In this document: positions 1 through 60,759 of the stretch, one piece after another
How positions within the stretch are numbered: the first letter of the stretch is position 1
Layout: every line of letters starts with the position of its first letter
Source: an uncultured Dehalococcoidaceae bacterium
GTDB taxonomy: Bacteria; Chloroflexota; Dehalococcoidia; Dehalococcoidales; RBG-16-60-22
NCBI GenBank assembly: GCA_964545815.1
Contig: CAZJGR010000002.1
Location: forward strand, 1-60,759
Direction of reading: 5' to 3'
DNA: 60,759 bases
Made by a program: the position numbers and the translations under genes
The notes under the pieces: generated by a model
What the model saw: only the letters and a program-made list of their open reading frames with translations
What the model was told of the DNA's origin: nothing
The model's database searches: none

Positions 1-20
1 GAGGAGGGCTGGCAAGAGGC

Positions 21-215
21 ATGAATTATAGGGAGGTTTATAAGGCGGTCTGTAAACATGCCGCCGAGCACCTCGACAGCCTGGATATTTATGATGAATT
101 TGGTGACGAGGATGCTGACCGTATAGAGCGGGCCATCTGTGAGATACAAGGCCAACTACTCAGGAAGGCCGGTGACAACCAACAGGAGTGGGACGAATAT
201 GAAACAGGACCATGA
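21..215 (+). CDS. hypothetical acidic protein (64 aa)
   Basis: ATG at 21 preceded by AAGAGG. Overlaps the next ORF by 17 nt. Lies at the distal end of the rightward operon if the genome is circular. Confidence 0.5.
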   Translation: MNYREVYKAVCKHAAEHLDSLDIYDEFGDEDADRIERAICEIQGQLLRKAGDNQQEWDEYETGP

Positions 216-513
216 CGATGACCTGGTGACCTTCACCTACCGTTGTGAGGTCCAAATTTCATACAAGAAGCTGTTGACCTACCTGGAGAGGACGGGCTGG
301 AAACAAGCCGCTCAGCCCAACGCCCGCCATCTGATTTTTGAGAGGGAAGGGAGTATTATCGTTCTGCCCTCTTCCGATCCGCATCCTCGGGACATCAACC
401 ATTATGTGACCAGCGCCATTGAGACGCTGGCGGCCATCGAGAACGTGCCTCAGCCGCTTATCGTAGAGCGAATACAGGAGCCAGTATCCTATTTTTCCTA
501 CCTTCGTGATTGA
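199..513 (+). CDS. hypothetical protein (104 aa)
   Basis: ORF-track frame 139..513 trimmed to ATG 199, which has AGGAG about 10 nt upstream. Followed by a stack of hairpins/terminators. Confidence 0.6.
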   Translation: MKQDHDDDLVTFTYRCEVQISYKKLLTYLERTGWKQAAQPNARHLIFEREGSIIVLPSSDPHPRDINHYVTSAIETLAAIENVPQPLIVERIQEPVSYFSYLRD

Positions 514-546
514 GCCTTCATCCTTTTTTCCTACCTCCTTGTGGAA

Positions 547-605
547 GGGGCCGGCCTCCTGCCTGCCTGCGACAGGCAGGCGACGGGCAGGCGCCAACCG
601 GCCCC
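547..605. repeat. nested palindrome (GGGGCCGG...CCGGCCCC enclosing CCTGCCTG-CGA-CAGGCAGG at 562-580)
   Basis: 8-bp outer arms at 547-554 and 598-605. The inner 8-bp arms belong to the genome-wide CCTGCCTG/CAGGCAGG family. Confidence 0.8.
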
Positions 606-643
606 TGAGACCTCATCCTCTCAACATTCTCCTCCTTGCTTAA

Positions 644-678
644 GGGAGCCGGCCTCGCCAACCGGCTCCCTTCTCTTT
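644..678 (+). terminator. possible intrinsic terminator
   Basis: GGGAGCCGG-9 nt-CCGGCTCCC stem (644-670) followed by TTCTCTTT. Confidence 0.4.
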
Positions 679-686
679 ACCCGCTT

Positions 687-710
687 CTGGACTTTGCCTG
701 ATAAGTTCAG
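687..710. repeat. CTGGACTT...AAGTTCAG hairpin (outer-arm family)
   Basis: CTGGACTT at 687-694, 8-nt loop, AAGTTCAG at 703-710 (one G.U/mismatch). Confidence 0.7.
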
Positions 711-720
711 GAGATAGGCA

Positions 721-791
721 AAAAAAAGACCCGCAGGGAAGGGGGGCCTGCCTGCGACAGGCGGGTGCCCCTAACCCTGCGGGTCTTTTTT
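721..791. terminator. bidirectional rho-independent terminator
   Basis: AAAAAAAGACCCGCAGGG (721-738) pairs with CCCTGCGGGTCTTTTTT (774-791). An A-run on one side and a T-run on the other. Sits between the convergent plus-strand operon end and minus-strand gene 790..1059. Confidence 0.8.
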
Positions 792-1059
792 ATTTGATCC
801 AGATACGGTGCACATCTGCGAAGTCATACATCAGGTCCAACAATCTGTTGGCGTACTCAACCGGAGAAAAGAGGACGTCCCGCCGGGGGATGCGGCGGAA
901 CAGAGACCTGGCCGTAAAGCCAGAGAAACAAGGCGCTTTGTCCAGGATGTCCGCTACGGCCTTCATGCTTTTGTCTATGGTAGGATAATCCTCCACCTCG
1001 CCGGCCGCATCCAGGACGGCCCGAATACCCTCAACGGTGTATAACCATACCTGTGGCAC
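790..1059 (-). CDS. hypothetical protein (89 aa)
   Basis: GTG start at 1059 with AGGAGG 5 nt upstream. Last gene of the leftward operon. Confidence 0.6.
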   Translation of the reverse strand: MPQVWLYTVEGIRAVLDAAGEVEDYPTIDKSMKAVADILDKAPCFSGFTARSLFRRIPRRDVLFSPVEYANRLLDLMYDFADVHRIWIK

Positions 1060-1090
1060 ATTGACCTCCTTTCCTGCCTGCGCGGGCAGG

Positions 1091-1954
1091 CTACAGCAAC
1101 CTCACGGCCTCGGCCAGTTCAGAATCTACGACGTGGGTGTACAATTGAGTGGTGCTCAGGGAGTTGTGCCCAAGAAGGACCTGTACCACCCTGATGTTAG
1201 CTCCCCGTTGGAGTAGGCGGGTGGCAAAGGTATGCCTGAGCATGTGTGGAGAGAGCTTAAACCCGGCCTGTTCGCCCGCCTTTTGGACGACGTGCCCCAC
1301 GGCCCGCCTTTTCAGGCCGCCTCCCTGATACCCCTTTAGCAAAGGCTGATCGCCGTCCTTATAGGGGACGGATTGAAGGTAGAACAGGAGGGCCTCCTGT
1401 AAGGTGTCCTTGATAGGAACGGTCCGCTCCTTGTTCCCCTTGCCTCTGACTCGAATCTGCCCGCTCTCGAGGTCCAGAGAGCTTCTCTTCAGTCCCACGA
1501 CCTCGGACAGTCTGAGACCGGCAAAAAGCATGAGGTAGATGATCACCCTGTCGCGCCTCGACAGGGTGGCCCCGATCAGAGCCAGGACCTCCGACCCGGT
1601 CAGGACTCGGGGCAAGCGATACTGCGCCCCCCCTCTCCCGAGGGAAATCCCCTCCATCGGCGAGGATGCCATCCATCCATTGACTACAGCCCAAGAGTAG
1701 AAAGCCCTCAAAGCGGCCACGATCCGCCAAAGGCTGGCCTGCGCCAACCGTTGACCCTGGGATGTAATGAATTCCTCTATGTGCCGCGGCGTGGCCATCA
1801 GAAGCTCGCTGTGAGGCTCAGAGAAGATACGTGGCCGGACTCCCCTACTCGCCAGGAACCGCCAAAACCGCGTGACCTCGTAGAGATATGCCTTGACGGT
1901 TTGCGGACTATAGCGGGCCTTTAGATACAAACTCCATGCCTGTAGAGTTGGCAT
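1091..1954 (-). CDS. int: tyrosine recombinase / phage integrase (XerC/D-like)
   Basis: C-terminal HMLRHTFATRLL...LLGHNSLSTTQLYTHV (R..HxxR..Y catalytic signature). Start trimmed to ATG 1954 (MPTLQAW) behind GGAAAGGAGG. Confidence 0.93.
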   Translation of the reverse strand: MPTLQAWSLYLKARYSPQTVKAYLYEVTRFWRFLASRGVRPRIFSEPHSELLMATPRHIEEFITSQGQRLAQASLWRIVAALRAFYSWAVVNGWMASSPMEGISLGRGGAQYRLPRVLTGSEVLALIGATLSRRDRVIIYLMLFAGLRLSEVVGLKRSSLDLESGQIRVRGKGNKERTVPIKDTLQEALLFYLQSVPYKDGDQPLLKGYQGGGLKRRAVGHVVQKAGEQAGFKLSPHMLRHTFATRLLQRGANIRVVQVLLGHNSLSTTQLYTHVVDSELAEAVRLL

Positions 1955-2123
1955 CTTGAGTGACCTCCTTTCCACTGATTCTCCTATTCAGGTAACATGC
2001 GACGTGAGCCACCCCCTGGCCAGGGCGGGGGAACTGAACGTACCCGCTGCCCTTATAACACCCCTCCCCACAATAGATGCAGTTTCCCACGTGGGTGCCC
2101 TTGCCTTTGTTTTCATCGGCCAT
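1908..2123 (-). CDS. small Cys-rich protein (71 aa), possible Zn-binding recombination directionality factor / excisionase-like partner of the integrase
   Basis: ATG 2123 behind CCAGGAGG. CIYCGEGC...HVAC motif. Overlaps the integrase start by 47 nt. The function is a guess from position only. Confidence 0.45.
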   Translation of the reverse strand: MADENKGKGTHVGNCIYCGEGCYKGSGYVQFPRPGQGVAHVACYLNRRISGKEVTQDANSTGMEFVSKGPL

Positions 2124-2595
2124 AGAACACCTCCTGGATGGAACCGCCCCTCCCCGAAACAAAATAGTCCATCCACCGCGTGAAGGGAATACAGGAGCCG
2201 GGGCGTTCCCCGCCGATCAGCCGAAAAGTGAACTCAACCGGATTGCCCTGGTTATCCTGCCCCAACACGGCGGCCTCGAACAGCGCCTGCGGCAACCCGT
2301 CTAACCCATGCTGGACGATCTGGTGGCCATTGTTGGAGTGGTAGAAAGCCCTATAGAGGTGCTGCCCCAGGCGATGGATAGGCTCCCCGAACCAGAGGTC
2401 CCGCGTGTCCTCTCCATAGCACCCTGTGACCGAGCAGACCTCAATCCATTTTGCGGCCGAATTGGGATGAGACCGGCGCAGCTCGTACCGCGCCCCCCGT
2501 TCGGCGGCCATCAGCAGGTAATTGGCCAGGTTGGTGTACGGCCACAAGACAAAAACTTTACTCTGCGTCAAAACAACATCGAATTTGTACGGCAT
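2113..2595 (-). CDS. hypothetical protein (160 aa)
   Basis: ATG 2595 behind AAGGGGGA. No motif recognised. Confidence 0.65.
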   Translation of the reverse strand: MPYKFDVVLTQSKVFVLWPYTNLANYLLMAAERGARYELRRSHPNSAAKWIEVCSVTGCYGEDTRDLWFGEPIHRLGQHLYRAFYHSNNGHQIVQHGLDGLPQALFEAAVLGQDNQGNPVEFTFRLIGGERPGSCIPFTRWMDYFVSGRGGSIQEVFYGR

Positions 2596-2637
2596 AGAAC
2601 CGTCCCCCTTTCTTGGCTTGCCTACCTGACAGGTAGG

Positions 2638-2850
2638 TTAGAATTGCATCCACTCGTGGTGAGGTGCGATGCCTAAACTGAGATACCCCCTGGCCAGCGT
2701 GCCCCTGCGAATGGCAGAAGAAAAGACCACGTTACAGCCCTTTTTGCGGGCACGCCCGGCCCCGAAATGCCGATTGACCCAACGCGCTAACCGTTGAGCC
2801 GCCTCCCCTCCGTGAAACTCTACCTCGTAGACCAGGCAGTCGTTTTCCAT
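2638..2850 (-). CDS. hypothetical protein (70 aa)
   Basis: ATG 2850 behind GAAGGGAGG. Confidence 0.6.
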   Translation of the reverse strand: MENDCLVYEVEFHGGEAAQRLARWVNRHFGAGRARKKGCNVVFSSAIRRGTLARGYLSLGIAPHHEWMQF

Positions 2851-2892
2851 TGGTATGAACCTCCCTTCTTTTAGATTAGATTGTGTTAAAGA

Positions 2893-2930
2893 CCGCCCCC
2901 TGGACTTATCCTCATAAGTCCAGGGGGCGG
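2893..2930. repeat. perfect 17-bp hairpin CCGCCCCCTGGACTTAT-cctc-ATAAGTCCAGGGGGCGG
   Basis: Arms at 2893-2909 and 2914-2930 are exact reverse complements. Belongs to the outer-arm family. Confidence 0.9.
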
Positions 2931-3157
2931 GCTTTAGTCCGCCATTGATTCACTTCTTGACAGCCTGCTTGTGGGCTTTCTCCGCCCGGGCCGTCTCCTT
3001 TAGGCTTTCAGTTCTCCTCCGGCTTCCATTGCCCGTATTGGCTATTACAGCCATCCGGGGCTTCCCGCGTTGCCCTCGGGGGATGCTGACTCACCCCTGG
3101 CGCGTTCGGCCTCAGCCTGCGGCCTTGTTGCTTTAAGCCGCCTTGCTAACGGCCCGC

Positions 3158-3547
3158 TTATGATGGTACTTTCGCCAAATCCACCCGGCCATATTCTACC
3201 CCTCCTGCTGATTTGGGATGGTCCGCATCCATAAGCAGTGTGCTAGACCGGTCCAGCCAGTCGTAAAGCGCTTGAAGGCCATCCACGAGACCCCCCGGGG
3301 TTGGCGCCCCCTTGTCCAGTTCGTGGAACATGATACGGAAATCCTCCAGGGGCAGGTCCTCCATAGCTCCCTTCGCGGCATACAGCCCACGCCGCTCTAT
3401 AGGAGTGAATAGGTCCACCACCGTCTCCGCCTGGCACAGAGGGCAGACCAGAATCGTACCGGCATCCAGGACCTCGACCTCGCCCGGGACAACCTGTCCG
3501 CAACCAAAACACAGAAAGGGCACCTGATACCTCATTACCTCGTCCAT
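3158..3547 (-). CDS. Zn-ribbon protein (129 aa)
   Basis: CFGCG...CPLCQ pairs. ATG 3547 behind GGGGAGGG. TAATG stop/start overlap with the upstream gene. Confidence 0.65.
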   Translation of the reverse strand: MDEVMRYQVPFLCFGCGQVVPGEVEVLDAGTILVCPLCQAETVVDLFTPIERRGLYAAKGAMEDLPLEDFRIMFHELDKGAPTPGGLVDGLQALYDWLDRSSTLLMDADHPKSAGGVEYGRVDLAKVPS

Positions 3548-3753
3548 TATCCCTCCCCGACTCGATTATAGACGTTTTCCAGACCGGCGCCCACAAGATC
3601 GGGCAGCCGGTTCGCCTCCTCCGGCGTATACAGCCCTACGACCGTCACCCGCTCGCAACGGATGCAGTTAAGCATGGTCGACGGCTGCAGGACCGTACCG
3701 TTAGGGACGTCCTGGACTGCGCCACAGGTGGCGCAGACAAACTGAACTATCAT
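3547..3753 (-). CDS. Zn-ribbon protein (68 aa), paralog of 3158..3547
   Basis: Trimmed to ATG 3753 (MIVQFVCATCG) behind AAGGAGG. CATCG...CIRCE pairs, then GLYTPEE, matching DLFTPIE in the neighbouring gene. Confidence 0.6.
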   Translation of the reverse strand: MIVQFVCATCGAVQDVPNGTVLQPSTMLNCIRCERVTVVGLYTPEEANRLPDLVGAGLENVYNRVGEG

Positions 3754-3916
3754 GACCTGTACCTCCTTGCTCTGCAAGATTTTTGGTCCAGGGGGAAGAA
3801 CGAGCAATGTGTGACACAGTGCGTATCCCCCCTCCTTACGCACTGCCTCCTCTGCCGTTTGAGTTTTTCATCAGCGGTGAGAAGAACGATGCGACAAAAA
3901 CGGCATCTTGGCATGA

Positions 3917-4243
3917 TTAACCCCCTTTCAAGATACTATACAAAGCGCCCTCGCGGGGAAACCAGGCTGGCAGAAGCCAGAGGTCCATCTCGTGGAGGAG
4001 CGCCCATTCGGCAACCTCGAAACCTGAAGCCTCCCCCCCCCCATCACAGAGCGGGCAATCGAGGTCCGGCTCGCCTACACGGAGCGAGAGGTCATAGACA
4101 CACTCACCATTCTCCGTTAGGGCCGCCCCCTCGTCATCCGGAAAACAGAGCGGGCAGGAATAGGACTCCTGCAGCCACCCTCTGGTCTTGAGGTCCAGTT
4201 CGGCGATCTTGCGGGCCTTTGTGGAACCGAAGACGATACTCAT
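3917..4243 (-). CDS. Cys-rich hypothetical protein (108 aa)
   Basis: ATG 4243 behind AAAGGGGG. CPLC...CPLC pairs. Confidence 0.6.
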   Translation of the reverse strand: MSIVFGSTKARKIAELDLKTRGWLQESYSCPLCFPDDEGAALTENGECVYDLSLRVGEPDLDCPLCDGGGEASGFEVAEWALLHEMDLWLLPAWFPREGALYSILKGG

Positions 4244-4269
4244 AAGACGTTACCCCCTTTCCGGTGGAT

Positions 4270-4312
4270 TGCGTTAAATACCAATTTAACGCATTTCAAG
4301 ACGATGCTTGAA
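4270..4312. promoter_or_regulatory. two operator-like palindromes upstream of gene 3917..4243
   Basis: TGCGTTAAA (4270-4278)-6 nt-TTTAACGCA (4285-4293), and TTCAAG (4295-4300)-6 nt-CTTGAA (4307-4312). Both lie in the only A+T-rich patch of this intergenic region. Confidence 0.5.
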
Positions 4313-4599
4313 ATTGGAGTTCAGCACTCCTCTCTCCCGGTCCCCCGCCCCAGCTCACCATGCTCGCCATGAAACTTTCAGTTTCTGCGGCGTTGGCTCA
4401 TGTTTCTTTTGCCAGGGTGGGTATGCCTACCCACCTCGCTACCCACACAACCTCGGCCCGCGCTCCCGCGGGCCTCCTCGACTGTGCCTCTCGCGCAACG
4501 TGGGGGCCAGGAGAGAGCAGGGCTGAAAACCCTGCCCAGATAGGCGGGTTTGCTGCCCGCCTGCCTGTCGCCTGCCTGTCGGCAGACAGGGCAGACAGG

Positions 4600-4848
4600 T
4601 CAGACAGGCCCCAAACGACGCTGACTGCAAGGCCGCGCCGTCCCATCCCATAGCTCGCGTACAAAACCCTGCCCCGAGCGTTGAGAGGGAGCAAAACAGT
4701 GGCCGTAATACCCGCCACCTTCGCTCAGAAGCTCCTCCAGCGTCGGCCCGTCCGCGCGGCCTTTGTAAAACTGGCAGGATGGACAAAAGCCTTCGTGGTA
4801 CATCCTGGTGAACTTACCGGCCCTTTTTCTTTTTCGGACGTCGTGCAT
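4600..4848 (-). CDS. hypothetical basic protein (82 aa)
   Basis: Internal ATG 4848 (MHDVRKRK) behind AAAGGAGA. The upstream part of the ORF-track frame overlaps the neighbouring gene. Confidence 0.5.
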   Translation of the reverse strand: MHDVRKRKRAGKFTRMYHEGFCPSCQFYKGRADGPTLEELLSEGGGYYGHCFAPSQRSGQGFVRELWDGTARPCSQRRLGPV

Positions 4849-5113
4849 CTTCACTGTCTCCTTTCGTCCGCACCCAACCCGCCTCGGCCACCGCCCCCAT
4901 CGCCGAACCCGGGGGAGCAATAAGCCGCTGTATCTGCCGCGCCACATCCTCGGCGATCTGAGCCGTAGAGCCTGTATTACCAGGATGCCGTATAGCGAGT
5001 TGGATATTAGACATCACGACCCAGGCCTGTACCGGAGTTAGAGAAAGTATTACCCGCTCGTCGCCTTGCTGGAGAAGTCCAAGTTCTATCAATGCCCTGT
5101 CTTGCTCATCCAT
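4814..5113 (-). CDS. hypothetical protein (99 aa)
   Basis: ATG 5113. Overlaps the end of the exonuclease gene. Lys-rich tail. Confidence 0.55.
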   Translation of the reverse strand: MDEQDRALIELGLLQQGDERVILSLTPVQAWVVMSNIQLAIRHPGNTGSTAQIAEDVARQIQRLIAPPGSAMGAVAEAGWVRTKGDSEDARRPKKKKGR

Positions 5114-5831
5114 CGGATAACCACCCTGTGAACCGAGACCTCTCCCAGGGATTTTTGATCCAGTGGGGAGGGACAGGCTCCGGTAAGACCATAGCCTCGG
5201 CGACCGTTAAAAGCCCATCGAGGGACTGAACGTGATCCGCTCCACGCCGGTCCTGCCACCATATATAATGTCTCCCCTTGTCGCTTCCCCCCAAAGATAG
5301 AATCTTGTCGAACACAGCCCCGGTCACCCGCACGTCCTGGCTGACGTATTCGAGGACTTTGTCGTATTCTCCCGCCTCCCACAGTACCGGGGCCTGTGCG
5401 CCGCCCATCCCCGCCGTCTTGCCAGGGATGCCAAAGCCATGGGCAACGGCCTCGAGGCCAACTGCAAAACCATGTTCACAAAAGAACTGAAACATCGGGT
5501 CTATGGACCTCAGTGCCAGTGCTCTACACTCCGCCCACAGGCCCGACTCCTCGGCCAACACCCTGAAGTCGAACGAAAGGCCATTCCAGGTAACGATGGT
5601 ATACCCATCGCCCGTCATCCGCTCCAGGTATGCCACCAGGACCTGCACTTGAGATTGTGGCATAGACTGCCAGGGCTTGCCATCGGGAGCGCCTACCCCG
5701 TACCACAACCTGACCTCCCCGTCACAGGGAAGGGTGGCCGCTACCGAAATGCCAAAAGGACGATAAGCCTCCCAGTCCGCCCCCTCGGGTATAGTGGCCG
5801 CAATCTCTAAGTCAAACGCTAACCAGCGCAT
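5106..5831 (-). CDS. DEDD-type 3'-5' exonuclease (DnaQ/PolB-exo-like)
   Basis: FDLE (Exo I), WNGLSFDFRVL (Exo II), YVSQDV (Exo III). Trimmed to ATG 5831 behind TAAGGAGG. Confidence 0.8.
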   Translation of the reverse strand: MRWLAFDLEIAATIPEGADWEAYRPFGISVAATLPCDGEVRLWYGVGAPDGKPWQSMPQSQVQVLVAYLERMTGDGYTIVTWNGLSFDFRVLAEESGLWAECRALALRSIDPMFQFFCEHGFAVGLEAVAHGFGIPGKTAGMGGAQAPVLWEAGEYDKVLEYVSQDVRVTGAVFDKILSLGGSDKGRHYIWWQDRRGADHVQSLDGLLTVAEAMVLPEPVPPHWIKNPWERSRFTGWLSDG

Positions 5832-5857
5832 TTTGTAAACCTCCTTAATTGTAGATT

Positions 5858-6190
5858 TTACTGGCCGTCCCAACTATCACGAATCCGCTTGACCACCTCC
5901 TCTCGTATGCCGTGAATAGCAAAAGCCTCCGCCAGCCGTTGGACTGGCGGGCAGGAGCCGTCCAGGATGATCGCTTTGAACCAGACCTGATCGGAGATAC
6001 ACAAGAGCGACTGCACCTCCCACTGCCGGTGCCTCATCGCAATTAACACCTGCGCCTGCGCCTCGTTCTCGGCCAGTACCACGACCTGGAGGCATATTAA
6101 GGCCCCACGGCGCGGCTCAAAACTGGTCAAGACGGCGACATATAGATGGAGAGGGGTAATCTGTCTCTCGATAAGGATGTTATTCACCAT
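5858..6190 (-). CDS. hypothetical protein (110 aa)
   Basis: Trimmed to ATG 6190 (MVNNILIE) behind GGAAGGGGG. Confidence 0.55.
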   Translation of the reverse strand: MVNNILIERQITPLHLYVAVLTSFEPRRGALICLQVVVLAENEAQAQVLIAMRHRQWEVQSLLCISDQVWFKAIILDGSCPPVQRLAEAFAIHGIREEVVKRIRDSWDGQ

Positions 6191-6779
6191 GCCATACCCC
6201 CTTCCGCCGTCCATGCGAAGCGGACCCCAGGACATAGACCTTTAACTCCGGCTTGTATACCTGGAGTACGCCTCCCCGTTGAGGATGCGGCCGGGCATGG
6301 ATATAAGCCTGCTTGACCAGGTAACAAATGTGCGCCTCGGTTAGCTCGGTCAACCGCACTGCCTCCCGAACCGTGATCCAATTCGGGTCCTGGACCATAG
6401 CCTCCCTGACCAGCGTCTCGTGGGTTGGCATCAATACCACTACCTCCCGCAGAAGACCCTCAAGACGACGCCTGCGAACCGCGCCTCGCAACTTCCGCAA
6501 GGCCGCCGCCTCAATCTGCCGTACCCGTTCCCGAGTGATCCCCAGGAGAAGCCCGCACTCGTGAAGGGTCAGTCCATCCCCGAACCGGTAGATGACAACC
6601 AGGGCGTGCTTACTAGGCAAGCCCCTCACCCCTTCCAAAAGACACCCCTGGAGGGCGTCACTCCAACCCTGTTGTTCTCCGGCCCATGTGGCCTGTTGAT
6701 TGCCGGGGACGAACCCGCCGTGCGCCAACCGATAGACCAGCGCCGGGTTACGGACCGCGTTCATAATGCTGCTGCTCAT
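6180..6779 (-). CDS. sigma-70 region-4-only protein fused to an excisionase/MerR-type HTH
   Basis: LVVIYRFGDGLTLHECGLLLGITRERVRQIEAAALRKLR closely matches sigma region 4.1-4.2. No region 2/3 is visible. C-terminal WITVREAVRLTELTEAHICYLVKQ looks like an HTH_17-type helix-turn-helix. ATG behind AAAGGAG. Confidence 0.8.
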   Translation of the reverse strand: MSSSIMNAVRNPALVYRLAHGGFVPGNQQATWAGEQQGWSDALQGCLLEGVRGLPSKHALVVIYRFGDGLTLHECGLLLGITRERVRQIEAAALRKLRGAVRRRRLEGLLREVVVLMPTHETLVREAMVQDPNWITVREAVRLTELTEAHICYLVKQAYIHARPHPQRGGVLQVYKPELKVYVLGSASHGRRKGVWHGE

Positions 6780-6830
6780 CTTTTGTACTCCTTTCTTAAC
6801 CTAATTTAATTTGAGTGCCCACTGAGGCTT

Positions 6831-6860
6831 GCCCTGGACTTACCTTGATAAGTCCAGGGC
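6831..6860. repeat. outer-arm hairpin GCCCTGGACTTA-ccttga-TAAGTCCAGGGC
   Basis: Exact 12-bp arms. Confidence 0.9.
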
Positions 6861-6901
6861 AAAGTCAGAGGGTACTACACGGCAGACCTGCCTAGAGACA
6901 G

Positions 6902-6920
6902 GCCTACCTAACAGGTAGGC
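6902..6920. repeat. inner palindrome GCCTACCT-AAC-AGGTAGGC
   Basis: Exact 8-bp arms. Contains the stop codon of gene 6904..7470. Confidence 0.9.
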
Positions 6921-7470
6921 AGGCAGGGAGCCAGAAGACCGGCCCCCAACGCTTGAGAGACTTGACCTTGCTGAAAAACAGGTCGGCGGGTATCATCGCT
7001 GCGGACATACTCCTCTCTGGCAGCAGACCATAAACCGTCTGCCACGAGGCCGAGAAGCCGACCAGCCATTGATGGTTACAGAGAACGGCGAGGTCGTCCA
7101 TGGTGTAGTTAGGGATTTTGACTTTGACCGTCTCTGCCAGCTCGCAGAACGGCTTCAGAAGCCCATCCCAATCTAGCCGGGAGCGGGCAGACAAAGACCG
7201 CAGCCATTTACTAAGGGCACAACGCTGGTCCTCCGCATACTCCACACCGAGAATCCACCCCTTACCTTGATGCCATTCACCTACCAGCGGATGGATGGTA
7301 ACGCTCCTGGCTATGATAGCGTGATTGACCGTGGCGATGACATCACCGGAGCCGCCCACGCCCACGACTATCCCATTGGCCAGTCGTCGGCTTATACCAT
7401 AGTCTCGCCGTTCGTACCAGAGAGTGTCACCTGTGACGATGACCCCATTGACTGTTAGCTCTTGGGGCAT
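6904..7470 (-). CDS. hypothetical protein (188 aa)
   Basis: ATG 7470 behind AAAGGAGG. The C-terminus ...PACLPVR-stop is encoded by the palindromic element. Confidence 0.65.
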   Translation of the reverse strand: MPQELTVNGVIVTGDTLWYERRDYGISRRLANGIVVGVGGSGDVIATVNHAIIARSVTIHPLVGEWHQGKGWILGVEYAEDQRCALSKWLRSLSARSRLDWDGLLKPFCELAETVKVKIPNYTMDDLAVLCNHQWLVGFSASWQTVYGLLPERSMSAAMIPADLFFSKVKSLKRWGPVFWLPACLPVR

Positions 7471-7893
7471 TTAATTTACCTCCTTTTTGTTGAACTGGCT
7501 GCGTTTCCGGTCCACTTGAGCCAGAATCGGGGCAAGGTTGACATCACGACGCAGAAGCTGGGGCACAACCCAAAAAGCACCCGCTGCATCCACCAGGTCC
7601 ACAAACAGGGTAATGTCCGAGGTTGGCAAGGACCATTCCCCTGACCAGAAGGGCTGTAGCATTGCCTGCAGGACCTGGCCGTCCGGCTGAACGACGCCCG
7701 GGCCAACGGGAAACTGCTCACCATAGGCGGTGACGTGTAGCTCGCCGCCGCGCTGCGTGACATTCCAGTATTGGCAATGTTGCAGAACGGCCCATTCTGC
7801 CGCGGCCACCTTCGCCTCCATGAAGGACAAGTACAGCGCCGGACCGGAGTGCTGACCGACCAGGATTCCGATTGCAACCTGTGTATCAGCCAT
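7471..7893 (-). CDS. hypothetical protein (140 aa)
   Basis: ATG 7893. Tightly packed between its neighbours. Confidence 0.65.
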   Translation of the reverse strand: MADTQVAIGILVGQHSGPALYLSFMEAKVAAAEWAVLQHCQYWNVTQRGGELHVTAYGEQFPVGPGVVQPDGQVLQAMLQPFWSGEWSLPTSDITLFVDLVDAAGAFWVVPQLLRRDVNLAPILAQVDRKRSQFNKKEVN

Positions 7894-8488
7894 CGCTATC
7901 CTCCTCCCCGAAATCTTCCGGGTTGTGGTAGAGCATTCCCAGGTTTAACCGAACCCTGCGGCCCGCCCATTGCCGGAATTCCCCATCGAGGACAACGACC
8001 GTTTTACCCTTGAGGTCGGCCCGTCGCAGATTGCTGCCGTCCTCGATCATACCCGGTATCCCATGCGCCTGGATAGAAGTGGGGTACACGGCGATGGTAA
8101 AGCCTGGCTCCTCGCCCTCTCTGGCTGCCCGCGCCGCGCGGACGTAAGGGATAAACCGGCTGTCGTCCAACTCGATGCCCCAGGAAACAGCGTCGAAGAT
8201 TGACTTGAGGTAATTGTCGGCATCCCTGGTCCGCCCATCATTGGGAAAGATCATGACGACATCAACCATGATCTGGACGTCTGCGGGTAAGTCCAGGAAG
8301 GCCCCACGGCGGGCACCACCACGCAGAAGCTCCGCCGTGATGGACCAGGCTAATGCTTCCTGCCAGGCCTTGACCCTCGGACGTAGAAATACCCGATTAC
8401 CGATGGCTCTTATCGTGGTTCGATGGTTGACGCTGAGATTAGGCGCCCAGGGTGCCTTGACTGTGACAAACAACTCGTCTCTGTCCAT
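7886..8488 (-). CDS. rusA: RusA-like Holliday-junction resolvase (extended C-terminus)
   Basis: RDADNYLKSIFDAV...GIELDDSRF resembles the RusA D..DN..K...D...DD motif. ATG behind CAAGGAGG. Confidence 0.7.
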   Translation of the reverse strand: MDRDELFVTVKAPWAPNLSVNHRTTIRAIGNRVFLRPRVKAWQEALAWSITAELLRGGARRGAFLDLPADVQIMVDVVMIFPNDGRTRDADNYLKSIFDAVSWGIELDDSRFIPYVRAARAAREGEEPGFTIAVYPTSIQAHGIPGMIEDGSNLRRADLKGKTVVVLDGEFRQWAGRRVRLNLGMLYHNPEDFGEEDSDG

Positions 8489-8549
8489 GAAACACCTCCT
8501 TGTATTTTTGAGGCCCGTACTGCGGGAACCGAGCCGCCCACTTGTGGAA

Positions 8550-8589
8550 CCTGCCTGACGACAGGCCTACCTAACAGGTAGGCAGGCAG
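8550..8589. repeat. nested palindrome CCTGCCTG..CAGG + CCTACCT-AAC-AGGTAGG + CAGGCAG
   Basis: Same module set as 6881-6925. Confidence 0.85.
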
Positions 8590-8740
8590 TCGGCCCAGTC
8601 ACCCCGCCCCCTTGGTGGCTGTGAGTGGCACAACCTCGCCACCCTTCCGCCACCACCCATGTCCCATAACCCCTCCGGGCCTGCCTACCCGGCCGGTAGG
8701 CCGGTTTCCGAATCCGATTCGCGGGCTATACGAAGTCCCA

Positions 8741-9604
8741 CTATGACGTGCCCATTTTGTTGAGAAGCGTGACGTCTGCCGCGTTGTGTCGCTTGTAATG
8801 CAACCAGGACGACACCGCAAACACGGAACGCGCTCCCAACTCCATGCCCAGGAGCCCCTTTACCAGCAGGACCGGCTCTATATCTATGCCCTGCCGCTCC
8901 ATCTCCGCATGTAATGACGCGCAGATTTTATCGAGGTTGACTTTGTCCTCCTGGACCTTGTCCAGTCGGTCATACTCGGCCCTGGCGGCCGCCTGCATTT
9001 TGGACAGGGAGCCATACCCCGCTCCGTTGCCTGCCTGCCCGGCCGCGCCTACCTGCCCACCCTTGCCTGGCCGCGCCTTGCGGCGCTCGGCTGCCGCCCG
9101 AACGACCTCCGGACGAGGCTCCTCCTCGCCTTTGAAAACATCCTGGCCGACCCCTAATCGGGAGGCCGCCTTGCAGATGGCGTTAGTGACCGCGCCCTTG
9201 ATGGCGTCGGTCATCGGGACGGCGCCCTTGCGCTTGACTGTCCCCGAGCCACCGTTAGCAACGATCGCCTCAGACCAGACCAGGCCCGTCGTGAACGCCG
9301 GCCGGCAGATGAAGCCCTGCGCCTCGGCCGACCACTCGACCGGGGGGCATCCTGCCTCGCCATCTGGTAGGCGCCATTGCAGCGCTAGCCAGCACGTGGC
9401 TTCTTGACCGTCCAGGATGACGGGGGAGTGGACATACCTCCACCCATAGCCCGCCAGGCCGAAGACCCCATTCAGCCGCTCCAGGATGAACGCGGCTTTG
9501 ATAGAGGTCAGGTTAAACCCCCGGCTGTCATCCACCGACAAAGCCTCGCGGGGGAGAGGCTCCGTCAGCCGGCCGTAAAGACCGGATAACACATTCTTGT
9601 CCAT
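8741..9604 (-). CDS. Rad52/Sak-like single-strand annealing protein
   Basis: LTSIKAAFILERLNGVFGLAGYGW and AIKGAVTNAICKAASRLGVGQDVF resemble Rad52-family motifs. Trimmed to ATG 9604 behind GGAGG. Confidence 0.65.
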   Translation of the reverse strand: MDKNVLSGLYGRLTEPLPREALSVDDSRGFNLTSIKAAFILERLNGVFGLAGYGWRYVHSPVILDGQEATCWLALQWRLPDGEAGCPPVEWSAEAQGFICRPAFTTGLVWSEAIVANGGSGTVKRKGAVPMTDAIKGAVTNAICKAASRLGVGQDVFKGEEEPRPEVVRAAAERRKARPGKGGQVGAAGQAGNGAGYGSLSKMQAAARAEYDRLDKVQEDKVNLDKICASLHAEMERQGIDIEPVLLVKGLLGMELGARSVFAVSSWLHYKRHNAADVTLLNKMGTS

Positions 9605-9707
9605 TTGTACCTCCACGGAATAGATTGAACGATCCGGGGTAAGGTGGCCCCTCCAGAAAGCCCTTGACACCTCCTTAAAAAGGTTTAGCTCAATCCTGCC
9701 CATTTAC

Positions 9708-11051
9708 CTACAACTCCGGCGCCGCCTGAGCCTTAACTTGCCCACGGCGCGCCTGGATGACTAACAATTCAGGCACATCCTGCGTGCCTAACACCTGCCG
9801 GGACCTTTGGACGTCCCGCCGAGATACCCGCTTGCCCACACCCAGGACGGCATCTCTCTGCTCGAGTGACAGGTCGGGGTCCTTGACCTGCGGACGGCGA
9901 CCGAGATTATCCATAACCCCTTTGGCCACCTTGCCCATAGCCCCCAGGACCTCCACCATGTCTTCCCTCTCCCGGCCCTCTACGATATCCCTGGTTTTGG
10001 CCAACATAGCCGTAAACTCGGCGTCTTCAAGGATATTCATAGAGGACCCCCAGGAGAGCAAGCTCTGCAACTGCCTGAGCGACGGCTCCAGCAAGCGCCC
10101 CTGGTTGCGGCCCATCGTGGACAGGACCTGAGAAGAAACGTCGTAGACGTAACCGTAGGCTGTGGCTACAATCTCAGACATGAACTCATCCACCCTGCCC
10201 CGCTTTTGCTCCTGAGCATACTGCTCCAGGTCGCGCTCCATCTGCGACTTCTCCCGCAGCCGCTGAGACCGGAGGTCATCCTCCAGCAACATCGAAGGAA
10301 GCGGGATGAAGTTGATTTTGACAACCACGTCGAAGGACCGCCGTAACTCCTCGGCCTCGGGCATGGCCGCAAAGATACGCCCCACATACTCCTCGACAAA
10401 CCACCCAGGAACCTCGTCCAGGTTGTAGTCCGTGGCGGCCAGGCGGTTAGCACGACACCAGGCCACGCGCGCCTGATCCGTATACAGCCGCCGCAACTCA
10501 CCCCAACCCTTGCTGCCAGCCTTGATGGCCTCCAGGTTGGTGGCCAGCGTTTCACCAATAGCCTCAAACTGCACCTGGAGCTCGTCCTGCCTGGCCTTCC
10601 ATTCCGCATAAGCCCCCGCAGGAACGAAGCGACCCCAAAAGGTGCGGTAGGAGTACCGCTCCAGGTTGGCTCTCATCTGCGTGACTAAGGAGTTGGCCAT
10701 CTTGTGGAGGATGGGAGGCATCAGCAATTTGTCGCCCAGCCTGAAGGCCTTATTTTTTGCATGGCTTTCCAACCCCAGGTCGCGGCCCTCCAGCCGCTTG
10801 AAACCCGTCCACCTGTGAATATCCAGGTCCACGACCACGCCCTCCTGCATCAGCTCAAGGGCGATGTTTTCAAACGTAACCTGAATATCCGTGCTGTCGG
10901 CGCCCATCCGCTCCGCCAGGCGGTCCCTGGCGGCATAAGCGCCGCGCTGCGCATCGGTCAGGGGAACTTCATCCCCAACCGCCAAACCCGACCCAGGTGG
11001 CTGAGAGATAAACTCATCCAGCCAATCTTTAATCGTTACTTCCTCGCCCAT
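9708..11051 (-). CDS. hypothetical protein (447 aa), possibly DUF3150-like
   Basis: ATG behind CAAGGAGGG. DLDIHRWTGFKRL...LGDKLL recalls DUF3150. This is unverified. Confidence 0.7.
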   Translation of the reverse strand: MGEEVTIKDWLDEFISQPPGSGLAVGDEVPLTDAQRGAYAARDRLAERMGADSTDIQVTFENIALELMQEGVVVDLDIHRWTGFKRLEGRDLGLESHAKNKAFRLGDKLLMPPILHKMANSLVTQMRANLERYSYRTFWGRFVPAGAYAEWKARQDELQVQFEAIGETLATNLEAIKAGSKGWGELRRLYTDQARVAWCRANRLAATDYNLDEVPGWFVEEYVGRIFAAMPEAEELRRSFDVVVKINFIPLPSMLLEDDLRSQRLREKSQMERDLEQYAQEQKRGRVDEFMSEIVATAYGYVYDVSSQVLSTMGRNQGRLLEPSLRQLQSLLSWGSSMNILEDAEFTAMLAKTRDIVEGREREDMVEVLGAMGKVAKGVMDNLGRRPQVKDPDLSLEQRDAVLGVGKRVSRRDVQRSRQVLGTQDVPELLVIQARRGQVKAQAAPEL

Positions 11052-11094
11052 CGTTACCCTCCTTGTAGTACTTGATTTTGATTGCTAACCTGCC

Positions 11095-11136
11095 TGCCTA
11101 CCTGTTAGGTAGGTCTGCCTACCTGTTAGGTAGGTC
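11095..11136. repeat. tandem 21-bp unit x2 (CTGCCTACCTGTTAGGTAGGT)
   Basis: Inner palindromes at 11097-11113 and 11118-11134. Confidence 0.9.
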
Positions 11137-11156
11137 TGCAGACAGGCAGATGACCA

Positions 11157-11188
11157 CCCCCTGGACTTATTAGCATAAGCCCAGGGGG
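11157..11188. repeat. outer-arm hairpin CCCCCTGGACTTAT-tagc-ATAAGCCCAGGGGG
   Basis: 14-bp arms with one mismatch. Confidence 0.85.
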
Positions 11189-11218
11189 TGAGCATAAGCC
11201 CACCCATAGGCAGAAACC

Positions 11219-13000
11219 TTACAGCTCACGTACTCCACCACGGCGGCCCTCGGAAGCCTGCGCCTCCTTTTTTGCCGCCGCCGCCTGGACACGCATACTC
11301 TCAGGCACAAACTCAAGGTCGTTGACCTCGGCCAATGCCAGCCGCGCCATAAACTCGACGTCGGCCGTGGAAGGGATATACAGCGCCCGCGCGGTTTCCA
11401 AATCACTGGCAACCAGGTTGTCACGCCCCGCCCGCCGCGCCAATTGCACCGCCTTGAGAACCAGACCCTCGAGCTCGGCGCCGGTCCAGCCCCCCGTGTT
11501 TTCAGCGATAACAGCGATGGCTTTGTGGCCCTTCTTATCGCCTATCGTCACTCCGTACTTTTTGAGCATGACGTTGACCAGTACAGCCCGCTCGGCCGTA
11601 TACGCCGGAGGCAGAAGGGGTATCTTGACGTCAAACCTACCAGGACGCTTGAAAGCGGCATCCAGCAAGTCTGGCCTGTTGGTGGCCGCCAGGGTGAAAA
11701 TCCGTCCCCTGTGGCTGTTATCGCTCAAGAACTCCAACAGCCGCCCCAACTGATGACCACCCACGTCGCTGCCCTTGGGACCCTCGGACCGGGCCTGGAA
11801 CTTTTGGTCGATCTCATCAATGAATAGGATGCAGGGAGCAAGCGCCTCGATTGCCAGAAGCGTGCGCTCTAACTTTTGTTCAGATTGACCAACATACATC
11901 CCCAGGATTTTGGCGGGGTTGATTTTGGCACAATGGAACCCGGACTCGAACGCCAACGCCTCGGCGATGGCGGTCTTGCCAGTGCCAGCAGGACCCATCA
12001 ACAAGGCCCCCAGGGGCGCTTTTGGATCTCCGATCTGCAGGGCCTTGACGACGTCCGCAAAGAACGCTTTGGCCGCCTCGTGCCCCGCTACCATGTCGAA
12101 CCCGAATTGAGGCTCCCACAATTCCAGGATGTCCCCGAACTCAGACCGGACAATCGCGTCTTTACGCTCCTTGACCAATCTGGCATCCACCGGGCGCCCC
12201 TCGTACTGCGCCCGAAGGAAGACGTCCTCCAGGTTGACCAGGGACAGCAACGCCGTTGACCTGGCCAATTGCGGGAGGGGCATGTCTACCTCTTGACCCG
12301 ACTCCTGCACGTAAGCCTCCAACCATACCAACCGCTCGGCCTCGTTTGGTAGTGGGACCATGATGGCCTCGATGCCCGAACCGCTAACCCTCAGCGACTC
12401 GGCCACCTGGCCAAGATTGCGCGCCACGAGGATGATCAACCCGTTTTGACCGATTGCCATGTCCTGACTCCAGTTGGTCACCGAGGCAATGGCGACACGA
12501 TCTTCAGGCTGTAGATGGCCCGGGTCACCGGCCGGACATAGCATCTCGGCCTGGTTGAGAATAACCGCCACGCGTAACATCCTGACCTCGCCCCCGACGT
12601 CCTGTGGCTCAAGCCTCAGCAAACGCCCCAGGAGAGGGAAGACCTCGCCGGCCTTGCGTGGAAGCTCGACCTCCTGCGCAGACAGGCCGCCGCCGACCGC
12701 CTGATTCAACCCCATGGCCGCCGCCAGACTGCCTGCACCCATGGCCTCCAGACCGAGGACTTTGACGAATAATGCTTTTTGCTCATCGCCCCCAAATGTT
12801 AGACCACTCGCAACATCGTAACGAACCACGATGTCGCGCCGGACTAACATCTGCGAGAGGTAGTCCTGCACTCGAACCGTCCCCGACGCGTAGTCGTTGA
12901 CGTTGAAATGCAGGAGAAAAGTGTGCGCCAACTTCTGGCCGTACTTGGCGGCCAACTCGCTGGCCCACGCCACACCATTTGTCTTGACGCCGTTTTCCAT
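11219..13000 (-). CDS. classical-clade AAA+ ATPase (Ycf46/FtsH/Cdc48-like module, 593 aa)
   Basis: Walker A GPAGTGKT, Walker B ILFIDEID, ATNRPDLLDAAFKRPGRFD second region of homology. Confidence 0.9.
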   Translation of the reverse strand: MENGVKTNGVAWASELAAKYGQKLAHTFLLHFNVNDYASGTVRVQDYLSQMLVRRDIVVRYDVASGLTFGGDEQKALFVKVLGLEAMGAGSLAAAMGLNQAVGGGLSAQEVELPRKAGEVFPLLGRLLRLEPQDVGGEVRMLRVAVILNQAEMLCPAGDPGHLQPEDRVAIASVTNWSQDMAIGQNGLIILVARNLGQVAESLRVSGSGIEAIMVPLPNEAERLVWLEAYVQESGQEVDMPLPQLARSTALLSLVNLEDVFLRAQYEGRPVDARLVKERKDAIVRSEFGDILELWEPQFGFDMVAGHEAAKAFFADVVKALQIGDPKAPLGALLMGPAGTGKTAIAEALAFESGFHCAKINPAKILGMYVGQSEQKLERTLLAIEALAPCILFIDEIDQKFQARSEGPKGSDVGGHQLGRLLEFLSDNSHRGRIFTLAATNRPDLLDAAFKRPGRFDVKIPLLPPAYTAERAVLVNVMLKKYGVTIGDKKGHKAIAVIAENTGGWTGAELEGLVLKAVQLARRAGRDNLVASDLETARALYIPSTADVEFMARLALAEVNDLEFVPESMRVQAAAAKKEAQASEGRRGGVREL

Positions 13001-13039
13001 TGTAATACCCTCCTTGACTTGACCTTTGATTGCTAACTA

Positions 13040-13112
13040 CCCTCTAGACTTTTTCTCACCTGTCTGCCTACCTGTTAGGTAGGTCTGCCGCCAGGCAGAT
13101 AAGTCCAGAGGG
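13040..13112. repeat. full nested element (outer CCCTCTAGACTT/AAGTCCAGAGGG around CCTACCTGTTAGGTAGG at 13067-13083)
   Basis: Outer arms have one mismatch. The inner palindrome is exact. Confidence 0.85.
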
Positions 13113-13153
13113 CAGGCAGCAATCACCTGCCTGCCCAGGGTAAGGCCGAACCA

Positions 13154-13303
13154 CTAGCCGCATAGACCAACCGGCCCCAGGAGATTGAGCTCACCGTTGC
13201 CCAGGAGCGCCTCCAGGGCTTCGATAAGCTCCTCCGAGAGCCAATCGGCCATGATTTTGACCTTGCCATCCACGATGAGAAAGACCAACTCACGCTGCCC
13301 CAT
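13154..13303 (-). CDS. small ORF (49 aa), possible second DUF2997-like paralog
   Basis: Below the ORF-track cutoff. ATG 13303 behind GAGGAGG. ...EALEALLGNGELN resembles ...LAGLEALLGGASN of the next gene. Confidence 0.4.
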   Translation of the reverse strand: MGQRELVFLIVDGKVKIMADWLSEELIEALEALLGNGELNLLGPVGLCG

Positions 13304-13490
13304 CGCGCACCTCCTCGCTGGCCTGGCCGCCGGAACCTTGCCAGTATTCCGGCTTTAGTTCCGTGTTGGAAGCTCCACCCAGGAGCGCCTCCAGACCGGC
13401 CAACACCTCGGAGATACAGACGGGACCATGACCGCCCAGGACCTCGGCGGTAACCTTGCCGCCCTCACCGATTTTAATGATGATCTCCAT
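13290..13490 (-). CDS. DUF2997-like small protein (66 aa)
   Basis: Trimmed to ATG 13490 (MEIIIKIGEGGKVTAEVLGGHGPVC) behind AGGAGG. Confidence 0.55.
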   Translation of the reverse strand: MEIIIKIGEGGKVTAEVLGGHGPVCISEVLAGLEALLGGASNTELKPEYWQGSGGQASEEVRDGAA

Positions 13491-13671
13491 CAGAGCGACC
13501 TCCTGCAACCTTGATTCTGAATGCGATGGCCCGTAAGGTACGCTCGGACACCCAATCTCCATCTACCAGGTAGAGTGTGACCGGGCAACCAAACGTGCCG
13601 TCGCCATTTTTGAACGTGCCCACCCGCGTGTCTTCCGGCCTGACGCGCTCGATGACTTCCTGCAATTCCAT
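13474..13671 (-). CDS. hypothetical protein (65 aa)
   Basis: ATG 13671 behind GGAGGTG. Confidence 0.5.
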   Translation of the reverse strand: MELQEVIERVRPEDTRVGTFKNGDGTFGCPVTLYLVDGDWVSERTLRAIAFRIKVAGGRSDGDHH

Positions 13672-13672
13672 G

Positions 13673-14071
13673 CTACACCTCCATCCTGATTCTGAGGGCG
13701 AACCCGCCCTCGACTTGACCGGCCTGCAGGACCCGGCCGCGCTTTTGTTGCACGAATTTCAGCACGGCATGTTTTGCGTATGCCTCCTGGAGCCTGGAGA
13801 ACCAAGTCTCATTGAAACGACCTGAATCAAACTCGGACACGATAGGGATGAACCCCTGTCCGGCCCAGCGAAAGCCCACGTCGTTTGACATCGCGCCGAT
13901 CTGCTGACGTCGTATCACGATCTGAGCGACTTCTGGCCGGAGGTCACCCTTGTAACCATACAGCCCCAAAGTCGCGCCGACCTCCGGCTGAAACCCCAGC
14001 TCCTTAAGAGCTGCAACCAGGCAGTCGGCGTTAAGGAACTTGATGCTGTCAAACTCCTTATAAGCGGACAT
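13673..14071 (-). CDS. DUF1257 (Ycf35)-like protein
   Basis: CLVAALKELGFQPEV...LYGYKGDLRPEVAQIVIRR...DVGF fits my recollection of DUF1257. Confidence 0.65.
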   Translation of the reverse strand: MSAYKEFDSIKFLNADCLVAALKELGFQPEVGATLGLYGYKGDLRPEVAQIVIRRQQIGAMSNDVGFRWAGQGFIPIVSEFDSGRFNETWFSRLQEAYAKHAVLKFVQQKRGRVLQAGQVEGGFALRIRMEV

Positions 14072-14102
14072 TGCACACCTCCTTGATTTTGGATTAGAAC
14101 TG

Positions 14103-14154
14103 CCCCTTGCGGACTTTGCCTGCCTGTGGCAGACAGGTCAAAATCCGCAAGGGG
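14103..14154. repeat. CCCCTTGCGGACTTTG...CAAAATCCGCAAGGGG hairpin, copy 1
   Basis: 16-bp arms with one mismatch. The loop carries CCTGCCTGTGGCAGACAGG. Confidence 0.9.
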
Positions 14155-14168
14155 CAGGCCTGAGCCTG

Positions 14169-14543
14169 CTATCGAATCTGCGCACCTCCTGTGACCTTTC
14201 TGCGATACGCGGCATCTTGGCCGCTCAGTTCGTACTTTTCATATCGCAATTGCCTTTCTGATTTTTCGGGAAGGCCGCAGGCTGCTAAAGCCATAGTGGC
14301 TAGCTCGACGCATTGGGCCTTCACGACTTCCTGTAACCAGGCGCTGCCCGTATGGCTCTCAAGGACCGTCTTCCACTCGTCCATGATGCGGGGCAATTCC
14401 GCCTTCAGCGTTTCCCTGATAGCCGCCGTTAGTTTTTCCAACTCAGCGGTGGCCATCTTTGACGGTTGGGCTACCCCCTGCTGTTGGAGGATGATCCCGG
14501 CGGCCTTGATTGTACCTTCACACAACACCGTAATCGCGTCCAT
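14169..14543 (-). CDS. hypothetical helical protein (124 aa)
   Basis: ATG 14543 behind the conserved CAAGGAGGGTATTACA leader. Confidence 0.65.
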   Translation of the reverse strand: MDAITVLCEGTIKAAGIILQQQGVAQPSKMATAELEKLTAAIRETLKAELPRIMDEWKTVLESHTGSAWLQEVVKAQCVELATMALAACGLPEKSERQLRYEKYELSGQDAAYRRKVTGGAQIR

Positions 14544-14581
14544 TGTAATACCCTCCTTGATTTTAGACTAGATTAGAACTG

Positions 14582-14653
14582 CCCCTTGCGGACTTTGCCT
14601 GTCTGCGCCCTGTCTGCCTGACAGGCAGGAGGCAGGTCAAAATCCGCAAGGGG
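14582..14653. repeat. CCCCTTGCGGACTTTG...CAAAATCCGCAAGGGG hairpin, copy 2
   Basis: The loop contains a 34-mer (14603-14636) identical to 17695-17728 inside the FtsK-like gene. Confidence 0.9.
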
Positions 14654-14658
14654 CAGAC

Positions 14659-14907
14659 CTAAACCTGCCCTATCGTATATGACGCGCCGCATGATTCGCA
14701 CGTCACCCGATCCGAATCGCCGTCGGTTTCGAGTCCTAACAACCCCATGACACGCTCGCCGCAATTCGGACACGCAAATCCTGCAGGAACCAGGTCAACT
14801 CGTACGCCATCCACTATCAGCGCATCCGCCTCTTCTAACAAGGCTGTAAACGTGCTTGGCTTTTTCTCCTCAGCCACGACCTCAGACCATCTTTTTCTGC
14901 TACACAT
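14659..14907 (-). CDS. Zn-ribbon protein (82 aa)
   Basis: CPNCG...CESCG. ATG 14907 behind the conserved leader. Confidence 0.65.
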   Translation of the reverse strand: MCSRKRWSEVVAEEKKPSTFTALLEEADALIVDGVRVDLVPAGFACPNCGERVMGLLGLETDGDSDRVTCESCGASYTIGQV

Positions 14908-14942
14908 TGTACCCTCCTTGATTTTAGACTAGATTAGAACTG

Positions 14943-14985
14943 CCCCTTGCGGACTTTGCCATTTTACCGCAAAATCCGTAAGGGG
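14943..14985. repeat. CCCCTTGCGGACTTTG...CAAAATCCGTAAGGGG hairpin, copy 3
   Basis: Same arms with a short loop. Confidence 0.9.
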
Positions 14986-15001
14986 CAGACCTGATCCTGC
15001 C

Positions 15002-15274
15002 CTACCTTGCCCGGCTGATCCACACATTGTCGATCTCGTCCACGCACCGCCGGACTATCCGCAACCCCTCAATGGTGACCTCACCGTACCGAGCCACGAT
15101 GCTATTGATACCCACGCATTCCCGCGCCGGAAGGCAGACCGCTACCCGGGCCAGACGCCCCTGCACTTTTTTGGAGAACTCGGCATCGGTTTCGTCTGGA
15201 AATTGATATGCGCTGACGCGCACGGCGGCCTCTTGTGACTCCACCGCTCGGCGCAACTGATCAAGGATGTTCAT
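15002..15274 (-). CDS. hypothetical protein (90 aa), first gene of the leftward early operon
   Basis: ATG 15274 behind AAAGGAG. Confidence 0.65.
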   Translation of the reverse strand: MNILDQLRRAVESQEAAVRVSAYQFPDETDAEFSKKVQGRLARVAVCLPARECVGINSIVARYGEVTIEGLRIVRRCVDEIDNVWISRAR

Positions 15275-15291
15275 CTTATTAATCTCCTTTG

Positions 15292-15875
15292 ACTACGGAT
15301 TCCTCGGGCTTATCCACCCGTCAGGCTCTAGGAAGTCGGCGAGCCTCCTACATTTTACGCCTTACCTGACATAGCAGGTTAGAGCCTGGCGGAAGGATAA
15401 ACCGAAACTCCCGCTTTGTGTACGATTGCCATCATTGCACAGTATCCACCGCCGCTGGCCGCATAGTACAACGTACCAGCTATCGATGTAGCATTACCCC
15501 CGCGCTCGGCCTCACGTACCACTATCATCAGGCTGTTTTTGGAAGCTAACTTTGACCTGTTGGTCTATCCCATCTCTCCGAAGAGTCCCCCCCGACTAGG
15601 CGGGGTTACTTCACTCAGAAACTCCATCGCTGGAGGCTGCCTGAGTTGGACCGGTCTCCCTCCGTTTCCACTCTTTGGGAGAGAAGAAGCTTACGCTACC
15701 TTGACACCCCTCTTGTGGCTTACAATCCCCCCGCTTTCTCCGCCATGTTCTCGGCTGTTTCCCCCTCCGCTGGCCCGGTGGCTTTGCGAGTTTCCCCGCC
15801 TCCGTTTCTACACCTGGGCGACCTTCGGGCTGCCTACCCCACTGAGGGGCTTGAGGATTGCTCACTTTTAATTCT
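15292..15875 (-). ncRNA. candidate large structured RNA / 5' leader (~585 nt), class unknown
   Basis: No credible ORF on either strand. Begins ~7 nt downstream of a consensus extended -10 promoter. Minus-strand reading gives these hairpins: GCGGG-GAAA-CTCGC (15799-15786); two-tier ACTCAG..CTCCA-GCGA-TGGAG..CTGAGT (15646-15613); CTC-UUCG-GAG (15585-15576); TCTCCC...GGGAGA enclosing a G-GAAA-C loop (15682-15655); CCCCG-6 nt-CGGGG (15605-15590). A long-range helix pairs 15861-15853 with 15730-15722. A ~24-bp near-perfect duplex pairs 15404-15381 with 15330-15305. Confidence 0.6.
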
Positions 15876-15881
15876 ACCTTA

Positions 15882-15910
15882 ATTATACCAGGTGTTACAA
15901 TTAAATGCAA
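15882..15910 (-). promoter_or_regulatory. sigma70-type promoter P-earlyL (TTGCAT-17-TGgTATAAT)
   Basis: On the minus strand, -35 TTGCAT is at 15910-15905 and -10 TATAAT at 15887-15882. The spacer is exactly 17 nt and a TGn extended -10 is present. Confidence 0.75.
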
Positions 15911-15920
15911 TAGGAAAGAG

Positions 15921-15950
15921 GTACTATACCTCGTACTATACCTCGTACAC
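15921..15950. repeat. tandem 12-mer GTACTATACCTC x2.5 just upstream of the -35
   Basis: Units at 15921-15932, 15933-15944, and partial at 15945-15950. Confidence 0.9.
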
Positions 15951-16026
15951 TGCTTTTGCGAATAACGCAATTACAAATAACGTAAAGGCTGGCCACCTTG
16001 TAGCGCAATAAAACAGCCGCCCCTCG

Positions 16027-16200
16027 TAGGCAGAGCGTGACCTGCAGGACCTCGCTGTAACCGGCGCGACTTGCTCGACTTTGCGCCAACCGGCGTGGCT
16101 TGCTCGACTTTGAGCGGCAGAGCGCCTGACTGTAGTCAAAGGTAGGCAGAGCGCCGGACTGCGCGCGCCTGGATGCAGAGCGCCGGACTGAGGTAGGCAG
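16027..16200. repeat. block of ~29-bp periodic direct repeats (iteron/centromere-like)
   Basis: AACCGGCG(C/T)G(A/G)CTTGCTCGACTTTG at 16059 and 16088. GCAGAGCGCC(T/G)GACTG at 16118, 16147 and 16175, with a degenerate copy at 16031. The region is noncoding. Confidence 0.8.
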
Positions 16201-16310
16201 GCTGCATTTGGTTAGATTGCGCACTTTTAAGCCATAAGCCGTGCACGGCGCCTGCTTATCGCCAACATACCCCCCCCCACTTTACCGTGCTAGACTTTTG
16301 CCCCTATCCC

Positions 16311-16342
16311 CCCCCTGGACTTTGCCTAGTAAGTCCAGGGGG
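16311..16342. repeat. outer-arm hairpin CCCCCTGGACTT-tgcctagt-AAGTCCAGGGGG
   Basis: Exact 12-bp arms. Confidence 0.9.
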
Positions 16343-16344
16343 CA

Positions 16345-16380
16345 ATAAAAAAGAGAGCGCAGATGACCGCGCCCTCTTCA
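16345..16380 (-). terminator. rho-independent terminator of the second leftward operon
   Basis: Minus strand reads GAAGAGGGCGC-ggtcatct-GCGCTCTCTT followed by TTTTTATT. Confidence 0.75.
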
Positions 16381-16398
16381 CTAGTGAAGCCGCGTACT

Positions 16399-16782
16399 TT
16401 ATAAAAGGCCGTCTAGACCATCTCCGGCCTGGCCCAAGACCTCCCACTCTCGGACCTTGCGCCAGTTGGAGGGAGGAGTATTCGAGAACTCGCCCTGATC
16501 TTGTGGGGCAGGGAGCCCCAGCGCCTCGCGGCCTACAATGACCACCGGCGGTGGGGGAGGTGCACCCTGCCGGCCGCCGGGAGCTACAGACCATTGCAGA
16601 CTGCGCAGAAGCACCAGGCCCACGATGGCCAGCGCCGAGATAGCACCCAGACAAGCCCCAGCGCCGCCGATGGCGACGCCTACGACTACCCCTCGCGCTT
16701 GCGTGTCCAGTGAGAACCAGACTCCGACCGGGATGGCCAGACCAGCCGCGGTGATCAGAACACCTGCCAGAAAGCGATTCAT
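16399..16782 (-). CDS. small membrane protein (127 aa, 2-3 predicted TM segments, Pro-rich linker)
   Basis: Trimmed to ATG 16782 (MNRFLAGVLITAAGL) behind AAAGGGGGA. Confidence 0.6.
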   Translation of the reverse strand: MNRFLAGVLITAAGLAIPVGVWFSLDTQARGVVVGVAIGGAGACLGAISALAIVGLVLLRSLQWSVAPGGRQGAPPPPPVVIVGREALGLPAPQDQGEFSNTPPSNWRKVREWEVLGQAGDGLDGLL

Positions 16783-16891
16783 TCCACTAATCCCCCTTTC
16801 ATTGCCAGAACAGCCAGAATGGAATTGACTGCACCGTCTTCGATTGCGACTTTGACAGAGAAACGATATGCCGGCATCATTCCATTCCATT

Positions 16892-17323
16892 CTACCCGAT
16901 GCGCCTAACTTCCAAATCATCGGCCCGACTGCGAAACCTGGCAGACAGCAACCTCGCTATCGCCAGACGGTGGCAATCATGCGATAGGCGTTCAGAACAG
17001 AGCAAGACGACCGGAAGCCTCGACGTGCGGACTTTGGCCTCAAGAGCCTTCAACCCAAACTCGATGTCTTCAAACCGCCCCTTTTCATTCCGGCTCAGTT
17101 GAGGCAGCCAGATATAGTCGTGCCCGCGTTGTTTAGTGGCCCACTCTAACCCAGGACCATACAGCCGGCACCAACTGCGCCGACTGGCCCGAACATCTAT
17201 AACTAACCACCTGGCGTGAAAATCTTCCAGCCGCTGGAAAAGCTTTTCGGGCATCTGATTGCCATACCCGATCAGCCAAAGCTCGTACTGAGCCACCACG
17301 ACTTCTCCTTTACGCTTGCCCAT
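16892..17323 (-). CDS. DUF488-like protein
   Basis: Trimmed to ATG 17323. LIGYGN...WLVIDVRASRRS...IWLPQL...LLCSERLSHDCHRLAIARLL resembles DUF488. Confidence 0.6.
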   Translation of the reverse strand: MGKRKGEVVVAQYELWLIGYGNQMPEKLFQRLEDFHARWLVIDVRASRRSWCRLYGPGLEWATKQRGHDYIWLPQLSRNEKGRFEDIEFGLKALEAKVRTSRLPVVLLCSERLSHDCHRLAIARLLSARFRSRADDLEVRRIG

Positions 17324-17343
17324 CGTGAACCCTGCCCCTTGAC

Positions 17344-17409
17344 TCTGGACTTGCCTGCCTGTGGCAGACCTACCTAACAGGTAGGCAGACAGGTCAAGAC
17401 AAGTCCAGA
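17344..17409. repeat. full nested element (TCTGGACTT / AAGTCCAGA around GCCTGCCTG.. and CCTACCT-AAC-AGGTAGG)
   Basis: All three palindrome tiers are present. Overlaps the stop codon of the FtsK-like gene. Confidence 0.9.
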
Positions 17410-18704
17410 CTTTCATCAACTAACTGCTTTTTGACTGTTGCGATCGCGGCCGCAACACGAGGAGGATTGACGTCTGTCCCATACTGTTCGATATGCCACC
17501 TGCGGACCAACCGCTGCGAGCATTCTCCCGACGTCTGTAACTGCGCCTTGATAAAGGCTAACATCTCACTTTCAGCGATTGCACCAGGCCGACCAGGCCC
17601 GGGCATCGCCAAGACCTCCCGCAGTTCCTTTTCATCGCCCGAACCTGACCCCGGCTCCTTAACCGCGTGACATTCGACCCGCAAGCCGGCCTGCCTGCGC
17701 CCTGTCTGCCTGACAGGCAGGAGGCAGGCAAGATCGCTTTCGTGAACCAGAGCAGCCTTGAAGCGTGTTTTCTGCCCCTGGTGGACGACTAGCATGTCGC
17801 CCAACCCCAGGAGCCTTTCAGCGTTCGAACCCGGCACGCCTAGAGCGATAGAAGCTTCTGCCGCCGAGTTGACTGCCCCGCTGATCCGGACCGGAAAGTT
17901 AGCTCGCATAAGACCGGCCACAACATCGGCGGATGGCCTCTGCGTCGCAATAATGCAATGTATGCCGGCCTCACGCCCACGCTGCACCAGGCGAGCCAGA
18001 CCCACCTCGACAGGATGACCTCCTACCATGACGAGGTCCGCCACCTCGTCCACGAACAGATACAACGCAGGACGATTGAACCCCTGCCTATCCCGCCGCT
18101 CCAGAGTTTGCAGCAAATGTGTCAGAAGCCCTGTAGCCGACTGCGCATCCTTGCAGCAATCCTCCACCCCCCGCAAACTTGACAGCCCGGCCAACTTGCG
18201 GCCCTTGGGGTCCACGAGGAGAAACCTGGCGTCCTGGACTTTTGACCACAAGACCAGAGAAACCAGCATGGTACACAGAAGCTCTGTCTTCCCTGAGCCT
18301 GTCATGCCGCTTACCAAAGCGTGCGCTGCCGTTGGACTGGACATACACAACAAAAGAGGTACACCTCGATTTGACAGGCCCAGGAGCGCGCTTTGCCCAG
18401 GAGGAGCGCTTTTGAACCGGGTGATTACCTGGTTGAAGGGCACCGAAACCCCATCACTACGGGGGACCTCGATGATCACCCCATCGGGCTGGCTGTTGAC
18501 AATAATTTTAGGGACTTGAAGGGACAACGCAATCTCACGATTAAGACCTTCCAGCTCTCGAACCCGCCGCCCTCGGCCCAACTGAACACGATAGCAAACC
18601 ACCTGCGGCAAGATCTCCCCACCCAGGATGCGAACTGCTATCCCGTAGTCTTTGAGAACCTCTTCGAGTCGGTTTGACTGTAGCTCCAAAAGCCTTCTAT
18701 CCAT
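17394..18704 (-). CDS. soluble FtsK/SpoIIIE/TraB-like dsDNA translocase
   Basis: GMTGSGKTE Walker A, LFVDEVADL Walker B, IIATQRPSADVV, LLGLGDMLV. No TM segment. A ~100-aa C-terminal domain follows an in-frame palindromic element. Confidence 0.9.
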   Translation of the reverse strand: MDRRLLELQSNRLEEVLKDYGIAVRILGGEILPQVVCYRVQLGRGRRVRELEGLNREIALSLQVPKIIVNSQPDGVIIEVPRSDGVSVPFNQVITRFKSAPPGQSALLGLSNRGVPLLLCMSSPTAAHALVSGMTGSGKTELLCTMLVSLVLWSKVQDARFLLVDPKGRKLAGLSSLRGVEDCCKDAQSATGLLTHLLQTLERRDRQGFNRPALYLFVDEVADLVMVGGHPVEVGLARLVQRGREAGIHCIIATQRPSADVVAGLMRANFPVRISGAVNSAAEASIALGVPGSNAERLLGLGDMLVVHQGQKTRFKAALVHESDLACLLPVRQTGRRQAGLRVECHAVKEPGSGSGDEKELREVLAMPGPGRPGAIAESEMLAFIKAQLQTSGECSQRLVRRWHIEQYGTDVNPPRVAAAIATVKKQLVDESLDLS

Positions 18705-18705
18705 C

Positions 18706-19509
18706 TTACCTTACCCCCTCCAGAGCCTTGATGTCCCACAAGACGACTACCCCGTCTCCATTGCGACGGATAGCGCCCATGGCCGCCAACTTGCCAAGAT
18801 GCTGGCCGACCGCTTGACGGGAAACCCGCAACCCCTGGGCAACCTGGGCCTGCGACGCTTGCGGATTGCCGGCAAAAGCTTGCAGGACCGCTTTCGTACC
18901 TTGCCCCAACCTTGCGTATTGATTGCCGGCCTCTTGCCTGGCAATTGCCGCGCCTTGCTCTTTGCTTGCTTCTTGCTTGACAAGCGCTTGCCTGGCAAGC
19001 TCTTCCTCTTGCGCTGATCTTTCAGCTACCTTGACGGCCGCTTGCAGGGCAATTGACTTCTCTTGCCTCTCCCTTGCCTTTTCCTTGCGCTCCGCTTGCT
19101 TGTCAAGTTCGTACTTGCTGACGACTTGTGGCATGGCCAGACCAACCGCACAGGCCACCAGGAGCAGTGGGAACAGGAAACCGAGGAGAAGGTTGCCCCC
19201 AAACTCGTACCTATTGGCAATGACCGAAACCGAAAGAGATGGAACGGCCAGCAGGATGAACGCACCCAGGACGGCCCGATAGAAGCGCCGATCTTGCCGG
19301 GCAAGGTTAGACTCACTCAGCTTTTTGCCGACCTCCACGATAGACCAGGCGACCCACGCCGTATAAAGCTCGACCAGGGCAGCCGCAACCCAAAAGAACG
19401 AAGTGTCGTCTTTGGCCATCGCGAAGAAGAAGTTGGCCAGAGCATTGACCGAACAACCGGCAAACGCAACGATGCCGGCCACAGGCAGGACGTCCTTGTT
19501 AAGCCTCAT
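18706..19509 (-). CDS. membrane-anchored coiled-coil protein with C-terminal winged HTH (DUF2637-like architecture)
   Basis: Trimmed to ATG 19509 behind AAGGGGAGGGG. About 4 N-terminal TM segments, an E/K/Q-rich coiled coil, then QAQVAQGLRVSRQAVGQHLGKLAAMGAI. Confidence 0.7.
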   Translation of the reverse strand: MRLNKDVLPVAGIVAFAGCSVNALANFFFAMAKDDTSFFWVAAALVELYTAWVAWSIVEVGKKLSESNLARQDRRFYRAVLGAFILLAVPSLSVSVIANRYEFGGNLLLGFLFPLLLVACAVGLAMPQVVSKYELDKQAERKEKARERQEKSIALQAAVKVAERSAQEEELARQALVKQEASKEQGAAIARQEAGNQYARLGQGTKAVLQAFAGNPQASQAQVAQGLRVSRQAVGQHLGKLAAMGAIRRNGDGVVVLWDIKALEGVR

Positions 19510-19807
19510 CCACCCCTCCCCTTGTTCCGGCCTCTGGACTTGTCTTGACAAGCTCAGAGATAGTCAACGGCCTGACCAGATAGTGACCGGGTGCAACGTA
19601 CTTACACGCATGAACAGCCAGACCCTCCGGCGACTGAAACCCATCAGCAGCCGCGGGCGATAACCAGACCATCGAGAGCCAGCGTCCAATCTTTCTTTTG
19701 AATTGCACACACAGGTCGGCGATCACTTGCTCGATCTGCCGGCCGCTGTTGTCCCGATAGAGTACGCTCGAGGGCAGACCACTAGCTATCCTGCCTCCGC
19801 TTTTCAA
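19499..19807 (-). CDS. doubtful ORF (102 aa)
   Basis: TTG start and no clear SD. Its 3' end runs through the hairpin at 19532-19559 and the next gene's SD. Confidence 0.25.
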   Translation of the reverse strand: MKSGGRIASGLPSSVLYRDNSGRQIEQVIADLCVQFKRKIGRWLSMVWLSPAAADGFQSPEGLAVHACKYVAPGHYLVRPLTISELVKTSPEAGTRGGVDEA

Positions 19808-20018
19808 AAGTACACCCCCTCCAAAAGTACACCCAGGTATACCTGTTTTGCCCTAACCAGTAGGGCCTTTTGCTCACTTCCCTACTAGATATAAGCGGCC
19901 GCAAATGCCGGCGTACCGTTTGCACCGAACATCCAACAGCAAAGGCAATATTCTTCGATGTGATGGGCCAGTTGTGCCGCTGGAGAAAACTGGCTATCTC
20001 AGCCTGATAACTTTTCAT
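19782..20018 (-). CDS. winged-HTH protein (78 aa)
   Basis: ITSKNIAFAVGCSVQTVRRHLRPL. ATG behind GGAGGTG. ATGA overlap with the upstream gene. Confidence 0.7.
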   Translation of the reverse strand: MKSYQAEIASFLQRHNWPITSKNIAFAVGCSVQTVRRHLRPLISSREVSKRPYWLGQNRYTWVYFWRGCTFEKRRQDS

Positions 20019-20308
20019 CTCACACCTCCAGCCCTGTCTGACGCAGGCAGAAGGAACAGGACCTGAGAGGCCTCAATCCTATCCCCCGTATCTCTGACGT
20101 AAGGAATTTGAAGGGTAGGCGCAAACGATACCCCAAAGGCAAGGGCCACGACATACAGCGCCCGTTGATAACCCGCCTCGTAGGCTGATAGCAGGTCGGC
20201 CTTTTGTACGCCTGCCTGCCGGGCAGCGTCCATCGAGGACGCACTGGCCTCACCGGCAGCAGTCAGGGCGCGCTCAATATCCTCCAGAAAATAGAAGTCA
20301 AGGCCCAT
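20015..20308 (-). CDS. hypothetical protein (97 aa)
   Basis: Tightly coupled to its neighbours. Confidence 0.55.
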   Translation of the reverse strand: MGLDFYFLEDIERALTAAGEASASSMDAARQAGVQKADLLSAYEAGYQRALYVVALAFGVSFAPTLQIPYVRDTGDRIEASQVLFLLPASDRAGGVR

Positions 20309-20309
20309 C

Positions 20310-20525
20310 TTACCGCCTCTTTGCTCCTATCCATTGATAGATAGCCTGCCCCCTCTGTCCATACCAGGCAGGAAGGTTTTTAACTACCCCCGCCCGGACG
20401 AGCCTGCGAAGGCAGTGATAGACCGTTGACTTTGAACAGCCCACCTCCAGAGCGATGGTTTCCGCCGTCCAAAACCCGTCGTGCCTCTTGAGAAACGCAA
20501 CGACATCCATTAAACGGCTTCTCAT
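20310..20525 (-). CDS. winged-HTH protein (71 aa), paralog of 19782..20018
   Basis: Trimmed to ATG 20525 behind GAGGAGG. WTAETIALEVGCSKSTVYHCLRRL. Confidence 0.7.
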   Translation of the reverse strand: MRSRLMDVVAFLKRHDGFWTAETIALEVGCSKSTVYHCLRRLVRAGVVKNLPAWYGQRGQAIYQWIGAKRR

Positions 20526-20576
20526 CAGACTACCTCCTCGTCGGCCAACGCAATTGTCAGCCAACAGTGCCCCTTA

Positions 20577-20616
20577 CTCCTACCTGCGCCCTGTCTCCTG
20601 CCTGCGCAGGTAGGAG
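20577..20616. repeat. 13-bp perfect hairpin CTCCTACCTGCGC...GCGCAGGTAGGAG
   Basis: Arms at 20577-20589 and 20604-20616. A second 10-bp hairpin follows at 20628-20651. Confidence 0.9.
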
Positions 20617-20654
20617 GCAGGGAAGACCAGGGCCCCACGCCTGGGGCCCTGACC

Positions 20655-21266
20655 TTACACCACAAGCCGCGTACCCACTACTTGCTCTGGCTCGCCCGGA
20701 GCTACCGGGACCAGAGCGGAGAGGACCAGGGCCTCTTGTAGCGACGCCAGGATAAACAGATACTCGGCATCGTTGACGTGAGTGATGTCATCATCATGCA
20801 ACCGAACCATGCCGGCATAGGCCCGGCGCAGCAACCGGTTGGCTTGCGTAAATTCCTGGTGGCCTTTGTGAAGCTCCCGGGCCTTAAACGAGATACCGGC
20901 CCTGTAGACATCCATAATGTTAGCGACCTCCTGGCTTACGACCGCCACGGGGTGCAGGACGTCAATGAACTGATCCCACGCGTGAATGGTAAACCGGGTC
21001 AAAACGAACCGACCTTGCTGCGCCCGCCAATCCACCGTAACCTGCCCCACATTTGTCTCAGCGAGCATTGAGATTGTAGACACCAGATACCGGCCGATTA
21101 GGTCCTTATTGACGCCTGGCATAGAGTGACCGTTAGCGTCCAATTGGACGGGCGGCCGATACAACGTAACATTGCGGCCGGCAACGAGACCGGCTTCCTG
21201 GTGGGCCTCGCGCCCATCATAGATTGTTACATTCGTGTCCCGTTTCTTTCTAAACAAACCGAACAT
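20655..21266 (-). CDS. hypothetical protein (203 aa)
   Basis: ATG behind GAAGGGAGG. Confidence 0.65.
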   Translation of the reverse strand: MFGLFRKKRDTNVTIYDGREAHQEAGLVAGRNVTLYRPPVQLDANGHSMPGVNKDLIGRYLVSTISMLAETNVGQVTVDWRAQQGRFVLTRFTIHAWDQFIDVLHPVAVVSQEVANIMDVYRAGISFKARELHKGHQEFTQANRLLRRAYAGMVRLHDDDITHVNDAEYLFILASLQEALVLSALVPVAPGEPEQVVGTRLVV

Positions 21267-21316
21267 CGTCGAGTACCTCCCTTCAAATTTGACTTTAACG
21301 AGAAACTAACCTGCCT

Positions 21317-21335
21317 GCCTACCTGTTAGGTAGGC
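21317..21335. repeat. inner palindrome GCCTACCT-GTT-AGGTAGGC
   Basis: Exact arms. Confidence 0.9.
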
Positions 21336-21344
21336 CTGCCCACC

Positions 21345-21656
21345 TCACCCCATACTCACCTCCTTGCCCTCATCGGCTAACATGATTGTAAGACCACATA
21401 AGCCGCCCTCAGCGATGCGACCCACGATCTTAACGGGCAGAAACTTTTGAGACCCGAACCGAACATGGAACGGGATAACCAGGCCCGGGTCGAGCATGTC
21501 CTGTTTGAGATAGTCACGAATAGCCCGCCTGGCCTGGCGCAACACAACCCTGACCCGCTTTCCTAACCCTGGCCCTTGCAGGACCTCGACCAGCCTGGCC
21601 GAGAACTTGACCGGATAATTGAACCGCAACCCCTGAGCCGCCTTTGTGACGTCCAT
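21345..21656 (-). CDS. hypothetical protein (103 aa)
   Basis: ATG 21656 shares its A with the TAA stop of the upstream membrane-protein gene (TAATG coupling). Confidence 0.55.
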   Translation of the reverse strand: MDVTKAAQGLRFNYPVKFSARLVEVLQGPGLGKRVRVVLRQARRAIRDYLKQDMLDPGLVIPFHVRFGSQKFLPVKIVGRIAEGGLCGLTIMLADEGKEVSMG

Positions 21657-22498
21657 TAAGTCTTTTCCCCTACCAGACAGCCTGCCGTGGCCAGCACCGG
21701 CCATAGACTGAAAATACCGAAGTAAGGGCTGATCAGAAGCCCCAAGAGTAAGCATAGCCAGACCTCCCTGCGGAAGCACTGGACTTTGCTTGCTAACCAC
21801 AGAACAGGGACAAGCCAGAGAAGCGAGAACGGCCCCAGGAGCCTCCACAAGCTGGCGTTCCAACCCATGTTCATACTGCCGGCAACCTGCAACCCCTGGA
21901 CAAACGGGACGATCCACCACTGCCCTGTTAGTAGATAGTCGGCAAGAGTAGTCACTACCCCCATCATGAAGGGGACGAGCAATGCGCGACGCATCCCGGG
22001 CCAGAAAGCTACCATAAGGAAAAACATCAGGCAGGGGACCCAGGCCAGCTGCGGCTTGAATAGCATTAAGGCCATCCCCGAACCTACCCAGTCCCATCGG
22101 GAGGGCACATACTCCCATCCCAATAAGGCCAGCGTTAGACCGGCCAGAAATACCGCATCGAAAAGGTGCCCGTAGACCAATGCCGGCAAGAAGACCGGGC
22201 TAAGAAGCACAACCCAGGCAGGAGTCCGCCAGACCTTACATGCCCACAGGCAGACCAGGATGTCAATCAGCCAGACCACGATCAGCGCCACCTCCCGAGG
22301 CAGGAGCCCCAGGAGCCGCAAGACCCAGGTGCACGGTACGGGGTACCAGTACCGCGTCACCGAGTACGGTTGCAGAGTCCTCCCGGCCGGCCAGAGGTGC
22401 ACCGAGAAATCGTCCCTGCCCGTTGGCAAGACCATGATCACCATGGCCACCAGCAACCCCAGGGCGATACCCCACTCGATTGCCTTGCTCATGCTCAT
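21656..22498 (-). CDS. polytopic membrane protein (~9-10 TM), possibly GT-C/DUF2029-like glycosyltransferase
   Basis: Hydrophobic segments run throughout. The family call is a weak impression only. Confidence 0.7.
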   Translation of the reverse strand: MSMSKAIEWGIALGLLVAMVIMVLPTGRDDFSVHLWPAGRTLQPYSVTRYWYPVPCTWVLRLLGLLPREVALIVVWLIDILVCLWACKVWRTPAWVVLLSPVFLPALVYGHLFDAVFLAGLTLALLGWEYVPSRWDWVGSGMALMLFKPQLAWVPCLMFFLMVAFWPGMRRALLVPFMMGVVTTLADYLLTGQWWIVPFVQGLQVAGSMNMGWNASLWRLLGPFSLLWLVPVLWLASKVQCFRREVWLCLLLGLLISPYFGIFSLWPVLATAGCLVGEKT

Positions 22499-22824
22499 AA
22501 GGCCCTCCAGATTACCCTCGGTGGGTCCACGTCGTCCCTAAACAAAGCCATACTTTCATCCGGGCAGGGCAGGGGCTTGTCTTCGCCTACACGAGGCAGA
22601 GCAGACGGCATCCGATACAGACGGGCCCCTTGCCATTCCTCAACCTTCTCCATGTTTTCGACCCCCAGGACGACCTTTTTGACCGCCGCATTGAAGCCGA
22701 GAGCGTCGCATACATCGGCCAGGACGAGCAATACCGGCGCCTCTGTTTCTGCCAGGTTTGCGCCGTCTTTTTCCAGGTCCTCCCGTAGACGGCGTAACCC
22801 CTTAAGCATACCCAAATAGTCCAT
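22495..22824 (-). CDS. hypothetical protein (109 aa)
   Basis: ATG behind AAGGGGG. Confidence 0.6.
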   Translation of the reverse strand: MDYLGMLKGLRRLREDLEKDGANLAETEAPVLLVLADVCDALGFNAAVKKVVLGVENMEKVEEWQGARLYRMPSALPRVGEDKPLPCPDESMALFRDDVDPPRVIWRAL

Positions 22825-22862
22825 CTAACTATACCCCCTTATTGCTTAATTTAATCCTTCTC

Positions 22863-23114
22863 TTACCGGGCTTGAGGAGGGGCTTCCTTGACCGCCTCTT
22901 TCTCACTGGTCAGTCGGGCTTCGTATTCGTTCATCGCTTTGGTCAGGACCCCAATGTCCTGCCGGCCCAACCACTCATCCACAAGCCCCCGAACGATCTC
23001 CGCAACAGATAGTCCTCGCGCCAGGCAGACCAGCTTTAGCAAGCGATGGGTCTTTACAGAGACCGGGATAACAAGCACTGATTGAGATGACCTCTTGACT
23101 CTTTGCTTTGGCAT
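22863..23114 (-). CDS. ribbon-helix-helix (CopG/Arc-like) regulator
   Basis: SVLVIPVSVKTHRLLKLVCLARGLSVAEIVRGLVDEWL. First gene downstream of promoter 23148-23176. Confidence 0.75.
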   Translation of the reverse strand: MPKQRVKRSSQSVLVIPVSVKTHRLLKLVCLARGLSVAEIVRGLVDEWLGRQDIGVLTKAMNEYEARLTSEKEAVKEAPPQAR

Positions 23115-23134
23115 GTACCCTTCCCTCCCTTATA

Positions 23135-23147
23135 AGTACTATGTACT
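23135..23147. promoter_or_regulatory. operator-like palindrome AGTAC-TAT-GTACT over the leftward transcription start
   Basis: Exact 5-bp arms. Also reads as tandem GTACTAT GTACTAT (23136-23149). Confidence 0.6.
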
Positions 23148-23176
23148 ATTGTATCACAAACCACTGTTCTTGTCAA
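23148..23176 (-). promoter_or_regulatory. sigma70-type promoter P-L2 (TTGACA-17-TGaTACAAT)
   Basis: On the minus strand, -35 is at 23176-23171 and -10 at 23153-23148. 17-nt spacer with TGn. Confidence 0.75.
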
Positions 23177-23219
23177 TAGCGAAGTATATAAAACTAGTAA
23201 CTTTTACCTCTGTAAACCT

Positions 23220-23243
23220 CTGAATTTATCATGATAAGTCCAG
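23220..23243. repeat. 24-bp element CTGAATTTATCATGATAAGTCCAG (core palindrome TTATCATGATAA)
   Basis: Exact reverse complement of 56930-56953. Ends 5 nt before the -35 of the late promoter. Confidence 0.9.
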
Positions 23244-23248
23244 GGCGC

Positions 23249-23277
23249 TTGACAAAATGTACCAACGGGAGTATACT
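23249..23277 (+). promoter_or_regulatory. sigma70-type promoter P-late (TTGACA-17-TATACT)
   Basis: -35 at 23249-23254, -10 at 23272-23277, spacer exactly 17 nt. Confidence 0.75.
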
Positions 23278-23470
23278 AGGATGCAAGGGATGGTGTACCT
23301 TGCCCGCCGTCCCTCGTACCCCCCTTGGATTGGGGCGGCTCTGCGTGTCGGACGGGCCTGCACCGGAGGCCGCCCCTGGCTAACCCGTATGCGCAAGGCT
23401 GGTCCGAGCCCCACCCGCCCCTTCGTCTCTCTTTGGCCAGGGCCGGCCTTGCGCAGTGACAGAGGAAAGG

Positions 23471-24394
23471 ATGACAATACTCAAGCATGTCCCGTTAAAC
23501 AGTATGCAGGACCACCCCCTGAACGCTCATGCCGTTTCAGAGAAGGACCGAAAGAAGATTGCTAACAACATCCGGCGTACGGGGAAATATCCGCCCTTGA
23601 TTGTCAGAGAACTGACAGAGTTGTCCGAGTACTGGCCCGGCGCACCAGGACACTACCAGATACTGGACGGCCACCAGCGCCGTTTGATTTTTGAAGACCT
23701 GGTGGCTGAGGGCCTGACTCAGTTCGAGCAGGTGGCCGTTGACGACTGGTCACCCCTGACCGATGACGAGGCCCTGATCGCACTGGCTACCCTTAACACC
23801 TGGGGCGACAATATCCCACGTAGACGCGCCGAACTCCTCCATGCCATTCTCAAGACCGTTGAACTGCAAGAAGCCGCTAACGTCCTCCCCGAAGATGTCC
23901 ATGCCATCACCGATGCCGTTAAACTCCTCAAACAGCCCCTGGCCGATATACAACGCCTGATTGACGAAGCCCAACGCCCTGACGAGATAGCCATCAGTTT
24001 TGTACTGAGCGCATCCCAAAAATCGGCCCTGGCCAAGTTTACGGCGGCCATACAACTTTTTGCCTCCTACTACGGGGCAGACATGGTCAAGGTTGAAGTA
24101 AAGGAAGGCGGAGAACATGGCCGCGTGGTTGTCTTGACTTTTAACCTGGTCAATGCCGCTCACACGCTGGTGGAGGAGGCCATCCGGCGCGCCTCGGAAG
24201 AACTACCCCCAGGAGGTAAGAACCGGCGAGGACAGGCCCTGGAGGTCATAGCCGCACAGTACCTGGCTACCGCATTGAAATGGAAAGACCAGGTCGACAT
24301 AGAACCGGTAGAAACGGAACGCACCGCCCCACCTCCTGCCAGGCGCAAGCGAACCCGCAAACCGGTGCCTGAAATCGCCATCGCCGCATCCTGA
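23471..24394 (+). CDS. ParB-like nuclease-domain protein
   Basis: YQILDGHQRR (ParB/Srx DGHHR-type motif). Trimmed to ATG 23471 behind GAGG. Confidence 0.8.
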   Translation: MTILKHVPLNSMQDHPLNAHAVSEKDRKKIANNIRRTGKYPPLIVRELTELSEYWPGAPGHYQILDGHQRRLIFEDLVAEGLTQFEQVAVDDWSPLTDDEALIALATLNTWGDNIPRRRAELLHAILKTVELQEAANVLPEDVHAITDAVKLLKQPLADIQRLIDEAQRPDEIAISFVLSASQKSALAKFTAAIQLFASYYGADMVKVEVKEGGEHGRVVVLTFNLVNAAHTLVEEAIRRASEELPPGGKNRRGQALEVIAAQYLATALKWKDQVDIEPVETERTAPPPARRKRTRKPVPEIAIAAS

Positions 24395-24417
24395 ACTTAT
24401 CAAGGAAAGGCCAGAAC

Positions 24418-25455
24418 ATGACCTGGAAACCGTTCCTGGCCCTGCCCAATTATTTTGGAGGGAAACGCCGTCTGGCTCCTACCATATTCAAAGAGATAGC
24501 CGGCATTTACCCGGCCAGAACCTGGCCAGACCTGACCCTCCTGGACCCATTCGCGGGAGCTTGTAGCCTGGCTCTTTACGCCAAGGCCCAGGGGATGCGA
24601 GTTATCTGCGGCGATGCGGCCGAACGCTCTTATATCATTCAGCGGGCATTCATCGCTAATGATACCGAAACCTTAACAGAAGAAGACCAATCGCTGGTTT
24701 TTCAGAAGCGTAATGCGTATAACCACTTTGCCTGTAACGCCCTGGTGCCTAACCACTTCCCGGCCGCCTTCGCCGACTTTCTGGATCTGGCTATGGCTAA
24801 CCTGGCCGACCACTCATCGCTAACCAGACAGGCCCTCTTGAAAGTCGTTGTGTATAAGGCCATGCTGGGGCCGGTCATCCATCATGGCATTACCTGTCTA
24901 TCCAGGGCCGCCGATAGCGACAACCTGGAAAGCCTGACCTGGCATAATGCTAAACGCATCGAACCCTGGTGGCTAACCCCGCCTCCGTTGATTGTACGCC
25001 GTCTAGCCAGAGCTATAAACAAAGCCGTCTTTGCCAACGGCTACGATAACCTGGTCCACCAGACCGACGCCCTGAACCTGGTAAGCGAGTTTGCAGACCA
25101 GGCAGACATTTTGTACCTGGACCCGCCATACCCCGAGGTAACCGGGTACGAAACCTATTGGGTCATCGATTCGGTTCTGGCTGGCAAGCTGATCAGACAG
25201 GACATCTCGCCCTGGAGCAGTGCTTCACAATTTACTGCTCACCTGCACCAACTACTGGAGCAAGCCGAAACGGTCCCGCTCTGGCTAATCAGCTACGGTA
25301 ATGTGGGGACTACCCTGGCCTACTTGCTAGAGGTTGTCCGGTCTCATCGCCCGGGAGCTCGAGCTGTCACCGTTGCCTTTCCTCACTTACAGGCCCTGGC
25401 CCGCACCGATGTAAGCGACGCAAATAAGGAGTTTTTGATTATTGGTGCCAAATGA
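24418..25455 (+). CDS. N6-adenine DNA methyltransferase, Dam/D12-class-like (copy 1)
   Basis: NYFGGKRRL, DPFAGACS (motif I), LYLDPPYP (motif IV). Confidence 0.85.
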   Translation: MTWKPFLALPNYFGGKRRLAPTIFKEIAGIYPARTWPDLTLLDPFAGACSLALYAKAQGMRVICGDAAERSYIIQRAFIANDTETLTEEDQSLVFQKRNAYNHFACNALVPNHFPAAFADFLDLAMANLADHSSLTRQALLKVVVYKAMLGPVIHHGITCLSRAADSDNLESLTWHNAKRIEPWWLTPPPLIVRRLARAINKAVFANGYDNLVHQTDALNLVSEFADQADILYLDPPYPEVTGYETYWVIDSVLAGKLIRQDISPWSSASQFTAHLHQLLEQAETVPLWLISYGNVGTTLAYLLEVVRSHRPGARAVTVAFPHLQALARTDVSDANKEFLIIGAK

Positions 25456-25781
25456 ACCTGGAAACCCTGCCTTTCCAATTACTGAGCCTGGCAGCCGGCA
25501 TATCCGGCCTGTTGCTGGCCTGGAAGACCTGGTGGAAACAGGCTAGAGATACCTCCTTTGATGACCAGCAAAAGCTCATCGAAACCTATCGCGTCGAAAA
25601 TGACCGCCTCCGGGCTGACCTCGACCGCCTGGAGGATAAGCTGGTTATGGCCAACAAACGCATCCTCGAAGCCAGAAGTGCCGCTGCTGTCTGGCAACAA
25701 CGGCTAACCGAGGAGCGGAAAATATACGGAGAGCGCGTTGATACGCTCGAACAAACCCTAAAGGAAGAAAGGAGTAAGTAA
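25452..25781 (+). CDS. N-terminal TM + coiled-coil protein (109 aa; i-spanin-like architecture)
   Basis: LLSLAAGISGLLLAW, then heptad-rich RLRADLDRLEDKL. ATGA overlap with the upstream gene. Confidence 0.6.
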   Translation: MNLETLPFQLLSLAAGISGLLLAWKTWWKQARDTSFDDQQKLIETYRVENDRLRADLDRLEDKLVMANKRILEARSAAAVWQQRLTEERKIYGERVDTLEQTLKEERSK

Positions 25782-25784
25782 CAA

Positions 25785-26096
25785 ATGGACCTGAGTATTG
25801 GAGGCATCCCTATCATGGCCGTCATCGTAGGCCTGATTGAGTACCTCAAGAAAGACATTGGAGTGCCGGCCGCACTTTGCCCTGCCTTGAGCATGATCAT
25901 GGGGGTATGCGCAGGCATTGGAAACGAGTTCTTGAAGGCCTGGCCGGTTACCCCTGACTTGCCCGCGCTGATCACCGGCGCAATCGTTGGCCTGGCCCTG
26001 GGTATGGCTGCCACCGGACTTTACAAGGTGGCTATGAAGGTATCAGGTAACGGGAGCCGCCCTGCTTTACAAGGTGGCTATGAAGGTATCAGGTAA
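25785..26096 (+). CDS. holin-like small membrane protein
   Basis: 2-3 TM segments. GLALGMAATGLYKV. The 3' end lies in a 46-bp tandem duplication. Confidence 0.6.
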   Translation: MDLSIGGIPIMAVIVGLIEYLKKDIGVPAALCPALSMIMGVCAGIGNEFLKAWPVTPDLPALITGAIVGLALGMAATGLYKVAMKVSGNGSRPALQGGYEGIR

Positions 26097-26111
26097 CGGG
26101 AGCCGCCCTGC
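26020..26111. repeat. perfect 46-bp tandem duplication
   Basis: 26020-26065 is identical to 26066-26111 (TTTACAAGGTGGCTATGAAGGTATCAGGTAACGGGAGCCGCCCTGC). Confidence 0.95.
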
Positions 26112-26133
26112 CTGACGCAGGCAGGTAACCACT

Positions 26134-26781
26134 ATGGCACAATCCGACTCGGCTATACTAGCCACCCCTGCCAGCCCGAATGGGGTAACGACCCTCGGCC
26201 CGTCAAAGAGCAACGGTAACGGCAACCTGAAAGCTCCACCGCCGCAGGAGGTACACGGAGTCATTCTCTACCACTCCGACCCCGCCATCGATGACCGTAT
26301 AAGAGAGGTCCGGTCGCTGCGGGAGGAATACGGCTTTGACGTGTCCTATATCGCTCAGGCCGTTAGAGTGTCGCGCGCCCAGGCGTTTGCCTACCTGAAA
26401 CAAATCAGGCTGGCCCGCAAAGCGTATATGGCCGCGTTTCCCGAAGACTTTATCTCCGGCATGGAAGCGATGGTTACAGCCATCGAACAACGGCGGGAAA
26501 TGGACACCATGCTGCGGCGGGAACTTGGCAAGTCCTCCGGCGATAACAATCCGTCAAACCGAGTCGGATTGTACAAACTGATCATGAGAAACATGCGGGA
26601 GTTGGAGGAACTCTGCGGCCTTTTGGTTAACCGCATTGAGCACGGCGGGGAAATCGCTATAAATGACATGAAGACCGCCCTGGACCAGGCTCCCGCCCCA
26701 CTACGGGAGGCCTACCTTGACGCTCTCGCAGCTGTGGTTCATGCAACAGCACCAGCAGCTAACCAGGGACCAGGCAGTTGA
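26134..26781 (+). CDS. terS: putative terminase small subunit
   Basis: Position directly upstream of and overlapping TerL. HTH-like GFDVSYIAQAVRVSRAQAFAYLKQ plus a helical C-terminal half. Confidence 0.55.
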   Translation: MAQSDSAILATPASPNGVTTLGPSKSNGNGNLKAPPPQEVHGVILYHSDPAIDDRIREVRSLREEYGFDVSYIAQAVRVSRAQAFAYLKQIRLARKAYMAAFPEDFISGMEAMVTAIEQRREMDTMLRRELGKSSGDNNPSNRVGLYKLIMRNMRELEELCGLLVNRIEHGGEIAINDMKTALDQAPAPLREAYLDALAAVVHATAPAANQGPGS

Positions 26782-28474
26782 CCTGCTGGCTTATTACGGC
26801 CATTCGCGCCCGGTAAGCTTACTGGCCTGGGCCCTGACCTATCGCGCCCTGGACGGCCACCCCTTCACCCTGGATAAATACCCGTCCAGTGTAGCACTTT
26901 ACAAAGACGAAGCCCCCTTTATCGTCGTAGAGAAACCTAACCAGGTAGGAATTTCAGAGTGGCTTATCAATACCGCCCTCCATGCGCTGGATATGGGGGC
27001 GGGCTATTTCGGGATTGAACACCTGAAAAAAAGCCTGAACGTAGGCTACATTTTTCCTACCTGGATAGCCCTGCGGGATTTTTCCAAAGACCGCGTCCGA
27101 AGAATCGCTCTGGAAACCGGGTATCTGTCCGCCCTCTTGGCGCCGGTGCGAAAGGCCGGCTCCCTGCGACGGGAAAGCGACCTGGGGCTGTACTTCATAC
27201 GAGCAAGCGCACTTTACCTGCGAGGCGCGCACCGGCCCGATGAACAATTGGCCTCCTTTCCCGTAGACATCCTCCTGGTGGACGAGTACGACCTGATCAC
27301 TCTGCGGGCCATCGCCCTGGCCGAGAAGAGGTTGAGGGCCTCCCCCCTCCGGCTGAAACGATACATCTCCAAGCCGACCTTGCCTAATATGGGGGTTGAT
27401 AAACTCTACCAGGAGAGCGACCAGCACCAATGGGAAATCCGGTGTCCCACCTGCGGGGACTGGCAACCGCCCGATTTTTGGGACAACGTGTTCCTGGTGG
27501 ATAGGGGGAAAAAGCTACCTTATGCAGAGTGGTCGAAACGGGACCGCAACGACCTCCTGCAAAGCTGTTTTGAGTTTGCCTGCCGCCGTTGCCAGACGCC
27601 CCTGCACCATATCAGTCCTGGCCGCTGGCAACCCCAAAACCAGGGAGCGCCGATCAGGGGCTATCGTATCCCTGGCCTGGTCAGCCCTTACGTTCCTTTA
27701 ATAGAGATAGTTAAGGGCAGCCTGGCCGAGGAGCCGGACATCCTCCTGGAATGGTACAGAGCTGACCTGGGCCTGCCCAAAGCCCCGGAGGGCGGGCAGC
27801 TAAAGTGGGACGATCTCCAGGCTTGCCAATCCGCCGACTGCCACCTGCAGCAGAGAGCCCACCGTTGCACCATGGGTGTAGACATCGGAGTCAATCTCCA
27901 TGTCCGCGTGAGTTCGTACCAAAAGGGAACCTGGCAAACCGTCTGGATAGGAGAGGTAGACGAGTTCGAGCAGCTAGACGAACTCATGACCCGCTATGAA
28001 GTCCGGGCCGCGGTCATCGATGCCCTACCCGAAACCCGGTCGAGTAGAAATTTTTGCCTGCGCTGGCCGGGACGAGCCTGGATGGCCTACTACTCTGACA
28101 CCCAAAAAGAGGTCTATGTCTGGAAAGACCCGCCAGAGGGAGAACGACACAGAGAGGCGGGCAAGGTGCTAATCACCCGCACCGAGGCGATGGACCGCGT
28201 GGCCGCCAACCACCGGGAGGGGAAGGACGTCCTCCCGCTTGAGGCCCATGCCGTCCCAGGGTTTTTCAGACACCTGTGCGCGCCGGTGCGCGTAATGACC
28301 ACCAGAACCAAAACGGATGGAACCCACTACAGTGTAGCCGTCTACCTGGAGAGCGGACCGGACCACTACTATCATGCCAGCGTTTACGAGCTGGCGGCCA
28401 GGGAGCGACTCAAGCCGGCATTGCTGAACCTGACGGCCGGCATAACCACTGAGCAATCCGCCTTTGAGGTCTGA
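26717..28474 (+). CDS. terL: terminase large subunit (lambda GpA-like)
   Basis: EKPNQVGISE (Walker A-like), ILLVDEYD (Walker B), CPTCG...CRRCQ Zn-finger as in the GpA family. TTG 26717 behind GGGAGG (alternative ATG 26741). Confidence 0.8.
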   Translation: MTLSQLWFMQQHQQLTRDQAVDLLAYYGHSRPVSLLAWALTYRALDGHPFTLDKYPSSVALYKDEAPFIVVEKPNQVGISEWLINTALHALDMGAGYFGIEHLKKSLNVGYIFPTWIALRDFSKDRVRRIALETGYLSALLAPVRKAGSLRRESDLGLYFIRASALYLRGAHRPDEQLASFPVDILLVDEYDLITLRAIALAEKRLRASPLRLKRYISKPTLPNMGVDKLYQESDQHQWEIRCPTCGDWQPPDFWDNVFLVDRGKKLPYAEWSKRDRNDLLQSCFEFACRRCQTPLHHISPGRWQPQNQGAPIRGYRIPGLVSPYVPLIEIVKGSLAEEPDILLEWYRADLGLPKAPEGGQLKWDDLQACQSADCHLQQRAHRCTMGVDIGVNLHVRVSSYQKGTWQTVWIGEVDEFEQLDELMTRYEVRAAVIDALPETRSSRNFCLRWPGRAWMAYYSDTQKEVYVWKDPPEGERHREAGKVLITRTEAMDRVAANHREGKDVLPLEAHAVPGFFRHLCAPVRVMTTRTKTDGTHYSVAVYLESGPDHYYHASVYELAARERLKPALLNLTAGITTEQSAFEV

Positions 28475-28497
28475 GCTTTGTAGGAGAAGCCCAGAGT

Positions 28498-29556
28498 ATG
28501 ACCTGGAAACCTTTTTCAGCCCTGCCTAACTACTATGGTGGGAAGCGCCGCCTGGTCCCTGTTATATTTCGGGAAATCGCCAGAATCTACCCGCCCCGAA
28601 CCTGGCCGGGCCTGACCCTTCTGGACCCCTTCATGGGCGCGGGCAGTGTTAGTCTGTACGCCAAAGCCCAGGGATTCAATGTCCTGGCCAATGACTACGC
28701 CTGGCGCTGCTACCAAATCGGACAGGGCATCATCGAGAACAATGGCCGTACCCTGACTGACGAAGACCTGAGTTTGCTTTTACGGGAGGCAGGAGGTTAT
28801 GACCACTTTGTGGAAAACCACTATGTGCCTCACACCTTCTCTCCCAGGCTGGCGCGTGAACTGGACCTCGCCCTGGCCAATATCAGACAGGAAGAGAGAG
28901 AGGAACACCACGACGCGCTTTTGTATGCTACCCTGATTCGATTGATGCTGATCAACCGCATCGGCGGCCAGATGACTAACCGGGCCTGGATGACCAATAT
29001 CTCCACCGGCAACTTTGATGCCCTGACGCCGGGCCAGACCTCGACTCGCGGAGGATGGACTCAATCCCTGGCCCAACGCTTGCGCACCTTGCAGACCTAT
29101 ATTAACCGGGCGATCTTCGCCGGCCGCGCCCAAGTTTTCCAGGAGGACGCTTTCGCCTGGCTCCCTGAACAGCAGGGGGACATCGTTTACCTGGACCCGC
29201 CTTACAGCGGCTCGACCGCGTATGAAAGCACCTACTACCACCTGGATTGCATCCTGGCCGGTCGTAAATTGCCCTATTCAGGCCCCAGCCCGTTTAATAG
29301 ACCGGCCACGGCCTGGAACAGCCTGTGCGCCATGTTTGCCGTCGTCGAGCACATCCCTACCTGGATATTTTCATTCGCCGACCAGGTAGGAGCGTTCACG
29401 GCTCAACAGTTATGCGATCTTATTGCCCAATTCGGGCGCAAACCCCGAGTTGTGCCTTTACGCCATCAGTGGTCCATGAACATGGCCGGTGACCATTACG
29501 ACACCGGAGCCAAAGAACTTCTGATCATCGCTCCTGCCTGCCTACCTAATAGGTAG
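28498..29556 (+). CDS. N6-adenine DNA methyltransferase, Dam/D12-class-like (copy 2, paralog of 24418..25455)
   Basis: NYYGGKRRL, DPFMGAGS, VYLDPPYS. The first ~60 residues are near-identical to copy 1. The C-terminal PACLPNR-stop is encoded by a palindromic element. Confidence 0.85.
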   Translation: MTWKPFSALPNYYGGKRRLVPVIFREIARIYPPRTWPGLTLLDPFMGAGSVSLYAKAQGFNVLANDYAWRCYQIGQGIIENNGRTLTDEDLSLLLREAGGYDHFVENHYVPHTFSPRLARELDLALANIRQEEREEHHDALLYATLIRLMLINRIGGQMTNRAWMTNISTGNFDALTPGQTSTRGGWTQSLAQRLRTLQTYINRAIFAGRAQVFQEDAFAWLPEQQGDIVYLDPPYSGSTAYESTYYHLDCILAGRKLPYSGPSPFNRPATAWNSLCAMFAVVEHIPTWIFSFADQVGAFTAQQLCDLIAQFGRKPRVVPLRHQWSMNMAGDHYDTGAKELLIIAPACLPNR

Positions 29557-29572
29557 GCCTGCGACAGGCAGG
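29533..29572. repeat. 40-bp composite palindrome CCTGCCTGCCTACCTAATAGGTAGGCCTGCGACAGGCAGG
   Basis: Identical to 48138-48177. Confidence 0.95.
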
Positions 29573-29582
29573 TAAGGAAGCT

Positions 29583-31733
29583 ATGGCCGAAGAAGACAAA
29601 AAAATCCTTCAAGAATTTGGGGTATCTCAGGCCGCAATCTGGGCGCTCAGCGGTGAGGAGATTGAAACCGAAGCCGCCCTGCAGGGGACTCAGGGCATCG
29701 CTACCTGGGATGAAATGCGCCGCACAGACCACAACGCAGCCGCTATCATCGCCGGCCTGACCCTGCCCATCCGCCGCGCCTCCTGGACCGTAGAACCAAC
29801 CAGCGAAGAAGATATTGACCAGGAAGCCGCCGAGTTCCTGGAACAGGCTATGGAGGATATGTCTGTCTCCTGGAGCTCAATGATCGTTGATGCCCTGACT
29901 TTTTTCCCGTTTGGTTGGGCCTTCCTGGAACAGGTCATGAAGCGCCGGGACGGCCCAAACCCTGCCGGAAAAGACGCCGCGGCCAGCAAGTACAGCGACG
30001 GCCGCATTGGCTGGCGCAAGATCACCCTCCGGCCGCAGACGTCGCTCGCCTATTGGGTGATAGATGAAAGCGGTGGCATCCAGGGCCTGGCCCAAACCGT
30101 ACCCAAACAGCAAGAGCCGGTCCGCATTCCAATTCAACGCGCCCTGCTGTTCAGAACTACCACTGAGGGCAATTACCCCGAAGGGGTATCCATCTTCAGG
30201 CCCTCCTGGCGACCCTGGCTGCACAGGAAACGCCTGGAGATGGTGGAGGGCATGGCCCTCACCCGCAACCTGGCGGGAATCCTGAAGGTCACCCTCGGGC
30301 CTGGAGCTTCGACCATTCAGGACTCGGGGCAGGAGTCTGACGAGGGCAAAGCCCGGCAGCTAATCAAGGATGCTTATAATGACCGCCTGGTGGGTGCCGT
30401 GGAAACGGAAGCGGTCAAGATCGGTATCCTGGAGGGGCCGAAAGGCACTGACTTTGACGCCCTGACGGCGGCCATCACCCGCAAAGATCACGAGATGGCC
30501 CGCGCCACCCTGGCCCATTTCATTGTCCTGGCCCTCCAGGAACGAGGCAGCTACAGCCTGGCCAAAGACGAATCGGACCTGTTCCTGATGGCCGTCATGG
30601 CCTACCTGGATGCCATGACCGATGTCATCCAGCGATTCGCGGTCGACCGCCTCTTCAGATTAAATATCTTCCCTGGCCTGACTGCGATCCCACAAATACG
30701 GGCCTCGGCCGTCTACAAGCCTGACATCGGAGCAGTGGCCACGGCGGTTAACGATCTGGCCCAGGCCCAAGTCCTGACCATAGACGATAGCCTGGAAGCC
30801 TATATTCGGAGCGTGGCCGGTTTCCCTGAACTGCCGGTGGACATGACCCGCGCCGAACAGGCCAAGAAGAAAGAAGCGATACCAACGAGAAAAACCCCCT
30901 CTTGGGGTGAAGAAGATATAACCGAAAGCATACCCGATGAAGACCTGGAAACCGTCCTGGAGAGCATGGCCAATTACCTGCCTCGCCGTCAGGCAGGTGA
31001 CCCGCTGGCCGGACCGCCACCCAGACTCGGCAAGAAAGCCCGAACCTATAGAGACTCTACCAAACAGTATGAAGCTGACCTGCAGCAAATTTATCGGGAG
31101 TGGGCAGCCGAAGCCGGAGATCTCGACGTCGGCCCCGATACCACCGAGGTCGACCTGGGCGACAAACTGGACGATTACCTGGGAGTCGGCCTTCTCCTCC
31201 TGATGGAGAAAGGCTATCAAGACCTCCTGGCCGCCTACCTGTTAGGCTTTGGCGCCCCCTCGATCGGACCGGAGGGCCTGAAGCTGATCGAGAGCGCTCA
31301 GCAAAAAAATGATACCTACCTGGCCGGGTCTTTGTTTAAGGACATCCGGGGCAAGCTGGACGGCGAGATAGCGGCTATTCTACTACTGCTGAAACAGGGC
31401 CGTGAAGACGACGCTTTCCAGTTAATAGAACGGACCATCCTGACACTGGACTACCGCCTACCGTACTACGGGGGCACTTATTGGGAAATGATCCATGAGG
31501 GCATCGGGATGCGCATCACCGAACGCGGCACAGTTATCGGCCCTCCCGTCCTGCGTTATCTGGACCCCCTGGCCAGACACTGCACCACCTGCCCGCCCAA
31601 GGCCAAACAATACCCATCCTGGGAGGCCATGGTCGCCGAGGCCGGAATTCCGGGCGATGGCTCGGACGAATGTGACGGAAACTGCCGCTGTGGATTCATG
31701 ATCCTATCCCAAGGAGCCTGGATATGGCCTTGA
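29583..31733 (+). CDS. portal protein with C-terminal Cys-rich (MuF/SPP1 gp7-like?) extension
   Basis: Size and position after TerL. C-terminal HCTTCPP...DECDGNCRCGF. Confidence 0.65.
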   Translation: MAEEDKKILQEFGVSQAAIWALSGEEIETEAALQGTQGIATWDEMRRTDHNAAAIIAGLTLPIRRASWTVEPTSEEDIDQEAAEFLEQAMEDMSVSWSSMIVDALTFFPFGWAFLEQVMKRRDGPNPAGKDAAASKYSDGRIGWRKITLRPQTSLAYWVIDESGGIQGLAQTVPKQQEPVRIPIQRALLFRTTTEGNYPEGVSIFRPSWRPWLHRKRLEMVEGMALTRNLAGILKVTLGPGASTIQDSGQESDEGKARQLIKDAYNDRLVGAVETEAVKIGILEGPKGTDFDALTAAITRKDHEMARATLAHFIVLALQERGSYSLAKDESDLFLMAVMAYLDAMTDVIQRFAVDRLFRLNIFPGLTAIPQIRASAVYKPDIGAVATAVNDLAQAQVLTIDDSLEAYIRSVAGFPELPVDMTRAEQAKKKEAIPTRKTPSWGEEDITESIPDEDLETVLESMANYLPRRQAGDPLAGPPPRLGKKARTYRDSTKQYEADLQQIYREWAAEAGDLDVGPDTTEVDLGDKLDDYLGVGLLLLMEKGYQDLLAAYLLGFGAPSIGPEGLKLIESAQQKNDTYLAGSLFKDIRGKLDGEIAAILLLLKQGREDDAFQLIERTILTLDYRLPYYGGTYWEMIHEGIGMRITERGTVIGPPVLRYLDPLARHCTTCPPKAKQYPSWEAMVAEAGIPGDGSDECDGNCRCGFMILSQGAWIWP

Positions 31734-32194
31734 GAGTTACAACCGGCATACCGCCGATATTCATCGTCACTTCACAGCTCAAGGATTATGCTTGCAGGGA
31801 TGACAGGGGAAGCCTTTACCCCATTTTGCCCACCACGACCAGAGAGGAGTTGTATTGTACCAAATGCCAGTATTATCAGAACGGCATGAGGCAGGCCGGC
31901 TGCCTATTTGTGCCCTCGTGGGAAGAGCCGTCTATGGCCGCCCGCCGCAAACGGAGGCAGTCCGAGACCGCTGAAAAGCGACGGGCCGCCTTGCGTTCTG
32001 CCGGCCGCAATGCCGGAGGCGGGCAGCTTAAGCGGACCTGCTGGAATTGCGTAGAGATACGGCACGCCACAAATGGCGGCTACACCTGTCCATTTTTGCC
32101 GGCGCCGTGTACGCGCTCGGCGGGTTCGATGCAGCAACACCAGGGCTGCGAAATGTTTGCCTGGCGGACCGAAGAAATTCTGCCCTTGTCCTAA
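31724..32194 (+). CDS. Cys-rich hypothetical protein (156 aa)
   Basis: ATG overlaps the portal stop. CTKCQ...CWNC...C motifs and a basic central stretch. Confidence 0.55.
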   Translation: MALRVTTGIPPIFIVTSQLKDYACRDDRGSLYPILPTTTREELYCTKCQYYQNGMRQAGCLFVPSWEEPSMAARRKRRQSETAEKRRAALRSAGRNAGGGQLKRTCWNCVEIRHATNGGYTCPFLPAPCTRSAGSMQQHQGCEMFAWRTEEILPLS

Positions 32195-32218
32195 TAAGTC
32201 CAGAAGGGAGGATAAACT

Positions 32219-33883
32219 ATGCCATACAAGACGATTGAGGAAGCCAATCCCGCCCTGCGCGGTATTGAGCCGCCCATTACCCTGGAACAGGCCAACATGA
32301 TCGCGGCCTGGGCCGATAAGATCGAGGCCAAGGGCCAGGACGCCAATCCCTGGGCCGTGGCTATAAGCCTGTTCAAAAAGACTCACCATGTGGAAGAGGA
32401 CAAGTGGGTCAAGAACGAGGGGAGCGAGGCCGAATTTAGCGCCTTCCTGAGAGGCCAGGAGGAACCCGACCAACCTTATATCGTAGACCTCCTGTCCGCT
32501 CTGCCCTCTGATAAGAGCGGCAAGCCCGACTTCTCCCAGCCCTTCCGCATCCTGCCGGTGGGCGACATCCACCGGATGGGCCGGCGACAGGTAACTCCTC
32601 AAACCATTGAAGAGTTCGCCCAAAATTGGCTCAACAGGGAGAAACGGGGCATCCGCCGCAAGCGAGTGGTCATTGATGCCGAACACCAGACCGGTGGCAT
32701 CGGCTGGTACACGGCCATCTTCAGCCGCGGTCAAGACGGCCTGTGGGCTACCATTGCCCTGAGCAATGCCGGAGAAAAGCTCCTGGCCGAGCGGGACTTT
32801 TCCTTTTTCTCCCCCGCCGTGGCCTGGCAAATAGAGGATGCCGTTACCGGAGAGATTGTCAGGAACCAGATAGTCGGAGGCGCATTGACCAACTACCCCG
32901 TCCTGGGCGACGCTACCCGCCTGCCCGTTATGGGCTATTCCTGGCGCTACACAGCACCGGCCGGCCGGGATGATCAAGACAAGTATGCCGCCACCAAAGC
33001 TGAAGGGGATGGTGACTACCCCGCCGAAGCTTATCTGGTTGTAGAGGACCCTGAGAAACCGACTACCTGGCATCTCAGAGTTAAGGAGCGAGTCAACGGC
33101 AAGCTCGAATACACCGCTAATATGTGCGGTAAGGCCGCCGCCGCCCTCGGCCCGAAGGGATTCCGGGGGCAACAGGTACAGCTTTCCGAGGAGGACCGCG
33201 CCGCCGCCAAGAAGAAGCTCCTGGCCATTTACCGCAATGAACTTAAGGTTGAGGATGACCAAATCCCCAAACAACTATTTTCGGAGAAAGGAGATGACGA
33301 CATGACAGTGGAATTCAGCGAACAGGAAAGAGGCCTCCTGCGCCAACTGGTTACCGGCCTGGGCAATCTGTTAAAAGGCCAGGAGAAGAAACCGGACGTG
33401 GAACTGCCGGAGGAGTTCACGGCCATGCAGGGCCTGGTCGAGCAGCTTAAGGCCAAAGTCGAAACGTTGGGCACGGAGAAGACCGCCCTGCAGCAACAGG
33501 TCGCGGCCGAAACTTATGCCCGCCAGTTGCAGGAAATGAGGGGCTTTGTCCAGATGTTCTCCCACCTGCCGCTGCCGGTGGAGTTGCCCAAGGACGCTCC
33601 GGCCGGAAGCATGACGACCCAGGAGCACCTGCTATGGCTGCGTGACTCGGACAGCACCGAAGGGAAAAAGCACTGGGCCTTTTTTGCCGCCCTGCTGGCC
33701 ACCCTGGAGAACACCCTGAAGGAAGTGGCCCTCTATGGCGAGTTAGGCGCTTCTTCCGGTGCACCGGCCAGCCCCGATGCCGCGCTGGACCTCCTGGCGC
33801 AGAAGTATGCCACCGATCACAAAGTGCCTTACCTCGAGGCGCTCAAGGCCGTGGCGGCCACCAGCCCACGCCAGGCGGCCTGA
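32219..33883 (+). CDS. putative prohead protease-scaffold protein (Mu gpI-like N-terminal half, coiled-coil C-terminal half)
   Basis: FRILPVGDIHRMGRRQVTPQTIEEF...VVIDAEHQ recalls Mu-like prophage protein I. Lies between portal and capsid. GGGAGG SD. Confidence 0.55.
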   Translation: MPYKTIEEANPALRGIEPPITLEQANMIAAWADKIEAKGQDANPWAVAISLFKKTHHVEEDKWVKNEGSEAEFSAFLRGQEEPDQPYIVDLLSALPSDKSGKPDFSQPFRILPVGDIHRMGRRQVTPQTIEEFAQNWLNREKRGIRRKRVVIDAEHQTGGIGWYTAIFSRGQDGLWATIALSNAGEKLLAERDFSFFSPAVAWQIEDAVTGEIVRNQIVGGALTNYPVLGDATRLPVMGYSWRYTAPAGRDDQDKYAATKAEGDGDYPAEAYLVVEDPEKPTTWHLRVKERVNGKLEYTANMCGKAAAALGPKGFRGQQVQLSEEDRAAAKKKLLAIYRNELKVEDDQIPKQLFSEKGDDDMTVEFSEQERGLLRQLVTGLGNLLKGQEKKPDVELPEEFTAMQGLVEQLKAKVETLGTEKTALQQQVAAETYARQLQEMRGFVQMFSHLPLPVELPKDAPAGSMTTQEHLLWLRDSDSTEGKKHWAFFAALLATLENTLKEVALYGELGASSGAPASPDAALDLLAQKYATDHKVPYLEALKAVAATSPRQAA

Positions 33884-33922
33884 CGCCATCTGGCTTAATA
33901 CCATACGAAAGGAGAGCAAACC

Positions 33923-34330
33923 ATGTACCAAGTGGGACCCGCTGAAGTTACCGGTGCTGATCGCACCTTCAAGGTCAAAGCCGACGTGGACATCGTAAAG
34001 TACTCCGCCGTGATACAGAGTTCGGGCGAAGACGGCGAGGTTGACGTGCCGGCCGCGGCCGGAGCGGCCATCTGGGGGATCGCCCAGGAAGAGGTTGACT
34101 ACTCCGAAGGGCAGCACCACGTCCGGGTGCGGACCATGGGCTTTAGTCATGCCCTGGCCTTTGATGGCAACATCGTGGCCGGCGACTGGCTCCAGGTAGG
34201 AGATACCTCGGGCCGTCTGGACACCGCCGCCTCAGGCGACTACGTAGTCGCCCGCTCTACCCAGGCCTCCGCTACCCAGGATGACCTGATCGTTGTCATG
34301 ATCATCCCCGGTGGCTACCAAATCCCGTAA
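33923..34330 (+). CDS. head decoration / DUF2190-like protein
   Basis: 135 aa, located immediately upstream of the major capsid gene. AAAGGAG SD. Confidence 0.5.
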   Translation: MYQVGPAEVTGADRTFKVKADVDIVKYSAVIQSSGEDGEVDVPAAAGAAIWGIAQEEVDYSEGQHHVRVRTMGFSHALAFDGNIVAGDWLQVGDTSGRLDTAASGDYVVARSTQASATQDDLIVVMIIPGGYQIP

Positions 34331-34373
34331 AGCCCTATAGAGGGATAACCGACAGAGAAAGGAGAACTTAACC

Positions 34374-35372
34374 ATGCCGCAATATGAGACCGTGCATGTA
34401 AAAACCACCCTGTCTAATGTGGCCCTGGCTTACTTTCAAACGGAGGCCGGGTTCATTGCAGACAAGGTGTCCCCACCTGTGAAGGTGGCCAAAGGAAGTG
34501 ACTATTATTTCGTCTTTGGCCGTGAGCACTTCCGGGTGGTAGATGCTGTCCGCCGACCCATGACGACCCCGGTCGAGATTGAGCATACCGTCTCGACCGA
34601 CCAGTATGTCTGCCAGGAGTATGCCATGCGGGAGGCAATCGCGGACGAGGAGATTGAGGCCGCCGATTCGCCCATTGAACCGGAAGCCGATGCCGCTCTC
34701 TATACCTCGGAGCGTCTACGCCTCTCGAGGGAATCCCGCATCGCTACCCAGTTGACCACTGCTGCCAACTATGACGCCACGATGCGGACGACCCTGGTGG
34801 GCGATGACCAATGGAACGAGTACACCACCTCCGACCCGATCGGGGTCATCCAGACGGGGATTGATGCTGTCGCCGCCAAGGGCAAACGGCCCAACACCCT
34901 GTGGCTCGGCTACGAGGTCTGGAGCAAGTTAAAGCACCACCCAGACTTCATCGCCCGCCTGCCGGACCAGCAAACCCGCATCGTAACTCCCAAACTCCTG
35001 CAGACGATATGGGAGGAAATCACCCAGGTTTGCATCGGCGAAGCGCTTTATGATACCTCCGTCGAGGGCCAGACCGAAAGCCTGGGCTACGTTTGGGGCA
35101 AGTACTGTGGCATCTGCTACGTGAACAACGTCATGCCCAACAAGAAAGTGCCCAGCTTCAACTACTCGTTTATCTGGCCGTACAAAGCGGCCCAGGGACG
35201 GGTGCGTGCCGAGAACCAGCCGGGCGCAGCCAACGGCGTGATCTACCAGGCCAGGACCTACCGCCATGCGGACGAAGGCGCCCGCGCTACCTGGGTAGAG
35301 GTGGGCCTGCGAGAAGGATTCAAGATCACCGGCGCCCTGATGGGCTATCTGATCTCGGCTGCCGTGGCGTAA
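34374..35372 (+). CDS. major capsid protein (lambda gpE-like family)
   Basis: 332 aa. N-terminal ...LSNVALAYFQTEAGFIADKVSPPVKV... pattern and position. AAAGGAG SD. Confidence 0.8.
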   Translation: MPQYETVHVKTTLSNVALAYFQTEAGFIADKVSPPVKVAKGSDYYFVFGREHFRVVDAVRRPMTTPVEIEHTVSTDQYVCQEYAMREAIADEEIEAADSPIEPEADAALYTSERLRLSRESRIATQLTTAANYDATMRTTLVGDDQWNEYTTSDPIGVIQTGIDAVAAKGKRPNTLWLGYEVWSKLKHHPDFIARLPDQQTRIVTPKLLQTIWEEITQVCIGEALYDTSVEGQTESLGYVWGKYCGICYVNNVMPNKKVPSFNYSFIWPYKAAQGRVRAENQPGAANGVIYQARTYRHADEGARATWVEVGLREGFKITGALMGYLISAAVA

Positions 35373-35389
35373 GCGTTACCCGCCATCTA

Positions 35390-35436
35390 CTCTGGACTTT
35401 GCCTGCCTGCGACAGGCAGGCAAGATAAGCTCAGAG
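35390..35436. repeat. nested element (CTCTGGACTT / AAGCTCAGAG around GCCTGCCTG-CGA-CAGGCAGGC)
   Basis: The inner 9-bp arms are exact (35401-35421). Confidence 0.85.
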
Positions 35437-35448
35437 AAAGGAGAAACC

Positions 35449-36315
35449 ATGACCCAAACCAGACTGCGTGATGCTGCGATCATCGCCTGCCTGCTGGCCG
35501 TCTGCGTCCTGGCGTACTTTCACTTTTCCCAACCGCCAAGCCTGCCGGCCTGGGTAGGCGCCAAAGAAGGGCCGATCGCTCACGGTATAGACAAGTTCTA
35601 CAGGTCGGTCTATATCAAAGGCAACGTGGAAACCGCCGGGAGCTCAATCGTAGGAGAGGACCTGACCGTTGGAGGCAACGTCTCGGTGACCGGAGTGATC
35701 ACCGCTGACAGTTGGATTACCCAATCCACCAGCCTGGACCTGACCGGAGGCTTGACGGTTGACGGAGCTACCGTGCTATCAGGCACAACGACTGCCAGCA
35801 GCACCTTGACCGCGCCGACCATCAACGTTACAACCCTGGCCGCAACGACAGGCAATGTCACAACCCTGACTGCGGCCGGGACCACCGTGCTGTCCGGCAC
35901 AACGACTGTCAGCAGCACCCTGACCGCGCCTACGGCCAACATTACAACCCTGGCTATATCAGGTAATGAGACCGTGGCCGGCAATGCAACCATCACCGGC
36001 AATACCCTGCTGACAGGGACGTTGAGCCTGTCAGAGGCCACCGGGACCATTACCACCACCGGGACCTTGACACCGACTGCCAGTTTCTATGAACTGAGTC
36101 CGGCGCCCCACGTTGCCAGCGAAATCACTATCACCCTGTCGGCCTGCACCCAACCGGGGCAGTTGTTGTCACTGTACGACGTCACGACCCCGACTATAAA
36201 CATTCCCGATGACAACCTGTTGCCCGGGTCCCTGTTTACCATGACTCAATACGAAAGCGCGGTGCTGCTCTGCAACGGCACAGGATGGGTTAAAGTTGTC
36301 CTTCCCACGCCCTAG
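35449..36315 (+). CDS. TM-anchored Thr/Gly-rich beta-helix-like repeat protein
   Basis: N-terminal AAIIACLLAVCVLAYF. Repeated LSGTTT(A/V)SSTLTAPT(I/A)N(V/I)TTLA units. Confidence 0.7.
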   Translation: MTQTRLRDAAIIACLLAVCVLAYFHFSQPPSLPAWVGAKEGPIAHGIDKFYRSVYIKGNVETAGSSIVGEDLTVGGNVSVTGVITADSWITQSTSLDLTGGLTVDGATVLSGTTTASSTLTAPTINVTTLAATTGNVTTLTAAGTTVLSGTTTVSSTLTAPTANITTLAISGNETVAGNATITGNTLLTGTLSLSEATGTITTTGTLTPTASFYELSPAPHVASEITITLSACTQPGQLLSLYDVTTPTINIPDDNLLPGSLFTMTQYESAVLLCNGTGWVKVVLPTP

Positions 36316-36877
36316 CACTAACCGCATCGTTGCAATGCTGCAGGGGGACCGCTTTGTCTACTGTTCCCAGGCCTGGCAACGAGTCGCGGCCCTGATAGCC
36401 ATGCGCATCCCGATTACCTGCCCGCCCGTAACCGCGGCCACGTTCAGGCCGCAGTGGATGGCCGGTAAGAAAGTGCTGATCTTTAAGCTCCACGGTTATC
36501 CTGACCACCCGGACTGGTTCGGCCTGGATAACCAGGGGGAGCGCCACGAGGCCCTGACACCGGCCCTGGTAGAATGCGCCGACCTGACCGGCGCTATCGT
36601 TATCGCGCTGGTTTGCTACAGCCTGCGAAGCCCCATGTCGGCGGCTTTTTTCAGAGCAGGTGCAAAAGCCTTCTTTGGCGCCCCGGGAGAGCTGCGGGCC
36701 AGAGAAACCAAACCCGGGGAAGCGGACAACCTGGCAATCCATCTCCTGCGCACCTTGAGAAGCGCACCACTTGACCAGGCCCTGGCCCTGGCCAAGGAGC
36801 GTTTTGGCCAGAAACCTGACTTGAGCGAACATGACCGCTACACGTTGGACACCTTTGGAGGAAGCTATGCGGTATAA
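36296..36877 (+). CDS. minimal CHAT/caspase-like domain protein (start uncertain: TTG 36296 or ATG 36335)
   Basis: KVLIFKLHGYPD...LTPALVECADLTGAIVIALVCYS...AAFFRAGAKAFFGAPGEL...AIHLLRTL...LDQALALAKERF follows the His-Gly ... Cys ... aGA pattern of CHAT domains. Confidence 0.55.
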   Translation: MSFPRPSTNRIVAMLQGDRFVYCSQAWQRVAALIAMRIPITCPPVTAATFRPQWMAGKKVLIFKLHGYPDHPDWFGLDNQGERHEALTPALVECADLTGAIVIALVCYSLRSPMSAAFFRAGAKAFFGAPGELRARETKPGEADNLAIHLLRTLRSAPLDQALALAKERFGQKPDLSEHDRYTLDTFGGSYAV

Positions 36878-37178
36878 GGTACTCGAACCTCTTATCCTAC
36901 ACCGTAAATACTACAGAATCGGCGACGTCATCGAGGCCCCCGAAAGCGACCGGCAAACCTGGACAGACCTGACCGGCCGCGGCCTGGCCGAACCGGTAGA
37001 AGCTGAGGTGCCGCCGGCAATTGCCCCGGGCGAGGAAATAGTGACCCGCCCGCTTCAACCATTACCTTACACCTCCGGGCGACTGCGCCTTTCCGGTCGC
37101 GGCCTGGCCGAACCGGTAGAAGCTGAGGCGCCGCCGTCCACCAGACCCAGGCGTAAGAGGAAGGGACACAACGGATGA
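36867..37178 (+). CDS. hypothetical protein (103 aa) with internal GRGLAEPVEAE(V/A)PP repeat
   Basis: ATG 36867 behind GGAGGAAG. Confidence 0.6.
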   Translation: MRYKVLEPLILHRKYYRIGDVIEAPESDRQTWTDLTGRGLAEPVEAEVPPAIAPGEEIVTRPLQPLPYTSGRLRLSGRGLAEPVEAEAPPSTRPRRKRKGHNG

Positions 37179-37744
37179 CGCTGAGCGACCTGGACTATAT
37201 CCGCCTGGTCCTGACCTTACCTCGTCATGTCATCTTTGACGAGGTCGTGGGACAGGGTAACGACACAGCCACGAAATTCAAGACCCGGCTGTGCCCTCTT
37301 CTCAACGATACCGTCATTCTCAGAGTCGCCGGAGTCGTGGTTGACCCGACCGACTACACGGTGGACGAGGAAACCGGCTTACTGACCCTGACCACAGCGC
37401 CGACCGATGGTGACCAGGTGGATGTCGACTATTCCTGGTCCGTTTTCAGCGATGACCAGATTGACGGCTTACTGGACCGTTATTCTAACAGCGTGGTCGC
37501 GGTCTTGAAGGACCTCATCACCGCTCTGCTGTCCAACACCGATCTATTTATCAAGTACACCCTGGGCATGGAGAGCGTGGACCGAAGCGCCGCCCTTGAT
37601 GCCCTGAAAGCTATCAAGGAAAGCGTCGACGGCAAGTCCGCCGCCGCCGCCGCCCAGGCCGTGATCTGGACCCAAACCGAGATTGACCTCTATGAGAGGG
37701 ACGTTAGATGGGAACCTTTTATAAGCTCGACGCCCGAAGGCTAG
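37175..37744 (+). CDS. putative head-tail connector/adaptor
   Basis: Position. ATGA overlap with the upstream gene. Confidence 0.5.
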   Translation: MTLSDLDYIRLVLTLPRHVIFDEVVGQGNDTATKFKTRLCPLLNDTVILRVAGVVVDPTDYTVDEETGLLTLTTAPTDGDQVDVDYSWSVFSDDQIDGLLDRYSNSVVAVLKDLITALLSNTDLFIKYTLGMESVDRSAALDALKAIKESVDGKSAAAAAQAVIWTQTEIDLYERDVRWEPFISSTPEG

Positions 37745-38064
37745 CGCAGGACACCCTCACCATCGTAAGCGACAGGCGGGACCTTTGTGTTATATACCGC
37801 CGCGCTGCGGGGCAATCGGGCGAAACCAAGATCGGCGTGTTTTGGGCCAGAATCGCCAACCTGGGCCGCTCCTCGACCGGCCTGGAGAGCTATGTCAAGG
37901 CCAGCGGCACAGAAACAGAAGCGGTCTGGGTCATGAGGACTACTCCCGAGGCTCCAACCTTACAACATGATGACGAAATCCGTACCGATGCGGACCGCTG
38001 GCGAGTGATCCATGTCCGCGCCATAGCCGATGGCCAACTGGCCATGTTGACCAACATTCAGTGA
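37708..38064 (+). CDS. putative head-closure / head-tail joining protein
   Basis: Position. ATG behind GAGAGGGA. Confidence 0.5.
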   Translation: MGTFYKLDARRLAQDTLTIVSDRRDLCVIYRRAAGQSGETKIGVFWARIANLGRSSTGLESYVKASGTETEAVWVMRTTPEAPTLQHDDEIRTDADRWRVIHVRAIADGQLAMLTNIQ

Positions 38065-38081
38065 AAAGAAAGGAGTAAATC

Positions 38082-38603
38082 ATGTCTAAAAGTGAACGAA
38101 CCCTCAGACTGGTGTCTACCCTGGTGCTGGCCGCCTTGCTGATCGTCACCCTTGGGGGTGGGCTGGCCAGAGGAAGCACCCTGCCTGTCAGGCAGACAGG
38201 TAACCGGCCCGTTGACGAGGTGATCACCTCCCAACCTGCCTCGCCGTCAGGCAGGCAGTTGGCGCCGGAAGCCCAGCGCGCCGCACCTTATGGCCAGTAC
38301 ATTGTCACGCACAACAATGTGAACATCACCTCGACGGCGCAGACGGGCGTGGTTGCCCGCACCTCGGGCTATGACTACCACAAGGCCATTCTCTGCGATG
38401 TGGGTGCGACCGATATCACCGGGACCCTCTATGCCAGAATCTCATCTACAGGAAACGTCTTTACCCTGGCCCAAACCCTCGTCTTTCCGGCCAACACCAG
38501 GACATACAGCGAACAAAATTATATCGCACCCTGGATGACTTTGAGCTTGACCGGTTCGACCGGCTCGACCACCACCTGCGGCATTTGGGTACAGACCCCA
38601 TAA
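38082..38603 (+). CDS. hypothetical protein with N-terminal signal/TM segment (173 aa)
   Basis: AAAGGAG SD. Carries two in-frame CTGCCTG/CAGGCAG palindromes (38181-38195, 38235-38255). Confidence 0.6.
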   Translation: MSKSERTLRLVSTLVLAALLIVTLGGGLARGSTLPVRQTGNRPVDEVITSQPASPSGRQLAPEAQRAAPYGQYIVTHNNVNITSTAQTGVVARTSGYDYHKAILCDVGATDITGTLYARISSTGNVFTLAQTLVFPANTRTYSEQNYIAPWMTLSLTGSTGSTTTCGIWVQTP

Positions 38604-38614
38604 AAGGAGGGGCT

Positions 38615-38941
38615 ATGCCAAGAGCCTACATTTACCCTACCCTGCGTGCGGTCCGGGCCGTCATGGCCCTGGAGTGCACCCGTTTGTACACAGGAGAAGC
38701 CACTGTACCTGGCAACGTTGACCTGAGCAGCCTGCAGCCGGGCATGATCTTGAGGCCTGCCGGTAAAGACGGGAAACCCGACTTCACTAAATACCAGGTC
38801 ATCTCAGAGGTCAGCCAGCGCAAAGGTGGCTCGACCATCAGGATGGGACAGAGGATGCCCAAAGAGGAGATGCCTCCGGAAGTCGTGGACGTCTGGAAAG
38901 GCGAGCTCGCTATCCCACCCGATGAGGCGCTGAAAACCTGA
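38615..38941 (+). CDS. hypothetical structural protein (108 aa)
   Basis: Trimmed to ATG 38615 behind AAAGGAGGGG. Confidence 0.55.
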   Translation: MPRAYIYPTLRAVRAVMALECTRLYTGEATVPGNVDLSSLQPGMILRPAGKDGKPDFTKYQVISEVSQRKGGSTIRMGQRMPKEEMPPEVVDVWKGELAIPPDEALKT

Positions 38942-39411
38942 TGGCCAGCGATGCCACCGCCTACGTCATAGAAACCCTCAAGGCCGCCGATTCTGTAACC
39001 GACCTGATCATGGGTGCAGAAGACGGGATTTTTGAGAGTGGTGACCTCGACATGAGCTATGTCGCTCAAGCCGAGGATTCCCGTCGCATCGTGGAAACCC
39101 CGACCAAAATCCTGGCCGTCGTGGTCCAGGATGGAGGAGAGACGGCCACAACCGAAACCCGCCACAACCAGACCGTGAATGTTTGGCTCTATGACCGGCA
39201 ACGAGGCTATGCTAACATCAGGGCAGTCAGGAACGCAATTTACCTGGTCCTCGATGGCCGCACCTCCGCCCTGGAGGACCCGGCCGGCATCCGGACGGGC
39301 ATCCTGGACCTGCACTTCCAGGACCGCTCAGGGCATTTACACGCTCTGAAACTGGCCCTGGATTATGAACTGTTGACCTATGAAGCCACCGTGCATCTGG
39401 ACTTATCCTAG
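38941..39411 (+). CDS. putative tail completion/terminator protein (DUF3168-like)
   Basis: Position upstream of the tail tube gene. ATGA-type coupling. Confidence 0.5.
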   Translation: MASDATAYVIETLKAADSVTDLIMGAEDGIFESGDLDMSYVAQAEDSRRIVETPTKILAVVVQDGGETATTETRHNQTVNVWLYDRQRGYANIRAVRNAIYLVLDGRTSALEDPAGIRTGILDLHFQDRSGHLHALKLALDYELLTYEATVHLDLS

Positions 39412-39420
39412 TAAGTCCAG
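39397..39420. repeat. outer-arm hairpin CTGGACTTA-tcctag-TAAGTCCAG
   Basis: Exact 9-bp arms. Contains the stop codon of the preceding gene. Confidence 0.9.
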
Positions 39421-39444
39421 AAGATAAGACAGAAAGGAGTTACC

Positions 39445-40287
39445 ATGACCCAAATTACAACCGGAATCGGACTGCGACACGTGCGAGTGGGCCCACGCGC
39501 CTCTGCCGGGACCATGGCCATGCCCGATGACCACGTGGTCGGGACTTGCTACCCCGGTATCCAACTGAGCGGGGCGGCCACCCTGACCCTGACTCCACCC
39601 GAACCGGAACGTGTCCAGGCCCGGGGCGATGACCGGGTGTACCACACGTTCCACATGCCCCCCACCGAGGGGTGGACGGGGGAGCTGACCTGCAGCAAAC
39701 GAGATATCCAGGCCGTGGCCCTTATCACCGACGTCCTGGCCTGGGGCGAAGACGCTCTTTTTCACGGCGTCGCAATGGGCACGGACAAAGAGGGCCTGGA
39801 GCCTGACCTGATCATGTGGGCACAGCGCAAAGGCGCCGATACCGACCCCGCCTCGGACACCTATGGGCAGGAAGTGTGGGAAGCCTACGAGATTCTCTGT
39901 TGCAAGGCGACCCCCATGCCGCCCTCCCAGGAGCAATCGGCGGTGGGCGAAATGCGCTATGCCGTGACTATGCAGCAGGTGGCTACCCGCATCGTCGGCG
40001 AAGAGTTTACCGAACTCGACCACGGCTGCACCAAGGCGACCATCTTCCCCGTCGTGGCCAGACCCGGCAAGATTTTTTATGACTTTGACGAAGGGGATGC
40101 CGCCACCGATGACTTTGTGCTGACCCACACGCCTACCTCCGCCACCGATATCAAGGTCTACGTGGACGGCGTGGACGAACCCGCCGGGTGGACGCTCGAC
40201 GTGGCCACCAAGACCGTGACCTTTATCGCCGCTCCTGCGGACGGCGCCACCCTGGCCTTTATGTATTGTACCCCTGATACCCTGTAA
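39445..40287 (+). CDS. putative major tail (tube) protein
   Basis: 280 aa, immediately upstream of the frameshifted chaperone pair. AAAGGAG SD. Confidence 0.6.
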   Translation: MTQITTGIGLRHVRVGPRASAGTMAMPDDHVVGTCYPGIQLSGAATLTLTPPEPERVQARGDDRVYHTFHMPPTEGWTGELTCSKRDIQAVALITDVLAWGEDALFHGVAMGTDKEGLEPDLIMWAQRKGADTDPASDTYGQEVWEAYEILCCKATPMPPSQEQSAVGEMRYAVTMQQVATRIVGEEFTELDHGCTKATIFPVVARPGKIFYDFDEGDAATDDFVLTHTPTSATDIKVYVDGVDEPAGWTLDVATKTVTFIAAPADGATLAFMYCTPDTL

Positions 40288-40299
40288 GCGGGAGGACCA

Positions 40300-40713
40300 A
40301 TGCGTACACAAACCGTCACTTTTGGTGACGAGGCGAACCGCCTATCCGTCACCATTAGTGAGGCTAACGTTCTACAAGGGATGCAACACACCCTCCTGGT
40401 TACAGGTGCCATCTCTAGCATCCAGAAAGAGGACGGGAAGGGCGTTGACATACCGGAGGGAGAGGGCTGGGCCGTATACCTGGTCCGTCGCCACGTCTGG
40501 CCCCATTGCCGCGCCTCCGCCGTTTCGGCCGAGGGCTTTGATTTGACTGCTCTGACCCTGGAGCTATTCCTTCAACTGCCGGAGGGCTTCGTGGCCCGGT
40601 GGGAGAAAGCGGCCCTCGAGCTCAATCCCCACTGGAAGCCCGAAGCCGCCGAGGAGCCGGAGGAAAAAAAAGACGAGAGCGCACCAGGGAGCGAGTTAAC
40701 CGAGACCTCCTAG
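40300..40713 (+). CDS. tail assembly chaperone (G-like, zero-frame product)
   Basis: Position, acidic C-terminus, slippery site near the 3' end. Confidence 0.75.
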   Translation: MRTQTVTFGDEANRLSVTISEANVLQGMQHTLLVTGAISSIQKEDGKGVDIPEGEGWAVYLVRRHVWPHCRASAVSAEGFDLTALTLELFLQLPEGFVARWEKAALELNPHWKPEAAEEPEEKKDESAPGSELTETS

Positions 40714-40979
40714 AGTGGGTGCGCCACCAAAGTGGAGCCCCGACCGAAGGCGATGAGGAGTGGATTCTACACCGCCCCGATCTTTCCCTGGCCATTTGGA
40801 AAGCGATGGAGGCAACGGAGTGGCGGCATTTGCCATTCCCTGGCGGGGTATTAGACCAACCGGACTGGTTGATTCACGACCTCTATACCCTATCCTGGCG
40901 TAAAGGGGTCCTGCGCCAGTTGATAACATCCCCCACTGCCGCTTTACCGCGGGGGAGGAAAGGGGCGCCGTTTGGATGA
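40300..40979 (+). CDS. tail assembly chaperone -1 frameshift fusion (GT-like)
   Basis: A AAA AAA heptamer within the A8 run at 40664-40671. The -1 frame stays open to 40979. Confidence 0.65.
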
Positions 40980-41476
40980 TCGTCGGCCTTGAGATGACTG
41001 AAGCCCCCAATGAAGCCTGGGACCAAATAGAACACATCATGGACCTGGGCCCTAAAGAGAGGCGGAAGGTTGCTGAGGCTGTCCGCCTCGGCATTGCCTG
41101 GAACTTTGCCCACGAATCGGCCGGAGGAGAACCCTGGCGGCAATTGGCGCCCATGACGGTCGGCATTCGCCGCAAGCTCGGCTTTGCCGGAGAACACCCC
41201 ATCCTGCAACGGACCAGGGAATTGAAACGAAGTCTGGTCGAGGCCGGACACCCCTACAACCTCTATGAAGAAACCGAACAGGATGGTGATATTACCATGC
41301 TATTTGGTTCCGAGGACCCCCGTTTCCCCATCCTCCACGCCGGTGGCTACACCGAAACAGGCCGCAACGTCCCTGCCCGCCCCATGACCGTCCTGGGAAC
41401 ACAAGCCGTCTCCCGCCTGGAAAGTACGATCATTTACGTCCTGCGGGAACGATGGCGACGCCTCCCCCATGAATAG
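40976..41476 (+). CDS. putative virion/tail morphogenesis protein (Mu gpG / P2 S-like)
   Basis: GEPWRQLAPMTVGIRRKLG...PILQRTRELKRSL. Confidence 0.5.
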   Translation: MIVGLEMTEAPNEAWDQIEHIMDLGPKERRKVAEAVRLGIAWNFAHESAGGEPWRQLAPMTVGIRRKLGFAGEHPILQRTRELKRSLVEAGHPYNLYEETEQDGDITMLFGSEDPRFPILHAGGYTETGRNVPARPMTVLGTQAVSRLESTIIYVLRERWRRLPHE

Positions 41477-41478
41477 CC

Positions 41479-41502
41479 CTGAGCTTATCAGGATAAGTCC
41501 AG
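41479..41502. repeat. outer-arm hairpin CTGAGCTTATC-ag-GATAAGTCCAG
   Basis: 11-bp arms with 2 mismatches. Confidence 0.7.
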
Positions 41503-41514
41503 AAGGTATTTATC

Positions 41515-44500
41515 ATGCCTAGCGATTCCTATGTTTTCCGAGTAAAACTGGAGGGCGGTGACGCCGTTAAACAGGCCATTGCCATCCGCAAGGAAGTCGA
41601 GAAAGAACTCGGCCAGGCGGCCGGCTTTGATCTGGGCGGCATTGAGACCGCTACCGGACAGCTGAAGGAACTGGCTGCGTCCGCTCGCGGTGTTGGACGG
41701 GCCATGACCGCCGGATTCAGGGAGTCGGTTAATCTCCTCCTGACCGATATCGGCACGCTACAACAGCAAGTCAACCAGGTAGTTCGCGCCGGGACCGGCC
41801 CCGTCGAGGAGGCCATGAAGGAACTCGGCGTGGTTGGCCTCGATGCCCTGAACATCGTAGATACCGGCTCGACCCAAGCCACGCAGAAAATGGCCCGCCT
41901 GACCACCGAAATCAAGGGTGCCCAGGCGCAGATTCAGGCCCTACAAACCCGCATGGCTCAACTCGGCGCCCAACCCATGGTCGTCCCCGGATCTCTGAGT
42001 GGCGAAGTCAAAACAGTTGGAGCTTTGTTTAAGGAGCTAACCACCAGCCGCTGGCAAGAAGTCCGCCGTATGTTTAGAGCGGCCAAAGAGGAGCTGGCCC
42101 CCCTGCGGGCCGAAATCGAGGCTCAGGCCGAAGCCCTCCGCACCCAAACCGCCCCCGCTTATGCCGCCGCCAAATCCGAAGTCGACCAACTGGCCGCCGC
42201 TCAAGATAAGCTGATCGAGGAACAAGCTCAGTATCAGCGTGCTCAACAAGAATTGGGAAGAAGCCTGCGCATCGCGCCCCGCTACAAGGAACTCAGCGCC
42301 GAAATCAAGCTCTACGGCGAGGCGATTATAGCTGCCACAGATAACCTGACCGCACTCCGGTCCATCATGGTCACCGGAGGCATGACCGAAGAACAGGCCG
42401 AATTGGCCGCCAAAGAGAAACAGTATGCCCAGAGCCTGGAACAAAGCACCGTCTGGTGGAAAGTCCTGACCGAAAGCGCCGGAGAACATAGCAAGGCCGT
42501 CGAATATGTAGCACTCAGTGACGAGAACGCAGCCAAAGCCCTGCGCGGGATGTTGGAGGCGTACGAGCAAATCAGCAAATTGCAGACCGGCATCAGCAGG
42601 GGCATCGGCACAATGGGCCGCCTGGGAGAAAAGGTCGAACTACCGGCCGCCGCCGAAGGGACCCTGGCTACATTTGTCATCGCCGAAAGGCAGTTAGGTA
42701 CAGATACCCGACTGGCCAGCGATGAACTACTCAGGCAGAAAAGAGAACTTGTCGGATTGACCAAGGCCCTGGACGAAGCCGCCCTGGCCGCCCAAGGGCT
42801 GGACAAGGTCCAGCGCGCCGCCGTCTCTCGCGTCCAGGCTATCGGTATCAGGGAAGTCAAGACGGCCACCCCCCTGCGTGGCCGGACCGTAGAGGAAGCC
42901 GGAGCCACCCTAACACCCGTTCTGGCGCAGATTATGGCGCAGACCGAGGCCATCAAAAAAGGTGCCCTTGTCGAGCTGGACCGCCTCGAACAAGAGGGCA
43001 TCAAGCGGCAACCCTTTGGCTTCCTGATCCGCTTTGCTCAAAAAGCCCGCGCCGTTATCGTCGGCGAATCCATCATCCCCGATATGGTCACCGCCATCAA
43101 TGAGTGGCTGGCCAAAATCGGACTCGAAAACCCCTTCCAACCCCTCGCCATACAGGCCAACCAGGCCGGAGCCATGATCCAAACCGGCCTGCAGGAACGC
43201 CTCTCTGCTATCAATACCGACCAGGCCGAACAAGAACTGAAGGACCTCCGCGCCGAACTGCAGCGCACCGCCAACGCCATCGAAAGCCAGCTGGTTGTAA
43301 CCGGCGAAGCCTCACAATCCTACAAGATGGCTTATGCCGGCTATGCCGCCGAAGTGAAACGGGTCAGAGGAGAAGACCCGACCGCCATGGGCCTGCTGGC
43401 CCAGGGTAAGGCCCTGAAGGGAACCGGCGTCCGTGGCGAATTCAATGAACTCGCAATCATTGACGAGGGTTACCAGGCGATAAAGACCACCGTGGAGGAG
43501 CGCCAACGATTCAGCCAGGAAGAAACGGCCAAACTCCTCGAACTGGAGCACCGTTACTCGGCCATGCGACAGGTAGAACTCTCACTCGATCAGGAACTGG
43601 CCCAACGTAAGGTCACGGCCCTGAAACTGGCAATGGAACAGGCCTTTGAGACCGGCGACTTTGACCAGTTCGAGGCCCTGACCAAAGAGGCCGTGGCCGA
43701 AGACGAGCGCCTGGGTGAGATACAAAAGGAGTTGGCTTACCAGCGAGAGTCCGTTACCGGTTACGCTATGGAAGCCGCCGAGGAACAGCTGGCCCAATCC
43801 AAAGCCCTGGCCAAACGGACCATCCCCGTCGCTGCCCCTGCCGCCGCTGTAGGTACGGCCGTGGCCGGCGAAATGATCATGCCTCACATCACCGCAACCC
43901 AGGTCAAGAACGTCGAGAGCTATGCTGCAGCCATCAGAGACCTGGGACAGGCCATGACCGAGACCCGCCGTGTACTCCCCATCATCACGGAGGCCGAGCA
44001 AGAACGGGCCGTCGCGGCCGCTAAAGCCGTCGCTGAAGTCGAAGAGGCCGAGAAACGCCGCACTGTCGCCGCCCAAAAGACCCTCGTCGAGACCGAGGCC
44101 ATTGAACAGCGCCTGACCGCAACCCGGGCATCTCACCTCCGGGTCAGAGAGGAAGCTATTCGCCTCAGCGCCGCCTTTGAATTGGAAGCTCTACGGCAAA
44201 CAGCTATCGGCATGGAGGGAGAAGAAACCCGCAAGACGGCCGAAGTCCAGCACCATGCCCGCGTGCGAGAAATCGCCGTCGAGAAGGGAGCAGACCTGGA
44301 AGTCCAGGCCTCCCGCCGCAAGACCATCGCCGTCTCGGCCGAGGAGCGCCGCTTACTCCAGGAACAACGCTCCCAACAGCGCCTGCGAGAGATGGCCGTC
44401 AAAGCCTCCATCCAGGTCACGATGGAGCAGGAGAAACGGAAAACCCTCGCCCTGTCCGAGGAAGAGCGACGGCGCACTATCGCTCAGCAGGGAGAACTTA

Positions 44501-47500
44501 ATGACCGGGTCTCCAATGAGAAGAAGGCCATCCAGCAGACAACCGCGGCTGCGGCCGCGGGTGGACGTGGCGTCGGACCCACCGCGGCCGATATCGCCCG
44601 CTACGGCGGTGGAGGATTAGGAACCCTGTCCTGGGCCGTCCAGGAAGCCCAAAGCGCACAAATGGGCATCAGAATGTTATCCTACGACATTCAGTATATG
44701 TCCCGCTCGCTGCTCATGGCCGGTGCGGCTATGACCGGCCCGCCCATCCTGGCCATGAAGCGCTTTAACGACTATACCGCCACCACCAACCGCGCCGCGC
44801 GGGCCATGGGCCTGGCCCGTTCAGAGAGCGATTACTTGCGAGGAGCGATCATTGACCAGAGCCGCGCTATGGCCCTGGTCCGCCCCGAAGAAATGGCGCA
44901 GGGATTGTACCTGTGGGCCACCGGCGTGGGCGCCGCCGCCAAGAACCAGGCCCAGTTGAGGGACGTCATAGCCCAAACCATCCCCATCCAAAAATTGGCT
45001 TACATGCAGCAGATTGAGCTACCGGCTGCCGTTACCGCTGTAGCCGGCATCATGGCCGAATTCAGGATGGAATCCACCGAAACCGAGCGAGTTGTCTCCG
45101 TCCTGGACTCGACCGCCGACCGAACCTTTGCCACCGTTGACGACCTGGCTGAAGCCTTCAAATTTGTCGGCCCCATTGCCCACGACCTGGGCATCTCGAT
45201 GGAAGAGGTCGCCGGTGTGTTTGGCCTCCTGGCCGACGCCAATATCCGGGGGAGCATGGCCGGCCGCGCTTTTCGCCAGATGACCATCTCGTTCACCAAG
45301 ACCTCGGCCGAAGAAGACGAGGTCCTGAACCGCCTCCTGCGCCGCAATGTAGAGTTGGGAGAGACCTGGAGAGACCTCGTTTTCCCCAACGGCAAGTTTA
45401 TCGGCCTGACCCGCTACATAGACCTCCTGGCGGCCGCCACCGAAGACTTGACCGACCAGGAACGCGCCCAGACATTCGCCACCCTGTCCACCGCTAACGA
45501 ATTGCCCGTCCTGACCGCTTTGGTCTCTAAACAGATTGCGGCCAGGGAAAAAGGTATCAACGTCATCCGCGCCGAAGCCAACCAGACCATGGGGGTCATC
45601 GATAGCGAGGTGCGCGCCTACGCTATGTGGGAGAAAGAAACCACCGGCAACTATCGCACCCTGGAAGGCGCCCAGGAGTCCTTCAACCGCAAATTCACCG
45701 ATGCCACCGAGAGCGAGAACTACCAGATTAAAAAACTGCAAGTCCAGTGGGATGCTGCCATGCTCTCCCTGGGCCAGAGCACAATGGAGCTGGCTCTGCC
45801 CTACCTGGATGACCTGGGGCAGACCATAGATACCCTGACCAAATACCTGACAGAGAATCCGTGGGTGGTTACGGCCCTGCTGGCGGCCGGGGCAACCCTG
45901 ACCACTATCGGAGTTCTAGGCTCAACTGTAGGAACCCTCCTGCGAGTGGCAACGGCCATGCGGCAACTGGGCACAATGAAACGCCTCCTGGATGCCGCCC
46001 ATGCGGCCGCTGCTGTCCAACAGGCCGCAGCAGCCGCTGCCGCTGCCACCACCGAAGGTGCCGCCGTCGCGGCCGCAGCCACGACCGAAACCGCTGCCGT
46101 CGCGGCCGGGGCAACCGAAGAAGCCGCCGCCCTGGCTGCCGGTGTAACCGATGAAGGTGCGGCCCTGATTGCCGGGGCAACCGAAGAAGCCGCTGCCCTG
46201 GCTGCCGGTGTAACCGCCGAAGGTGCGGCTATAACTGCCGGCATAACCACCGAAGCCGCGGCCCTGACTGCTGCAGCCACGACCGAAGCTGCAGCCATAA
46301 CCGCTGCGGCCACGACTGAGGCGGGGGCCGTAACTGCCGCCGCCACAACTACAGCCGGTGCCACGACAGCCGGAGGCATCCTGTCAGGTATATTGGGTAC
46401 GGCCGGGACTATCCTGTCTGGCGCAGCCGCCGTCCTGGCCGGTGTAGGTCTGACAGTCGGCGGCCTTTTGGTCGGTTTCCTGGGCGCTACCGGCCTGGTA
46501 GACCTCCTCCGCCTGGCCAAAGGCGAAGAACTCCTCGGCCCGTTGGAGTCCCTCAATCTTTTGTGGGATTCCATACGAGGGAGTATTGCCCTGACCGTTG
46601 GCACAGGGGGCGGTATAGCTTCCTGGATCATGGGAGAAGATGCCGTCGAACAGGCTGAAGCCTTTGACCGCGCCGCCTTCGAAGCTGCCAAGACCCTGGG
46701 GCTGATCGACAAAAACCTGCAATGGATAGACCAGAACACACAAGCCGTAACCGCCTCGGTCGAGGAATTGCCTGCCGATACCGAAGCCTGGCGTAAGGAA
46801 CTGCGGGACGGTGGCGACGATATGGAGAACATGAAGAAGCAAACCGAACGCGCCGCCGACGAAGCCCGCCGCCTGGGGGATAACCTGGAACAACTTCCGG
46901 CCCTGACCGGCCTGGGCCTGGCTGCCTTCAGCGAAGCCGAGCTACAGGCCATTGACGAATTGGAGGATTACCTAAAACGGCGTAACGAAATGGTCGAAGA
47001 TCAGAATGAGGACCTGGCCAAGATGGCCCGGGGCTATGCCAAAGAGGATAGAGATGCTGAAGCGAAATACCTGGCCGACCGCGCCAAGCTGGAAGCCGAA
47101 CTCGGAGCGGTGCAGGAGGAACCTCTGTGGAGAACCGGCGAGGAGGCACAGCGTGCGGCCAAGGCAGAAGCCAAAGCACTCAAGGACTACCAGCAGAGCG
47201 TGGAAAGAGCCACCGCAGATCACCTGAAGAAGCTGGCCGATATGGCCCTCGACCATGATGATAAAATGGAGGATCTCGAGGCGGCCAGGGATGCCAAGGG
47301 TATCATCCAGGAACAACGGCGCTATAGCCGCCAGGTCAGGGATGAAGAAGACCAGTTCGGTGAGCAATTGACCGACCTCCAAACCCGCCTGGAGGAAACC
47401 CGGCAGGAAGAAAGAACTAAGCTGGAGGAAACCCGCCAGGAACGGCGAAAAGACCTCCAGGACAAGCTGGCCGAATTGGACGCCACGTATGCCCAGGAGA

Positions 47501-48126
47501 AAGCGGGCCGGCAAGCCGATTACCAGGAAAAGGTCGCCGAGAAAAAGCTACAGGGCCAACAGGACCTGATAGACCTGGAACAGAGCCATGCCGAGAAGCT
47601 GGCAAAGATCATGGGCTGGGAGGATGAAATCAGACAACAACTCCGGCTGAAGTACGTCGACCGCGCCGCCGACCTGCGCGCCCACCTGGCTGAGATGGAG
47701 AAAATCTATGCGGCCATGTATGACCTGGCCACCCAGCCCGCCGCCGTACCGGCCGTCGGCACGCTCGCCCCCAGGGAGGCCAGCGCCACAGCCTGGGCCG
47801 CCCACGGCCTCACGCGCACTACCCGCCGCAGACAGGCCGGAGGCTATGCCGATTATGGCTCCTATGTGCTGGGTGAGACGGGACGGGAATTTGTCCTGAG
47901 CAGTGGCACAACCGGCGCTCTCGAGCGCGCCATCGGCACACTGACTCAACAGCGGGTCGCGGGCCTGGCTACCCAGGAAGGCTATAATCGCCTGGACATC
48001 CGGGTAACAGCCGATAGACATTTCAGCCCCGACTTCGCCGAACAGACCGAGGAAATGGTCAGGCAGCAAATAGCAACCCTGGCCGACCGGGTATCTCGCA
48101 ACCGGCCGGGAGCCTACCGTCAATAA
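41515..48126 (+). CDS. tape measure protein (2203 aa)
   Basis: Size, position, long coiled-coil content, central hydrophobic segments, Ala/Thr 11-mer repeats. Confidence 0.9.
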   Translation: MPSDSYVFRVKLEGGDAVKQAIAIRKEVEKELGQAAGFDLGGIETATGQLKELAASARGVGRAMTAGFRESVNLLLTDIGTLQQQVNQVVRAGTGPVEEAMKELGVVGLDALNIVDTGSTQATQKMARLTTEIKGAQAQIQALQTRMAQLGAQPMVVPGSLSGEVKTVGALFKELTTSRWQEVRRMFRAAKEELAPLRAEIEAQAEALRTQTAPAYAAAKSEVDQLAAAQDKLIEEQAQYQRAQQELGRSLRIAPRYKELSAEIKLYGEAIIAATDNLTALRSIMVTGGMTEEQAELAAKEKQYAQSLEQSTVWWKVLTESAGEHSKAVEYVALSDENAAKALRGMLEAYEQISKLQTGISRGIGTMGRLGEKVELPAAAEGTLATFVIAERQLGTDTRLASDELLRQKRELVGLTKALDEAALAAQGLDKVQRAAVSRVQAIGIREVKTATPLRGRTVEEAGATLTPVLAQIMAQTEAIKKGALVELDRLEQEGIKRQPFGFLIRFAQKARAVIVGESIIPDMVTAINEWLAKIGLENPFQPLAIQANQAGAMIQTGLQERLSAINTDQAEQELKDLRAELQRTANAIESQLVVTGEASQSYKMAYAGYAAEVKRVRGEDPTAMGLLAQGKALKGTGVRGEFNELAIIDEGYQAIKTTVEERQRFSQEETAKLLELEHRYSAMRQVELSLDQELAQRKVTALKLAMEQAFETGDFDQFEALTKEAVAEDERLGEIQKELAYQRESVTGYAMEAAEEQLAQSKALAKRTIPVAAPAAAVGTAVAGEMIMPHITATQVKNVESYAAAIRDLGQAMTETRRVLPIITEAEQERAVAAAKAVAEVEEAEKRRTVAAQKTLVETEAIEQRLTATRASHLRVREEAIRLSAAFELEALRQTAIGMEGEETRKTAEVQHHARVREIAVEKGADLEVQASRRKTIAVSAEERRLLQEQRSQQRLREMAVKASIQVTMEQEKRKTLALSEEERRRTIAQQGELNDRVSNEKKAIQQTTAAAAAGGRGVGPTAADIARYGGGGLGTLSWAVQEAQSAQMGIRMLSYDIQYMSRSLLMAGAAMTGPPILAMKRFNDYTATTNRAARAMGLARSESDYLRGAIIDQSRAMALVRPEEMAQGLYLWATGVGAAAKNQAQLRDVIAQTIPIQKLAYMQQIELPAAVTAVAGIMAEFRMESTETERVVSVLDSTADRTFATVDDLAEAFKFVGPIAHDLGISMEEVAGVFGLLADANIRGSMAGRAFRQMTISFTKTSAEEDEVLNRLLRRNVELGETWRDLVFPNGKFIGLTRYIDLLAAATEDLTDQERAQTFATLSTANELPVLTALVSKQIAAREKGINVIRAEANQTMGVIDSEVRAYAMWEKETTGNYRTLEGAQESFNRKFTDATESENYQIKKLQVQWDAAMLSLGQSTMELALPYLDDLGQTIDTLTKYLTENPWVVTALLAAGATLTTIGVLGSTVGTLLRVATAMRQLGTMKRLLDAAHAAAAVQQAAAAAAAATTEGAAVAAAATTETAAVAAGATEEAAALAAGVTDEGAALIAGATEEAAALAAGVTAEGAAITAGITTEAAALTAAATTEAAAITAAATTEAGAVTAAATTTAGATTAGGILSGILGTAGTILSGAAAVLAGVGLTVGGLLVGFLGATGLVDLLRLAKGEELLGPLESLNLLWDSIRGSIALTVGTGGGIASWIMGEDAVEQAEAFDRAAFEAAKTLGLIDKNLQWIDQNTQAVTASVEELPADTEAWRKELRDGGDDMENMKKQTERAADEARRLGDNLEQLPALTGLGLAAFSEAELQAIDELEDYLKRRNEMVEDQNEDLAKMARGYAKEDRDAEAKYLADRAKLEAELGAVQEEPLWRTGEEAQRAAKAEAKALKDYQQSVERATADHLKKLADMALDHDDKMEDLEAARDAKGIIQEQRRYSRQVRDEEDQFGEQLTDLQTRLEETRQEERTKLEETRQERRKDLQDKLAELDATYAQEKAGRQADYQEKVAEKKLQGQQDLIDLEQSHAEKLAKIMGWEDEIRQQLRLKYVDRAADLRAHLAEMEKIYAAMYDLATQPAAVPAVGTLAPREASATAWAAHGLTRTTRRRQAGGYADYGSYVLGETGREFVLSSGTTGALERAIGTLTQQRVAGLATQEGYNRLDIRVTADRHFSPDFAEQTEEMVRQQIATLADRVSRNRPGAYRQ
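46048..46377 (+). repeat. 10 x 11-aa Ala/Thr/Glu repeats inside the tape measure gene
   Basis: TTEGAAVAAAA / TTETAAVAAGA / TEEAAALAAGV ... TTTAGATTAGG. Confidence 0.85.
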
Positions 48127-48137
48127 CCCTGGACTTA

Positions 48138-48177
48138 CCTGCCTGCCTACCTAATAGGTAGGCCTGCGACAGGCAGG
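48138..48177. repeat. 40-bp composite palindrome, second exact copy
   Basis: Identical to 29533-29572. Flanked by CCCTGGACTTA on the 5' side. Confidence 0.95.
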
Positions 48178-48204
48178 TCAAGAAAAGCTCGGAGAGGAGA
48201 GGTT

Positions 48205-48651
48205 ATGGGAATAGACCTGGAAATGACCATGCAGTGGGAACCGTTGGTGGCAGAACTGGCGAAACCCTACGGCATCGAGGTTTCCGAAGTACTGGCTATC
48301 ATCTACATGGAGAGTAAGGGTGACCCTATAGCTGTCAACCGGATTAGCAAAGCCACCGGATTGATGCAGGTGATGCCCAAAGAGGCCGGAGAGCCGTTTT
48401 TAGATCGGCCCACCCAGGAGGACCTCAAGGACCCCCGCATCAACATCCAGTGGGGTTGTAAAATCCTGGCCGAAGCCCATGCTAAAGCGGCCGAGATAGG
48501 GAAGGGACGCCGGAGAGCTATTTACTTTTACACCGGAGGAGAGGCCTGGTCCTCAGAGGAAGATTTTTTGAACCGCTACTGGGCGCCCTTTCTGTTGGTC
48601 AAGTCATCTATTGCTATGAACACCAGGCGATTTTATAAGGGCGGGCACTAA
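48205..48651 (+). CDS. lytic transglycosylase (SLT domain)
   Basis: IIYMESKGDPIAVNRISKATGLMQVMP. Confidence 0.85.
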   Translation: MGIDLEMTMQWEPLVAELAKPYGIEVSEVLAIIYMESKGDPIAVNRISKATGLMQVMPKEAGEPFLDRPTQEDLKDPRINIQWGCKILAEAHAKAAEIGKGRRRAIYFYTGGEAWSSEEDFLNRYWAPFLLVKSSIAMNTRRFYKGGH

Positions 48652-49044
48652 ATGGCCGATTACGAATATGCCATCGGCCTGACGGCCGAAACTCTACAGA
48701 ACCTGGAGGACGACCTGGGCCTGCCGCCGCCCCATCCCGCCGTCTTCCAGGAGTGGTCCACCTCCTACACGGCCGGAGATGGCAGCGTTTACGGCGACGG
48801 CTGGCCCTCGGTTGAATGGCATTTTGACTATCTGTCTGCCGTCCACGTGGCTGCCCTGCGCACCTTCTGCACCGGCAAAAGTGCGCCGGTGTACATCCGA
48901 ACCATCCAGGCAGACGGGACGACCTACGGCAATTACAGCGCCGTCATGACCTGGCCGACCATGCCGGAGGATGCCGCTTTTCAGATGGGCCGCGCCGTGA
49001 CCGACTTTGTGCTGAAAATGACTCACCTGGAGGTGGTAACGTAA
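48652..49044 (+). CDS. minor tail protein (130 aa)
   Basis: Position only. Confidence 0.55.
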   Translation: MADYEYAIGLTAETLQNLEDDLGLPPPHPAVFQEWSTSYTAGDGSVYGDGWPSVEWHFDYLSAVHVAALRTFCTGKSAPVYIRTIQADGTTYGNYSAVMTWPTMPEDAAFQMGRAVTDFVLKMTHLEVVT

Positions 49045-52000
49045 TGCCTGAGCTAAGCCCTGGCGACCTGGCCCTCCTGCGCACCCATCCCCACAAAAGC
49101 GAAGAATGCCTGGCCGTGCTACACCCTGCCACCATGTTGACCTGCCTCCTGGACGGCGTCCCAACCGGCGACCCCGTAACCCAAATCAGCTACAGCGACA
49201 TCGATGAGGGCGACCCTTTGAATGTCATCGCCGGCATGACTCTATATGTGGGGACCTCTGAGGGAGGGAGGCAGAAGGGAACCTGCCGCATCCGCAAGGC
49301 GCCGGCCGATAGCATCCTCTACATAGCCGAAGACTCCAAAATTGAGTGGGAGGACGATGATTACCTGACCGTCGTGGAAAACTACGAGTTGTGGGTCAAA
49401 TATCCCCGCCTGGTCGTGGCGGGAGAGACCCTGACCATCTACAAGGACTGGGAGCAAGCTTACAACGGCGAACACTCCAACTGGCCGCCGGTCGCTATCC
49501 TGGGGCCTCCCGATTGCCAGTTCATTGACCCCGATACCGGCCTGGCCACCTGCAGCTTTGTGGGAGAGAGAAGCTATGCCGTCGCCCCAGGAGCGACCAT
49601 CCCCGGCGCTAACTATACCTGGTACTTTCCAGACGGGACCCCCGAGGTGTCTACCGACCCGGGCACGGAAGCGGCCCCAATTGTGGTGACCTGGGATGCC
49701 CCTGGGACCTATTGGGTACAGCTCGAGGTTGAGGATTCTAACGGCAAGACTCACCTGGGCCGCCGCCCCGTTTTCATCTTTGACAGGACCGGTACAGACG
49801 CACCTTATACCCGTTTCAAGATGGGCAGCCGCTCAGGAAGCATTGGCCAACATGGACACCAGGCCTCATTCGAGGTTTACGGCGATGCCGACCAGGCCGA
49901 GTTTCCGGACGGTGCCCTGGTTGTCTATTTCACTCAGGACGGGTATGGCGATACCCAACAGAGCATTGGAGGCAACTTTCCTTTCAGGTCGCATATCAAG
50001 TTTGTGGGTTATATCCAGCGAGAGTCCACGCAAAAGGACCCTGAGACCTCCACCGTAACCTTTGAGGCCGCCACCATCAACAGCCTCATGGCAGCCCGGG
50101 AGGGCTTTAGCTGCTGGATAAAAACCCGGGGGACGGCCACCACCTGGAGCGATGCGGTGGCCCTTACCGCCGACCGCGCCGCCCTTTCCCTCTGCCGTCA
50201 CCACTCGACCATCCTGGATATTTGTGACGTCATAATTTCAGGAAATACCCTGTACATCAAGTCCCAGGAATTCGCTGCCAAGACCAACCTTCTACAGCAG
50301 CTGCAGACTCTCTATGATGACCTTTTCGCTCACGTGGCCTGCGACAAACAGGGACGGCTTTACTTTGACCTCGACCCGCAAATGAGACCGGTGAGCGAGA
50401 GGGATGACATTGATGTCATCGTCGACCTGACCCACGCCGACTGGCGGGACAAACTCGGCCTGCCTCGCCCCCAGGAGCCCAAGACGTCATTTATCAACCT
50501 GGCGGGAGTGGCCTACCCCGGCTACCCCCACGACGTCATCCCTATCCTGTCTAAAGCCCCCGGCGATGCCCCCGCCTACGGCGGCTCGACCAGGGAGATC
50601 TCCGGCCTGATTTTATCTACCCAGGCCGATGGCAACGAAAAGGCCGGCCTGGCCCTGGCCGCCGATAACAATGAGTTTCCCCAGGTGAGTATACCCCTGG
50701 CTGGTCATTGGGACGTTTTTGACATCGTGCCCCAGGAGTACGTCCGCCTGTCCCTGGCGGCCGGCGACACCAAACGCGGCATCGTCTGGACCAACCAGAA
50801 GCTCATCCCGAGGCAAGTCAATTACCGCGTCGAGGAAGGGGATAGCGGCCGCGCCATCCAGGTAGACATCGAGGTCGAGAAGGATTCTTTCGGACCGGCC
50901 GGAGTAGACGGCGATTACCCGACCGACGTCCCGCCCGTTACGACTACCACCACTGCCCCACCCCCCACACCTCCACCTGGCGGCTATGAGGGAGAGGCCG
51001 GGACCGTCGTCGCAGCTCACAGCGAGGACGGCGTGTACTGGAGTGACTTCATGGGCGAATCCTGGGAGAACCGCCTGGCAGGAGCGGTGCTCGACCTGAT
51101 CTGGGACCCCTGGTGGTTCACCAATGAGCGCGCCGGAAACCATGATCCGGCCAACTGCATCCTGTGGGCCTGCGGCCCTGGCTTTATCAAGGTAAGTCCA
51201 GACGCGGGAGAAACCTGGACTGGCCGCACCCCGACCGATGATCCTCCTAATACCTGGGAGGACACCACCCCGCCCACGGCTACCGGTGTAACTTACAAAC
51301 AGCTGCACGGCGACATCTACAACCTGGACGTCTTCTATGCCCTGGTGGAATGGCAGGAGGTAGATAGCGGCCTGGACAAGTGGCGGGGTTGGGTGGCCAA
51401 GACTCTTGACAACGGCCTGCACTGGACCTGGTATGAACTGGCCTCGTTTATCGGAGGCCCAACCTATACCTTCGATTGGGCCGGTGGACCCGAAGGATTC
51501 ACCCCTGTGGGTGAAACGTTTTGGGCGCAGGAAAGTATAGCAACCTGGTACGATGGCGTCTGGCCATCCTGCCCTGACGGCGGGGATGGTTACTGGTTGG
51601 CTAACGCCGTCTCGCCGGGCGGCCCTTGGGCAGATTGGGAAACGTATATCTGTCTGCAATACGCCACCAAAATGAGCTTTGACACGGTAAACTGGCTTTA
51701 CCGGCAATGGGGTGGCCTCAACGTAGGCGGTCAAAGACTGGAGGTTTATACCTCGGTTAACGGCGTAGACTGGGTTCAGGCCTATACTACCTACTGGGAA
51801 TCCGACCAACCCTGCCCTTATGCCTCGGGCGCCGTTCCTCTGGTTGTGGCAGATAAGTATGCCCGCTTTGTTGTGTGGGGGCATGGCGCTTTCGGGCACG
51901 TCCCTGAGAACGCTTTTTTTGCCCTGACCCTGACGAATCTGATCGCGGGCACAGTACAAATGCGGCCGCTGGCCTTCGATCTGGACATGGAAACCGGAGG

Positions 52001-52619
52001 GAAACTTTACCTGACCGCCTGGGCAGACGATACCCTGTCTCTGGCCGCGCGTGACTCCGGCGATCTGACCGCCATACAAACCACCACCATCGGCGCTTGC
52101 AGCAAGGCCGAAATGGAGGACCAGACCTACCAGATTGTGCCCCGCTGCATCTTCCTGCCTGGAACAAGCGGCTTCGGCGATTATGTGTGGGTCTTCGGTT
52201 GCTGGGACGACGGCGCCGTCAAACACCTGGCTTACTCGAGCGACGGAGGGGCAACCTTCGATAACAAAGGAAGCGCTACCTGGACGATTGACCACCGCCT
52301 GGGAGCTCTGGAGGTTTTCTATGACAACCAGACCCTCATGGCCGTTGTCAACCATGCCGTCAACCCCGCCCTCTGGCAAACTATCAACCAGGGCACAACC
52401 TGGGCCAACGTCAAAGCTGCCCCGTTCGGGGTAGAGTTTGAAGCGATCACTCGCTGCACCTGGGCGGCTGATGAACTGTTCATCGGCGCTAACGCGGCCG
52501 GAGCCGTCATGGCCGCCTGGATTGAGGCCCCCTATACCGGCGATTGGGTTGACGGCACAGGCGACCCCTCCCTGCCGACTGCCAGTGGAGAGATTACCGC
52601 CATCATTTTTGTAGGATGA
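49044..52619 (+). CDS. large tail tip / host-specificity protein with PKD-like domain and BNR/Asp-box repeats
   Basis: YTWYFPDGT...VVTWDAPGTYWVQLEVEDSNG (PKD-like). SPDAGETW, SSDGGATF, LDNGLHW, INQGTTW (Asp-box-like). Confidence 0.8.
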   Translation: MPELSPGDLALLRTHPHKSEECLAVLHPATMLTCLLDGVPTGDPVTQISYSDIDEGDPLNVIAGMTLYVGTSEGGRQKGTCRIRKAPADSILYIAEDSKIEWEDDDYLTVVENYELWVKYPRLVVAGETLTIYKDWEQAYNGEHSNWPPVAILGPPDCQFIDPDTGLATCSFVGERSYAVAPGATIPGANYTWYFPDGTPEVSTDPGTEAAPIVVTWDAPGTYWVQLEVEDSNGKTHLGRRPVFIFDRTGTDAPYTRFKMGSRSGSIGQHGHQASFEVYGDADQAEFPDGALVVYFTQDGYGDTQQSIGGNFPFRSHIKFVGYIQRESTQKDPETSTVTFEAATINSLMAAREGFSCWIKTRGTATTWSDAVALTADRAALSLCRHHSTILDICDVIISGNTLYIKSQEFAAKTNLLQQLQTLYDDLFAHVACDKQGRLYFDLDPQMRPVSERDDIDVIVDLTHADWRDKLGLPRPQEPKTSFINLAGVAYPGYPHDVIPILSKAPGDAPAYGGSTREISGLILSTQADGNEKAGLALAADNNEFPQVSIPLAGHWDVFDIVPQEYVRLSLAAGDTKRGIVWTNQKLIPRQVNYRVEEGDSGRAIQVDIEVEKDSFGPAGVDGDYPTDVPPVTTTTTAPPPTPPPGGYEGEAGTVVAAHSEDGVYWSDFMGESWENRLAGAVLDLIWDPWWFTNERAGNHDPANCILWACGPGFIKVSPDAGETWTGRTPTDDPPNTWEDTTPPTATGVTYKQLHGDIYNLDVFYALVEWQEVDSGLDKWRGWVAKTLDNGLHWTWYELASFIGGPTYTFDWAGGPEGFTPVGETFWAQESIATWYDGVWPSCPDGGDGYWLANAVSPGGPWADWETYICLQYATKMSFDTVNWLYRQWGGLNVGGQRLEVYTSVNGVDWVQAYTTYWESDQPCPYASGAVPLVVADKYARFVVWGHGAFGHVPENAFFALTLTNLIAGTVQMRPLAFDLDMETGGKLYLTAWADDTLSLAARDSGDLTAIQTTTIGACSKAEMEDQTYQIVPRCIFLPGTSGFGDYVWVFGCWDDGAVKHLAYSSDGGATFDNKGSATWTIDHRLGALEVFYDNQTLMAVVNHAVNPALWQTINQGTTWANVKAAPFGVEFEAITRCTWAADELFIGANAAGAVMAAWIEAPYTGDWVDGTGDPSLPTASGEITAIIFVG

Positions 52620-52623
52620 AATC

Positions 52624-53484
52624 ATGACCACACCACAAGAAGCGACACGCGCCCTGTTTGAACTGATCATCACCAGGGAACAGTATAGACCCGTCTGGAC
52701 CGCCCTCATGGGTGACGGGACAGGAACGGTTGAGGACCCTGACGACCCTGATAAGGTTTTCGTGCGAGTACATGGCCTGCAATCGTCTGTCGCATCTGTA
52801 TTCAACAAGGCCGTGCCCACCAACCGGCCCGACCTGCCTGTCATGATCGGAGTCACCAGGGAACAGCCCTATTTAGTCCAGGTGCTGGGTGTAGACTGGT
52901 CGGCTCTGCCGACCTGGAACGGGACACCCATGCTGCCGCTACATGGCCCCGAACACCAGCTACCGAACGGCTCTGACCCGGTTTACATCCAGAAGCGAGC
53001 GATCATCCCCCTGCGGGCCTCACCGCAGGACCCGCCTGATATGACCCTCCATATCTACCCCGACTATTACCCGTTCCTTGACGGCTGGCAGCTTTTTGAG
53101 GAAACGGACAGCGAGGACCTGACGGCCCGCGTGCCGGCCACAGCCAACATGGGGCGCTTTGTCACTCTCTACGTGGACGGAGCTACTAATACCCTGGCCT
53201 ACCAGAACGGCGCTGAGGGCATAGCCTACCCGCCACCCATGGCCGAGCCGCTTGAAATACCCATGCCGCCGGCCGGCAGCGTACCCGTCTGCGCCGTCCG
53301 GCTCTACAATGGCATGGCCGCCGTCTACGAGGATGACATCTATGACGTCCGAATCCTGATCTCCCCCCTGGGGGGCAGTCTGACGCCGGCCACCCATCCC
53401 CTGGACCCCCTGGGAGGCCAGCACAGCGGGCGCCTTGACACCCGTCACCTGTGGGCCTCGGTCGCGTGTTGTGGTGCACAATGA
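52624..53484 (+). CDS. tail protein (286 aa)
   Basis: Position only. Confidence 0.6.
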   Translation: MTTPQEATRALFELIITREQYRPVWTALMGDGTGTVEDPDDPDKVFVRVHGLQSSVASVFNKAVPTNRPDLPVMIGVTREQPYLVQVLGVDWSALPTWNGTPMLPLHGPEHQLPNGSDPVYIQKRAIIPLRASPQDPPDMTLHIYPDYYPFLDGWQLFEETDSEDLTARVPATANMGRFVTLYVDGATNTLAYQNGAEGIAYPPPMAEPLEIPMPPAGSVPVCAVRLYNGMAAVYEDDIYDVRILISPLGGSLTPATHPLDPLGGQHSGRLDTRHLWASVACCGAQ

Positions 53485-53486
53485 TT

Positions 53487-53530
53487 CTGGACTTATCCTG
53501 ACCTGCCTGACGACAGGCGGGTAAGTCCAG
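53487..53530. repeat. nested element CTGGACTTA...CCTGCCTG-acga-CAGGCGGG...TAAGTCCAG
   Basis: Exact 9-bp outer arms. Confidence 0.9.
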
Positions 53531-53533
53531 AGG

Positions 53534-54028
53534 TTAGAGTTTATGATGCCGAATGCGATGGCACTTTACGCAAAGCGGAATTACATCCAATGGCCGATTG
53601 TAGTCTGGATGGTGATACTCCTTTGCCTGCTGGCCACAATCAGCACAGTTGGGGGTGGAAGGAGAAGGTATTTTGCCTGCCGTGATAGCGTGATTAACGC
53701 TACGCACAGCCAGGTGTTTTTGAGGCCGCTGCGAACGATAACGATAAGTACGGACATGACTGGACGCCTTACCTTGGCTACTATGCACATAGTCACGTTC
53801 GGTGGCTTGTCCCTTTTCACTTTGTCTGTATCTCTGCTTCTTTGCCTTACCCTTTTCACTTTGGTCATACCGGCGTTGGATCATTTTACCCTGCTCGGTT
53901 TGTACATACGCCCGGCCATATACAGCCTGACAACGCTTACAGTAGTTTTGATAGCCATCTCTATTTGTTGTTCCTCGATTGAACGCATCGAGCGGTTTCA
54001 TTTGTTTACAGCCAGAACAACGCTTCAT
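53534..54028 (-). CDS. HNH homing-type endonuclease
   Basis: CADCG...EYHHPDYNRPLDVIPLCVKCHRIRHH. N-terminal CSGCK...CKRC. Repeated (Y/R)xQSEKGK motifs. Trimmed to ATG 54028. Confidence 0.85.
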   Translation of the reverse strand: MKRCSGCKQMKPLDAFNRGTTNRDGYQNYCKRCQAVYGRAYVQTEQGKMIQRRYDQSEKGKAKKQRYRQSEKGQATERDYVHSSQGKASSHVRTYRYRSQRPQKHLAVRSVNHAITAGKIPSPSTPNCADCGQQAKEYHHPDYNRPLDVIPLCVKCHRIRHHKL

Positions 54029-54177
54029 TATTCCCCCCAAAAAGGAGCCCCCGGGCTGCCGGCAGTTTGTGTCTAGCAACCTGCACATTTGCAGCCCAGG
54101 GGCATAAAATAAAAACTGCCTGAGTGCATCGGGTTGCTAGACACCTTAATGATAGCATCGAAAGAGAGGATTGTCAA

Positions 54178-54660
54178 ATGGGTATGGTATTAACAGACAC
54201 GCTTCCGGTAGATGCAGGAACCCAAAAATTTGTTGCACCAATTGACTCGACCACAGCCCTATTCGTCCTGCTTCGCGCCCTGAACGTGGAAACGGTTGAT
54301 ACCCTGGACTATGGCGACCAGGGCGTCAGTTTAGGGGCAGGGCAGGGGGCCACCACCCAGACCCATGACGCCGTAACCGTAACCACCGCCGAAAGCGTGG
54401 GAACTCAGGTCATCTCGGCGGGCTATAGCAAGGCCGCCATCTTTGTCGAGGTGGAAGCCGGGGCAGACATAGCCATCACCGTCTATGGCCGCCTGATCAC
54501 GGCCGGAGATAACTACACCCTGGCCATACTGGAGACCCAGGAAGCCTCCAGCCGTCACGTCTATCTAGTGGAGATTGCCTGCCCCTACCTGGCCATCGGA
54601 TTGACCGCCGTGGCCGATAGCGCCGTCTGTTCATGCAGTGTCCACCTGCTACCTGCCTGA
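54178..54660 (+). CDS. hypothetical tail-associated protein (160 aa)
   Basis: Trimmed to ATG 54178 behind GAGAGGA. Confidence 0.6.
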   Translation: MGMVLTDTLPVDAGTQKFVAPIDSTTALFVLLRALNVETVDTLDYGDQGVSLGAGQGATTQTHDAVTVTTAESVGTQVISAGYSKAAIFVEVEAGADIAITVYGRLITAGDNYTLAILETQEASSRHVYLVEIACPYLAIGLTAVADSAVCSCSVHLLPA

Positions 54661-54738
54661 CCTGCCTGTCGCAGGCAGGCCTGACAGGCCATACAGTGCT
54701 TGAATTTTGCCTGCCTGACGACAGGCAGGGAGGGAACC

Positions 54739-56499
54739 ATGACCATCCGCCCGCTGGCCGACCGGTGGGGAAGGCTCAGAAACTTTAGCTTTTCTTCCGA
54801 GACTGAGCCGACCCAAACCTGGCCCGGCTGCACCTGGATAAACCCGGCCACCGGAGTCATCCGCGTGCGCAACGCGGCCGATAGCGCCTGGGTTGTAGCC
54901 GGAGGTGGTACGGCCGGACCCCATCATGAGAACCATGAAAACGGAGGCGATGACGAGGTCAACGTCGCCGGGCTTTCGGGAGTCCTGGCCGACCCACAAA
55001 CGCCGGCCGCTCATCATGGCTCCCACGAAAACGGCGCCGGCGATGAAATCAGCGTCGCCGGACTTTCGGGAGAACTGGCCGACCTCCAGCCGCCCAAGGC
55101 CCACGACCATTCGGACGCGGCGACACAGGGCGGCCAGAACTTGCGGCAGATTCTTGAGTTGGAAATGGAAAACGCCACCGTCCTGGTCCCTGTCGCCGGA
55201 GTTATCACCCGAACTCAGACATACCACCGAGTAGACCCTGACGGTGGCAGTGCCGACCTCCACACCATCCTCGGGGGAACCGAGGGCGACATCCTTTTCT
55301 TGCAACCCCTGGGCTACGCCGATATCGTCCATGTATTGCAGTACCAGATACCAGGCAACATCATGCTCACCCGGCTTCAAAATGCCGACTTGCTCAAGTG
55401 GCAAATCGCAGGATTTATCTACGATGGCACGTGGTGGCACGATTTTAGCTGGATTGGAATCAAGACCCATAACCACACCAGCCTTGCCGAGGGCAGCGTA
55501 CTACTCCATGCAAACCTGTCTGGTCTTGGGAATGATGAACACACCCAATACCTCAAAGAAAAAGCGTCGGGAGGTACAGCAGCGGAGATACCGGTCCACG
55601 CCCACACCTCGGCCGATGAAGGTGGCATATCGCCTGGGCGCAACCAATTGACCAATGGCGGCCACGAGCTCTGGCAACGAGGAGCCGGAGCCTTCACGGC
55701 GAACAACGCCTACTGCGCTGACCGCTGGCAAATTTATCTGGCCGGCACCGATACGCTCTCTATAACCAGGAGTGCCACTAAGAAAACCAACTCGCTCTAC
55801 GCCTCGGCCTGTGCCTTTGTCCTCGGCAACGGCGCAGGGGCGACACAGTACCAGCAGAAGCTGGTCATCTCCACCAGTGACGAGTACCACCACCTGCTGG
55901 GCCAGGTTGTTTCTCTGACCATCTCGGTTAAGCTATTGGCCGGTGTAGCCAGCGCCGTCCGCTCTTTTATCACCTACGATGGGACGGGCGGGGCAACGAC
56001 TTATAGCAGCTATCATGGCAATAACACCGATTGGGAAGACCTGACCGTCCTCAACGTGACCGTGCCGACTGATGCGACTTATGTCCTGGTTGGCGTGGCC
56101 CTTGCCGCCTCCTGCACAGCCTACATTGATAACTGCGCCCTGACCCTGGGGCCACAAGCGCCGGTCTACGAGGGCGAGCACCCCGCCGAGTTGTGGGACA
56201 GATGCCAGCGGTACTATGAAATTCAGGCCGGGACGGTAGGAGGGCAGCCCTGGGTCGTAAACAACAATGGCGGTGCCGCAGGTTACATCGCGTGCTCCCC
56301 CGTCTTTACAACCCGTAAAACAGTGGCTCCTACGATGACCAAAAGCGGCACCTGGATCGTGAATAAAGTCGGCCAACCCGTCGCCAGGGCCAGCAGCGTT
56401 ATCGGATATAACCTCTATGCACAAATTTCGAGTGCGGGGAATCAATACTTTCAACCCGATAGTGTAGATGACACCGTAACAGCGGAGGCCAACCCATGA
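54739..56499 (+). CDS. tail fibre protein
   Basis: Trimmed to ATG 54739 behind GGGAGGGA. Tandem His-rich units HxNHENGGxDEVxVAGLSGxLADxQ. Confidence 0.75.
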   Translation: MTIRPLADRWGRLRNFSFSSETEPTQTWPGCTWINPATGVIRVRNAADSAWVVAGGGTAGPHHENHENGGDDEVNVAGLSGVLADPQTPAAHHGSHENGAGDEISVAGLSGELADLQPPKAHDHSDAATQGGQNLRQILELEMENATVLVPVAGVITRTQTYHRVDPDGGSADLHTILGGTEGDILFLQPLGYADIVHVLQYQIPGNIMLTRLQNADLLKWQIAGFIYDGTWWHDFSWIGIKTHNHTSLAEGSVLLHANLSGLGNDEHTQYLKEKASGGTAAEIPVHAHTSADEGGISPGRNQLTNGGHELWQRGAGAFTANNAYCADRWQIYLAGTDTLSITRSATKKTNSLYASACAFVLGNGAGATQYQQKLVISTSDEYHHLLGQVVSLTISVKLLAGVASAVRSFITYDGTGGATTYSSYHGNNTDWEDLTVLNVTVPTDATYVLVGVALAASCTAYIDNCALTLGPQAPVYEGEHPAELWDRCQRYYEIQAGTVGGQPWVVNNNGGAAGYIACSPVFTTRKTVAPTMTKSGTWIVNKVGQPVARASSVIGYNLYAQISSAGNQYFQPDSVDDTVTAEANP

Positions 56500-56915
56500 A
56501 CATCTCAACCAGGAACAAGGACGACACGATCACTTTCTGCCAGGGGATGCACATCTACACAGTGGACCTCAAGACCCTGGCCTTCGGCAAGCGATTGACC
56601 GATAGCAAGGAGAAGCCCACAGAAGTCGTGTTCGAGGGTGAGATATTTTGCATCCGCCCTGATTGCCCGGCCTGTGCCGCCGCCGCCCAGGAACACGGCC
56701 TCCCGGGCTACAAGGTTCCCGTTCACTCCATAGCCTGGCCCATCCTGGGCGATATCGAAGCGTTGGAAATCCACCTGCGCCATAGGATGCAGAAGGGGGG
56801 AAAGAATCTTGAAACCGCTATCACCGAAATCGAACCCTACCTGCCAGATACCTACGCCCGCGCCCGCTTGCAAGAAGCCGTCAAAGAAGTCCGGAAAGCC
56901 CCGCCTACCCTTTAG
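56496..56915 (+). CDS. hypothetical protein (139 aa; fibre chaperone?)
   Basis: ATGA overlap with the fibre gene. Confidence 0.55.
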   Translation: MNISTRNKDDTITFCQGMHIYTVDLKTLAFGKRLTDSKEKPTEVVFEGEIFCIRPDCPACAAAAQEHGLPGYKVPVHSIAWPILGDIEALEIHLRHRMQKGGKNLETAITEIEPYLPDTYARARLQEAVKEVRKAPPTL

Positions 56916-56929
56916 GTAGTCCGCCTGTT

Positions 56930-56953
56930 CTGGACTTATCATGATAAATTCAG
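56930..56953. repeat. 24-bp element CTGGACTTATCATGATAAATTCAG
   Basis: Reverse complement of 23220-23243. Ends 11 nt before the -35 of the next promoter. Confidence 0.9.
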
Positions 56954-56964
56954 TGCAGGACCTA

Positions 56965-56993
56965 TTGACAGAAACCCCTTTCTGTGCTAAAAT
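56965..56993 (+). promoter_or_regulatory. sigma70-type promoter P-rep (TTGACA-17-TGcTAAAAT)
   Basis: -35 at 56965-56970, -10 at 56988-56993, TGn extended -10. GTGCTAA (56984-56990) and TTAGCAC (57009-57015) form inverted repeats bracketing the transcription start. Confidence 0.75.
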
Positions 56994-57028
56994 TAGTATA
57001 GAACGAGATTAGCACGGAAGGGGAAACC

Positions 57029-57349
57029 ATGCACGATCCCATAAAGCTCATGCAGGGCCGCTCAAAGCCCATCAACGTGAGCCTGACCACTAACTTGGAA
57101 CAGGCTCTGCGAGCGCAATCCCGCAAAGAGAACCGGCCTATCTCCCGCATTGTCCGCCTGGCCGTTCTCCACTACCTGATCGCCCGGGACCGGCCGCCCA
57201 GGGAGGAACTCCATGACCACGGCGAGGAGTGTGAATACCAGGAACACGACGGCACTTTCTGTGCATGGGCCTGGGAGTCCTGCAACGGCCCGACCGATGG
57301 GTGCGGTTTTTTTCCAAGACGTCCCCGAAAGACCGTAGATGAGAATTAA
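57029..57349 (+). CDS. ribbon-helix-helix protein
   Basis: PINVSLTTNLEQALRAQSRKENRPISRIVRLAVLHYL. Confidence 0.7.
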   Translation: MHDPIKLMQGRSKPINVSLTTNLEQALRAQSRKENRPISRIVRLAVLHYLIARDRPPREELHDHGEECEYQEHDGTFCAWAWESCNGPTDGCGFFPRRPRKTVDEN

Positions 57350-58277
57350 ACCCCTAGCCCGCCCTGGTTACACCATGATGTCCAATTTCACGTTGGACTA
57401 TATCATGCCTCACCTATCCCCCAACGGATGGAAGGTCCTCTGTGTAGCCATTCGGCGTACCATAGGCTGGGTGCACCCTGACGACCCTACCCGCCGCAAA
57501 GAACGGGACCGTATCTCCCTCAGCCAGTTTATGGCCGGGACGGGAATTGCCTCGAAGGAAACAGTACTCCGCGCTCTACGAGAGTGCCTGGGCGAAAACA
57601 GTGAGCACCTTGAATATCTATGCCGCCTGCCGGCGCCCGATCACGCCCAGGCATTTTTATATTACCTCAATACGGAATTGGAGATTGAGGTGCCAGAAAC
57701 CGGTACGGAAATTGTACCCGTTAAGGGAACCGGTACGGAAATTGTACCGGTTGACGAAAAAACCGGTACGGAAATTGTACCGGTTGACGAAAAAACCGGT
57801 ACGGAAACTGTACACACAAAAGAAAAGGGGGATAAAGAAACAGGGGATAAAGAAACAGGGGCCGATCCGCTTCTTTTTGAGCTTGAGAGGGCAACCCTGA
57901 CAGCTCAGGAATCCGAAGGGAACTGGGCTGACCCCGAAACCAACAGCCTGGCCGATAACCTGGTGAAATTGTACTGCGCCCTACAAGGCCAGGCAGAACC
58001 GAAAGGAAACACCAGGCGCACCTGGCGTCTGGCCCTCGGGGAAATCCTCAAGGCCTGGGGCCTGTCCCAGGATGGGGAAACGGCAGCTGCAGCCTTGCGA
58101 ATTCTCCTCGATCCGGAGGGGGAGTTCACCTATCAACGCCGGACCTACCACCCCCTCAAGCCCGGTTTCCAGGGGGACCTGGCCACCGTCATCGGCCGCC
58201 TCCTGGCCGGAGGGACGGGTTATCTGGATGCCCAGGATGAACCGGCCGATATGCCCGGTATTCAATTTGAGCATTAG
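57339..58277 (+). CDS. replication initiator, lambda O-like N-terminal domain
   Basis: YTMMSNFTLDYIMPHLSPNGWKVLCVAIRRTIGW...DRISLSQFMAGTGIASKETVLRALREC. Iterons lie inside the gene. Confidence 0.8.
   Translation: MRIKPLARPGYTMMSNFTLDYIMPHLSPNGWKVLCVAIRRTIGWVHPDDPTRRKERDRISLSQFMAGTGIASKETVLRALRECLGENSEHLEYLCRLPAPDHAQAFLYYLNTELEIEVPETGTEIVPVKGTGTEIVPVDEKTGTEIVPVDEKTGTETVHTKEKGDKETGDKETGADPLLFELERATLTAQESEGNWADPETNSLADNLVKLYCALQGQAEPKGNTRRTWRLALGEILKAWGLSQDGETAAAALRILLDPEGEFTYQRRTYHPLKPGFQGDLATVIGRLLAGGTGYLDAQDEPADMPGIQFEH
57699..57857. promoter_or_regulatory. candidate origin of replication: 4 iterons plus an A-rich tandem 15-mer tract
   Basis: ACCGGTACGGAAATTGTACC at 57699, 57729 and 57762, with a variant at 57795. 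Each contains GGTAC-N7-GTACC. GGGGATAAAGAAACA x2 at 57828-57857. Confidence 0.7.
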
Positions 58278-58285
58278 AAAGGAGA

Positions 58286-58564
58286 TTGCCCATGCCAACA
58301 TCACCATACAATCCTGGAACCTATAGCCGAAAGGATGTAGCCGGCATCCTGGAGCTCACCCGGCATGACCTGGAGTACATCTCGACCCCGCGGTGGGAAG
58401 AGCTTGATGGGAAATCCATCCACGTGCATGACTGGCGGCGATACATTCCCCCCCCCGTAAAGACGCTATGGCCCCGCCTGGCCTGGGAAACAAGAACCGT
58501 TGCCTACTATCTGGCACAACTGGCCGCCGAGGCCGAGGAGCCTGCCTTGCCAGCAGGCAGGTAG
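58286..58564 (+). CDS. hypothetical protein (92 aa)
   Basis: AAAGGAG SD. The C-terminus and stop come from a CCTGCC...GGCAGGTAG palindrome. Confidence 0.6.
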   Translation: MPMPTSPYNPGTYSRKDVAGILELTRHDLEYISTPRWEELDGKSIHVHDWRRYIPPPVKTLWPRLAWETRTVAYYLAQLAAEAEEPALPAGR

Positions 58565-58569
58565 GATTG

Positions 58570-59358
58570 ATGGCTAAACGAGATTGCCCGACCTGTCACG
58601 GCGCAGGATTCACCGCCCGGGACGTGCCCACAGGACATCCCGACTTTGGAAGGATATACCCCTGCGATTGCTACAGGGAGGAGCTGGCGGCCCTCGCCTT
58701 ACAGAAGGCCATCGGGAAAGCGGGCCTGCCCCCTGATCTGCGCAGGATGAATTTCGACAATTTCCACCCCGATCGGGCCGTGCCTCCGATGGCCCCGACG
58801 CCGGGAGACCGCAGCACCTGGGCCAGACGGGCCAAAGCCCGCCTGGATAGGGCCGCCGCCTTGCCCTCCCTGGAGGAACACGTGAAACGGGTCAAACAGT
58901 ACTGCGTCGACTTTGTGCAGGGCCCGACCTACTTTCTCCTCCTTACCGGAGGAACCGGCTGTGGTAAGACTCACCTGGCAGCGGCCATGGCCAACCACTG
59001 CCTGGAGAATCGTCTATCCGCCGTCTGCCTGGTGGTAGTGCCCGACTTGCTGGACAGCCTGCGGGCCTCAATGAAGGCCGAAAGTAAGGTTGGCTTTGAC
59101 CAACTTTTCGCTGCCTACAAAATGGCCCATCTGCTGATCCTGGATGATGCCGGAGTGGAGAAGCCCACGCCCTGGGTGGGAGAGAAGCTCTATCAGTTAT
59201 TTAACTACCGCTACAATCATTGCCTGCCCACGGTGATCACCTCCAACGACACCCCAGGAGCCTTTGACCCTCGGCTACAGAGCCGCTTATTTGACAGGCG
59301 TAACCGACGCCTTGAAATCCTGGCCGGTGATTACCGGCTAAGGAGTGACGGGGGATGA
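58570..59358 (+). CDS. DnaC/IstB-like helicase loader with N-terminal Zn finger
   Basis: Trimmed to ATG 58570. CPTCHGAG. LLLTGGTGCGKTHLAAAMA (Walker A), LLILDDAG (Walker B). Confidence 0.85.
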   Translation: MAKRDCPTCHGAGFTARDVPTGHPDFGRIYPCDCYREELAALALQKAIGKAGLPPDLRRMNFDNFHPDRAVPPMAPTPGDRSTWARRAKARLDRAAALPSLEEHVKRVKQYCVDFVQGPTYFLLLTGGTGCGKTHLAAAMANHCLENRLSAVCLVVVPDLLDSLRASMKAESKVGFDQLFAAYKMAHLLILDDAGVEKPTPWVGEKLYQLFNYRYNHCLPTVITSNDTPGAFDPRLQSRLFDRRNRRLEILAGDYRLRSDGG

Positions 59359-59567
59359 CCAACATGATCCTGATCGTCCCCGGCCTGAAGGGGAGAAAGA
59401 TTGAGCATGACGTGCGGGCACTCCGTACGGCCGGGTGCGTTGTGGAACTTAATCCCGGCCAGCTATTTTGTAGCACCCCAGGAGCATGGGAGATTTGGAA
59501 TACTAAACCCTGGCGACTGGTACACCGTATCCCCCGCCTCCGCGTGCTGCTTGTTCTTGAAAATTGA
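59355..59567 (+). CDS. hypothetical protein (70 aa)
   Basis: ATGA overlap with the upstream gene. Confidence 0.5.
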   Translation: MTNMILIVPGLKGRKIEHDVRALRTAGCVVELNPGQLFCSTPGAWEIWNTKPWRLVHRIPRLRVLLVLEN

Positions 59568-59582
59568 GGGGGAGGAGGACCG

Positions 59583-59810
59583 ATGAACGAAAGAGATGAC
59601 ATCAAGATTACATTGATAGATAAGAGGGGGGGCAGAAAGCTGCACCTGGACCTCATCGAACGAGACGCCGTCATTACAATAGGGGACGAATCCATTCTGA
59701 TTAACCTGGACAAGCTATCTGCCGCCTGCAGGGCGCTCCAGGAGCTACGGGATGCTGAGGCAGGGGACAGATGGCAGCGGCTAACCGTGTTTGACTCCCC
59801 TGCCAGGTAG
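59583..59810 (+). CDS. hypothetical protein (75 aa)
   Basis: GGGGGAGGAGG SD. Confidence 0.55.
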   Translation: MNERDDIKITLIDKRGGRKLHLDLIERDAVITIGDESILINLDKLSAACRALQELRDAEAGDRWQRLTVFDSPAR

Positions 59811-59838
59811 GCGCAAACAGGGACAGGTGGGATGGGGG

Positions 59839-60156
59839 ATGCCGATTAAGGACCCTGACCTTTACCCGCCCGACTGGTGGCGAATCAGCCTGCAGGAGCG
59901 TGTGAACAGCGGCTGGCGCTGCCGGTTTTGCAGGGCCGAACAGGGAGAACCGCACCCGGTCACCGGCTCCAGAGTAGTCCTGACCGTGGCTCACCTGGAC
60001 CACAACCCGCAAAACAACGACCCGGACAACCTGGCGGCTTTGTGCCAAAAGTGTCATCTGGCCTACGATCAGCAGGAACACCTACACCACGCCGCTCAGA
60101 CCAGGCGAAGAAGGAAAGTGGAAGCCGGGCAACTAGAGCTATTAGAGGCCCCATAG
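59839..60156 (+). CDS. HNH endonuclease (phage packaging-associated type)
   Basis: CRFC...VLTVAHLDHNPQNNDPDNLAALCQKCHLAYD. Trimmed to ATG 59839. Confidence 0.85.
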   Translation: MPIKDPDLYPPDWWRISLQERVNSGWRCRFCRAEQGEPHPVTGSRVVLTVAHLDHNPQNNDPDNLAALCQKCHLAYDQQEHLHHAAQTRRRRKVEAGQLELLEAP

Positions 60157-60220
60157 CTCAAATGGGAGAGCAACGGTCTCCAAAACCGTGAGGTGAGGGT
60201 TCGAGGCCCTCTGTGGGCCG
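60147..60220 (+). tRNA. tRNA-Trp (anticodon CCA)
   Basis: Manual fold gives: D arm GCTC/GAGC; anticodon arm ACGGT-CTCCAAA-ACCGT; variable loop GAGGT; T arm GAGGG-TTCGAGG-CCCTC; G discriminator. The acceptor stem GGCCCCA/TG(T)GGGCC needs one bulged base. Overall close to bacterial tRNA-Trp. Confidence 0.7.
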
Positions 60221-60387
60221 CCTCCTGGCAGGTGGGAAAGTCCGAGGCGTGGCAGCCCTGGGGAATATCGGACAGTATGCAGGAGCCAGCAGACCAATGG
60301 CCAGCACCGAAACCACCCTGGTGACGCAACAGCCAAAAGCGTGACAGGTCGGAGAGACGGCCGCTAAATTACGGAAGGGAGAAACCG

Positions 60388-60759
60388 ATGGAAGCGACTG
60401 AGAAACTTGAGAGGTCATGGGCAATTGTAGAACTGTTTGGCCATCAGAAGATAGCGGGACAGGTAGAGGAGACCTCTATCTTGGGTGGTGGCTTTCTGCG
60501 GGTAGACGTTCCTGGAGATGGGGCAGAGGTCACCTTTACCCGTTTCTACTCGAAAGAAGCGATCTACAGCCTGACCCCTGTCAGCGAGGACGTCGCTCGC
60601 CTGGCGGCCAAAGAACTCCAGACCAGACCTGTCACGGTCTGGATTCCCACGGCCCGTTTCCTGCCCGCCCACCCTACCCTGCCTCCTGCCTGTGCCCCGG
60701 AAGAACTTGATGACTACGAGGAACCTGATGATTACGAGGAGGGCTGGCAATACTACTAC
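60388..60759 (+). CDS. conserved phage protein, 3'-truncated by the window end (>=124 aa)
   Basis: ATG 60388 behind GGAAGGGAG and open to the last base. SWAIVELFGHQKIAGQVEE..GGGFLRVDVP resembles a widespread phage family of unknown function. Acidic DDYEE repeats at the C-terminus. Confidence 0.65.
   Translation, partial: MEATEKLERSWAIVELFGHQKIAGQVEETSILGGGFLRVDVPGDGAEVTFTRFYSKEAIYSLTPVSEDVARLAAKELQTRPVTVWIPTARFLPAHPTLPPACAPEELDDYEEPDDYEEGWQYYY

Follow-up and report, generated by a model that had tools for sequence, protein, structure and literature searches.

The repeats scattered over this phage genome constitute two superimposed systems rather than a single family. In the window (the whole 60,759-nt stretch of DNA that was analysed), an outer dyad (O) has a skeleton and positions shared with distant relatives, and middle-tier (M) and inner-tier (I; defined as CCTACCT-N3-AGGTAGG) palindromes form a second layer. 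We consider the chances about even that the former is an ancestral functional layer, on which a recent, selfish-like M/I layer has been superimposed.

Extent of the repeats and their relation to terminators

The phage that carries the repeats is uncultivated and, based on its integrase gene, temperate. Arm words of all three tiers are 7–15-fold over-represented on both strands of the whole window (CTGGACTT, 29 copies vs. 1.97 expected; CCTGCCTG, 47 vs. 4.8; CCTACCT, 45 vs. 6.6). Perfect hairpins with stems of at least 7 bp number 96 compared to 33.7 in shuffles, and 34 of the 96 are located in non-coding DNA, which makes up ~13% of the window. These counts bear out the recurring arm words and hairpins described in a previous sequence-only reading, and each coordinate listed there holds the described element. 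Its statement that almost every intergenic gap is occupied holds for many gaps but not for almost all, as 30 of the 44 gaps that measure 20 nt or more (68%) contain an element. All elements described below between 1066 and 21802 are on the minus strand, and those at 547–713 and from 24391 onwards on the plus strand; the terminator at 722–791 and the dyad at 23220–23243 are given without strand.

The lack of a following U-tract was confirmed: none of 37 elements had five or more T among the 8 nt that follow the stem in the direction of transcription (mean, 1.7 T), while the bona fide terminator at 16350–16379 passed this test. A genuine bidirectional intrinsic terminator (A8..T-run) at 722–791 has its T-run within the stem and an M palindrome (747–765) nested in its tip. 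Operon ends in this phage and its relatives carry canonical hairpins followed by T-runs. Because T-tracts are absent from all 37 elements while operon ends use T-tract terminators, the elements are not ordinary intrinsic terminators, in agreement with the earlier reading. Hairpins without a U-tract are found at gene ends in some phyla, and the GC-rich stems located after stop codons would suit terminators or attenuators of a host RNA polymerase that needs no U-tract. This explanation is nevertheless very unlikely, as the elements reside 1–26 nt before start codons in 30-kb operons that require read-through (late-operon elements directly adjoin an SD or ATG, as previously noted), and the late copies are too weak for termination.

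The outer dyad in related phages

A 24-nt dyad, CTG-N3-TT-N8-AA-N3-CAG (longer form, YCTG-N3-TT-N8-AA-N3-CAGR), makes up the outer tier, with symmetric conserved positions (CTG and CAG 21 bp apart, TT and AA 10 bp apart). The window contains 16 copies of the dyad skeleton (0.00 expected), compared to 51 in 148 kb from six loci of this phage and distant relatives (0.1 expected), with about 46 of the 51 copies being intergenic. Dyads recur at orthologous gene junctions despite 30–55% protein identity, and the intergenic DNA around them is not alignable between phages. This conservation in position and skeleton indicates a separate history of the outer tier, at odds with the single modular family proposed earlier. 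It also bears on a reading of all elements, including the outer dyad, as selfish or neutral repetitive DNA without function for the phage. The M and I palindromes do behave in this way, and comparable hairpin elements accumulate in compact organelle genomes (PMC4478555, PMC2800124), but orthologous junctions would not retain neutral repeats while the surrounding DNA becomes unalignable, which renders this reading highly improbable.

Among the orthologous junctions are AAA|DUF3150; the one upstream of the sigma-70-region-4-like gene 6180–6779 (O at 6829–6862 with a 14-bp perfect stem, also in relatives L050 and L051); those before the methyltransferases, where the dyad skeletons adjoin the ATG of the D12 methyltransferase 24418–25455 (24391–24414, no stable hairpin) and of a second D12 methyltransferase (28471–28494); and the one directly after terminator 16350–16379, where O is accompanied by a G-run (16311–16342) and the same arrangement is found in L050 (4743) and L051 (245). 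Others follow the major capsid gene (35390–35436, O with M in its loop, and O-like sequence without M in relatives) or precede the 280-aa gene 39445–40287 (39396–39421, with O-like sequence also in L005 and L007) and the tape-measure gene (41479–41502, 12 nt before its ATG). Further dyads are located at 684–713 (CTGGACTTTGCCTGATAAGTTCAG), at 2887–2936 within a 22-bp GC-extended stem, and at 19532–19559, 22 nt before the start of a MarR-like gene. Dyad skeletons are found at 18234–18257 (weak hairpin), 21779–21802, 32180–32203 (followed by a AAGGGAGG SD), and inside a 1191-aa tail gene (51178–51201, sharing 16 identical nt with the copy at 6834). An O-like dyad with one mismatch lies within a RusA-like gene (8273–8296).

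A favoured RNA-level constraint and a possible DNA site

The stems that enclose early-operon dyads covary, and downstream of them come a conserved leader and a Shine-Dalgarno sequence. The early cassette is ordered stop codon, short 5′ hairpin (A:A′), long GC-extended dyad stem, A″, conserved leader (TTCAAATCC or TTCTAATCC), AAGGAGG, and ATG. In the cassette at 11145–11200, A (GGGTGGGC) and A′ (GCTCACCC) precede O, whose arms CTGGGCTT..AAGTCCAG include a G.U pair, and A″ (GGGGTGG). The "related family" previously noted at 14103, 14582, and 14943 shares this cassette architecture, which is also that of early operons in the relatives, but is not the outer dyad itself; its central hairpin sequence differs. 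Its first copy (14072–14168, with a nested M) reads stop, CAGGC-TCAG-GCCTGCC, long stem CCCCTTGCGGATTTTG../..CAAAGTCCGCAAGGGG, GGCAG-TTCTAATCC, AAGGAGG, ATG; the second (14544–14662) contains two nested M modules and the third (14908–15001) lacks M. At 13110–13136, a 5′ M-type hairpin (A:A′) competes with the base of a larger hairpin at 13040–13112.

When folding was compared between strands, the sense strand of 40 of 57 intergenic regions exceeded its antisense counterpart in stability by more than composition-matched shuffles would account for (Wilcoxon p=0.0007). This bias was seen in early regions of all four phages, and none was seen in the late regions of the window. RNA-level hairpins are favoured because the sense strand of early gaps folds more stably than its composition would lead one to expect; the data thus favour an RNA-level constraint on early-operon gaps, with which processing and binding are alike compatible. 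In the stem flanks of the dyads, 76.9% of cells were paired compared to 71.3% in shuffles, and the covariation score was 0.237 compared to 0.162 (0 of 500 shuffles reached the observed value in either case), with 9–15 double changes at each of four flank pairs. At one orthologous junction, GGGCTT/AAGCCC in relatives corresponds to GGGCTT/AAGTCC at 11161 of the window, and GGACTT/AAGTCC in other window copies completes a series from G-C through G.U to A-U. Moreover, in five copies the outer arms are 27–48 nt apart around an inserted palindrome (for example 13044/13101, 35392/35427, and 48129), yet complementarity is kept, partly by sense-strand G.U pairs. This fits a hairpin and not a double-stranded DNA site of fixed spacing.

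Other features of the dyad argue against an RNA hairpin. Late-operon dyads keep all 10 skeleton positions and fold only weakly (dG −0.5 to −7 kcal/mol), and the inner N3 is unpaired in 30–50% of copies. Dyads also occur where little RNA is expected, right after a terminator in three phages and at 23220–23243 (CTGAATTTATCATGATAAGTCCAG) between divergent 11/12 promoters, with −35 elements at 23176 (minus strand) and 23249 (plus strand). The latter copy is the reverse complement of the one at 56930–56953, which precedes the −35 of a TTGACA-17-TAAAAT promoter by 11 bp. One orthologous dyad is exactly flipped between L050 and L051, turning the sense-strand G.U into A.C; an underpowered direct count of G.U vs. 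A.C mismatches gave 13 vs. 10. In a less likely but plausible alternative, the outer dyad would be recognised in double-stranded DNA by a putative dimeric phage regulator, such as an immunity-type repressor with about 16–20 sites serving as operator and roadblock, and with GC-rich stems and M/I as separate passengers. Parallels would be the stoperators found in Cluster A mycobacteriophages and phiC31's conserved inverted repeats. Such a site would account for symmetric positions retained in copies unable to fold, for the copies between the two strongest divergent promoters, upstream of the promoter next to 56930 and after the terminator, and for a flip without apparent cost. The preferred inner triplet is also lineage-specific (GGA/TCC here, GGG/CCC in relatives), reminiscent of stoperators, whose specificities co-evolve with their repressors (PMC6550527). 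The phage, temperate by its integrase, encodes several small candidate DNA-binding proteins (sigma-r4-like, conserved in relatives; MarR-like; IclR-type winged helix-turn-helix; ribbon-helix-helix). However, a DNA site has no need of flanks that covary as a stem with many sequences, five copies tolerate half-sites spread over 27–48 nt with complementarity kept by sense-strand G.U pairs, and the RNA-type strand bias of early regions speaks against it as well. In addition, the promoter-proximal dyads lie clear of the −35 and −10 elements; centred at about −53 and −59, the two are not in helical phase.

Between DUF488 and DUF1257, each of the variable small genes is also flanked by cassettes, and the slots taken by gene cassettes differ between phages for two homologous genes (L050_8184 vs. 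L052_6351; W_5858 vs. L051_10972). Together with the O copy inside the tail gene and assembly contigs of this phage that end at elements, this would agree with cassettes being primarily recombinational linkers for small-gene swaps between phages, as proposed for the T4 PeSLs, with secondary effects on expression. We consider this unlikely, as the dyad is also kept at junctions of core and structural genes whose synteny is strict and which undergo no exchange, and stem covariation and strand bias reflect a structural constraint that homology alone leaves unexplained.

The M and I palindromes and the proposed layers

M and I form one family of GC-rich (CCTR)n palindromes of 17–41 nt, in which each arm repeats tetranucleotides, (CCTG/CCTA/TCTG)n on one side and (CAGG/TAGG/CAGA)n on the other. 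The window contains 10 I and five exact M palindromes, as opposed to none in the 87 kb examined from relatives. A search of 185,579 species genomes returned 29 scattered hits, each limited to a single site (at two of the loci, either one palindromic site or two adjacent ones), and JGI metagenomes yielded 48 single hits; no multi-copy carrier emerged from either. From these searches the palindromes appear private to this genome, and the species genomes gave no sign of a host REP source. The earlier suggestion of a REP/MITE-like selfish element fits M and I, absent from relatives, nested in tips and in frame.

Between genes, M forms a double hairpin CCTGCCTG..CAGGCAGG 3′ of gene 199–513 (547–605; dG about −42 to −45 kcal/mol), weak hairpins at 1066–1090 (between stop and SD) and 4556–4590 (tandem M words), a palindrome at 26105–26127, and three palindromes at 54652–54731 (a double one at 54652–54689, and 54708–54731). 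An I palindrome lies at 2620–2638, and adjacent I and M modules overlap the stop of gene 6904–7470 (6868–6923). M-I-M composites are located at 8545–8590, 21308–21340, and 29533–29573, the last providing the stop codon of gene 28498–29556. Complete O-M-I-M-O hairpins are found at 13040–13112 and at 17344–17409, where the stop of the FtsK-like gene is overlapped. The third copy previously read as complete (48127–48190) does contain the 5′ outer arm and M-I-M (48129–48178), but its 3′ outer arm is degenerate (AAGCTCGG). Conversely, the M palindromes at 35401 and 53487 are present but are not "middle only", both being nested within outer arms (35392/35427 and 53487/53523; the latter element spans 53486–53531). 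The fixed nesting order holds except at 20571–20622, where inner-type arms surround a middle-type word.

M/I blocks represent extra sequence at junctions otherwise alignable with relatives, such as the M-I-I-M block at the AAA|DUF3150 junction (11086–11141). They are nested in the tips of unrelated hairpins (O, the 14.1–15.0 kb stems, and the true terminator), and distant copies are nearly identical (39 of 40 nt, 98%, for 14597–14636 and 17689; 96% over 47 nt for 29533 and 48138–48184). The sequence-only reading placed the elements between genes and missed M palindromes inside them. In the FtsK-like gene, the in-frame 40-nt composite 17689–17728 encodes ACLLPVRQTGRRQA at an 8-aa gap in orthologues; in the portal gene, 30976–30998 encodes YLPRRQAG in a 12-aa insertion not present in orthologues; and gene 38082–38603 carries two in-frame palindromes (38180–38255), the second of which (PASPSGR) falls exactly at a 7-aa (21-nt) gap. 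An M-like palindrome resides in coding sequence at 58541–58561. In-frame copies thus coincide with orthologue gaps in at least three proteins, as read from variable linkers of proteins 46–67% identical. Because the palindromes are nested in hairpin tips and in frame at such gaps, we infer that M/I spread as insertion units. Only M was found inside genes, consistent with the stop codons of I palindromes in two of three frames. No flanking target-site duplication was found, the three other retrieved contigs of this phage were 100% identical to the window and thus offered no presence/absence polymorphism, and a scan of ~50 ORFs revealed no gene for RNase III, an RNA-binding protein, a transposase, or a reverse transcriptase. 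The closest analogues of the repeats are Cluster K SAS/ESAS, T4 PeSLs, stoperators, and mitochondrial GC clusters.

In the two-layer explanation, M/I would have multiplied in this genome only, by copy-insertion or gene conversion, and may survive where harmless, in existing hairpin tips, spare intergenic DNA, and variable protein linkers, with the stop-free M version alone persisting in frame in proteins. The dyad, on the other hand, would mark intercistronic junctions throughout this phage lineage, its invariant positions probably being read by a conserved factor. Transcribed within polycistronic mRNAs, early cassettes would fold into stem-loops that act as punctuation instead of terminators, whereby processing or 3′/5′-end protection may set the relative dosage of neighbouring cistrons. 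These stem-loops may also insulate each ribosome-binding site, and the repeated cassettes would, as a by-product, provide homology for shuffling small early genes.

Hairpin elements in the gaps of a temperate phage genome

The window (60.8 kb) is the genome of a tailed, temperate phage. A leftward early operon (~0.8-23.1 kb) encodes an integrase, a RusA-like protein, an AAA ATPase, an FtsK-like ATPase and a sigma-70 region-4 helix-turn-helix protein, and a rightward operon (23.4 to ~53.5 kb) two D12 methyltransferases, a Mu-like portal, capsid and tail genes. A 585-aa protein (26717-28474) has homologues in other phages that are annotated as terminase large subunit, and the counterparts of a 2203-aa ORF (41515-48126) in relatives match the tape-measure family PF10145. 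A further block, reaching to 60 kb, holds a DnaC/IstB-like loader and a tRNA-Trp (CCA; 60147-60219) detected by ARAGORN and Rfam, the only feature to reach gathering score with Rfam covariance models. Four promoters of the form TTGACA-17-TAnnnT (11/12 positions matched) and two canonical hairpin-plus-T-run terminators indicate that the host uses ordinary bacterial signals. Nothing similar or near-identical to this phage was found in INPHARED, and in IMG/VR the capsid search gave no relative and motif scans gave unrelated single matches only. Its nearest relatives, with 64-70% identity in the capsid and 30-55% in most early proteins, are all known from metagenomic contigs. Two of these, both full-length scaffolds, come from SAMN13740702, a sample that a study of subseafloor sediments at the Costa Rica margin cites. 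Three other contigs of the window phage (L004, L101 and L102) are 100% identical to the window. Hairpin repeats fragment metagenomic assemblies of this phage: short-read assemblies break inside hairpin elements at the ends of L102 (window 13060 and 14121) and the start of L004 (29544).

A sequence-only reading had proposed one modular family of nested palindromes in almost every gap of this genome. The repetition is genuine and more structured than that reading saw. All three arm words exceeded expectation in the window (CTGGACTT, 29 copies versus 2 expected; CCTGCCTG, 47 versus 4.8; CCTACCT, 45 versus 6.6), and perfect hairpins were three-fold over-represented, one third of them within the non-coding 12-13% of the sequence. 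When each gap was folded on the transcribed strand, the stems came to lie between the upstream stop codon and the downstream Shine-Dalgarno (SD) sequence. We catalogued 37 family elements in 30 of the 44 gaps of at least 20 nt, so that "almost every gap" was an overstatement. The proposal that they are not ordinary terminators held: at least five Ts within the 8 nt after the stem were present at 0/37 elements, unlike the two real terminators, of which 16350-16379 has such a tract and 722-791 carries its T-run within the stem, and the intrinsic terminator class was therefore rejected. The single family itself resolved into a lineage-wide dyad (the outer tier) and private micro-palindromes (the middle and inner tiers).

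Several other features of the window were recorded alongside. On the minus strand, a strong promoter, TTGCAT (15910-15905)-17-TGnTATAAT (15887-15882), precedes ~600 nt without a convincing ORF (15275-15910), and the same promoter with ~450 nt of purine-rich leader is kept in two contigs of relatives (L050 4875-5330; L051 400-830). The region gave no Rfam match and may represent a non-coding RNA of the phage or a long, structured 5' UTR. Upstream of this promoter lie iteron-like direct repeats (16020-16200; GGCGCTCTGCCTAC about four times and a 29-nt unit, CAAAGTCGAGCAAG.., twice), and the contig end of L051 (1-120) carries tandem repeats of ~19 nt (GGCATCATCGCCGCCTGCG). Four tandem 33-nt units at 57698-57826, each palindromic (AACCGGTACGGAAATTGTACCGGTT plus GACGAAAA), fall within ORF 57339-58277 and adjoin the IstB/DnaC-like loader (58468-59358), an arrangement that resembles a replication origin located within an initiator gene. 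On the minus strand, a cysteine-rich (zf-CRD-like) gene of 184 aa (53534-54177) runs against the late operon from a separate 11/12 promoter (54177-54149) and may be a moron or be expressed during lysogeny.

An outer dyad kept across the lineage and an early-operon cassette

The outer tier is a 24-nt dyad whose skeleton, CTG-N3-TT-N8-AA-N3-CAG, was matched 16 times in the window (0.00 expected) and 51 times across six loci of 148 kb (0.1 in shuffles), a contrast wide enough to part signal from noise; about 46 of these matches are intergenic, and five further window copies carry inserts. Similar sequences, for example CTGAGCTTATCAGGATAAAGCCAGA and CTCTGGGCTTATGCTCATAAGCCCAGAG, stand at the same gene junctions in relatives. 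Conserved positions include the AAA|DUF3150 junction, the methyltransferase starts, the end of the capsid gene and the sites before the sigma-r4-like gene, the gene at 39445 and the tape-measure gene, and in three phages the dyad directly follows the operon-end terminator and is itself followed by a G-run. A 203-nt duplication (24391-24593 / 28471-28673; 73% identity) comprises a dyad and the 5' ends of two paralogous D12 N6-adenine methyltransferase genes (24418-25455 and 28498-29556).

In the 51-copy alignment, the proposed stem was paired at 76.9% versus 71.3% in shuffles, with a covariation score of 0.237 versus 0.162 that none of 500 shuffles reached. Double changes were found mostly in the flanks (CGCTCT/AGAGCG, CCCC/GGGG, TTGCC/GGCAA), the inner triplets were paired in only 50-70% of copies, and late-operon copies barely fold (-0.5 to -7 kcal/mol). 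These observations indicate sequence constraint at the ten skeleton positions and, in early copies, structural constraint in addition. Conservation of the arms was inconsistent, the 3' arm being better kept in the window and the 5' arm in relatives, and self-complementarity of the central loop was depleted (8% versus 34%), a figure to which we attach no meaning. A promoter function, including one for a sigma-r4-like or ECF-type sigma, was rejected because the spacing is unfit and some copies abut an ATG; no feature supporting attC-like, FtsK KOPS-like (GGNAGG words) or Chi-like readings was found.

The early gaps of all four phages share one architecture, here termed the cassette, which runs from the stop codon to the SD and ATG. 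After the stop codon comes a short hairpin, A-loop-A' (typically GGCAGGC-TTTG-GCCTGCC), then a central hairpin, often the outer dyad, then a segment A'' (GGCAG) that repeats A in direct orientation and is at the same time complementary to A', and finally TTCAAATCC or a variant, AAGGAGG(TG) and ATG. The three copies at 14.1-15.0 kb that had been set apart as a related family do recur, but as instances of this cassette, which is also found at 11052-11218 and 13001-13153. Cassettes are GC-rich, and A, A' and A'' vary in concert (GCAGGC/GCCTGC/GGCAG; GAGCGGGC/GCCCGCTC/GAGCGG; GAGCAGGC/GCCTGCTC/GAGCAG; GGGTGGGC/GCTCACCC/GGGTGG). Segment A begins 0-15 nt past the upstream stop codon, so that a terminating ribosome would cover it. 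For the 12 cases in which our script picked A:A' correctly, a two-hairpin and a long-hairpin fold were 0.2-6 kcal/mol apart, a small gap that is due in part to the resemblance of A to A''; since this closeness is partly built in, a translation-coupled switch is a possibility and not a finding.

The closest described feature, by analogy, is the SAS/ESAS of Cluster K mycobacteriophages, a leader close to start codons that follows lineage-specific inverted repeats and whose function is unknown (PMC3203893). In both systems a conserved SD-containing leader lies a few nt before start codons, and directly upstream of it many genes have imperfect inverted repeats whose spacer is variable and whose consensus differs by sub-lineage; both are found in non-structural operons with larger intergenic gaps, are all co-oriented with transcription and are absent, here apparently, from the host genome. 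The sequences are unrelated: the window lacks SAS itself (GGGATAGGAGCCC, 13 bp, located 3-7 bp ahead of start codons), with one two-mismatch match versus 2.7 expected, and the conserved leader here is a different one, TTC(A/T)AATCC..AAGGAGG. Moreover, the window's inverted repeats have greater length, are nested and carry GC extensions, copies of the dyad are spread through the structural operon as well, and a second, private palindrome family is superimposed. A further parallel is offered by the promoter-early stem-loops (PeSLs) of T4-type phages, which are defined by a strong sigma-70 early promoter and whose stems are terminators (PMC2839356, PMC4122927). Like PeSLs, the cassettes are repeated composites from stop codon to SD/ATG with a G/C-rich stem-loop inside, and they flank variable ORFans: the small genes between DUF488 and DUF1257 differ among phages, with cassettes on either side of each, and two homologous genes occupy different slots in different phages, evidence of cassette exchange that parallels PeSL-mediated shuffling in T4 (PMC2839356). 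Unlike PeSLs, they have no T-tracts and no promoter-like site (-35, -10 and AT-rich upstream region); promoter scans of the 60 kb gave only five sites with at least 10/12 matches, none within a cassette. Together, dyad and cassette form a conserved and probably functional intercistronic system.

RNA-level and DNA-level readings of the dyad

Folding of both strands against composition-matched shuffles, a test that replaced counts of G.U versus A.C mismatches (an underpowered 13 versus 10 isolated mismatches), showed the sense strand to be more stable than the antisense strand beyond composition in 40/57 gaps (Wilcoxon p=0.0007; means -3.0 versus -1.0 kcal/mol), with the effect seen in the early regions of all four phages. 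In addition, one orthologous junction shows G-C, G.U and A-U states, and outer arms held 27-48 nt apart by inserted palindromes still pair, via sense-strand G.U. These three observations favour a role in RNA, which we put first, at about even confidence, the RNA and DNA roles being weighed as shares of one question.

Dunn and Studier are said to have described, in 1983, about ten or more similar intercistronic stem-loops as the RNase III sites of T7-like phages. Such sites have no U-tracts, often lie just upstream of the next SD and stabilise the upstream mRNA, and T7-type cleavage, by the host RNase III, takes place in a stem of ~20 bp of double-stranded RNA that contains an internal loop. 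The elements of the window resemble them in their intercistronic position within long operons and in lacking U-tracts; they differ in that no sequence relation exists and that only 13/37 family elements are predicted to form at least 18 base pairs.

The second reading, a stoperator-like DNA site, appears less likely to us but has evidence of its own. The skeleton is symmetric and retained in copies unable to fold; one copy (23220-23243) lies between the divergent main promoters, another (56930-56953) 11 bp upstream of a -35, and others just after terminators; and two orthologous dyads (L050 8123-8146 / L051 2945-2968) are exact reverse complements, that is, flipped in place between related phages. 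Symmetry without folding, the promoter- and terminator-side copies and the flip all favour binding at the DNA level, whereas the strand bias and the pairing across inserts speak against it. The stoperators of Cluster A mycobacteriophages are 13-bp asymmetric sites oriented with transcription and bound by a monomeric immunity repressor, with a lineage-specific consensus (PMC9283540, PMC6550527). The dyad shares this lineage specificity and, like them, is a short motif repeated tens of times between the genes of early and late operons alike, in a temperate phage that encodes an integrase. It is, unlike a stoperator, a 24-bp dyad and not an asymmetric site of single orientation, as its flipped orthologous copy also illustrates; it often lies within covarying stems and tolerates inserts between its halves. 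The RNA-level role thus stays our first reading of the dyad.

Private micro-palindromes and their spread

The middle and inner tiers are a private, proliferating micro-palindrome family. Their arms are all tetranucleotide repeats (CCTG, CCTA, TCTG), which makes the two tiers one family. The window holds ten inner palindromes (CCTACCT-N3-AGGTAGG) and five exact middle ones (CCTGCCTG-N3-4-CAGGCAGG), and neither kind occurs in 87 kb of relatives. Scans of genome and metagenome contigs (CTGCCTACCTNNNAGGTAGG; a composite pattern of 17 specified bases) returned chance-level matches, none of them from a multi-copy carrier. Distant copies within the window can be nearly identical (39/40 nt, 14597 versus 17689; 96% over 47 nt, 29533 versus 48138), and units sit at the tips of three unrelated kinds of hairpin, namely the dyad, the stems at 14 kb and a genuine terminator. 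Where junctions can be aligned with those of the relatives, the units are additional sequence, a presence/absence comparison that covered distant relatives. Gene 25785-26096 has a 46-nt tandem duplication (26010-26101; 91% identity) at its 3' end, which directly precedes a middle palindrome.

Units are also found in frame within proteins. A 40-nt unit in the FtsK-like linker encodes ACLLPVRQTGRRQA where orthologues have an 8-aa gap, a 21-nt unit in the structural-operon protein gp38082 encodes PASPSGR where the orthologue gap is exactly 7 aa, with a second unit nearby encoding LPVRQTG, and a 23-nt unit in the portal encodes YLPRRQAG within a 12-aa insertion. The inner palindrome was never found inside a gene of the window, which fits the fact that, read either way, two of its three frames contain stop codons. 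No flanking direct repeats were found around 32 middle and inner copies, and no transposase, HUH enzyme or reverse transcriptase among ~50 ORFs scanned. On the simplest reading, recombination or repair would copy the units, which would persist only where their presence is harmless.

The Rickettsia palindromic elements, reportedly described by Ogata et al. in 2000, are one system of comparison; with these, as with the mobile GC-rich palindromes of other compact genomes, the units share occasional in-frame insertion in variable protein parts and the lack of a known transposase of their own. Mobile GC-rich palindromes include the yeast mitochondrial GC clusters (PMC4478555) and the repetitive hairpin elements of sponges and fungi (PMC2800124). 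Both kinds of mitochondrial element fuse into composites and are also found in the variable portions of genes (PMC4478555, PMC2800124). The units here are likewise short, GC-rich, lineage-private and mostly intergenic and merge and nest into larger palindromes, but their host is a phage genome, they are smaller (17-41 nt) with 4-nt repeat arms, and target-site duplication was not seen. REP/BIME elements, associated with RAYT transposases, are 20-40-nt imperfect palindromes in intergenic, transcribed positions (PMC3733652), a description that fits here too. A REP/RAYT system was nevertheless rejected: 185,579 species genomes gave 29 scattered matches and no host with hundreds of copies or other multi-copy carrier, although the true host is perhaps unsequenced, no RAYT/Y1 transposase was found among the ~50 ORFs, and GTAG lies within the inner arm, unlike the terminal tag of REP. 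MITEs were rejected on the absence of target-site duplication at the 32 copies and on the chance-level matches outside the window phage. Integron attC sites were rejected because the hairpin bases are of the YCTG/CAGR or GGCAG type, not RYYYAAC / GTTRRRY; GTTAGGT occurs only at the tip of inner palindromes, and the integrase scored as a generic Phage_integrase, where integrons would have an IntI type together with attI/Pc.

Both parts of the system thus belong to known kinds; what sets them apart is that they occur together, that the mobile units are so extremely small and that these units lie in frame within proteins of a phage. A bolder reading, which we consider doubtful, would make the private palindromes the first "GC-cluster-type" mobile DNA to be described in a virus and the early cassettes bistable RNA toggles. 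Units of 17-41 nt encoding nothing would spread via repair or gene conversion at hairpin tips, occasionally into coding DNA, while A' would pair either with A or with A'', so that translation of one gene would set the fold, and hence processing or translation, at the next junction.

Gene regulation in uncultivated phages can be approached by few routes, and repeated intergenic motifs provide one of them. A 24-nt dyad kept far beyond protein similarity, in a lineage with subseafloor-sediment relatives, points to a regulator-site pair or an RNA-processing signal, either of them testable. For annotation, the findings are a caution that a post-gene hairpin is not necessarily a terminator. The private palindromes suggest that enzyme-less hairpin DNA can proliferate in a tightly packed viral genome and remodel its proteins, here the portal, the FtsK-like protein and gp38082, which bears on how metagenomic phage assemblies fragment and on how phage genes diversify.

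Follow-up and report, generated by a model that had tools for sequence, protein, structure and literature searches.

What can a phage protein do with region 4 of a sigma-70 factor when it carries no other sigma region? This question is raised by P0001, a 199-aa protein encoded in the window analysed here, which spans 60,759 bp and is the entire contig C2 of a 1.64-Mb metagenome-assembled genome. The window looks like a complete temperate siphovirus and contains, besides a 2203-aa ORF of tape-measure size, the following landmarks:

1091-1975, minus strand: tyrosine integrase
26717-28474, plus strand: large terminase
57339-58277: O-like replication initiator
60147-60219: tRNA-Trp (CCA)

The nearest tRNA-like matches to the tRNA-Trp elsewhere in the assembly reach ~80% identity at most, and this tRNA was therefore assigned to the phage itself and not to a host attachment site. 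At 26019-26110 a 46-bp sequence is duplicated exactly and in tandem (two copies of CTTTACAAGGTGGCTATGAAGGTATCAGGTAACGGGAGCCGCCCTG). The duplication covers the 3' end of a small ORF (25785-26096) that resembles a membrane protein, and it lies close in front of the ORF before the large terminase.

The gene of P0001 lies in the other arm of the phage and is preceded by a clear ribosome-binding site (RBS):

6180..6779, minus strand: gene of the sigma-4/HTH_17 protein P0001, 199 aa, with its stop codon at 6180-6182 (ORF list, translation)
6788..6794, minus strand: RBS AAAGGAG, 8 nt 5' of the ATG (from the sequence)

Relatives of the gene carry AAAGGAG or AGGAGT at the corresponding position. Upstream of the ATG the reading frame offers 7 more open codons at most (206 aa), and P0001 thus has no concealed N-terminal part. 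An identical copy of the protein is encoded on 3 assembled contigs.

The preliminary description of this DNA had recognised a sigma region 4 in P0001, and this assignment was confirmed by database searches, which placed the domain as follows:

6441..6671, minus strand: sigma-70 region 4 domain (4.1, 4.2 and a tail-like helix), residues 37-113 (Pfam, PDB, Foldseek and host SigA)
6486-6623, minus strand: Pfam Sigma70_r4 core, residues 53-98

The Sigma70_r4 family (PF04545) matched residues 53-98 with an E-value of 6.9e-15 and a score of 54.7 bits, above the gathering cut-off of 24.1 bits. Comparison with PDB sequences by phmmer aligned residues 41-110 with regions 4.1 and 4.2 and the C-terminal tail of RpoD/SigA, RpoS region 4 also being among the matches, while the NCBIfam sigma models matched P0001 with their C-terminal ends alone (residues about 34-113). 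The host's own primary sigma factor SigA, a 509-aa protein encoded on contig C86, is 54% identical to P0001 over residues 61-110, and the recognition helices of the two proteins, TRERVRQIEAAALRKLR in P0001 and TRERIRQIEAKALRKLR in SigA, differ at 2 of 17 positions. Foldseek searches with a structure model of P0001 returned 1ku7_A, which is Taq SigA region 4 on -35 DNA (rmsd 1.7 Å, 44% identity), and 4g6d_A (rmsd 1.8 Å, 47% identity). The region 4 of P0001 is a genuine one of the primary sigma type. With the group 1/2 sigma-70 factors (RpoD/SigA and RpoS; 1KU7, 4G6D and 1TLH) it has in common the Pfam domain, both subregions 4.1 and 4.2 and the -35-contact residues, at 44-47% identity and 1.7-1.8 Å rmsd over about 60 residues. 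Unlike these factors, P0001 is devoid of regions 1.2-3 and has a remodelled C-terminal tail; its region 4 has 36 aa of N-terminal sequence on one side and another DNA-binding domain on the other.

That regions 2 and 3 are absent had likewise been claimed from the letters alone, and the claim held, Sigma70_r4 being the sole Pfam match in P0001 at E<=10. A cryptic region 2, which had been named as the refuting result, was sought by Pfam, NCBIfam, a scan of the contig and Foldseek, and was not found. Specifically, Sigma70_r2 (PF04542) gave no Pfam match in P0001 at E<=10 and none on the phage contig at E<=1, in a scan that did register Sigma70_r2 on host contigs C86 and C22. The Foldseek alignments against PDB and BFVD were confined to the region 4 part of the model and included no full-length analogue. 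Only ~36 aa precede region 4. Having no region 2 or 3, P0001 is left without the region 2 route to core polymerase or to the reading of a -10 element.

An exhaustive phmmer search of 1.84 billion cluster representatives returned about 22 full-length relatives of P0001 (174-237 aa), most of which match it from about residue 7 to residue 199, with E-values down to 5e-25. A word-indexed protein search found few members, and the family set used here rests on the exhaustive search. The resulting alignment of 23 sequences (A1) has an overall identity of about 33% (29-40%) and contains a Sigma70_r4 match in 20 sequences; R87, R95, R98, W134, T144 and W196 are invariant, and all 23 proteins are strongly basic (pI 8.7-11.5). 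The isolate phage records held no DNA or protein relative of P0001, scans of IMG/VR gave region 4-level matches and no full-length relative, and a full-length relative was likewise absent from 400 other genomes of the host phylum. Searches of the accessible literature turned up no account of a sigma-4 domain combined with HTH_17. Neither component domain is novel, and phage annotations often include Sigma70_r4 proteins that lack region 2; the fusion of the two domains is a new domain architecture, and it defines a coherent, small and unannotated phage family without structural analogue. During these searches we also came across three metagenomic proteins (P0180, P0205 and P0214) that join the RNA polymerase alpha C-terminal domain (PF03118) to Sigma70_r4, with no region 2, and are another polymerase-part chimera. 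BFVD also contains small proteins of phages, labelled as alpha subunit, that resemble the P0001 model.

Alignment A1 was also used as input for AlphaFold, giving the model employed throughout, in which the protein is predicted with confidence as one unit (pLDDT 93.5, pTM 0.73), a single-sequence run of P0001 having reached a pLDDT of 35.7. In this model the sigma-4 domain is made of four helices (residues 37-113), and the remainder of the protein divides into four parts:

6672..6779, minus strand: family-specific N-terminal segment, residues 1-36 (alignment A1; AlphaFold helices 2-9 and 12-20, strand 28-32)
6381..6440, minus strand: linker, residues 114-133, with a strand and the conserved PxPGGPxDPxW (A1; AlphaFold strand 114-118, helix 120-129)
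6225..6380, minus strand: excisionase/MerR-type winged HTH (HTH_17-like), residues 134-185 (PF12728 matches in the family, model topology)
6183..6224, minus strand: basic tail GRRKGxW(K/R)G, residues 186-199, containing the invariant W196 (alignments A1 and A2)

The N-terminal segment has the motif NPxL...G...GExLxW, of which W32 is nearly invariant in A1, and gave no family match in Pfam. More can be said of the C-terminal half, in which a second, MerR/Xis-like HTH had been proposed. This domain is real at the level of the family, HTH_17 (PF12728) matching 19 of the 23 aligned sequences with a best E-value of 2.1e-7, although P0001 alone falls below detection (no match at E<=10, nor at E<=1 in the genome scan). 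The model supports it as well: a beta strand at 134-136, helices at 137-144 and 148-156, strands at 162-164 and 172-175 and a helix at 176-184 form the beta-alpha-alpha-beta-beta-alpha topology of the excisionase/MerR type. A profile of the domain gave chance matches only against PDB (E>0.2). The topology is common to HTH_17 proteins such as Tn916 Xis, TorI, AlpA and BldC-like proteins; unlike in these excisionase/MerR-type proteins, the domain of P0001 stands behind a sigma-4 domain, is not encoded beside int and is followed by the GRRKGxW tail. Free-standing homologues of the winged helix, ~75 aa long and ending in an AT-hook-like KRGRKPK tail, occur in about 10 genomes from a different family, f29, within the same phylum (L048 1480-1707, with similar loci in L043-L051 and L053).

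Two features set P0001 apart from its relatives. A 6-residue insertion in the linker (residues 120-125, 6405-6422) is found in P0001 alone, and residue 152 in the recognition helix of the HTH_17 domain (6324-6326) is Cys in P0001 and Arg in 22 of the 23 sequences. As judged from the alignment, P0001 is an atypical member of the sigma-4/HTH_17 family.

Whether the region 4 of this family is kept for reading DNA or for docking on RNA polymerase was addressed by mapping the family to E. coli sigma-70 numbering via the PDB alignments. The counts below refer to the 23 sequences of A1:

R584 equivalent, -35 contact: Arg in 18, Lys in 5
E585 equivalent, -35 contact: 21/23
R586 equivalent, -35 contact: 20/23
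R588 equivalent, -35 contact: 23/23
Q589 equivalent, -35 contact: 19/23
K593 equivalent, -35 contact: Lys or Arg in 17/23
R562 equivalent, -35 contact: 18/23
R541 equivalent, flap contact: Gln in 10, Lys in 3, other residues in the rest
L607 equivalent, flap contact: Leu in 3/23

As the -35 contacts are kept despite an overall identity of only ~33%, these positions are under purifying selection, although contacts between proteins could also explain the conservation of the recognition helix. [quoted passage not shown] The H-P break past the recognition helix is also lost in the family, the helix continuing to residue 103 in the model. Invariant, on the other side, are the equivalents of R596 and R599, two residues at which regulators contact sigma-70. 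Of the two activities that the preliminary description had considered, competition for -35 elements agrees with the R584, E585, R586, R588 and Q589 equivalents kept in 18-23 of the 23 sequences and with the basic pI, whereas docking on the beta-flap finds no support, as R541 and L607 are not conserved and a pure decoy would have no need of a second DNA-binding domain.

The genomic position of the gene was then compared among five independent phage contigs that carry an integrase, four being 61-67 kb long within an overall range of 33-67 kb, namely the window, L005, L008, L054 and L056, in all of which the sigma-4 gene occupies the same slot. The shared order runs from DUF1257, DUF2997, an AAA+ ATPase and DUF3150, through further genes, to RusA and, further on, to an ORF of ~190 aa, a gap with a hairpin and the sigma-4 gene, and continues with a PolB-exo-like exonuclease and, after other genes, the tyrosine integrase. 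The L008 locus begins within the contig, downstream of the place that the first cassette has in the other phages, and shows small ORFs after the sigma-4 gene instead of the exonuclease, which follows directly in the other 3 of the 4 syntenic relatives (L005, L054 and L056). The immediate neighbours in the window are:

5106..5873, minus strand: PolB-exonuclease-like gene (RNase H fold), downstream of the sigma-4 gene (Pfam DNA_pol_B_exo2, 9.7e-10)
6829..6862: perfect hairpin/palindrome with arms TTGCCCTGGACTTA and a loop of 6, within the 124-nt gap between ORF188 and the sigma-4 gene
6904..7470, minus strand: conserved neighbour ORF188, 188 aa, immediately upstream in all five phages

ORF188 gave no match in Pfam, PHROG or PDB; its homologues are 31-34% identical and share 29 invariant columns that include several Trp and Gly (alignment A7). 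The hairpin at 6829-6862 (RNA fold z = -5.1) is one copy of a family of intergenic palindromes dispersed over the phage, and in each of the 4 syntenic relatives the gap ahead of the sigma-4 gene (78-118 nt) likewise contains a long hairpin. The gene thereby lies in the early/recombination operon, always past the intergenic gap and upstream of the distal segment that contains the integrase, and this conserved slot in five phages makes it a core, delayed-early gene of the phage lineage.

If P0001 reads promoter DNA, its sites may be sought among the phage's own control regions. It had been stated earlier that four phage promoters have strong -35 boxes, and four near-consensus host-type promoters were indeed located, each scoring 11/12 and each with a perfect TTGACA:

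23176, minus strand: promoter
23249, plus strand: promoter
54177, minus strand: promoter
56965, plus strand: promoter

Three of the four also have an extended -10 TG. A flanking motif common to all four was not found, apart from a separate 24-bp imperfect palindrome, CTGGACTTATCATGATAAATTCAG, which is present in the window at 23220-23243 and 56930-56953 in opposite orientations. The first copy lies between the divergent promoters 23176(-) and 23249(+), and the second 11 nt upstream of the -35 box of promoter 56965(+); going by this placement, the palindrome is likely to serve the main control regions of the phage as a common operator. The dispersed CTGGACTTA palindromes were considered as a target of P0001 because their arm resembles TTGACA at 4/6 positions, and were set aside, as nothing observed ties them to the protein and they look more like intergenic RNA hairpins.

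When the five syntenic loci were compared by k-mers, one conserved non-coding element emerged besides the hairpin repeats and RBSs, an AT-rich palindrome of the form TGCGTTAAAT-N4-ATTTAACGCA that we regard as a candidate target:

4270..4293: palindrome in the window
L005 12781-12802: palindrome in relative
L008 about 8706-8729: palindrome in relative
L054 12993-13014: palindrome in relative
L056 13000-13021: palindrome in relative

It is single-copy in the window and occurs once per locus in the relatives, where none would be expected by chance, and it is almost invariant (26 invariant columns with unconserved flanks in alignment A6) though the proteins of the five phages are only about 30-35% identical. 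The palindrome is situated 2-3 kb downstream of the sigma-4 gene. About 25 nt (20-35 nt across the five phages) separate it from the opening gene of the distal segment, the one with the integrase, and in the window and L054 a non-coding stretch of 330-360 nt with GC-rich short repeats precedes it. Its conservation and position make it a probable operator or promoter element and the strongest candidate for a site bound by a conserved DNA-binding protein of the phage. Its connection with P0001 is a guess, and is weakened by the fact that the palindrome is unchanged in the window, the phage whose protein has Cys at residue 152.

We propose that P0001 is not a sigma factor but a transcription regulator of its temperate phage that binds specific DNA sequences with two heads, both within one compact protein, a reading that we hold at about even confidence. 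The conservation of the DNA contacts, the loss of the flap contacts, the basicity of the family and the presence of a second DNA-binding domain favour DNA binding by P0001 in its own right over docking on the polymerase. The free-standing homologues with an AT-hook-like tail, the slot shared by five phages and the single-copy palindrome at the head of the distal segment also speak for the proposal. The first head is a genuine sigma-70 region 4 captured from a primary-type sigma factor, with the residues for a -35-type hexamer (TTGACA-like) retained; the second, which would probably read adjacent AT-rich DNA, is a winged helix of the excisionase/MerR type that ends in a basic tail. Against the proposal, an isolated sigma region 4 binds DNA only weakly. 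The long leftward operon would supply the protein in the delayed-early phase, and it would bind promoter-proximal DNA alone, not as a part of RNA polymerase. Its regulatory sign could then be either of two: it may block host SigA at -35 boxes, or it may turn on the distal, integrase-carrying part of the operon. DNA binding, the target sites and the direction of regulation are what we infer here; they would build on the domain make-up, the family, the slot and the contact residues observed above.

Polymerase-directed readings were weighed against this proposal. As a decoy or appropriator, the region 4 of P0001 would replace that of SigA on the beta-flap tip or titrate factors that bind region 4, with the outcome that -35-dependent host promoters are shut down or that the polymerase is retargeted via the HTH_17 domain, in analogy to T4 AsiA with MotA. 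The region is of the primary sigma type and includes 4.1, which is part of the flap-binding surface, the equivalents of R596 and R599 are invariant, and the extended -10 TG in 3 of the 4 strong phage promoters would tolerate the loss of region 4. This reading is nevertheless unlikely, since the positions of R541 and L607 are not conserved, the H-P helix break has given way to a helix reaching residue 103, the DNA-reading residues are conserved though a decoy has no need of them, and a free region 4 would have no region 2 to anchor it on core. A sigma-4 swap, in which the region 4 of P0001 replaces that of SigA on the beta-flap or the -35 element while the HTH anchors the complex to phage DNA, is disfavoured and appears somewhat less probable still. 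Least credible among the alternatives is that P0001 is one half of a split sigma factor in the manner of B. subtilis SigO-RsoA, with a partner that would bind core in the manner of region 2 and recognise the -10 element. A possible partner would be ORF188, which is paired with the sigma-4 gene in all five phages; against this reading, the contig has no Sigma70_r2 signal at E<=1, Pfam, PHROGs and PDB gave no sigma-like match to ORF188, and the phage promoters are of ordinary host-type consensus. SigO-RsoA itself reportedly places region 4 on a polypeptide without region 2; unlike in that system, the phage contig shows no sign of a partner with region 2.

The remaining readings leave the polymerase aside. 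P0001 could act as an excisionase, that is a recombination directionality factor (RDF), perhaps also with a regulatory role like that of P2 Cox, its HTH_17 domain bending attP/attR for the integrase. The fold is of the excisionase type, no other HTH_17-like domain is detectable on the phage contig, and the integrase belongs to the same operon in all five phages. Excisionases are, however, typically proteins of 60-120 aa; an RDF would be looked for as a small protein encoded beside int, whereas P0001 has 199 aa including a sigma-4 domain, its gene is 4-9 kb from int in the five phages rather than adjoining it, and repeated sites were not seen near int. We consequently give little credence to an excisionase. 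A role as an accessory DNA binder in replication or recombination, acting at an origin or recombination site rather than as a transcription factor, would suit the neighbouring genes for RusA, the PolB-exo-like exonuclease and another exonuclease-like protein, but seems improbable given that the intact -35-reading residues of the region 4 head point to promoter DNA and that the O-like replication initiator is encoded elsewhere (57339-58277). We also considered a small terminase subunit and rejected it, the sigma-4 gene being about 20 kb from the terminase and in the other arm.

Phages have several devices at the interface of region 4, the beta-flap and the -35 element, such as T4 AsiA with MotA and the flap-binding co-activator T4 gp33. 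These T4 proteins bind region 4 or the flap and are not themselves region 4 homologues, and P0001 has no sequence or fold similarity to them. Regarded as a DNA-binding regulator, P0001 may have a functional analogy to activators of the lambda CII type, as an early phage protein that would bind at the -35 region ahead of int; the two are not homologous, and the analogy is purely inferential.

Small 'Sigma70_r4 domain' proteins abound in phage metagenomes, and to our knowledge none has a known role. The sigma-4/HTH_17 family offers a clean case, in which a primary-sigma region 4 with intact -35 residues is fixed to a second DNA-binding domain and encoded by a core gene in a lineage of uncultured temperate phages. 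If P0001 docks on the polymerase, it would represent a new kind of sigma appropriation, and were the sigma-4 swap true, one polypeptide would do the work of T4 AsiA and MotA, a new form of host-polymerase reprogramming with a stolen piece of sigma. If instead P0001 binds -35-like DNA alone, these phages would be recycling the promoter-reading module of their host as a free transcription factor.

Follow-up and report, generated by a model that had tools for sequence, protein, structure and literature searches.

A mobile-element gene set of a type II AAA+ ATPase with DUF1257, DUF2997 and DUF3150 proteins and its possible role in protein remodelling

Tandem AAA+ ATPases with an inactive N-terminal copy have been described in association with PspA by comparative genomics, and a Vps4-like role has been proposed for them (PMC11237479). 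A functional analogy is offered by Vps4/CdvC with ESCRT-III, in which a classical-clade AAA protein is encoded beside the partner that it supposedly disassembles. Several protein families found next to related ATPases are uncharacterised. DUF1257 (Ycf35) and DUF2997 are conserved over cyanobacteria and algal plastids and remain functionless after decades, while the function of DUF3150, a family frequent on plasmids, is just as obscure; no published function for any of these three accessory families was found in the literature, as the first-pass annotation of the DNA analysed here had stated of its gene set. On cyanobacterial chromosomes, DUF2997, ycf35 and fed7 form a conserved cluster, in which a ferredoxin gene rather than an ATPase gene adjoins, and ycf35 and ycf46 have been lost together in freshwater red-algal plastomes; Ycf46, too, is functionally uncharacterised. 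A start with MSH has been reported for essentially all Ycf35 proteins (PMC13060386).

By analysing a 60,759-nt stretch of DNA (the window) and related loci, a gene set that is real, widely conserved, uncharacterised and borne by mobile elements was found. The conserved unit comprises an AAA ATPase together with DUF1257, DUF2997 and DUF3150 proteins, and its gene order is permuted across several phyla. The association of the three DUF families with a Cdc48-like unfoldase provides a concrete hypothesis, namely that they are partners of a protein-remodelling motor, and the compact, permuted and apparently fused cassettes of phages and plasmids offer a small, genetically tractable test system. If true, this would put four families without a known function into a biochemical context and would show that many mobile elements remodel proteins at an early stage of their biology.

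The ATPase of the window is, by sequence, a member of the PspA-linked family that stands outside any PSP operon. Profile and tree analyses assign both classes to the same protein family, with the degenerate N-terminal domain common to both. Architecture, catalytic residues and C-terminal extension also match, and one PspA-linked chromosomal homologue (P0056) shares 41% full-length identity with the 593-aa ATPase. In both cases the partner is encoded directly downstream and in the same orientation, and one examined locus (L004) reproduces the published operon, with an NMT1/OmpA protein after PspA. This link of the same ATPase family to PspA in cellular genomes, already in print (PMC11237479), had gone unmentioned in the first-pass annotation. 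On the other hand, the phage partner is a DUF3150 protein with no detectable homology to PspA (hhalign probability 1.7%), and the phage cassette contains, in addition, DUF1257, DUF2997 and a DUF2997 paralog, with which the PspA class never occurred in our census. PspA was absent near the ATPase gene in the window and in all DUF3150-linked loci. When a rough tree was built by neighbour joining, almost all of the PspA-linked members formed one clade among the mobile-element-linked ones.

The best structural and sequence matches to the ATPase are Cdc48/p97/VAT, Rix7, Drg1/Afg2 and Pex1/Pex6. These type II unfoldases and the ATPase share a double AAA fold, a two-arginine SRH and an aromatic-hydrophobic-Gly pore loop, and the first ring of Pex1/6 is likewise weak or inactive. 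In contrast to them, the phage ATPase lacks an N-terminal double-psi barrel and any other N-domain for cofactor binding, and it has entirely lost the D1 P-loop; its cofactors are unrelated to UBX or Ufd1/Npl4, and identity in the structural alignments is 16-20%. Vps4 combines a single AAA ring with an MIT domain, whereas the phage ATPase has no MIT match, and any likeness of DUF3150 to ESCRT-III would be one of functional analogy.

Genes and products of the cassette

The five minus-strand ORFs from the DUF1257 gene to the ATPase gene are present at the coordinates given by the first-pass annotation (Table 1). By reading of the sequence, a ribosome-binding site of the GGAGG type precedes each of these five ORFs at a suitable spacing, and starts and stops abut or overlap, so that the ORFs look translated and coupled. 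The cassette end previously set at 11219 is wrong, since the DUF3150-like gene beyond it belongs to the same conserved unit; this gene had been left out of the set, although it encodes the most consistent partner of the ATPase family. A 20-nt repeat present in both spacers occurs in 8 exact copies in the whole 60,759-nt stretch, compared with 0 expected. A Rad52-like gene (8741-9703) and RusA (7886-8488) lie directly downstream, in agreement with the earlier placement of the cassette just before the recombination genes. The accompanying claim that it is one of the first things the phage expresses is not supported: the leftward arm begins near 22.8 kb, which puts the cassette 9-11 kb in, behind a hairpin resembling a terminator (16379-16350) and sites resembling promoters near 15.9 kb.

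Table 1. Coordinates of the cassette genes, predicted ATPase domains and spacers in the window
Feature	Position	Strand or location	Support
DUF1257 (Ycf35-family) protein, 132 aa	13673..14071	-	PF06868 E 5.5e-11; AF2 model; strong SD AAGGAGGTG upstream
65-aa ORF between DUF1257 and DUF2997	13474..13671	-	SD; start overlaps DUF1257 stop (TAGCATG)
DUF2997 protein, 66 aa	13290..13490	-	PF11211 E 2.4e-9; phrog_23133; SD-supported ATG at 13490
DUF2997-like paralog, 49 aa	13154..13303	-	hhalign to DUF2997 profile; SD GAGGAGGTG; 14-nt overlap with DUF2997
Spacer 5' of ATPase gene, 153 nt	13001..13153	.	Hairpins and one 20-nt repeat copy
20-nt repeat CCTACCTAACAGGTAGGCAG, one copy	13064-13083	in ATPase-side spacer	Sequence reading
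Type II classical AAA+ ATPase, 593 aa	11219..13000	-	PF00004 E 2.5e-30; AF2; Foldseek
Predicted D1-like degenerate AAA domain, residues about 10-290	12131..12973	-	Alignments; model secondary structure
Predicted active D2 AAA module, residues about 297-545	11366..12112	-	Invariant columns, 44 homologues; PDB profile match
Spacer 5' of DUF3150 gene	11052..11218	.	Two tandem 20-nt repeat copies, 11094-11134
DUF3150-family protein, 447 aa	9708..11051	-	PF11348 23.1 bits, just below the 24.9 cut-off; BLASTP to L078 homologue

As judged from its sequence and AF2 model, the ATPase is a type II AAA protein whose N-terminal ring is dead and whose C-terminal motor is complete. The AAA assignment of the first-pass annotation holds, with the PF00004 match spanning residues 333-460; a following AAA_lid_3 match is weak (22.6 bits, under the 27.2 cut-off). 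The model (pLDDT 91.1) shows two AAA folds, and Foldseek aligned it over 500-650 columns with p97/Cdc48, Rix7, Drg1 and Pex1/6. The sequence profile matched VAT/Cdc48 in the PDB over the C-terminal half only, with the D2 module matching both the D1 and D2 domains of VAT. In the putative D1, Walker A is missing, FLLHFNVNDY being found at that site, and no GxxGxGK[ST] motif occurs in residues 1-290; this D1-like domain defines the family, and at E<=1e-3 it was matched by 659 representative clusters among 1.84 billion. The D2 module carries Walker A (GPAGTGKT, K342), Walker B (DEID, 395-398; D395/E396), the pore loop YVG (369-371), sensor-1 N441 and the arginine fingers R452/R455, all invariant or nearly so in 44 homologues. 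The class that could be demonstrated is a generic classical-AAA (FtsH/Cdc48-like) module, Ycf46 appearing only within the COG label 'SpoVK/Ycf46/Vps4' on some homologues. An identity as FtsH was rejected (TIGR01241 127.9 bits against a cut-off of 600, covering the AAA module alone, with the peptidase domain absent), as was an identity as Vps4/CdvC (no MIT match, CdvC 66.5 bits against a cut-off of 650, and a model with two AAA folds).

Both DUF assignments passed profile searches, the DUF1257 product scoring 43.1 bits against PF06868 (cut-off 22.2; profile positions 1-91 of 103) and the DUF2997 product 37.3 bits against PF11211 (cut-off 24.1; positions 1-46 of 47). The DUF1257 protein begins with MSAY, that is, with Ala in place of the His of the family hallmark MSH, and across 43 homologues M1 and S2 hardly vary. 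Its AF2 model (pLDDT 93.8) predicts the order strand, helix, four strands, helix, two strands; no structural match at E<1 was found in the PDB, and a single match (TM 0.70) was found in BFVD. Because the fold has no solved analogue, there is no structural backing for any specific DUF1257 activity.

Cys25 of DUF2997 is invariant in 13 homologues. The 49-aa ORF has no Pfam match, and comparison of its homologue profile (eight loci) with the DUF2997 profile (hhalign probability 92.7%, E 4.4e-7) indicates by sequence a genuine DUF2997 paralog, as had been guessed. All eight sequences of this paralog family end in Cys-Gly-COOH, and the Bacillota versions have additional CxxC pairs. The 65-aa ORF is a lineage-specific insert outside the conserved module: it has no match in Pfam, PHROG, PADLOC or NCBIfam, none of about 250 related loci, among them the closest relative (L001), has a homologue, and the gap between DUF1257 and DUF2997 is 1-3 nt in most other loci. 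In one lineage, a 201-aa ORF appears to be a DUF1257-DUF2997 fusion. Its DUF2997 part is confirmed by Pfam (E 2e-11), and its N-terminal part, which begins with MSH, matches only our custom DUF1257 profile (E 1e-5 to 5e-4) and is below threshold for Pfam's DUF1257 model.

The 9708-11051 product falls just short of the PF11348 cut-off, but its homology to DUF3150 proteins that pass is clear from BLASTP to the L078 homologue (E 2e-32 over 376 residues), which scores 29.5 bits; PF11348 is matched by 11 of 13 aligned homologues (best 2.1e-28). DUF3150 homologues are also paired with a second classical-AAA subtype, whose N-domain is unrelated.

Occurrence in other genomes

Starting from independent DUF1257 homologues, four genomic contexts were reached, and each had a DUF2997-type ORF, an AAA gene and a DUF3150 gene within 5 kb; in one of them (L157/L158), DUF2997 was identified by a custom profile alone, with no Pfam DUF2997 match on record. 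The set recurs in Bacillota-labelled MAGs, a Pelotomaculum genome, plasmids of Cyanobacteriota and Nitrospirota, IMG/VR contigs and prophages, and the ATPases of these cassettes are 28-40% identical, with N-domains that are partly unrelated. Annotated plasmids of Nostoc and Ca. Manganitrophus bear it, the Nostoc plasmids with the order DUF1257-DUF2997-x-AAA, as in the phage cassette. Three arrangements were observed: DUF1257-DUF2997-x-AAA-DUF3150 (the window, L001, L078, L080 and L159), AAA-DUF1257-(x)-DUF2997-DUF3150 (L044, L160 and L248) and DUF3150-DUF1257-DUF2997-x-x-AAA (L162). An unrelated-looking protein, termed MPCN, stands in for DUF1257 in four Chloroflexi-labelled loci (L098, L099, L101 and L109) and in Thermincola (L002). 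The co-occurrence given in the first-pass annotation for cyanobacteria, Chloroflexi and mobile elements was borne out for mobile elements and Nostoc plasmids but not for these four Chloroflexi-labelled loci. In MPCN cassettes Cys3 is invariant, and a companion small protein has EQHRHD and a His-rich tail. NrdG-like radical-SAM genes were found within two unrelated cassettes.

A neighbourhood census was based on 33 metagenome loci, which were found by N-domain-specific patterns and had at least about 1.5 kb of flank on each side. DUF3150, the most constant genomic partner of the ATPase family on mobile elements, was present in 23 loci, 22 of which also encoded small proteins (10 with DUF1257 and DUF2997, 2 with DUF2997 only and 10 with an MPCN-type pair). 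PspA was found in 6 loci, none with small proteins, and the two partners never occurred together (0/33). Neither was present in the other 4 loci, 2 of which still had MPCN-type small proteins. Since the PspA class lacks the small proteins and about half of the DUF3150-linked loci encode non-homologous proteins in their stead, the motor itself does not need them. The occurrence of either DUF3150 or PspA beside one ATPase family ties the module to the emerging field of bacterial ESCRT-III-like remodelling.

Possible function of the gene set

The cassette may encode one multi-protein AAA+ remodelling machine consisting of a motor, a DUF3150 partner and a small-protein cofactor, a tentative reading to which we give slightly less than even chances. 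The motor would most likely be a double-ring hexamer of the 593-aa ATPase, in which the catalytically dead N-terminal ring would serve as a structural or binding platform, while the C-terminal ring would hydrolyse ATP and thread polypeptides through the Tyr-Val-Gly pore loop, as in Cdc48/p97/VAT. A protein-remodelling role, one of the functions suggested earlier, fits the intact motor and pore loop. DUF3150 would be the dedicated partner, most likely a client or scaffold kept under the control of the ATPase in its state of assembly, because it holds the genomic position of PspA (a membrane-repair protein, the bacterial ESCRT-III) beside the cellular relatives of the ATPase; that it takes PspA's place is a statement about gene position. 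A stoichiometric complex of DUF1257 and DUF2997, with the Cys-Gly-terminated paralog as a further member, is probable and would act as adaptor or regulator; contact between DUF1257 and DUF2997 is suggested by their apparent fusion in a single lineage and by the 1-3 nt that separate their genes in most loci. Genomics cannot separate client from adaptor roles. There is a hint that the complex binds metal or senses redox state, because it has conserved terminal Ser/His and Cys residues and is swapped for other Cys/His-rich or Fe-S partners; the features concerned are the DUF2997 Cys, the paralog Cys-Gly, the MSH start, the Cys and His residues of MPCN cassettes, the NrdG-like genes and the fed7 neighbour.

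Other explanations of the gene set were considered. Unrelated neighbours kept together by descent among close relatives might be suspected from the closest relatives (L001 and L168-L170), which share a wider synteny including the Rad52-like and RusA genes. This explanation is effectively refuted by the recurrence of the same families in permuted order in several phyla and on plasmids, by the divergence of the ATPases and their N-domains, by the apparent DUF1257-DUF2997 fusion and by the strict alternation of DUF3150 and PspA neighbourhoods. A small-protein modification or cofactor system, in which the paralog or DUF2997 is a tag, a sulfur/metal carrier or a glycyl-radical-type substrate that the accessory proteins process and the ATPase handles as Cdc48 does ubiquitylated clients, would account for the invariant C-terminal Cys-Gly and the Cdc48-like ATPase. 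It would also suit the JAB/RadC peptidase-like genes that often adjoin, the NrdG-like radical-SAM activases inside two cassette types and the PRTRC ubiquitin-like cassette beside L157. We consider it very improbable: the core has no E1/E2-like enzyme, JAB and radical-SAM genes occur in a minority of loci and are absent from the window, and the Cys-Gly protein is missing from cassettes of the second AAA subtype and from MPCN cassettes. Known glycyl-radical sites do not share the geometry of a terminal Gly, which also counts against this system.

A counter-defence or defence module, with an ATPase that unfolds or extracts a host immune protein or senses infection and with small proteins as decoys or sensors, appears distinctly unlikely. 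Its patchy spread over phyla, its residence on mobile elements and conflict-type accessory genes nearby (a Tad4-family gene directly upstream in L160, a PemK toxin in L159, Fic in L248 and RadC/JAB in L002, L078, L080, L162 and L248) would be in keeping with such a module, as would partial PADLOC v2 matches of the ATPase to IetA and TRIP13. However, these matches are to the generic AAA module only, and PADLOC v2 gave no match for DUF1257, the 65-aa ORF, DUF2997, the paralog or DUF3150; moreover, the conserved core has no effector domain (nuclease, protease, TIR or pore), and DUF1257 and DUF2997 look like housekeeping proteins in cyanobacteria and plastids. It is also somewhat unlikely that the set is a recombination or replication accessory. 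In that case, recombination or ssDNA-binding complexes (Rad52-like annealase, SSB, RusA) on DNA that is entering or being replicated would be loaded, recycled or taken apart by the ATPase and DUF3150. The Rad52-like gene and RusA directly after DUF3150 in the window and its closest relatives point in this direction, together with the SSB, Sipho_Gp157 and helicase genes adjoining the module in L157, PDDEXK nuclease and RadC in L162 and L002, DprA in L160 and DnaB_2 in L159. Nevertheless, these neighbours vary by locus while the core genes are constant, no DNA-binding or nuclease domain was recognised in any core protein, classical-clade AAA proteins work on proteins and not on DNA, and a mixture of unrelated functions is the rule in the early regions of mobile elements. 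The recombination-accessory explanation addresses what the set does biologically and can hold alongside the machine model.

With regard to the target of the proposed remodelling machine, our leading guess is a DNA-associated or early-infection protein assembly, because the module sits inside replication/recombination regions. A more elaborate version, unlikely as a whole, would be a self-contained, hitherto undescribed AAA+ 'segregase' of mobile elements: DUF3150 would form a polymer or scaffold with a function like that of PspA/ESCRT-III on DNA or membrane early in infection, and its disassembly by the ATPase would be gated by DUF1257, DUF2997 and the Cys-Gly protein, which together would make up a metal- or redox-sensing cofactor with a new fold, with ycf35, DUF2997 and possibly ycf46 as the cellular version.

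DUF3150-like genes in plasmid trios

In trios of AAA_5, DUF3150-like and DUF2201 genes on proteobacterial plasmids, a DUF3150 homologue again directly follows an AAA+ ATPase. These trios differ from the phage cassette in the clade of their ATPase (dynein/MoxR-like AAA_5), in the presence of a VWA-like protein (a putative metallopeptidase) and in the absence of DUF1257 and DUF2997. Homology of the middle gene was detected by tblastn (E 1e-7 in Cupriavidus pBB2, down to 1e-15 elsewhere) and is not Pfam-significant. HMMs were run on the pBB2 trio only, in which Pfam identifies an AAA_5-type ATPase on one side of the DUF3150 homologue and a DUF2201 VWA-like protein on the other, and plasmids of Burkholderia and Rhodovastum show a pBB2-like gene order as judged by size and record annotation only.

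The ATPase and its companion genes

Matches of the 593-aa ATPase to sequence profiles are confined to its C-terminal half, with VAT and Cdc48 as the best matches. The classical AAA module predicted by the first-pass annotation was recovered by Pfam (E 2.5e-30), and the lid match behind it is weak and below threshold. An AlphaFold model of the protein (pLDDT 91) contains two AAA folds, and Foldseek aligned 500-650 columns to p97/Cdc48, Rix7, Drg1 and Pex1/6. The N-terminal fold has no P-loop and carries FLLHFNVNDY at the Walker A site, and the C-terminal fold has Walker A and B, sensor-1, both arginine fingers and a Tyr-Val-Gly pore loop, which are invariant or nearly so among 44 homologues. 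Thus, the protein is a type II classical AAA ATPase in which the first ring is dead and the translocating motor is complete. Named AAA families, among them FtsH, the proteasomal ATPase and CdvC, were rejected, as each of them scored far under its NCBIfam cut-off. The family delimited by the degenerate N-terminal domain is of modest size, with 659 clusters at E<=1e-3 in a set of 1.84 billion representatives. Intein and homing-endonuclease domains (PF14528, PF14890) are present in two ATPase homologues (P0051 and P0075), and the long ORFs of three related loci, L101 (946 aa), L183 (921 aa) and L206 (987 aa), may be intein-bearing in the same way.

All five ORFs originally assigned to the cassette are present (see table); the unit is larger than proposed, however, and the adjoining downstream DUF3150 gene belongs to it. 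The DUF1257 and DUF2997 assignments both exceeded the curated Pfam cut-offs (E 5.5e-11 and 2.4e-9, respectively). A GGAGG-type ribosome-binding site precedes each cassette gene, and starts overlap or abut the preceding stops, which is the pattern of translationally coupled operons. The 49-aa ORF had no match in family libraries; the guess that it is a second paralog was borne out by a comparison of its homologue profile with that of DUF2997 (92.7% probability). A C-terminal Cys-Gly is found in every aligned homologue, at 24-43% identity, and the ORF is a real gene and a real DUF2997 paralog. The 65-aa ORF has no homologue in the related loci, including the closest relative (L001), and is a local insertion. 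Together with the 124-aa and 82-aa upstream ORFs, which likewise lack homologues in these loci, it was therefore rejected as a part of the module.

Conserved gene sets and the alternative neighbors DUF3150 and PspA

More than 200 full-length homologues of the ATPase were found, with identities of 30-58%. Single-sequence pattern scans detected no close relatives in IMG/VR, and the DUF1257 alignment was too variable for deriving search patterns. No GenBank phage gave a tblastn match to DUF1257 or DUF3150 of the window or to DUF3150 of L160, and at the sensitivity of BLAST the module is all but absent from cultured phages. In L001 (66.8 kb), the nearest of the long contigs, the order is DUF1257, DUF2997, small paralog, AAA, DUF3150, Rad52-like and RusA-like. 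All four contexts reached from DUF1257 homologues contained a DUF2997-type ORF, an AAA gene and DUF3150 within 5 kb. A genomic region of Pelotomaculum schinkii shares the gene order of the window, with DnaB_2 and PemK genes nearby, and other contexts read AAA-DUF1257-x-DUF2997-DUF3150 or DUF3150-DUF1257-DUF2997-x-x-AAA. In agreement with the mobile-element distribution given in the first-pass annotation, sets were found on IMG/VR contigs and on Nostoc and Ca. Manganitrophus plasmids; the plasmid annotation gives no more than DUFs and 'AAA family ATPase'. A second classical-AAA subtype, whose N-terminal domain has no similarity to that of the window ATPase, accompanies the accessory genes on three IMG/VR contigs and several others. 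Moreover, DUF1257 and DUF2997 are apparently fused in five closely related loci that make up one lineage; Pfam confirms the DUF2997 part, and the DUF1257 part begins with MSH and matches only a profile built for this analysis. Across phyla, gene order is permuted, partners are swapped and an apparent fusion occurs, which is a strong argument that the cassette genes form a functional unit.

Several additional neighbors were observed. On one element (L157/L158), DUF3150 is directly followed by a PRTRC cassette (PRTRC_E, PRTRC_C, which is Prok_Ub according to Pfam, and a weak PRTRC_F) and by SSB. On a phage-like contig family found in many samples (L160/L161), a Tad4-family gene (PF25186, Pfam) is located immediately upstream of the ATPase gene and overlaps it. 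At least five loci of different lineages have RadC/JAB-family genes just upstream of the cassette, identified by Pfam or record annotation (L002, L162 and L248) or by sequence inspection (L078 and L080); this association may be looser and optional.

The DUF3150 protein of the window scored just below the Pfam cut-off; its alignment with a homologue above the cut-off spans 376 residues (E 2e-32), and 11 of its 13 aligned homologues match the DUF3150 model. A census was based on loci retrieved by patterns specific to the degenerate domain, and neighbors were scored with HMMs built from our own alignments and a crude ORF caller; weak DUF1257 matches in some loci (E 1e-4 to 1e-6) are less secure than Pfam-confirmed ones. 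Among 33 metagenome loci with adequate flanks, DUF3150 was a neighbor in 23, and 22 of these had small proteins (10 DUF1257 plus DUF2997, 2 DUF2997 only and 10 a pair of the MPCN type, MPCN being a protein that replaces DUF1257). PspA, the bacterial ESCRT-III membrane-repair protein, was a neighbor in six loci, all devoid of the small proteins, and the remaining four had neither neighbor, two of them with small proteins of the MPCN type. DUF3150 and PspA never occurred together in the census loci. A genome scan covering mostly Bacillota MAGs yielded 20 PspA, 4 DUF3150 and 5 loci with neither. The PspA-linked class of this ATPase family has been published (PMC11237479), and L004 reproduces the published operon. 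In a rough neighbor-joining tree without support values, nearly all PspA-linked proteins formed one clade nested among mobile-element-linked ones, and the window ATPase clustered with L001 and L168-L170.

In view of these mutually exclusive neighborhoods, DUF3150 holds the gene position that PspA has elsewhere, with no detectable homology between the two. The idea that DUF3150 is a cryptic PspA/ESCRT-III protein was rejected (hhalign probability 1.7%). Its profile found nothing significant in the PDB (best E 0.021, a phage scaffolding protein) and no match in PHROG. On the Cupriavidus necator plasmid pBB2 (L249), a DUF3150 homologue is flanked by an AAA_5-type ATPase and by a DUF2201 VWA-like protein, the latter with a putative metallopeptidase domain (Pfam). 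The same trio, in the order ATPase (~341 aa), DUF3150-like and VWA-like (~400 aa), was recognized by gene size and record annotation on Burkholderia vietnamiensis pBVIE02 (L250) and a Rhodovastum plasmid (L251), and 55 plasmids had a tblastn match. These proteobacterial trios suggest that DUF3150-like proteins regularly act as partners of AAA+ motors.

Small proteins and the proposed machine

The confident DUF1257 model (pLDDT 93.8) has a mixed alpha/beta topology; the PDB contained no fold analogue by sequence or Foldseek, and one predicted viral structure matched. Conserved residues of the small proteins gather at the chain ends: DUF1257 starts with a conserved M1-S2 (usually MSH), DUF2997 has one invariant Cys, and the 49-aa paralog family ends in Cys-Gly, with additional CxxC pairs in Bacillota versions. 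In approximately half of the DUF3150-linked cassettes, the place of DUF1257 is taken by the unannotated MPCN family (~125-140 aa), which has no Pfam match and an invariant start, Met-Pro-Cys-(Asn/Asp/Gly)-Ala. Its partner, fused to it in three loci, is a small hairpin protein in which an EQHRHD motif is invariant and the tail is rich in His. MPCN was rejected as a divergent DUF1257 (hhalign probability 2%), and the two appear to be analogous, not homologous. In addition, NrdG-like radical-SAM genes were found inside two unrelated cassette types; the L157 gene matches TIGR02491 under the cut-off, that of L245 is 34% identical to the L157 gene, and that of L105 was identified by eye alone. The Pfam listing for the flanks of L157 showed no NrdD. 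In cyanobacteria, DUF2997-ycf35 is kept beside a ferredoxin gene. Taken together, the Cys/His conservation, the MPCN swap and the radical-SAM and ferredoxin neighbors give a hint, by inference only, that the small proteins might be a metal- or redox-linked cofactor. In red-algal plastomes, the losses of ycf35 and ycf46 are correlated, which is circumstantial evidence of a link.

We think that the five genes encode one remodeling machine, a cassette of the type of an AAA+ unfoldase with dedicated partners. The ATPase would form a double-ring hexamer whose active ring threads protein, DUF3150 would be its dedicated client or scaffold, and a DUF1257-DUF2997-paralog complex would act as adaptor or regulator. 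All families are already in Pfam, and the PspA-linked branch of the ATPase family has been described; a literature search on the DUF names gave no description of the cassette and no function for DUF1257, DUF2997 or DUF3150.

As had been noted, the cassette lies upstream of recombination genes, with Rad52-like and RusA genes following DUF3150, and the module is regularly found among recombination/replication genes in other loci (SSB, PDDEXK, RadC, DprA and helicases). Action on a DNA-associated assembly is therefore the leading guess for the process served. Given its conflict-type neighbors (Tad4, PemK, Fic and JAB), the module may have a role in counter-defence; no model of the defence library matched any accessory protein. 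Membership in a defence system was rejected on PADLOC.

Position in the phage genome

The window resembles the complete genome of a tailed phage. Its leftward arm (~22.8 kb to 1), which contains the cassette, encodes regulatory and DNA-metabolism proteins, and rightward genes extend from ~23.4 kb to 58 kb and include a 2203-aa ORF of tape-measure size. A gap of ~1.1 kb with lower G+C has no convincing gene and no RNA gene by Rfam or ARAGORN, and probably serves as the regulatory start for the cassette's transcription unit. The proposal that the cassette is among the first genes expressed was unsupported: it lies 9-11 kb into the leftward arm, downstream of the hairpin and promoter-like sites of this gap, and thus probably belongs to an internal transcription unit.

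Features of the window and of related loci
Feature	Locus	Position	Strand	Remark
DUF1257 gene	window	13673-14071	minus	
65-aa ORF	window	13474-13671	minus	
DUF2997 gene	window	13290-13490	minus	
49-aa paralog	window	13154-13303	minus	
ATPase gene	window	11219-13000	minus	
DUF3150 gene	window	9708-11051	minus	
Rad52-like gene	window	8741-9703		
RusA gene	window	7886-8488		
Sigma-70 region 4 protein	window	6180-6779		
FtsK/SpoIIIE-family ATPase	window	17394-18704		
Large terminase homologue	window	26717-28474		rightward arm
tRNA-Trp	window	60147-60219		close to right end
Gap	window	15275-16398		
Strong terminator-like hairpin	window	16379-16350	minus	in gap
Promoter-like sites	window	15962-15935, 15900-15871		in gap
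Long inverted repeat	window	14085-14145		
20-nt element, exact	window	6903-6922, 8566-8585, 11094-11113, 11115-11134, 13064-13083, 17369-17388, 21315-21334		
20-nt element, inexact	window	2618, 29538, 48143		2-3 mismatches
PRTRC cassette and SSB	L157/L158	7775-9618		
Tad4-family gene	L160/L161	3004-3372		
MPCN family	L002	5006-5392		
MPCN family	L109	4099-4515		
MPCN family	L098/L099/L101, many of L164-L237			
NrdG-like radical-SAM activase	L157	5642-6214		within/beside cassette
NrdG-like radical-SAM activase	L245	5343-5957		also L238, L242, L246, L247
NrdG-like radical-SAM activase	L105	6765-7337		within/beside cassette

Two repeated elements were also observed. The 20-nt element CCTACCTAACAGGTAGGCAG, with the palindromic core CCTACCT-AAC-AGGTAGG, has 8 exact copies in the window (0 expected by chance), in both orientations and chiefly intergenic in the leftward arm; one lies directly upstream of the ATPase gene, and a tandem pair precedes the DUF3150 gene. 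The role of the element could be that of an operator, a terminator or an RNA-processing site. Between the 124-aa ORF and the start of DUF1257, GCCCCTTGCGGA...TCCGCAAGGGGC form a long inverted repeat, which encloses CCTGTCTGCC, a motif that is over-represented in the window (33 matches with <=1 mismatch vs 6.5 expected).
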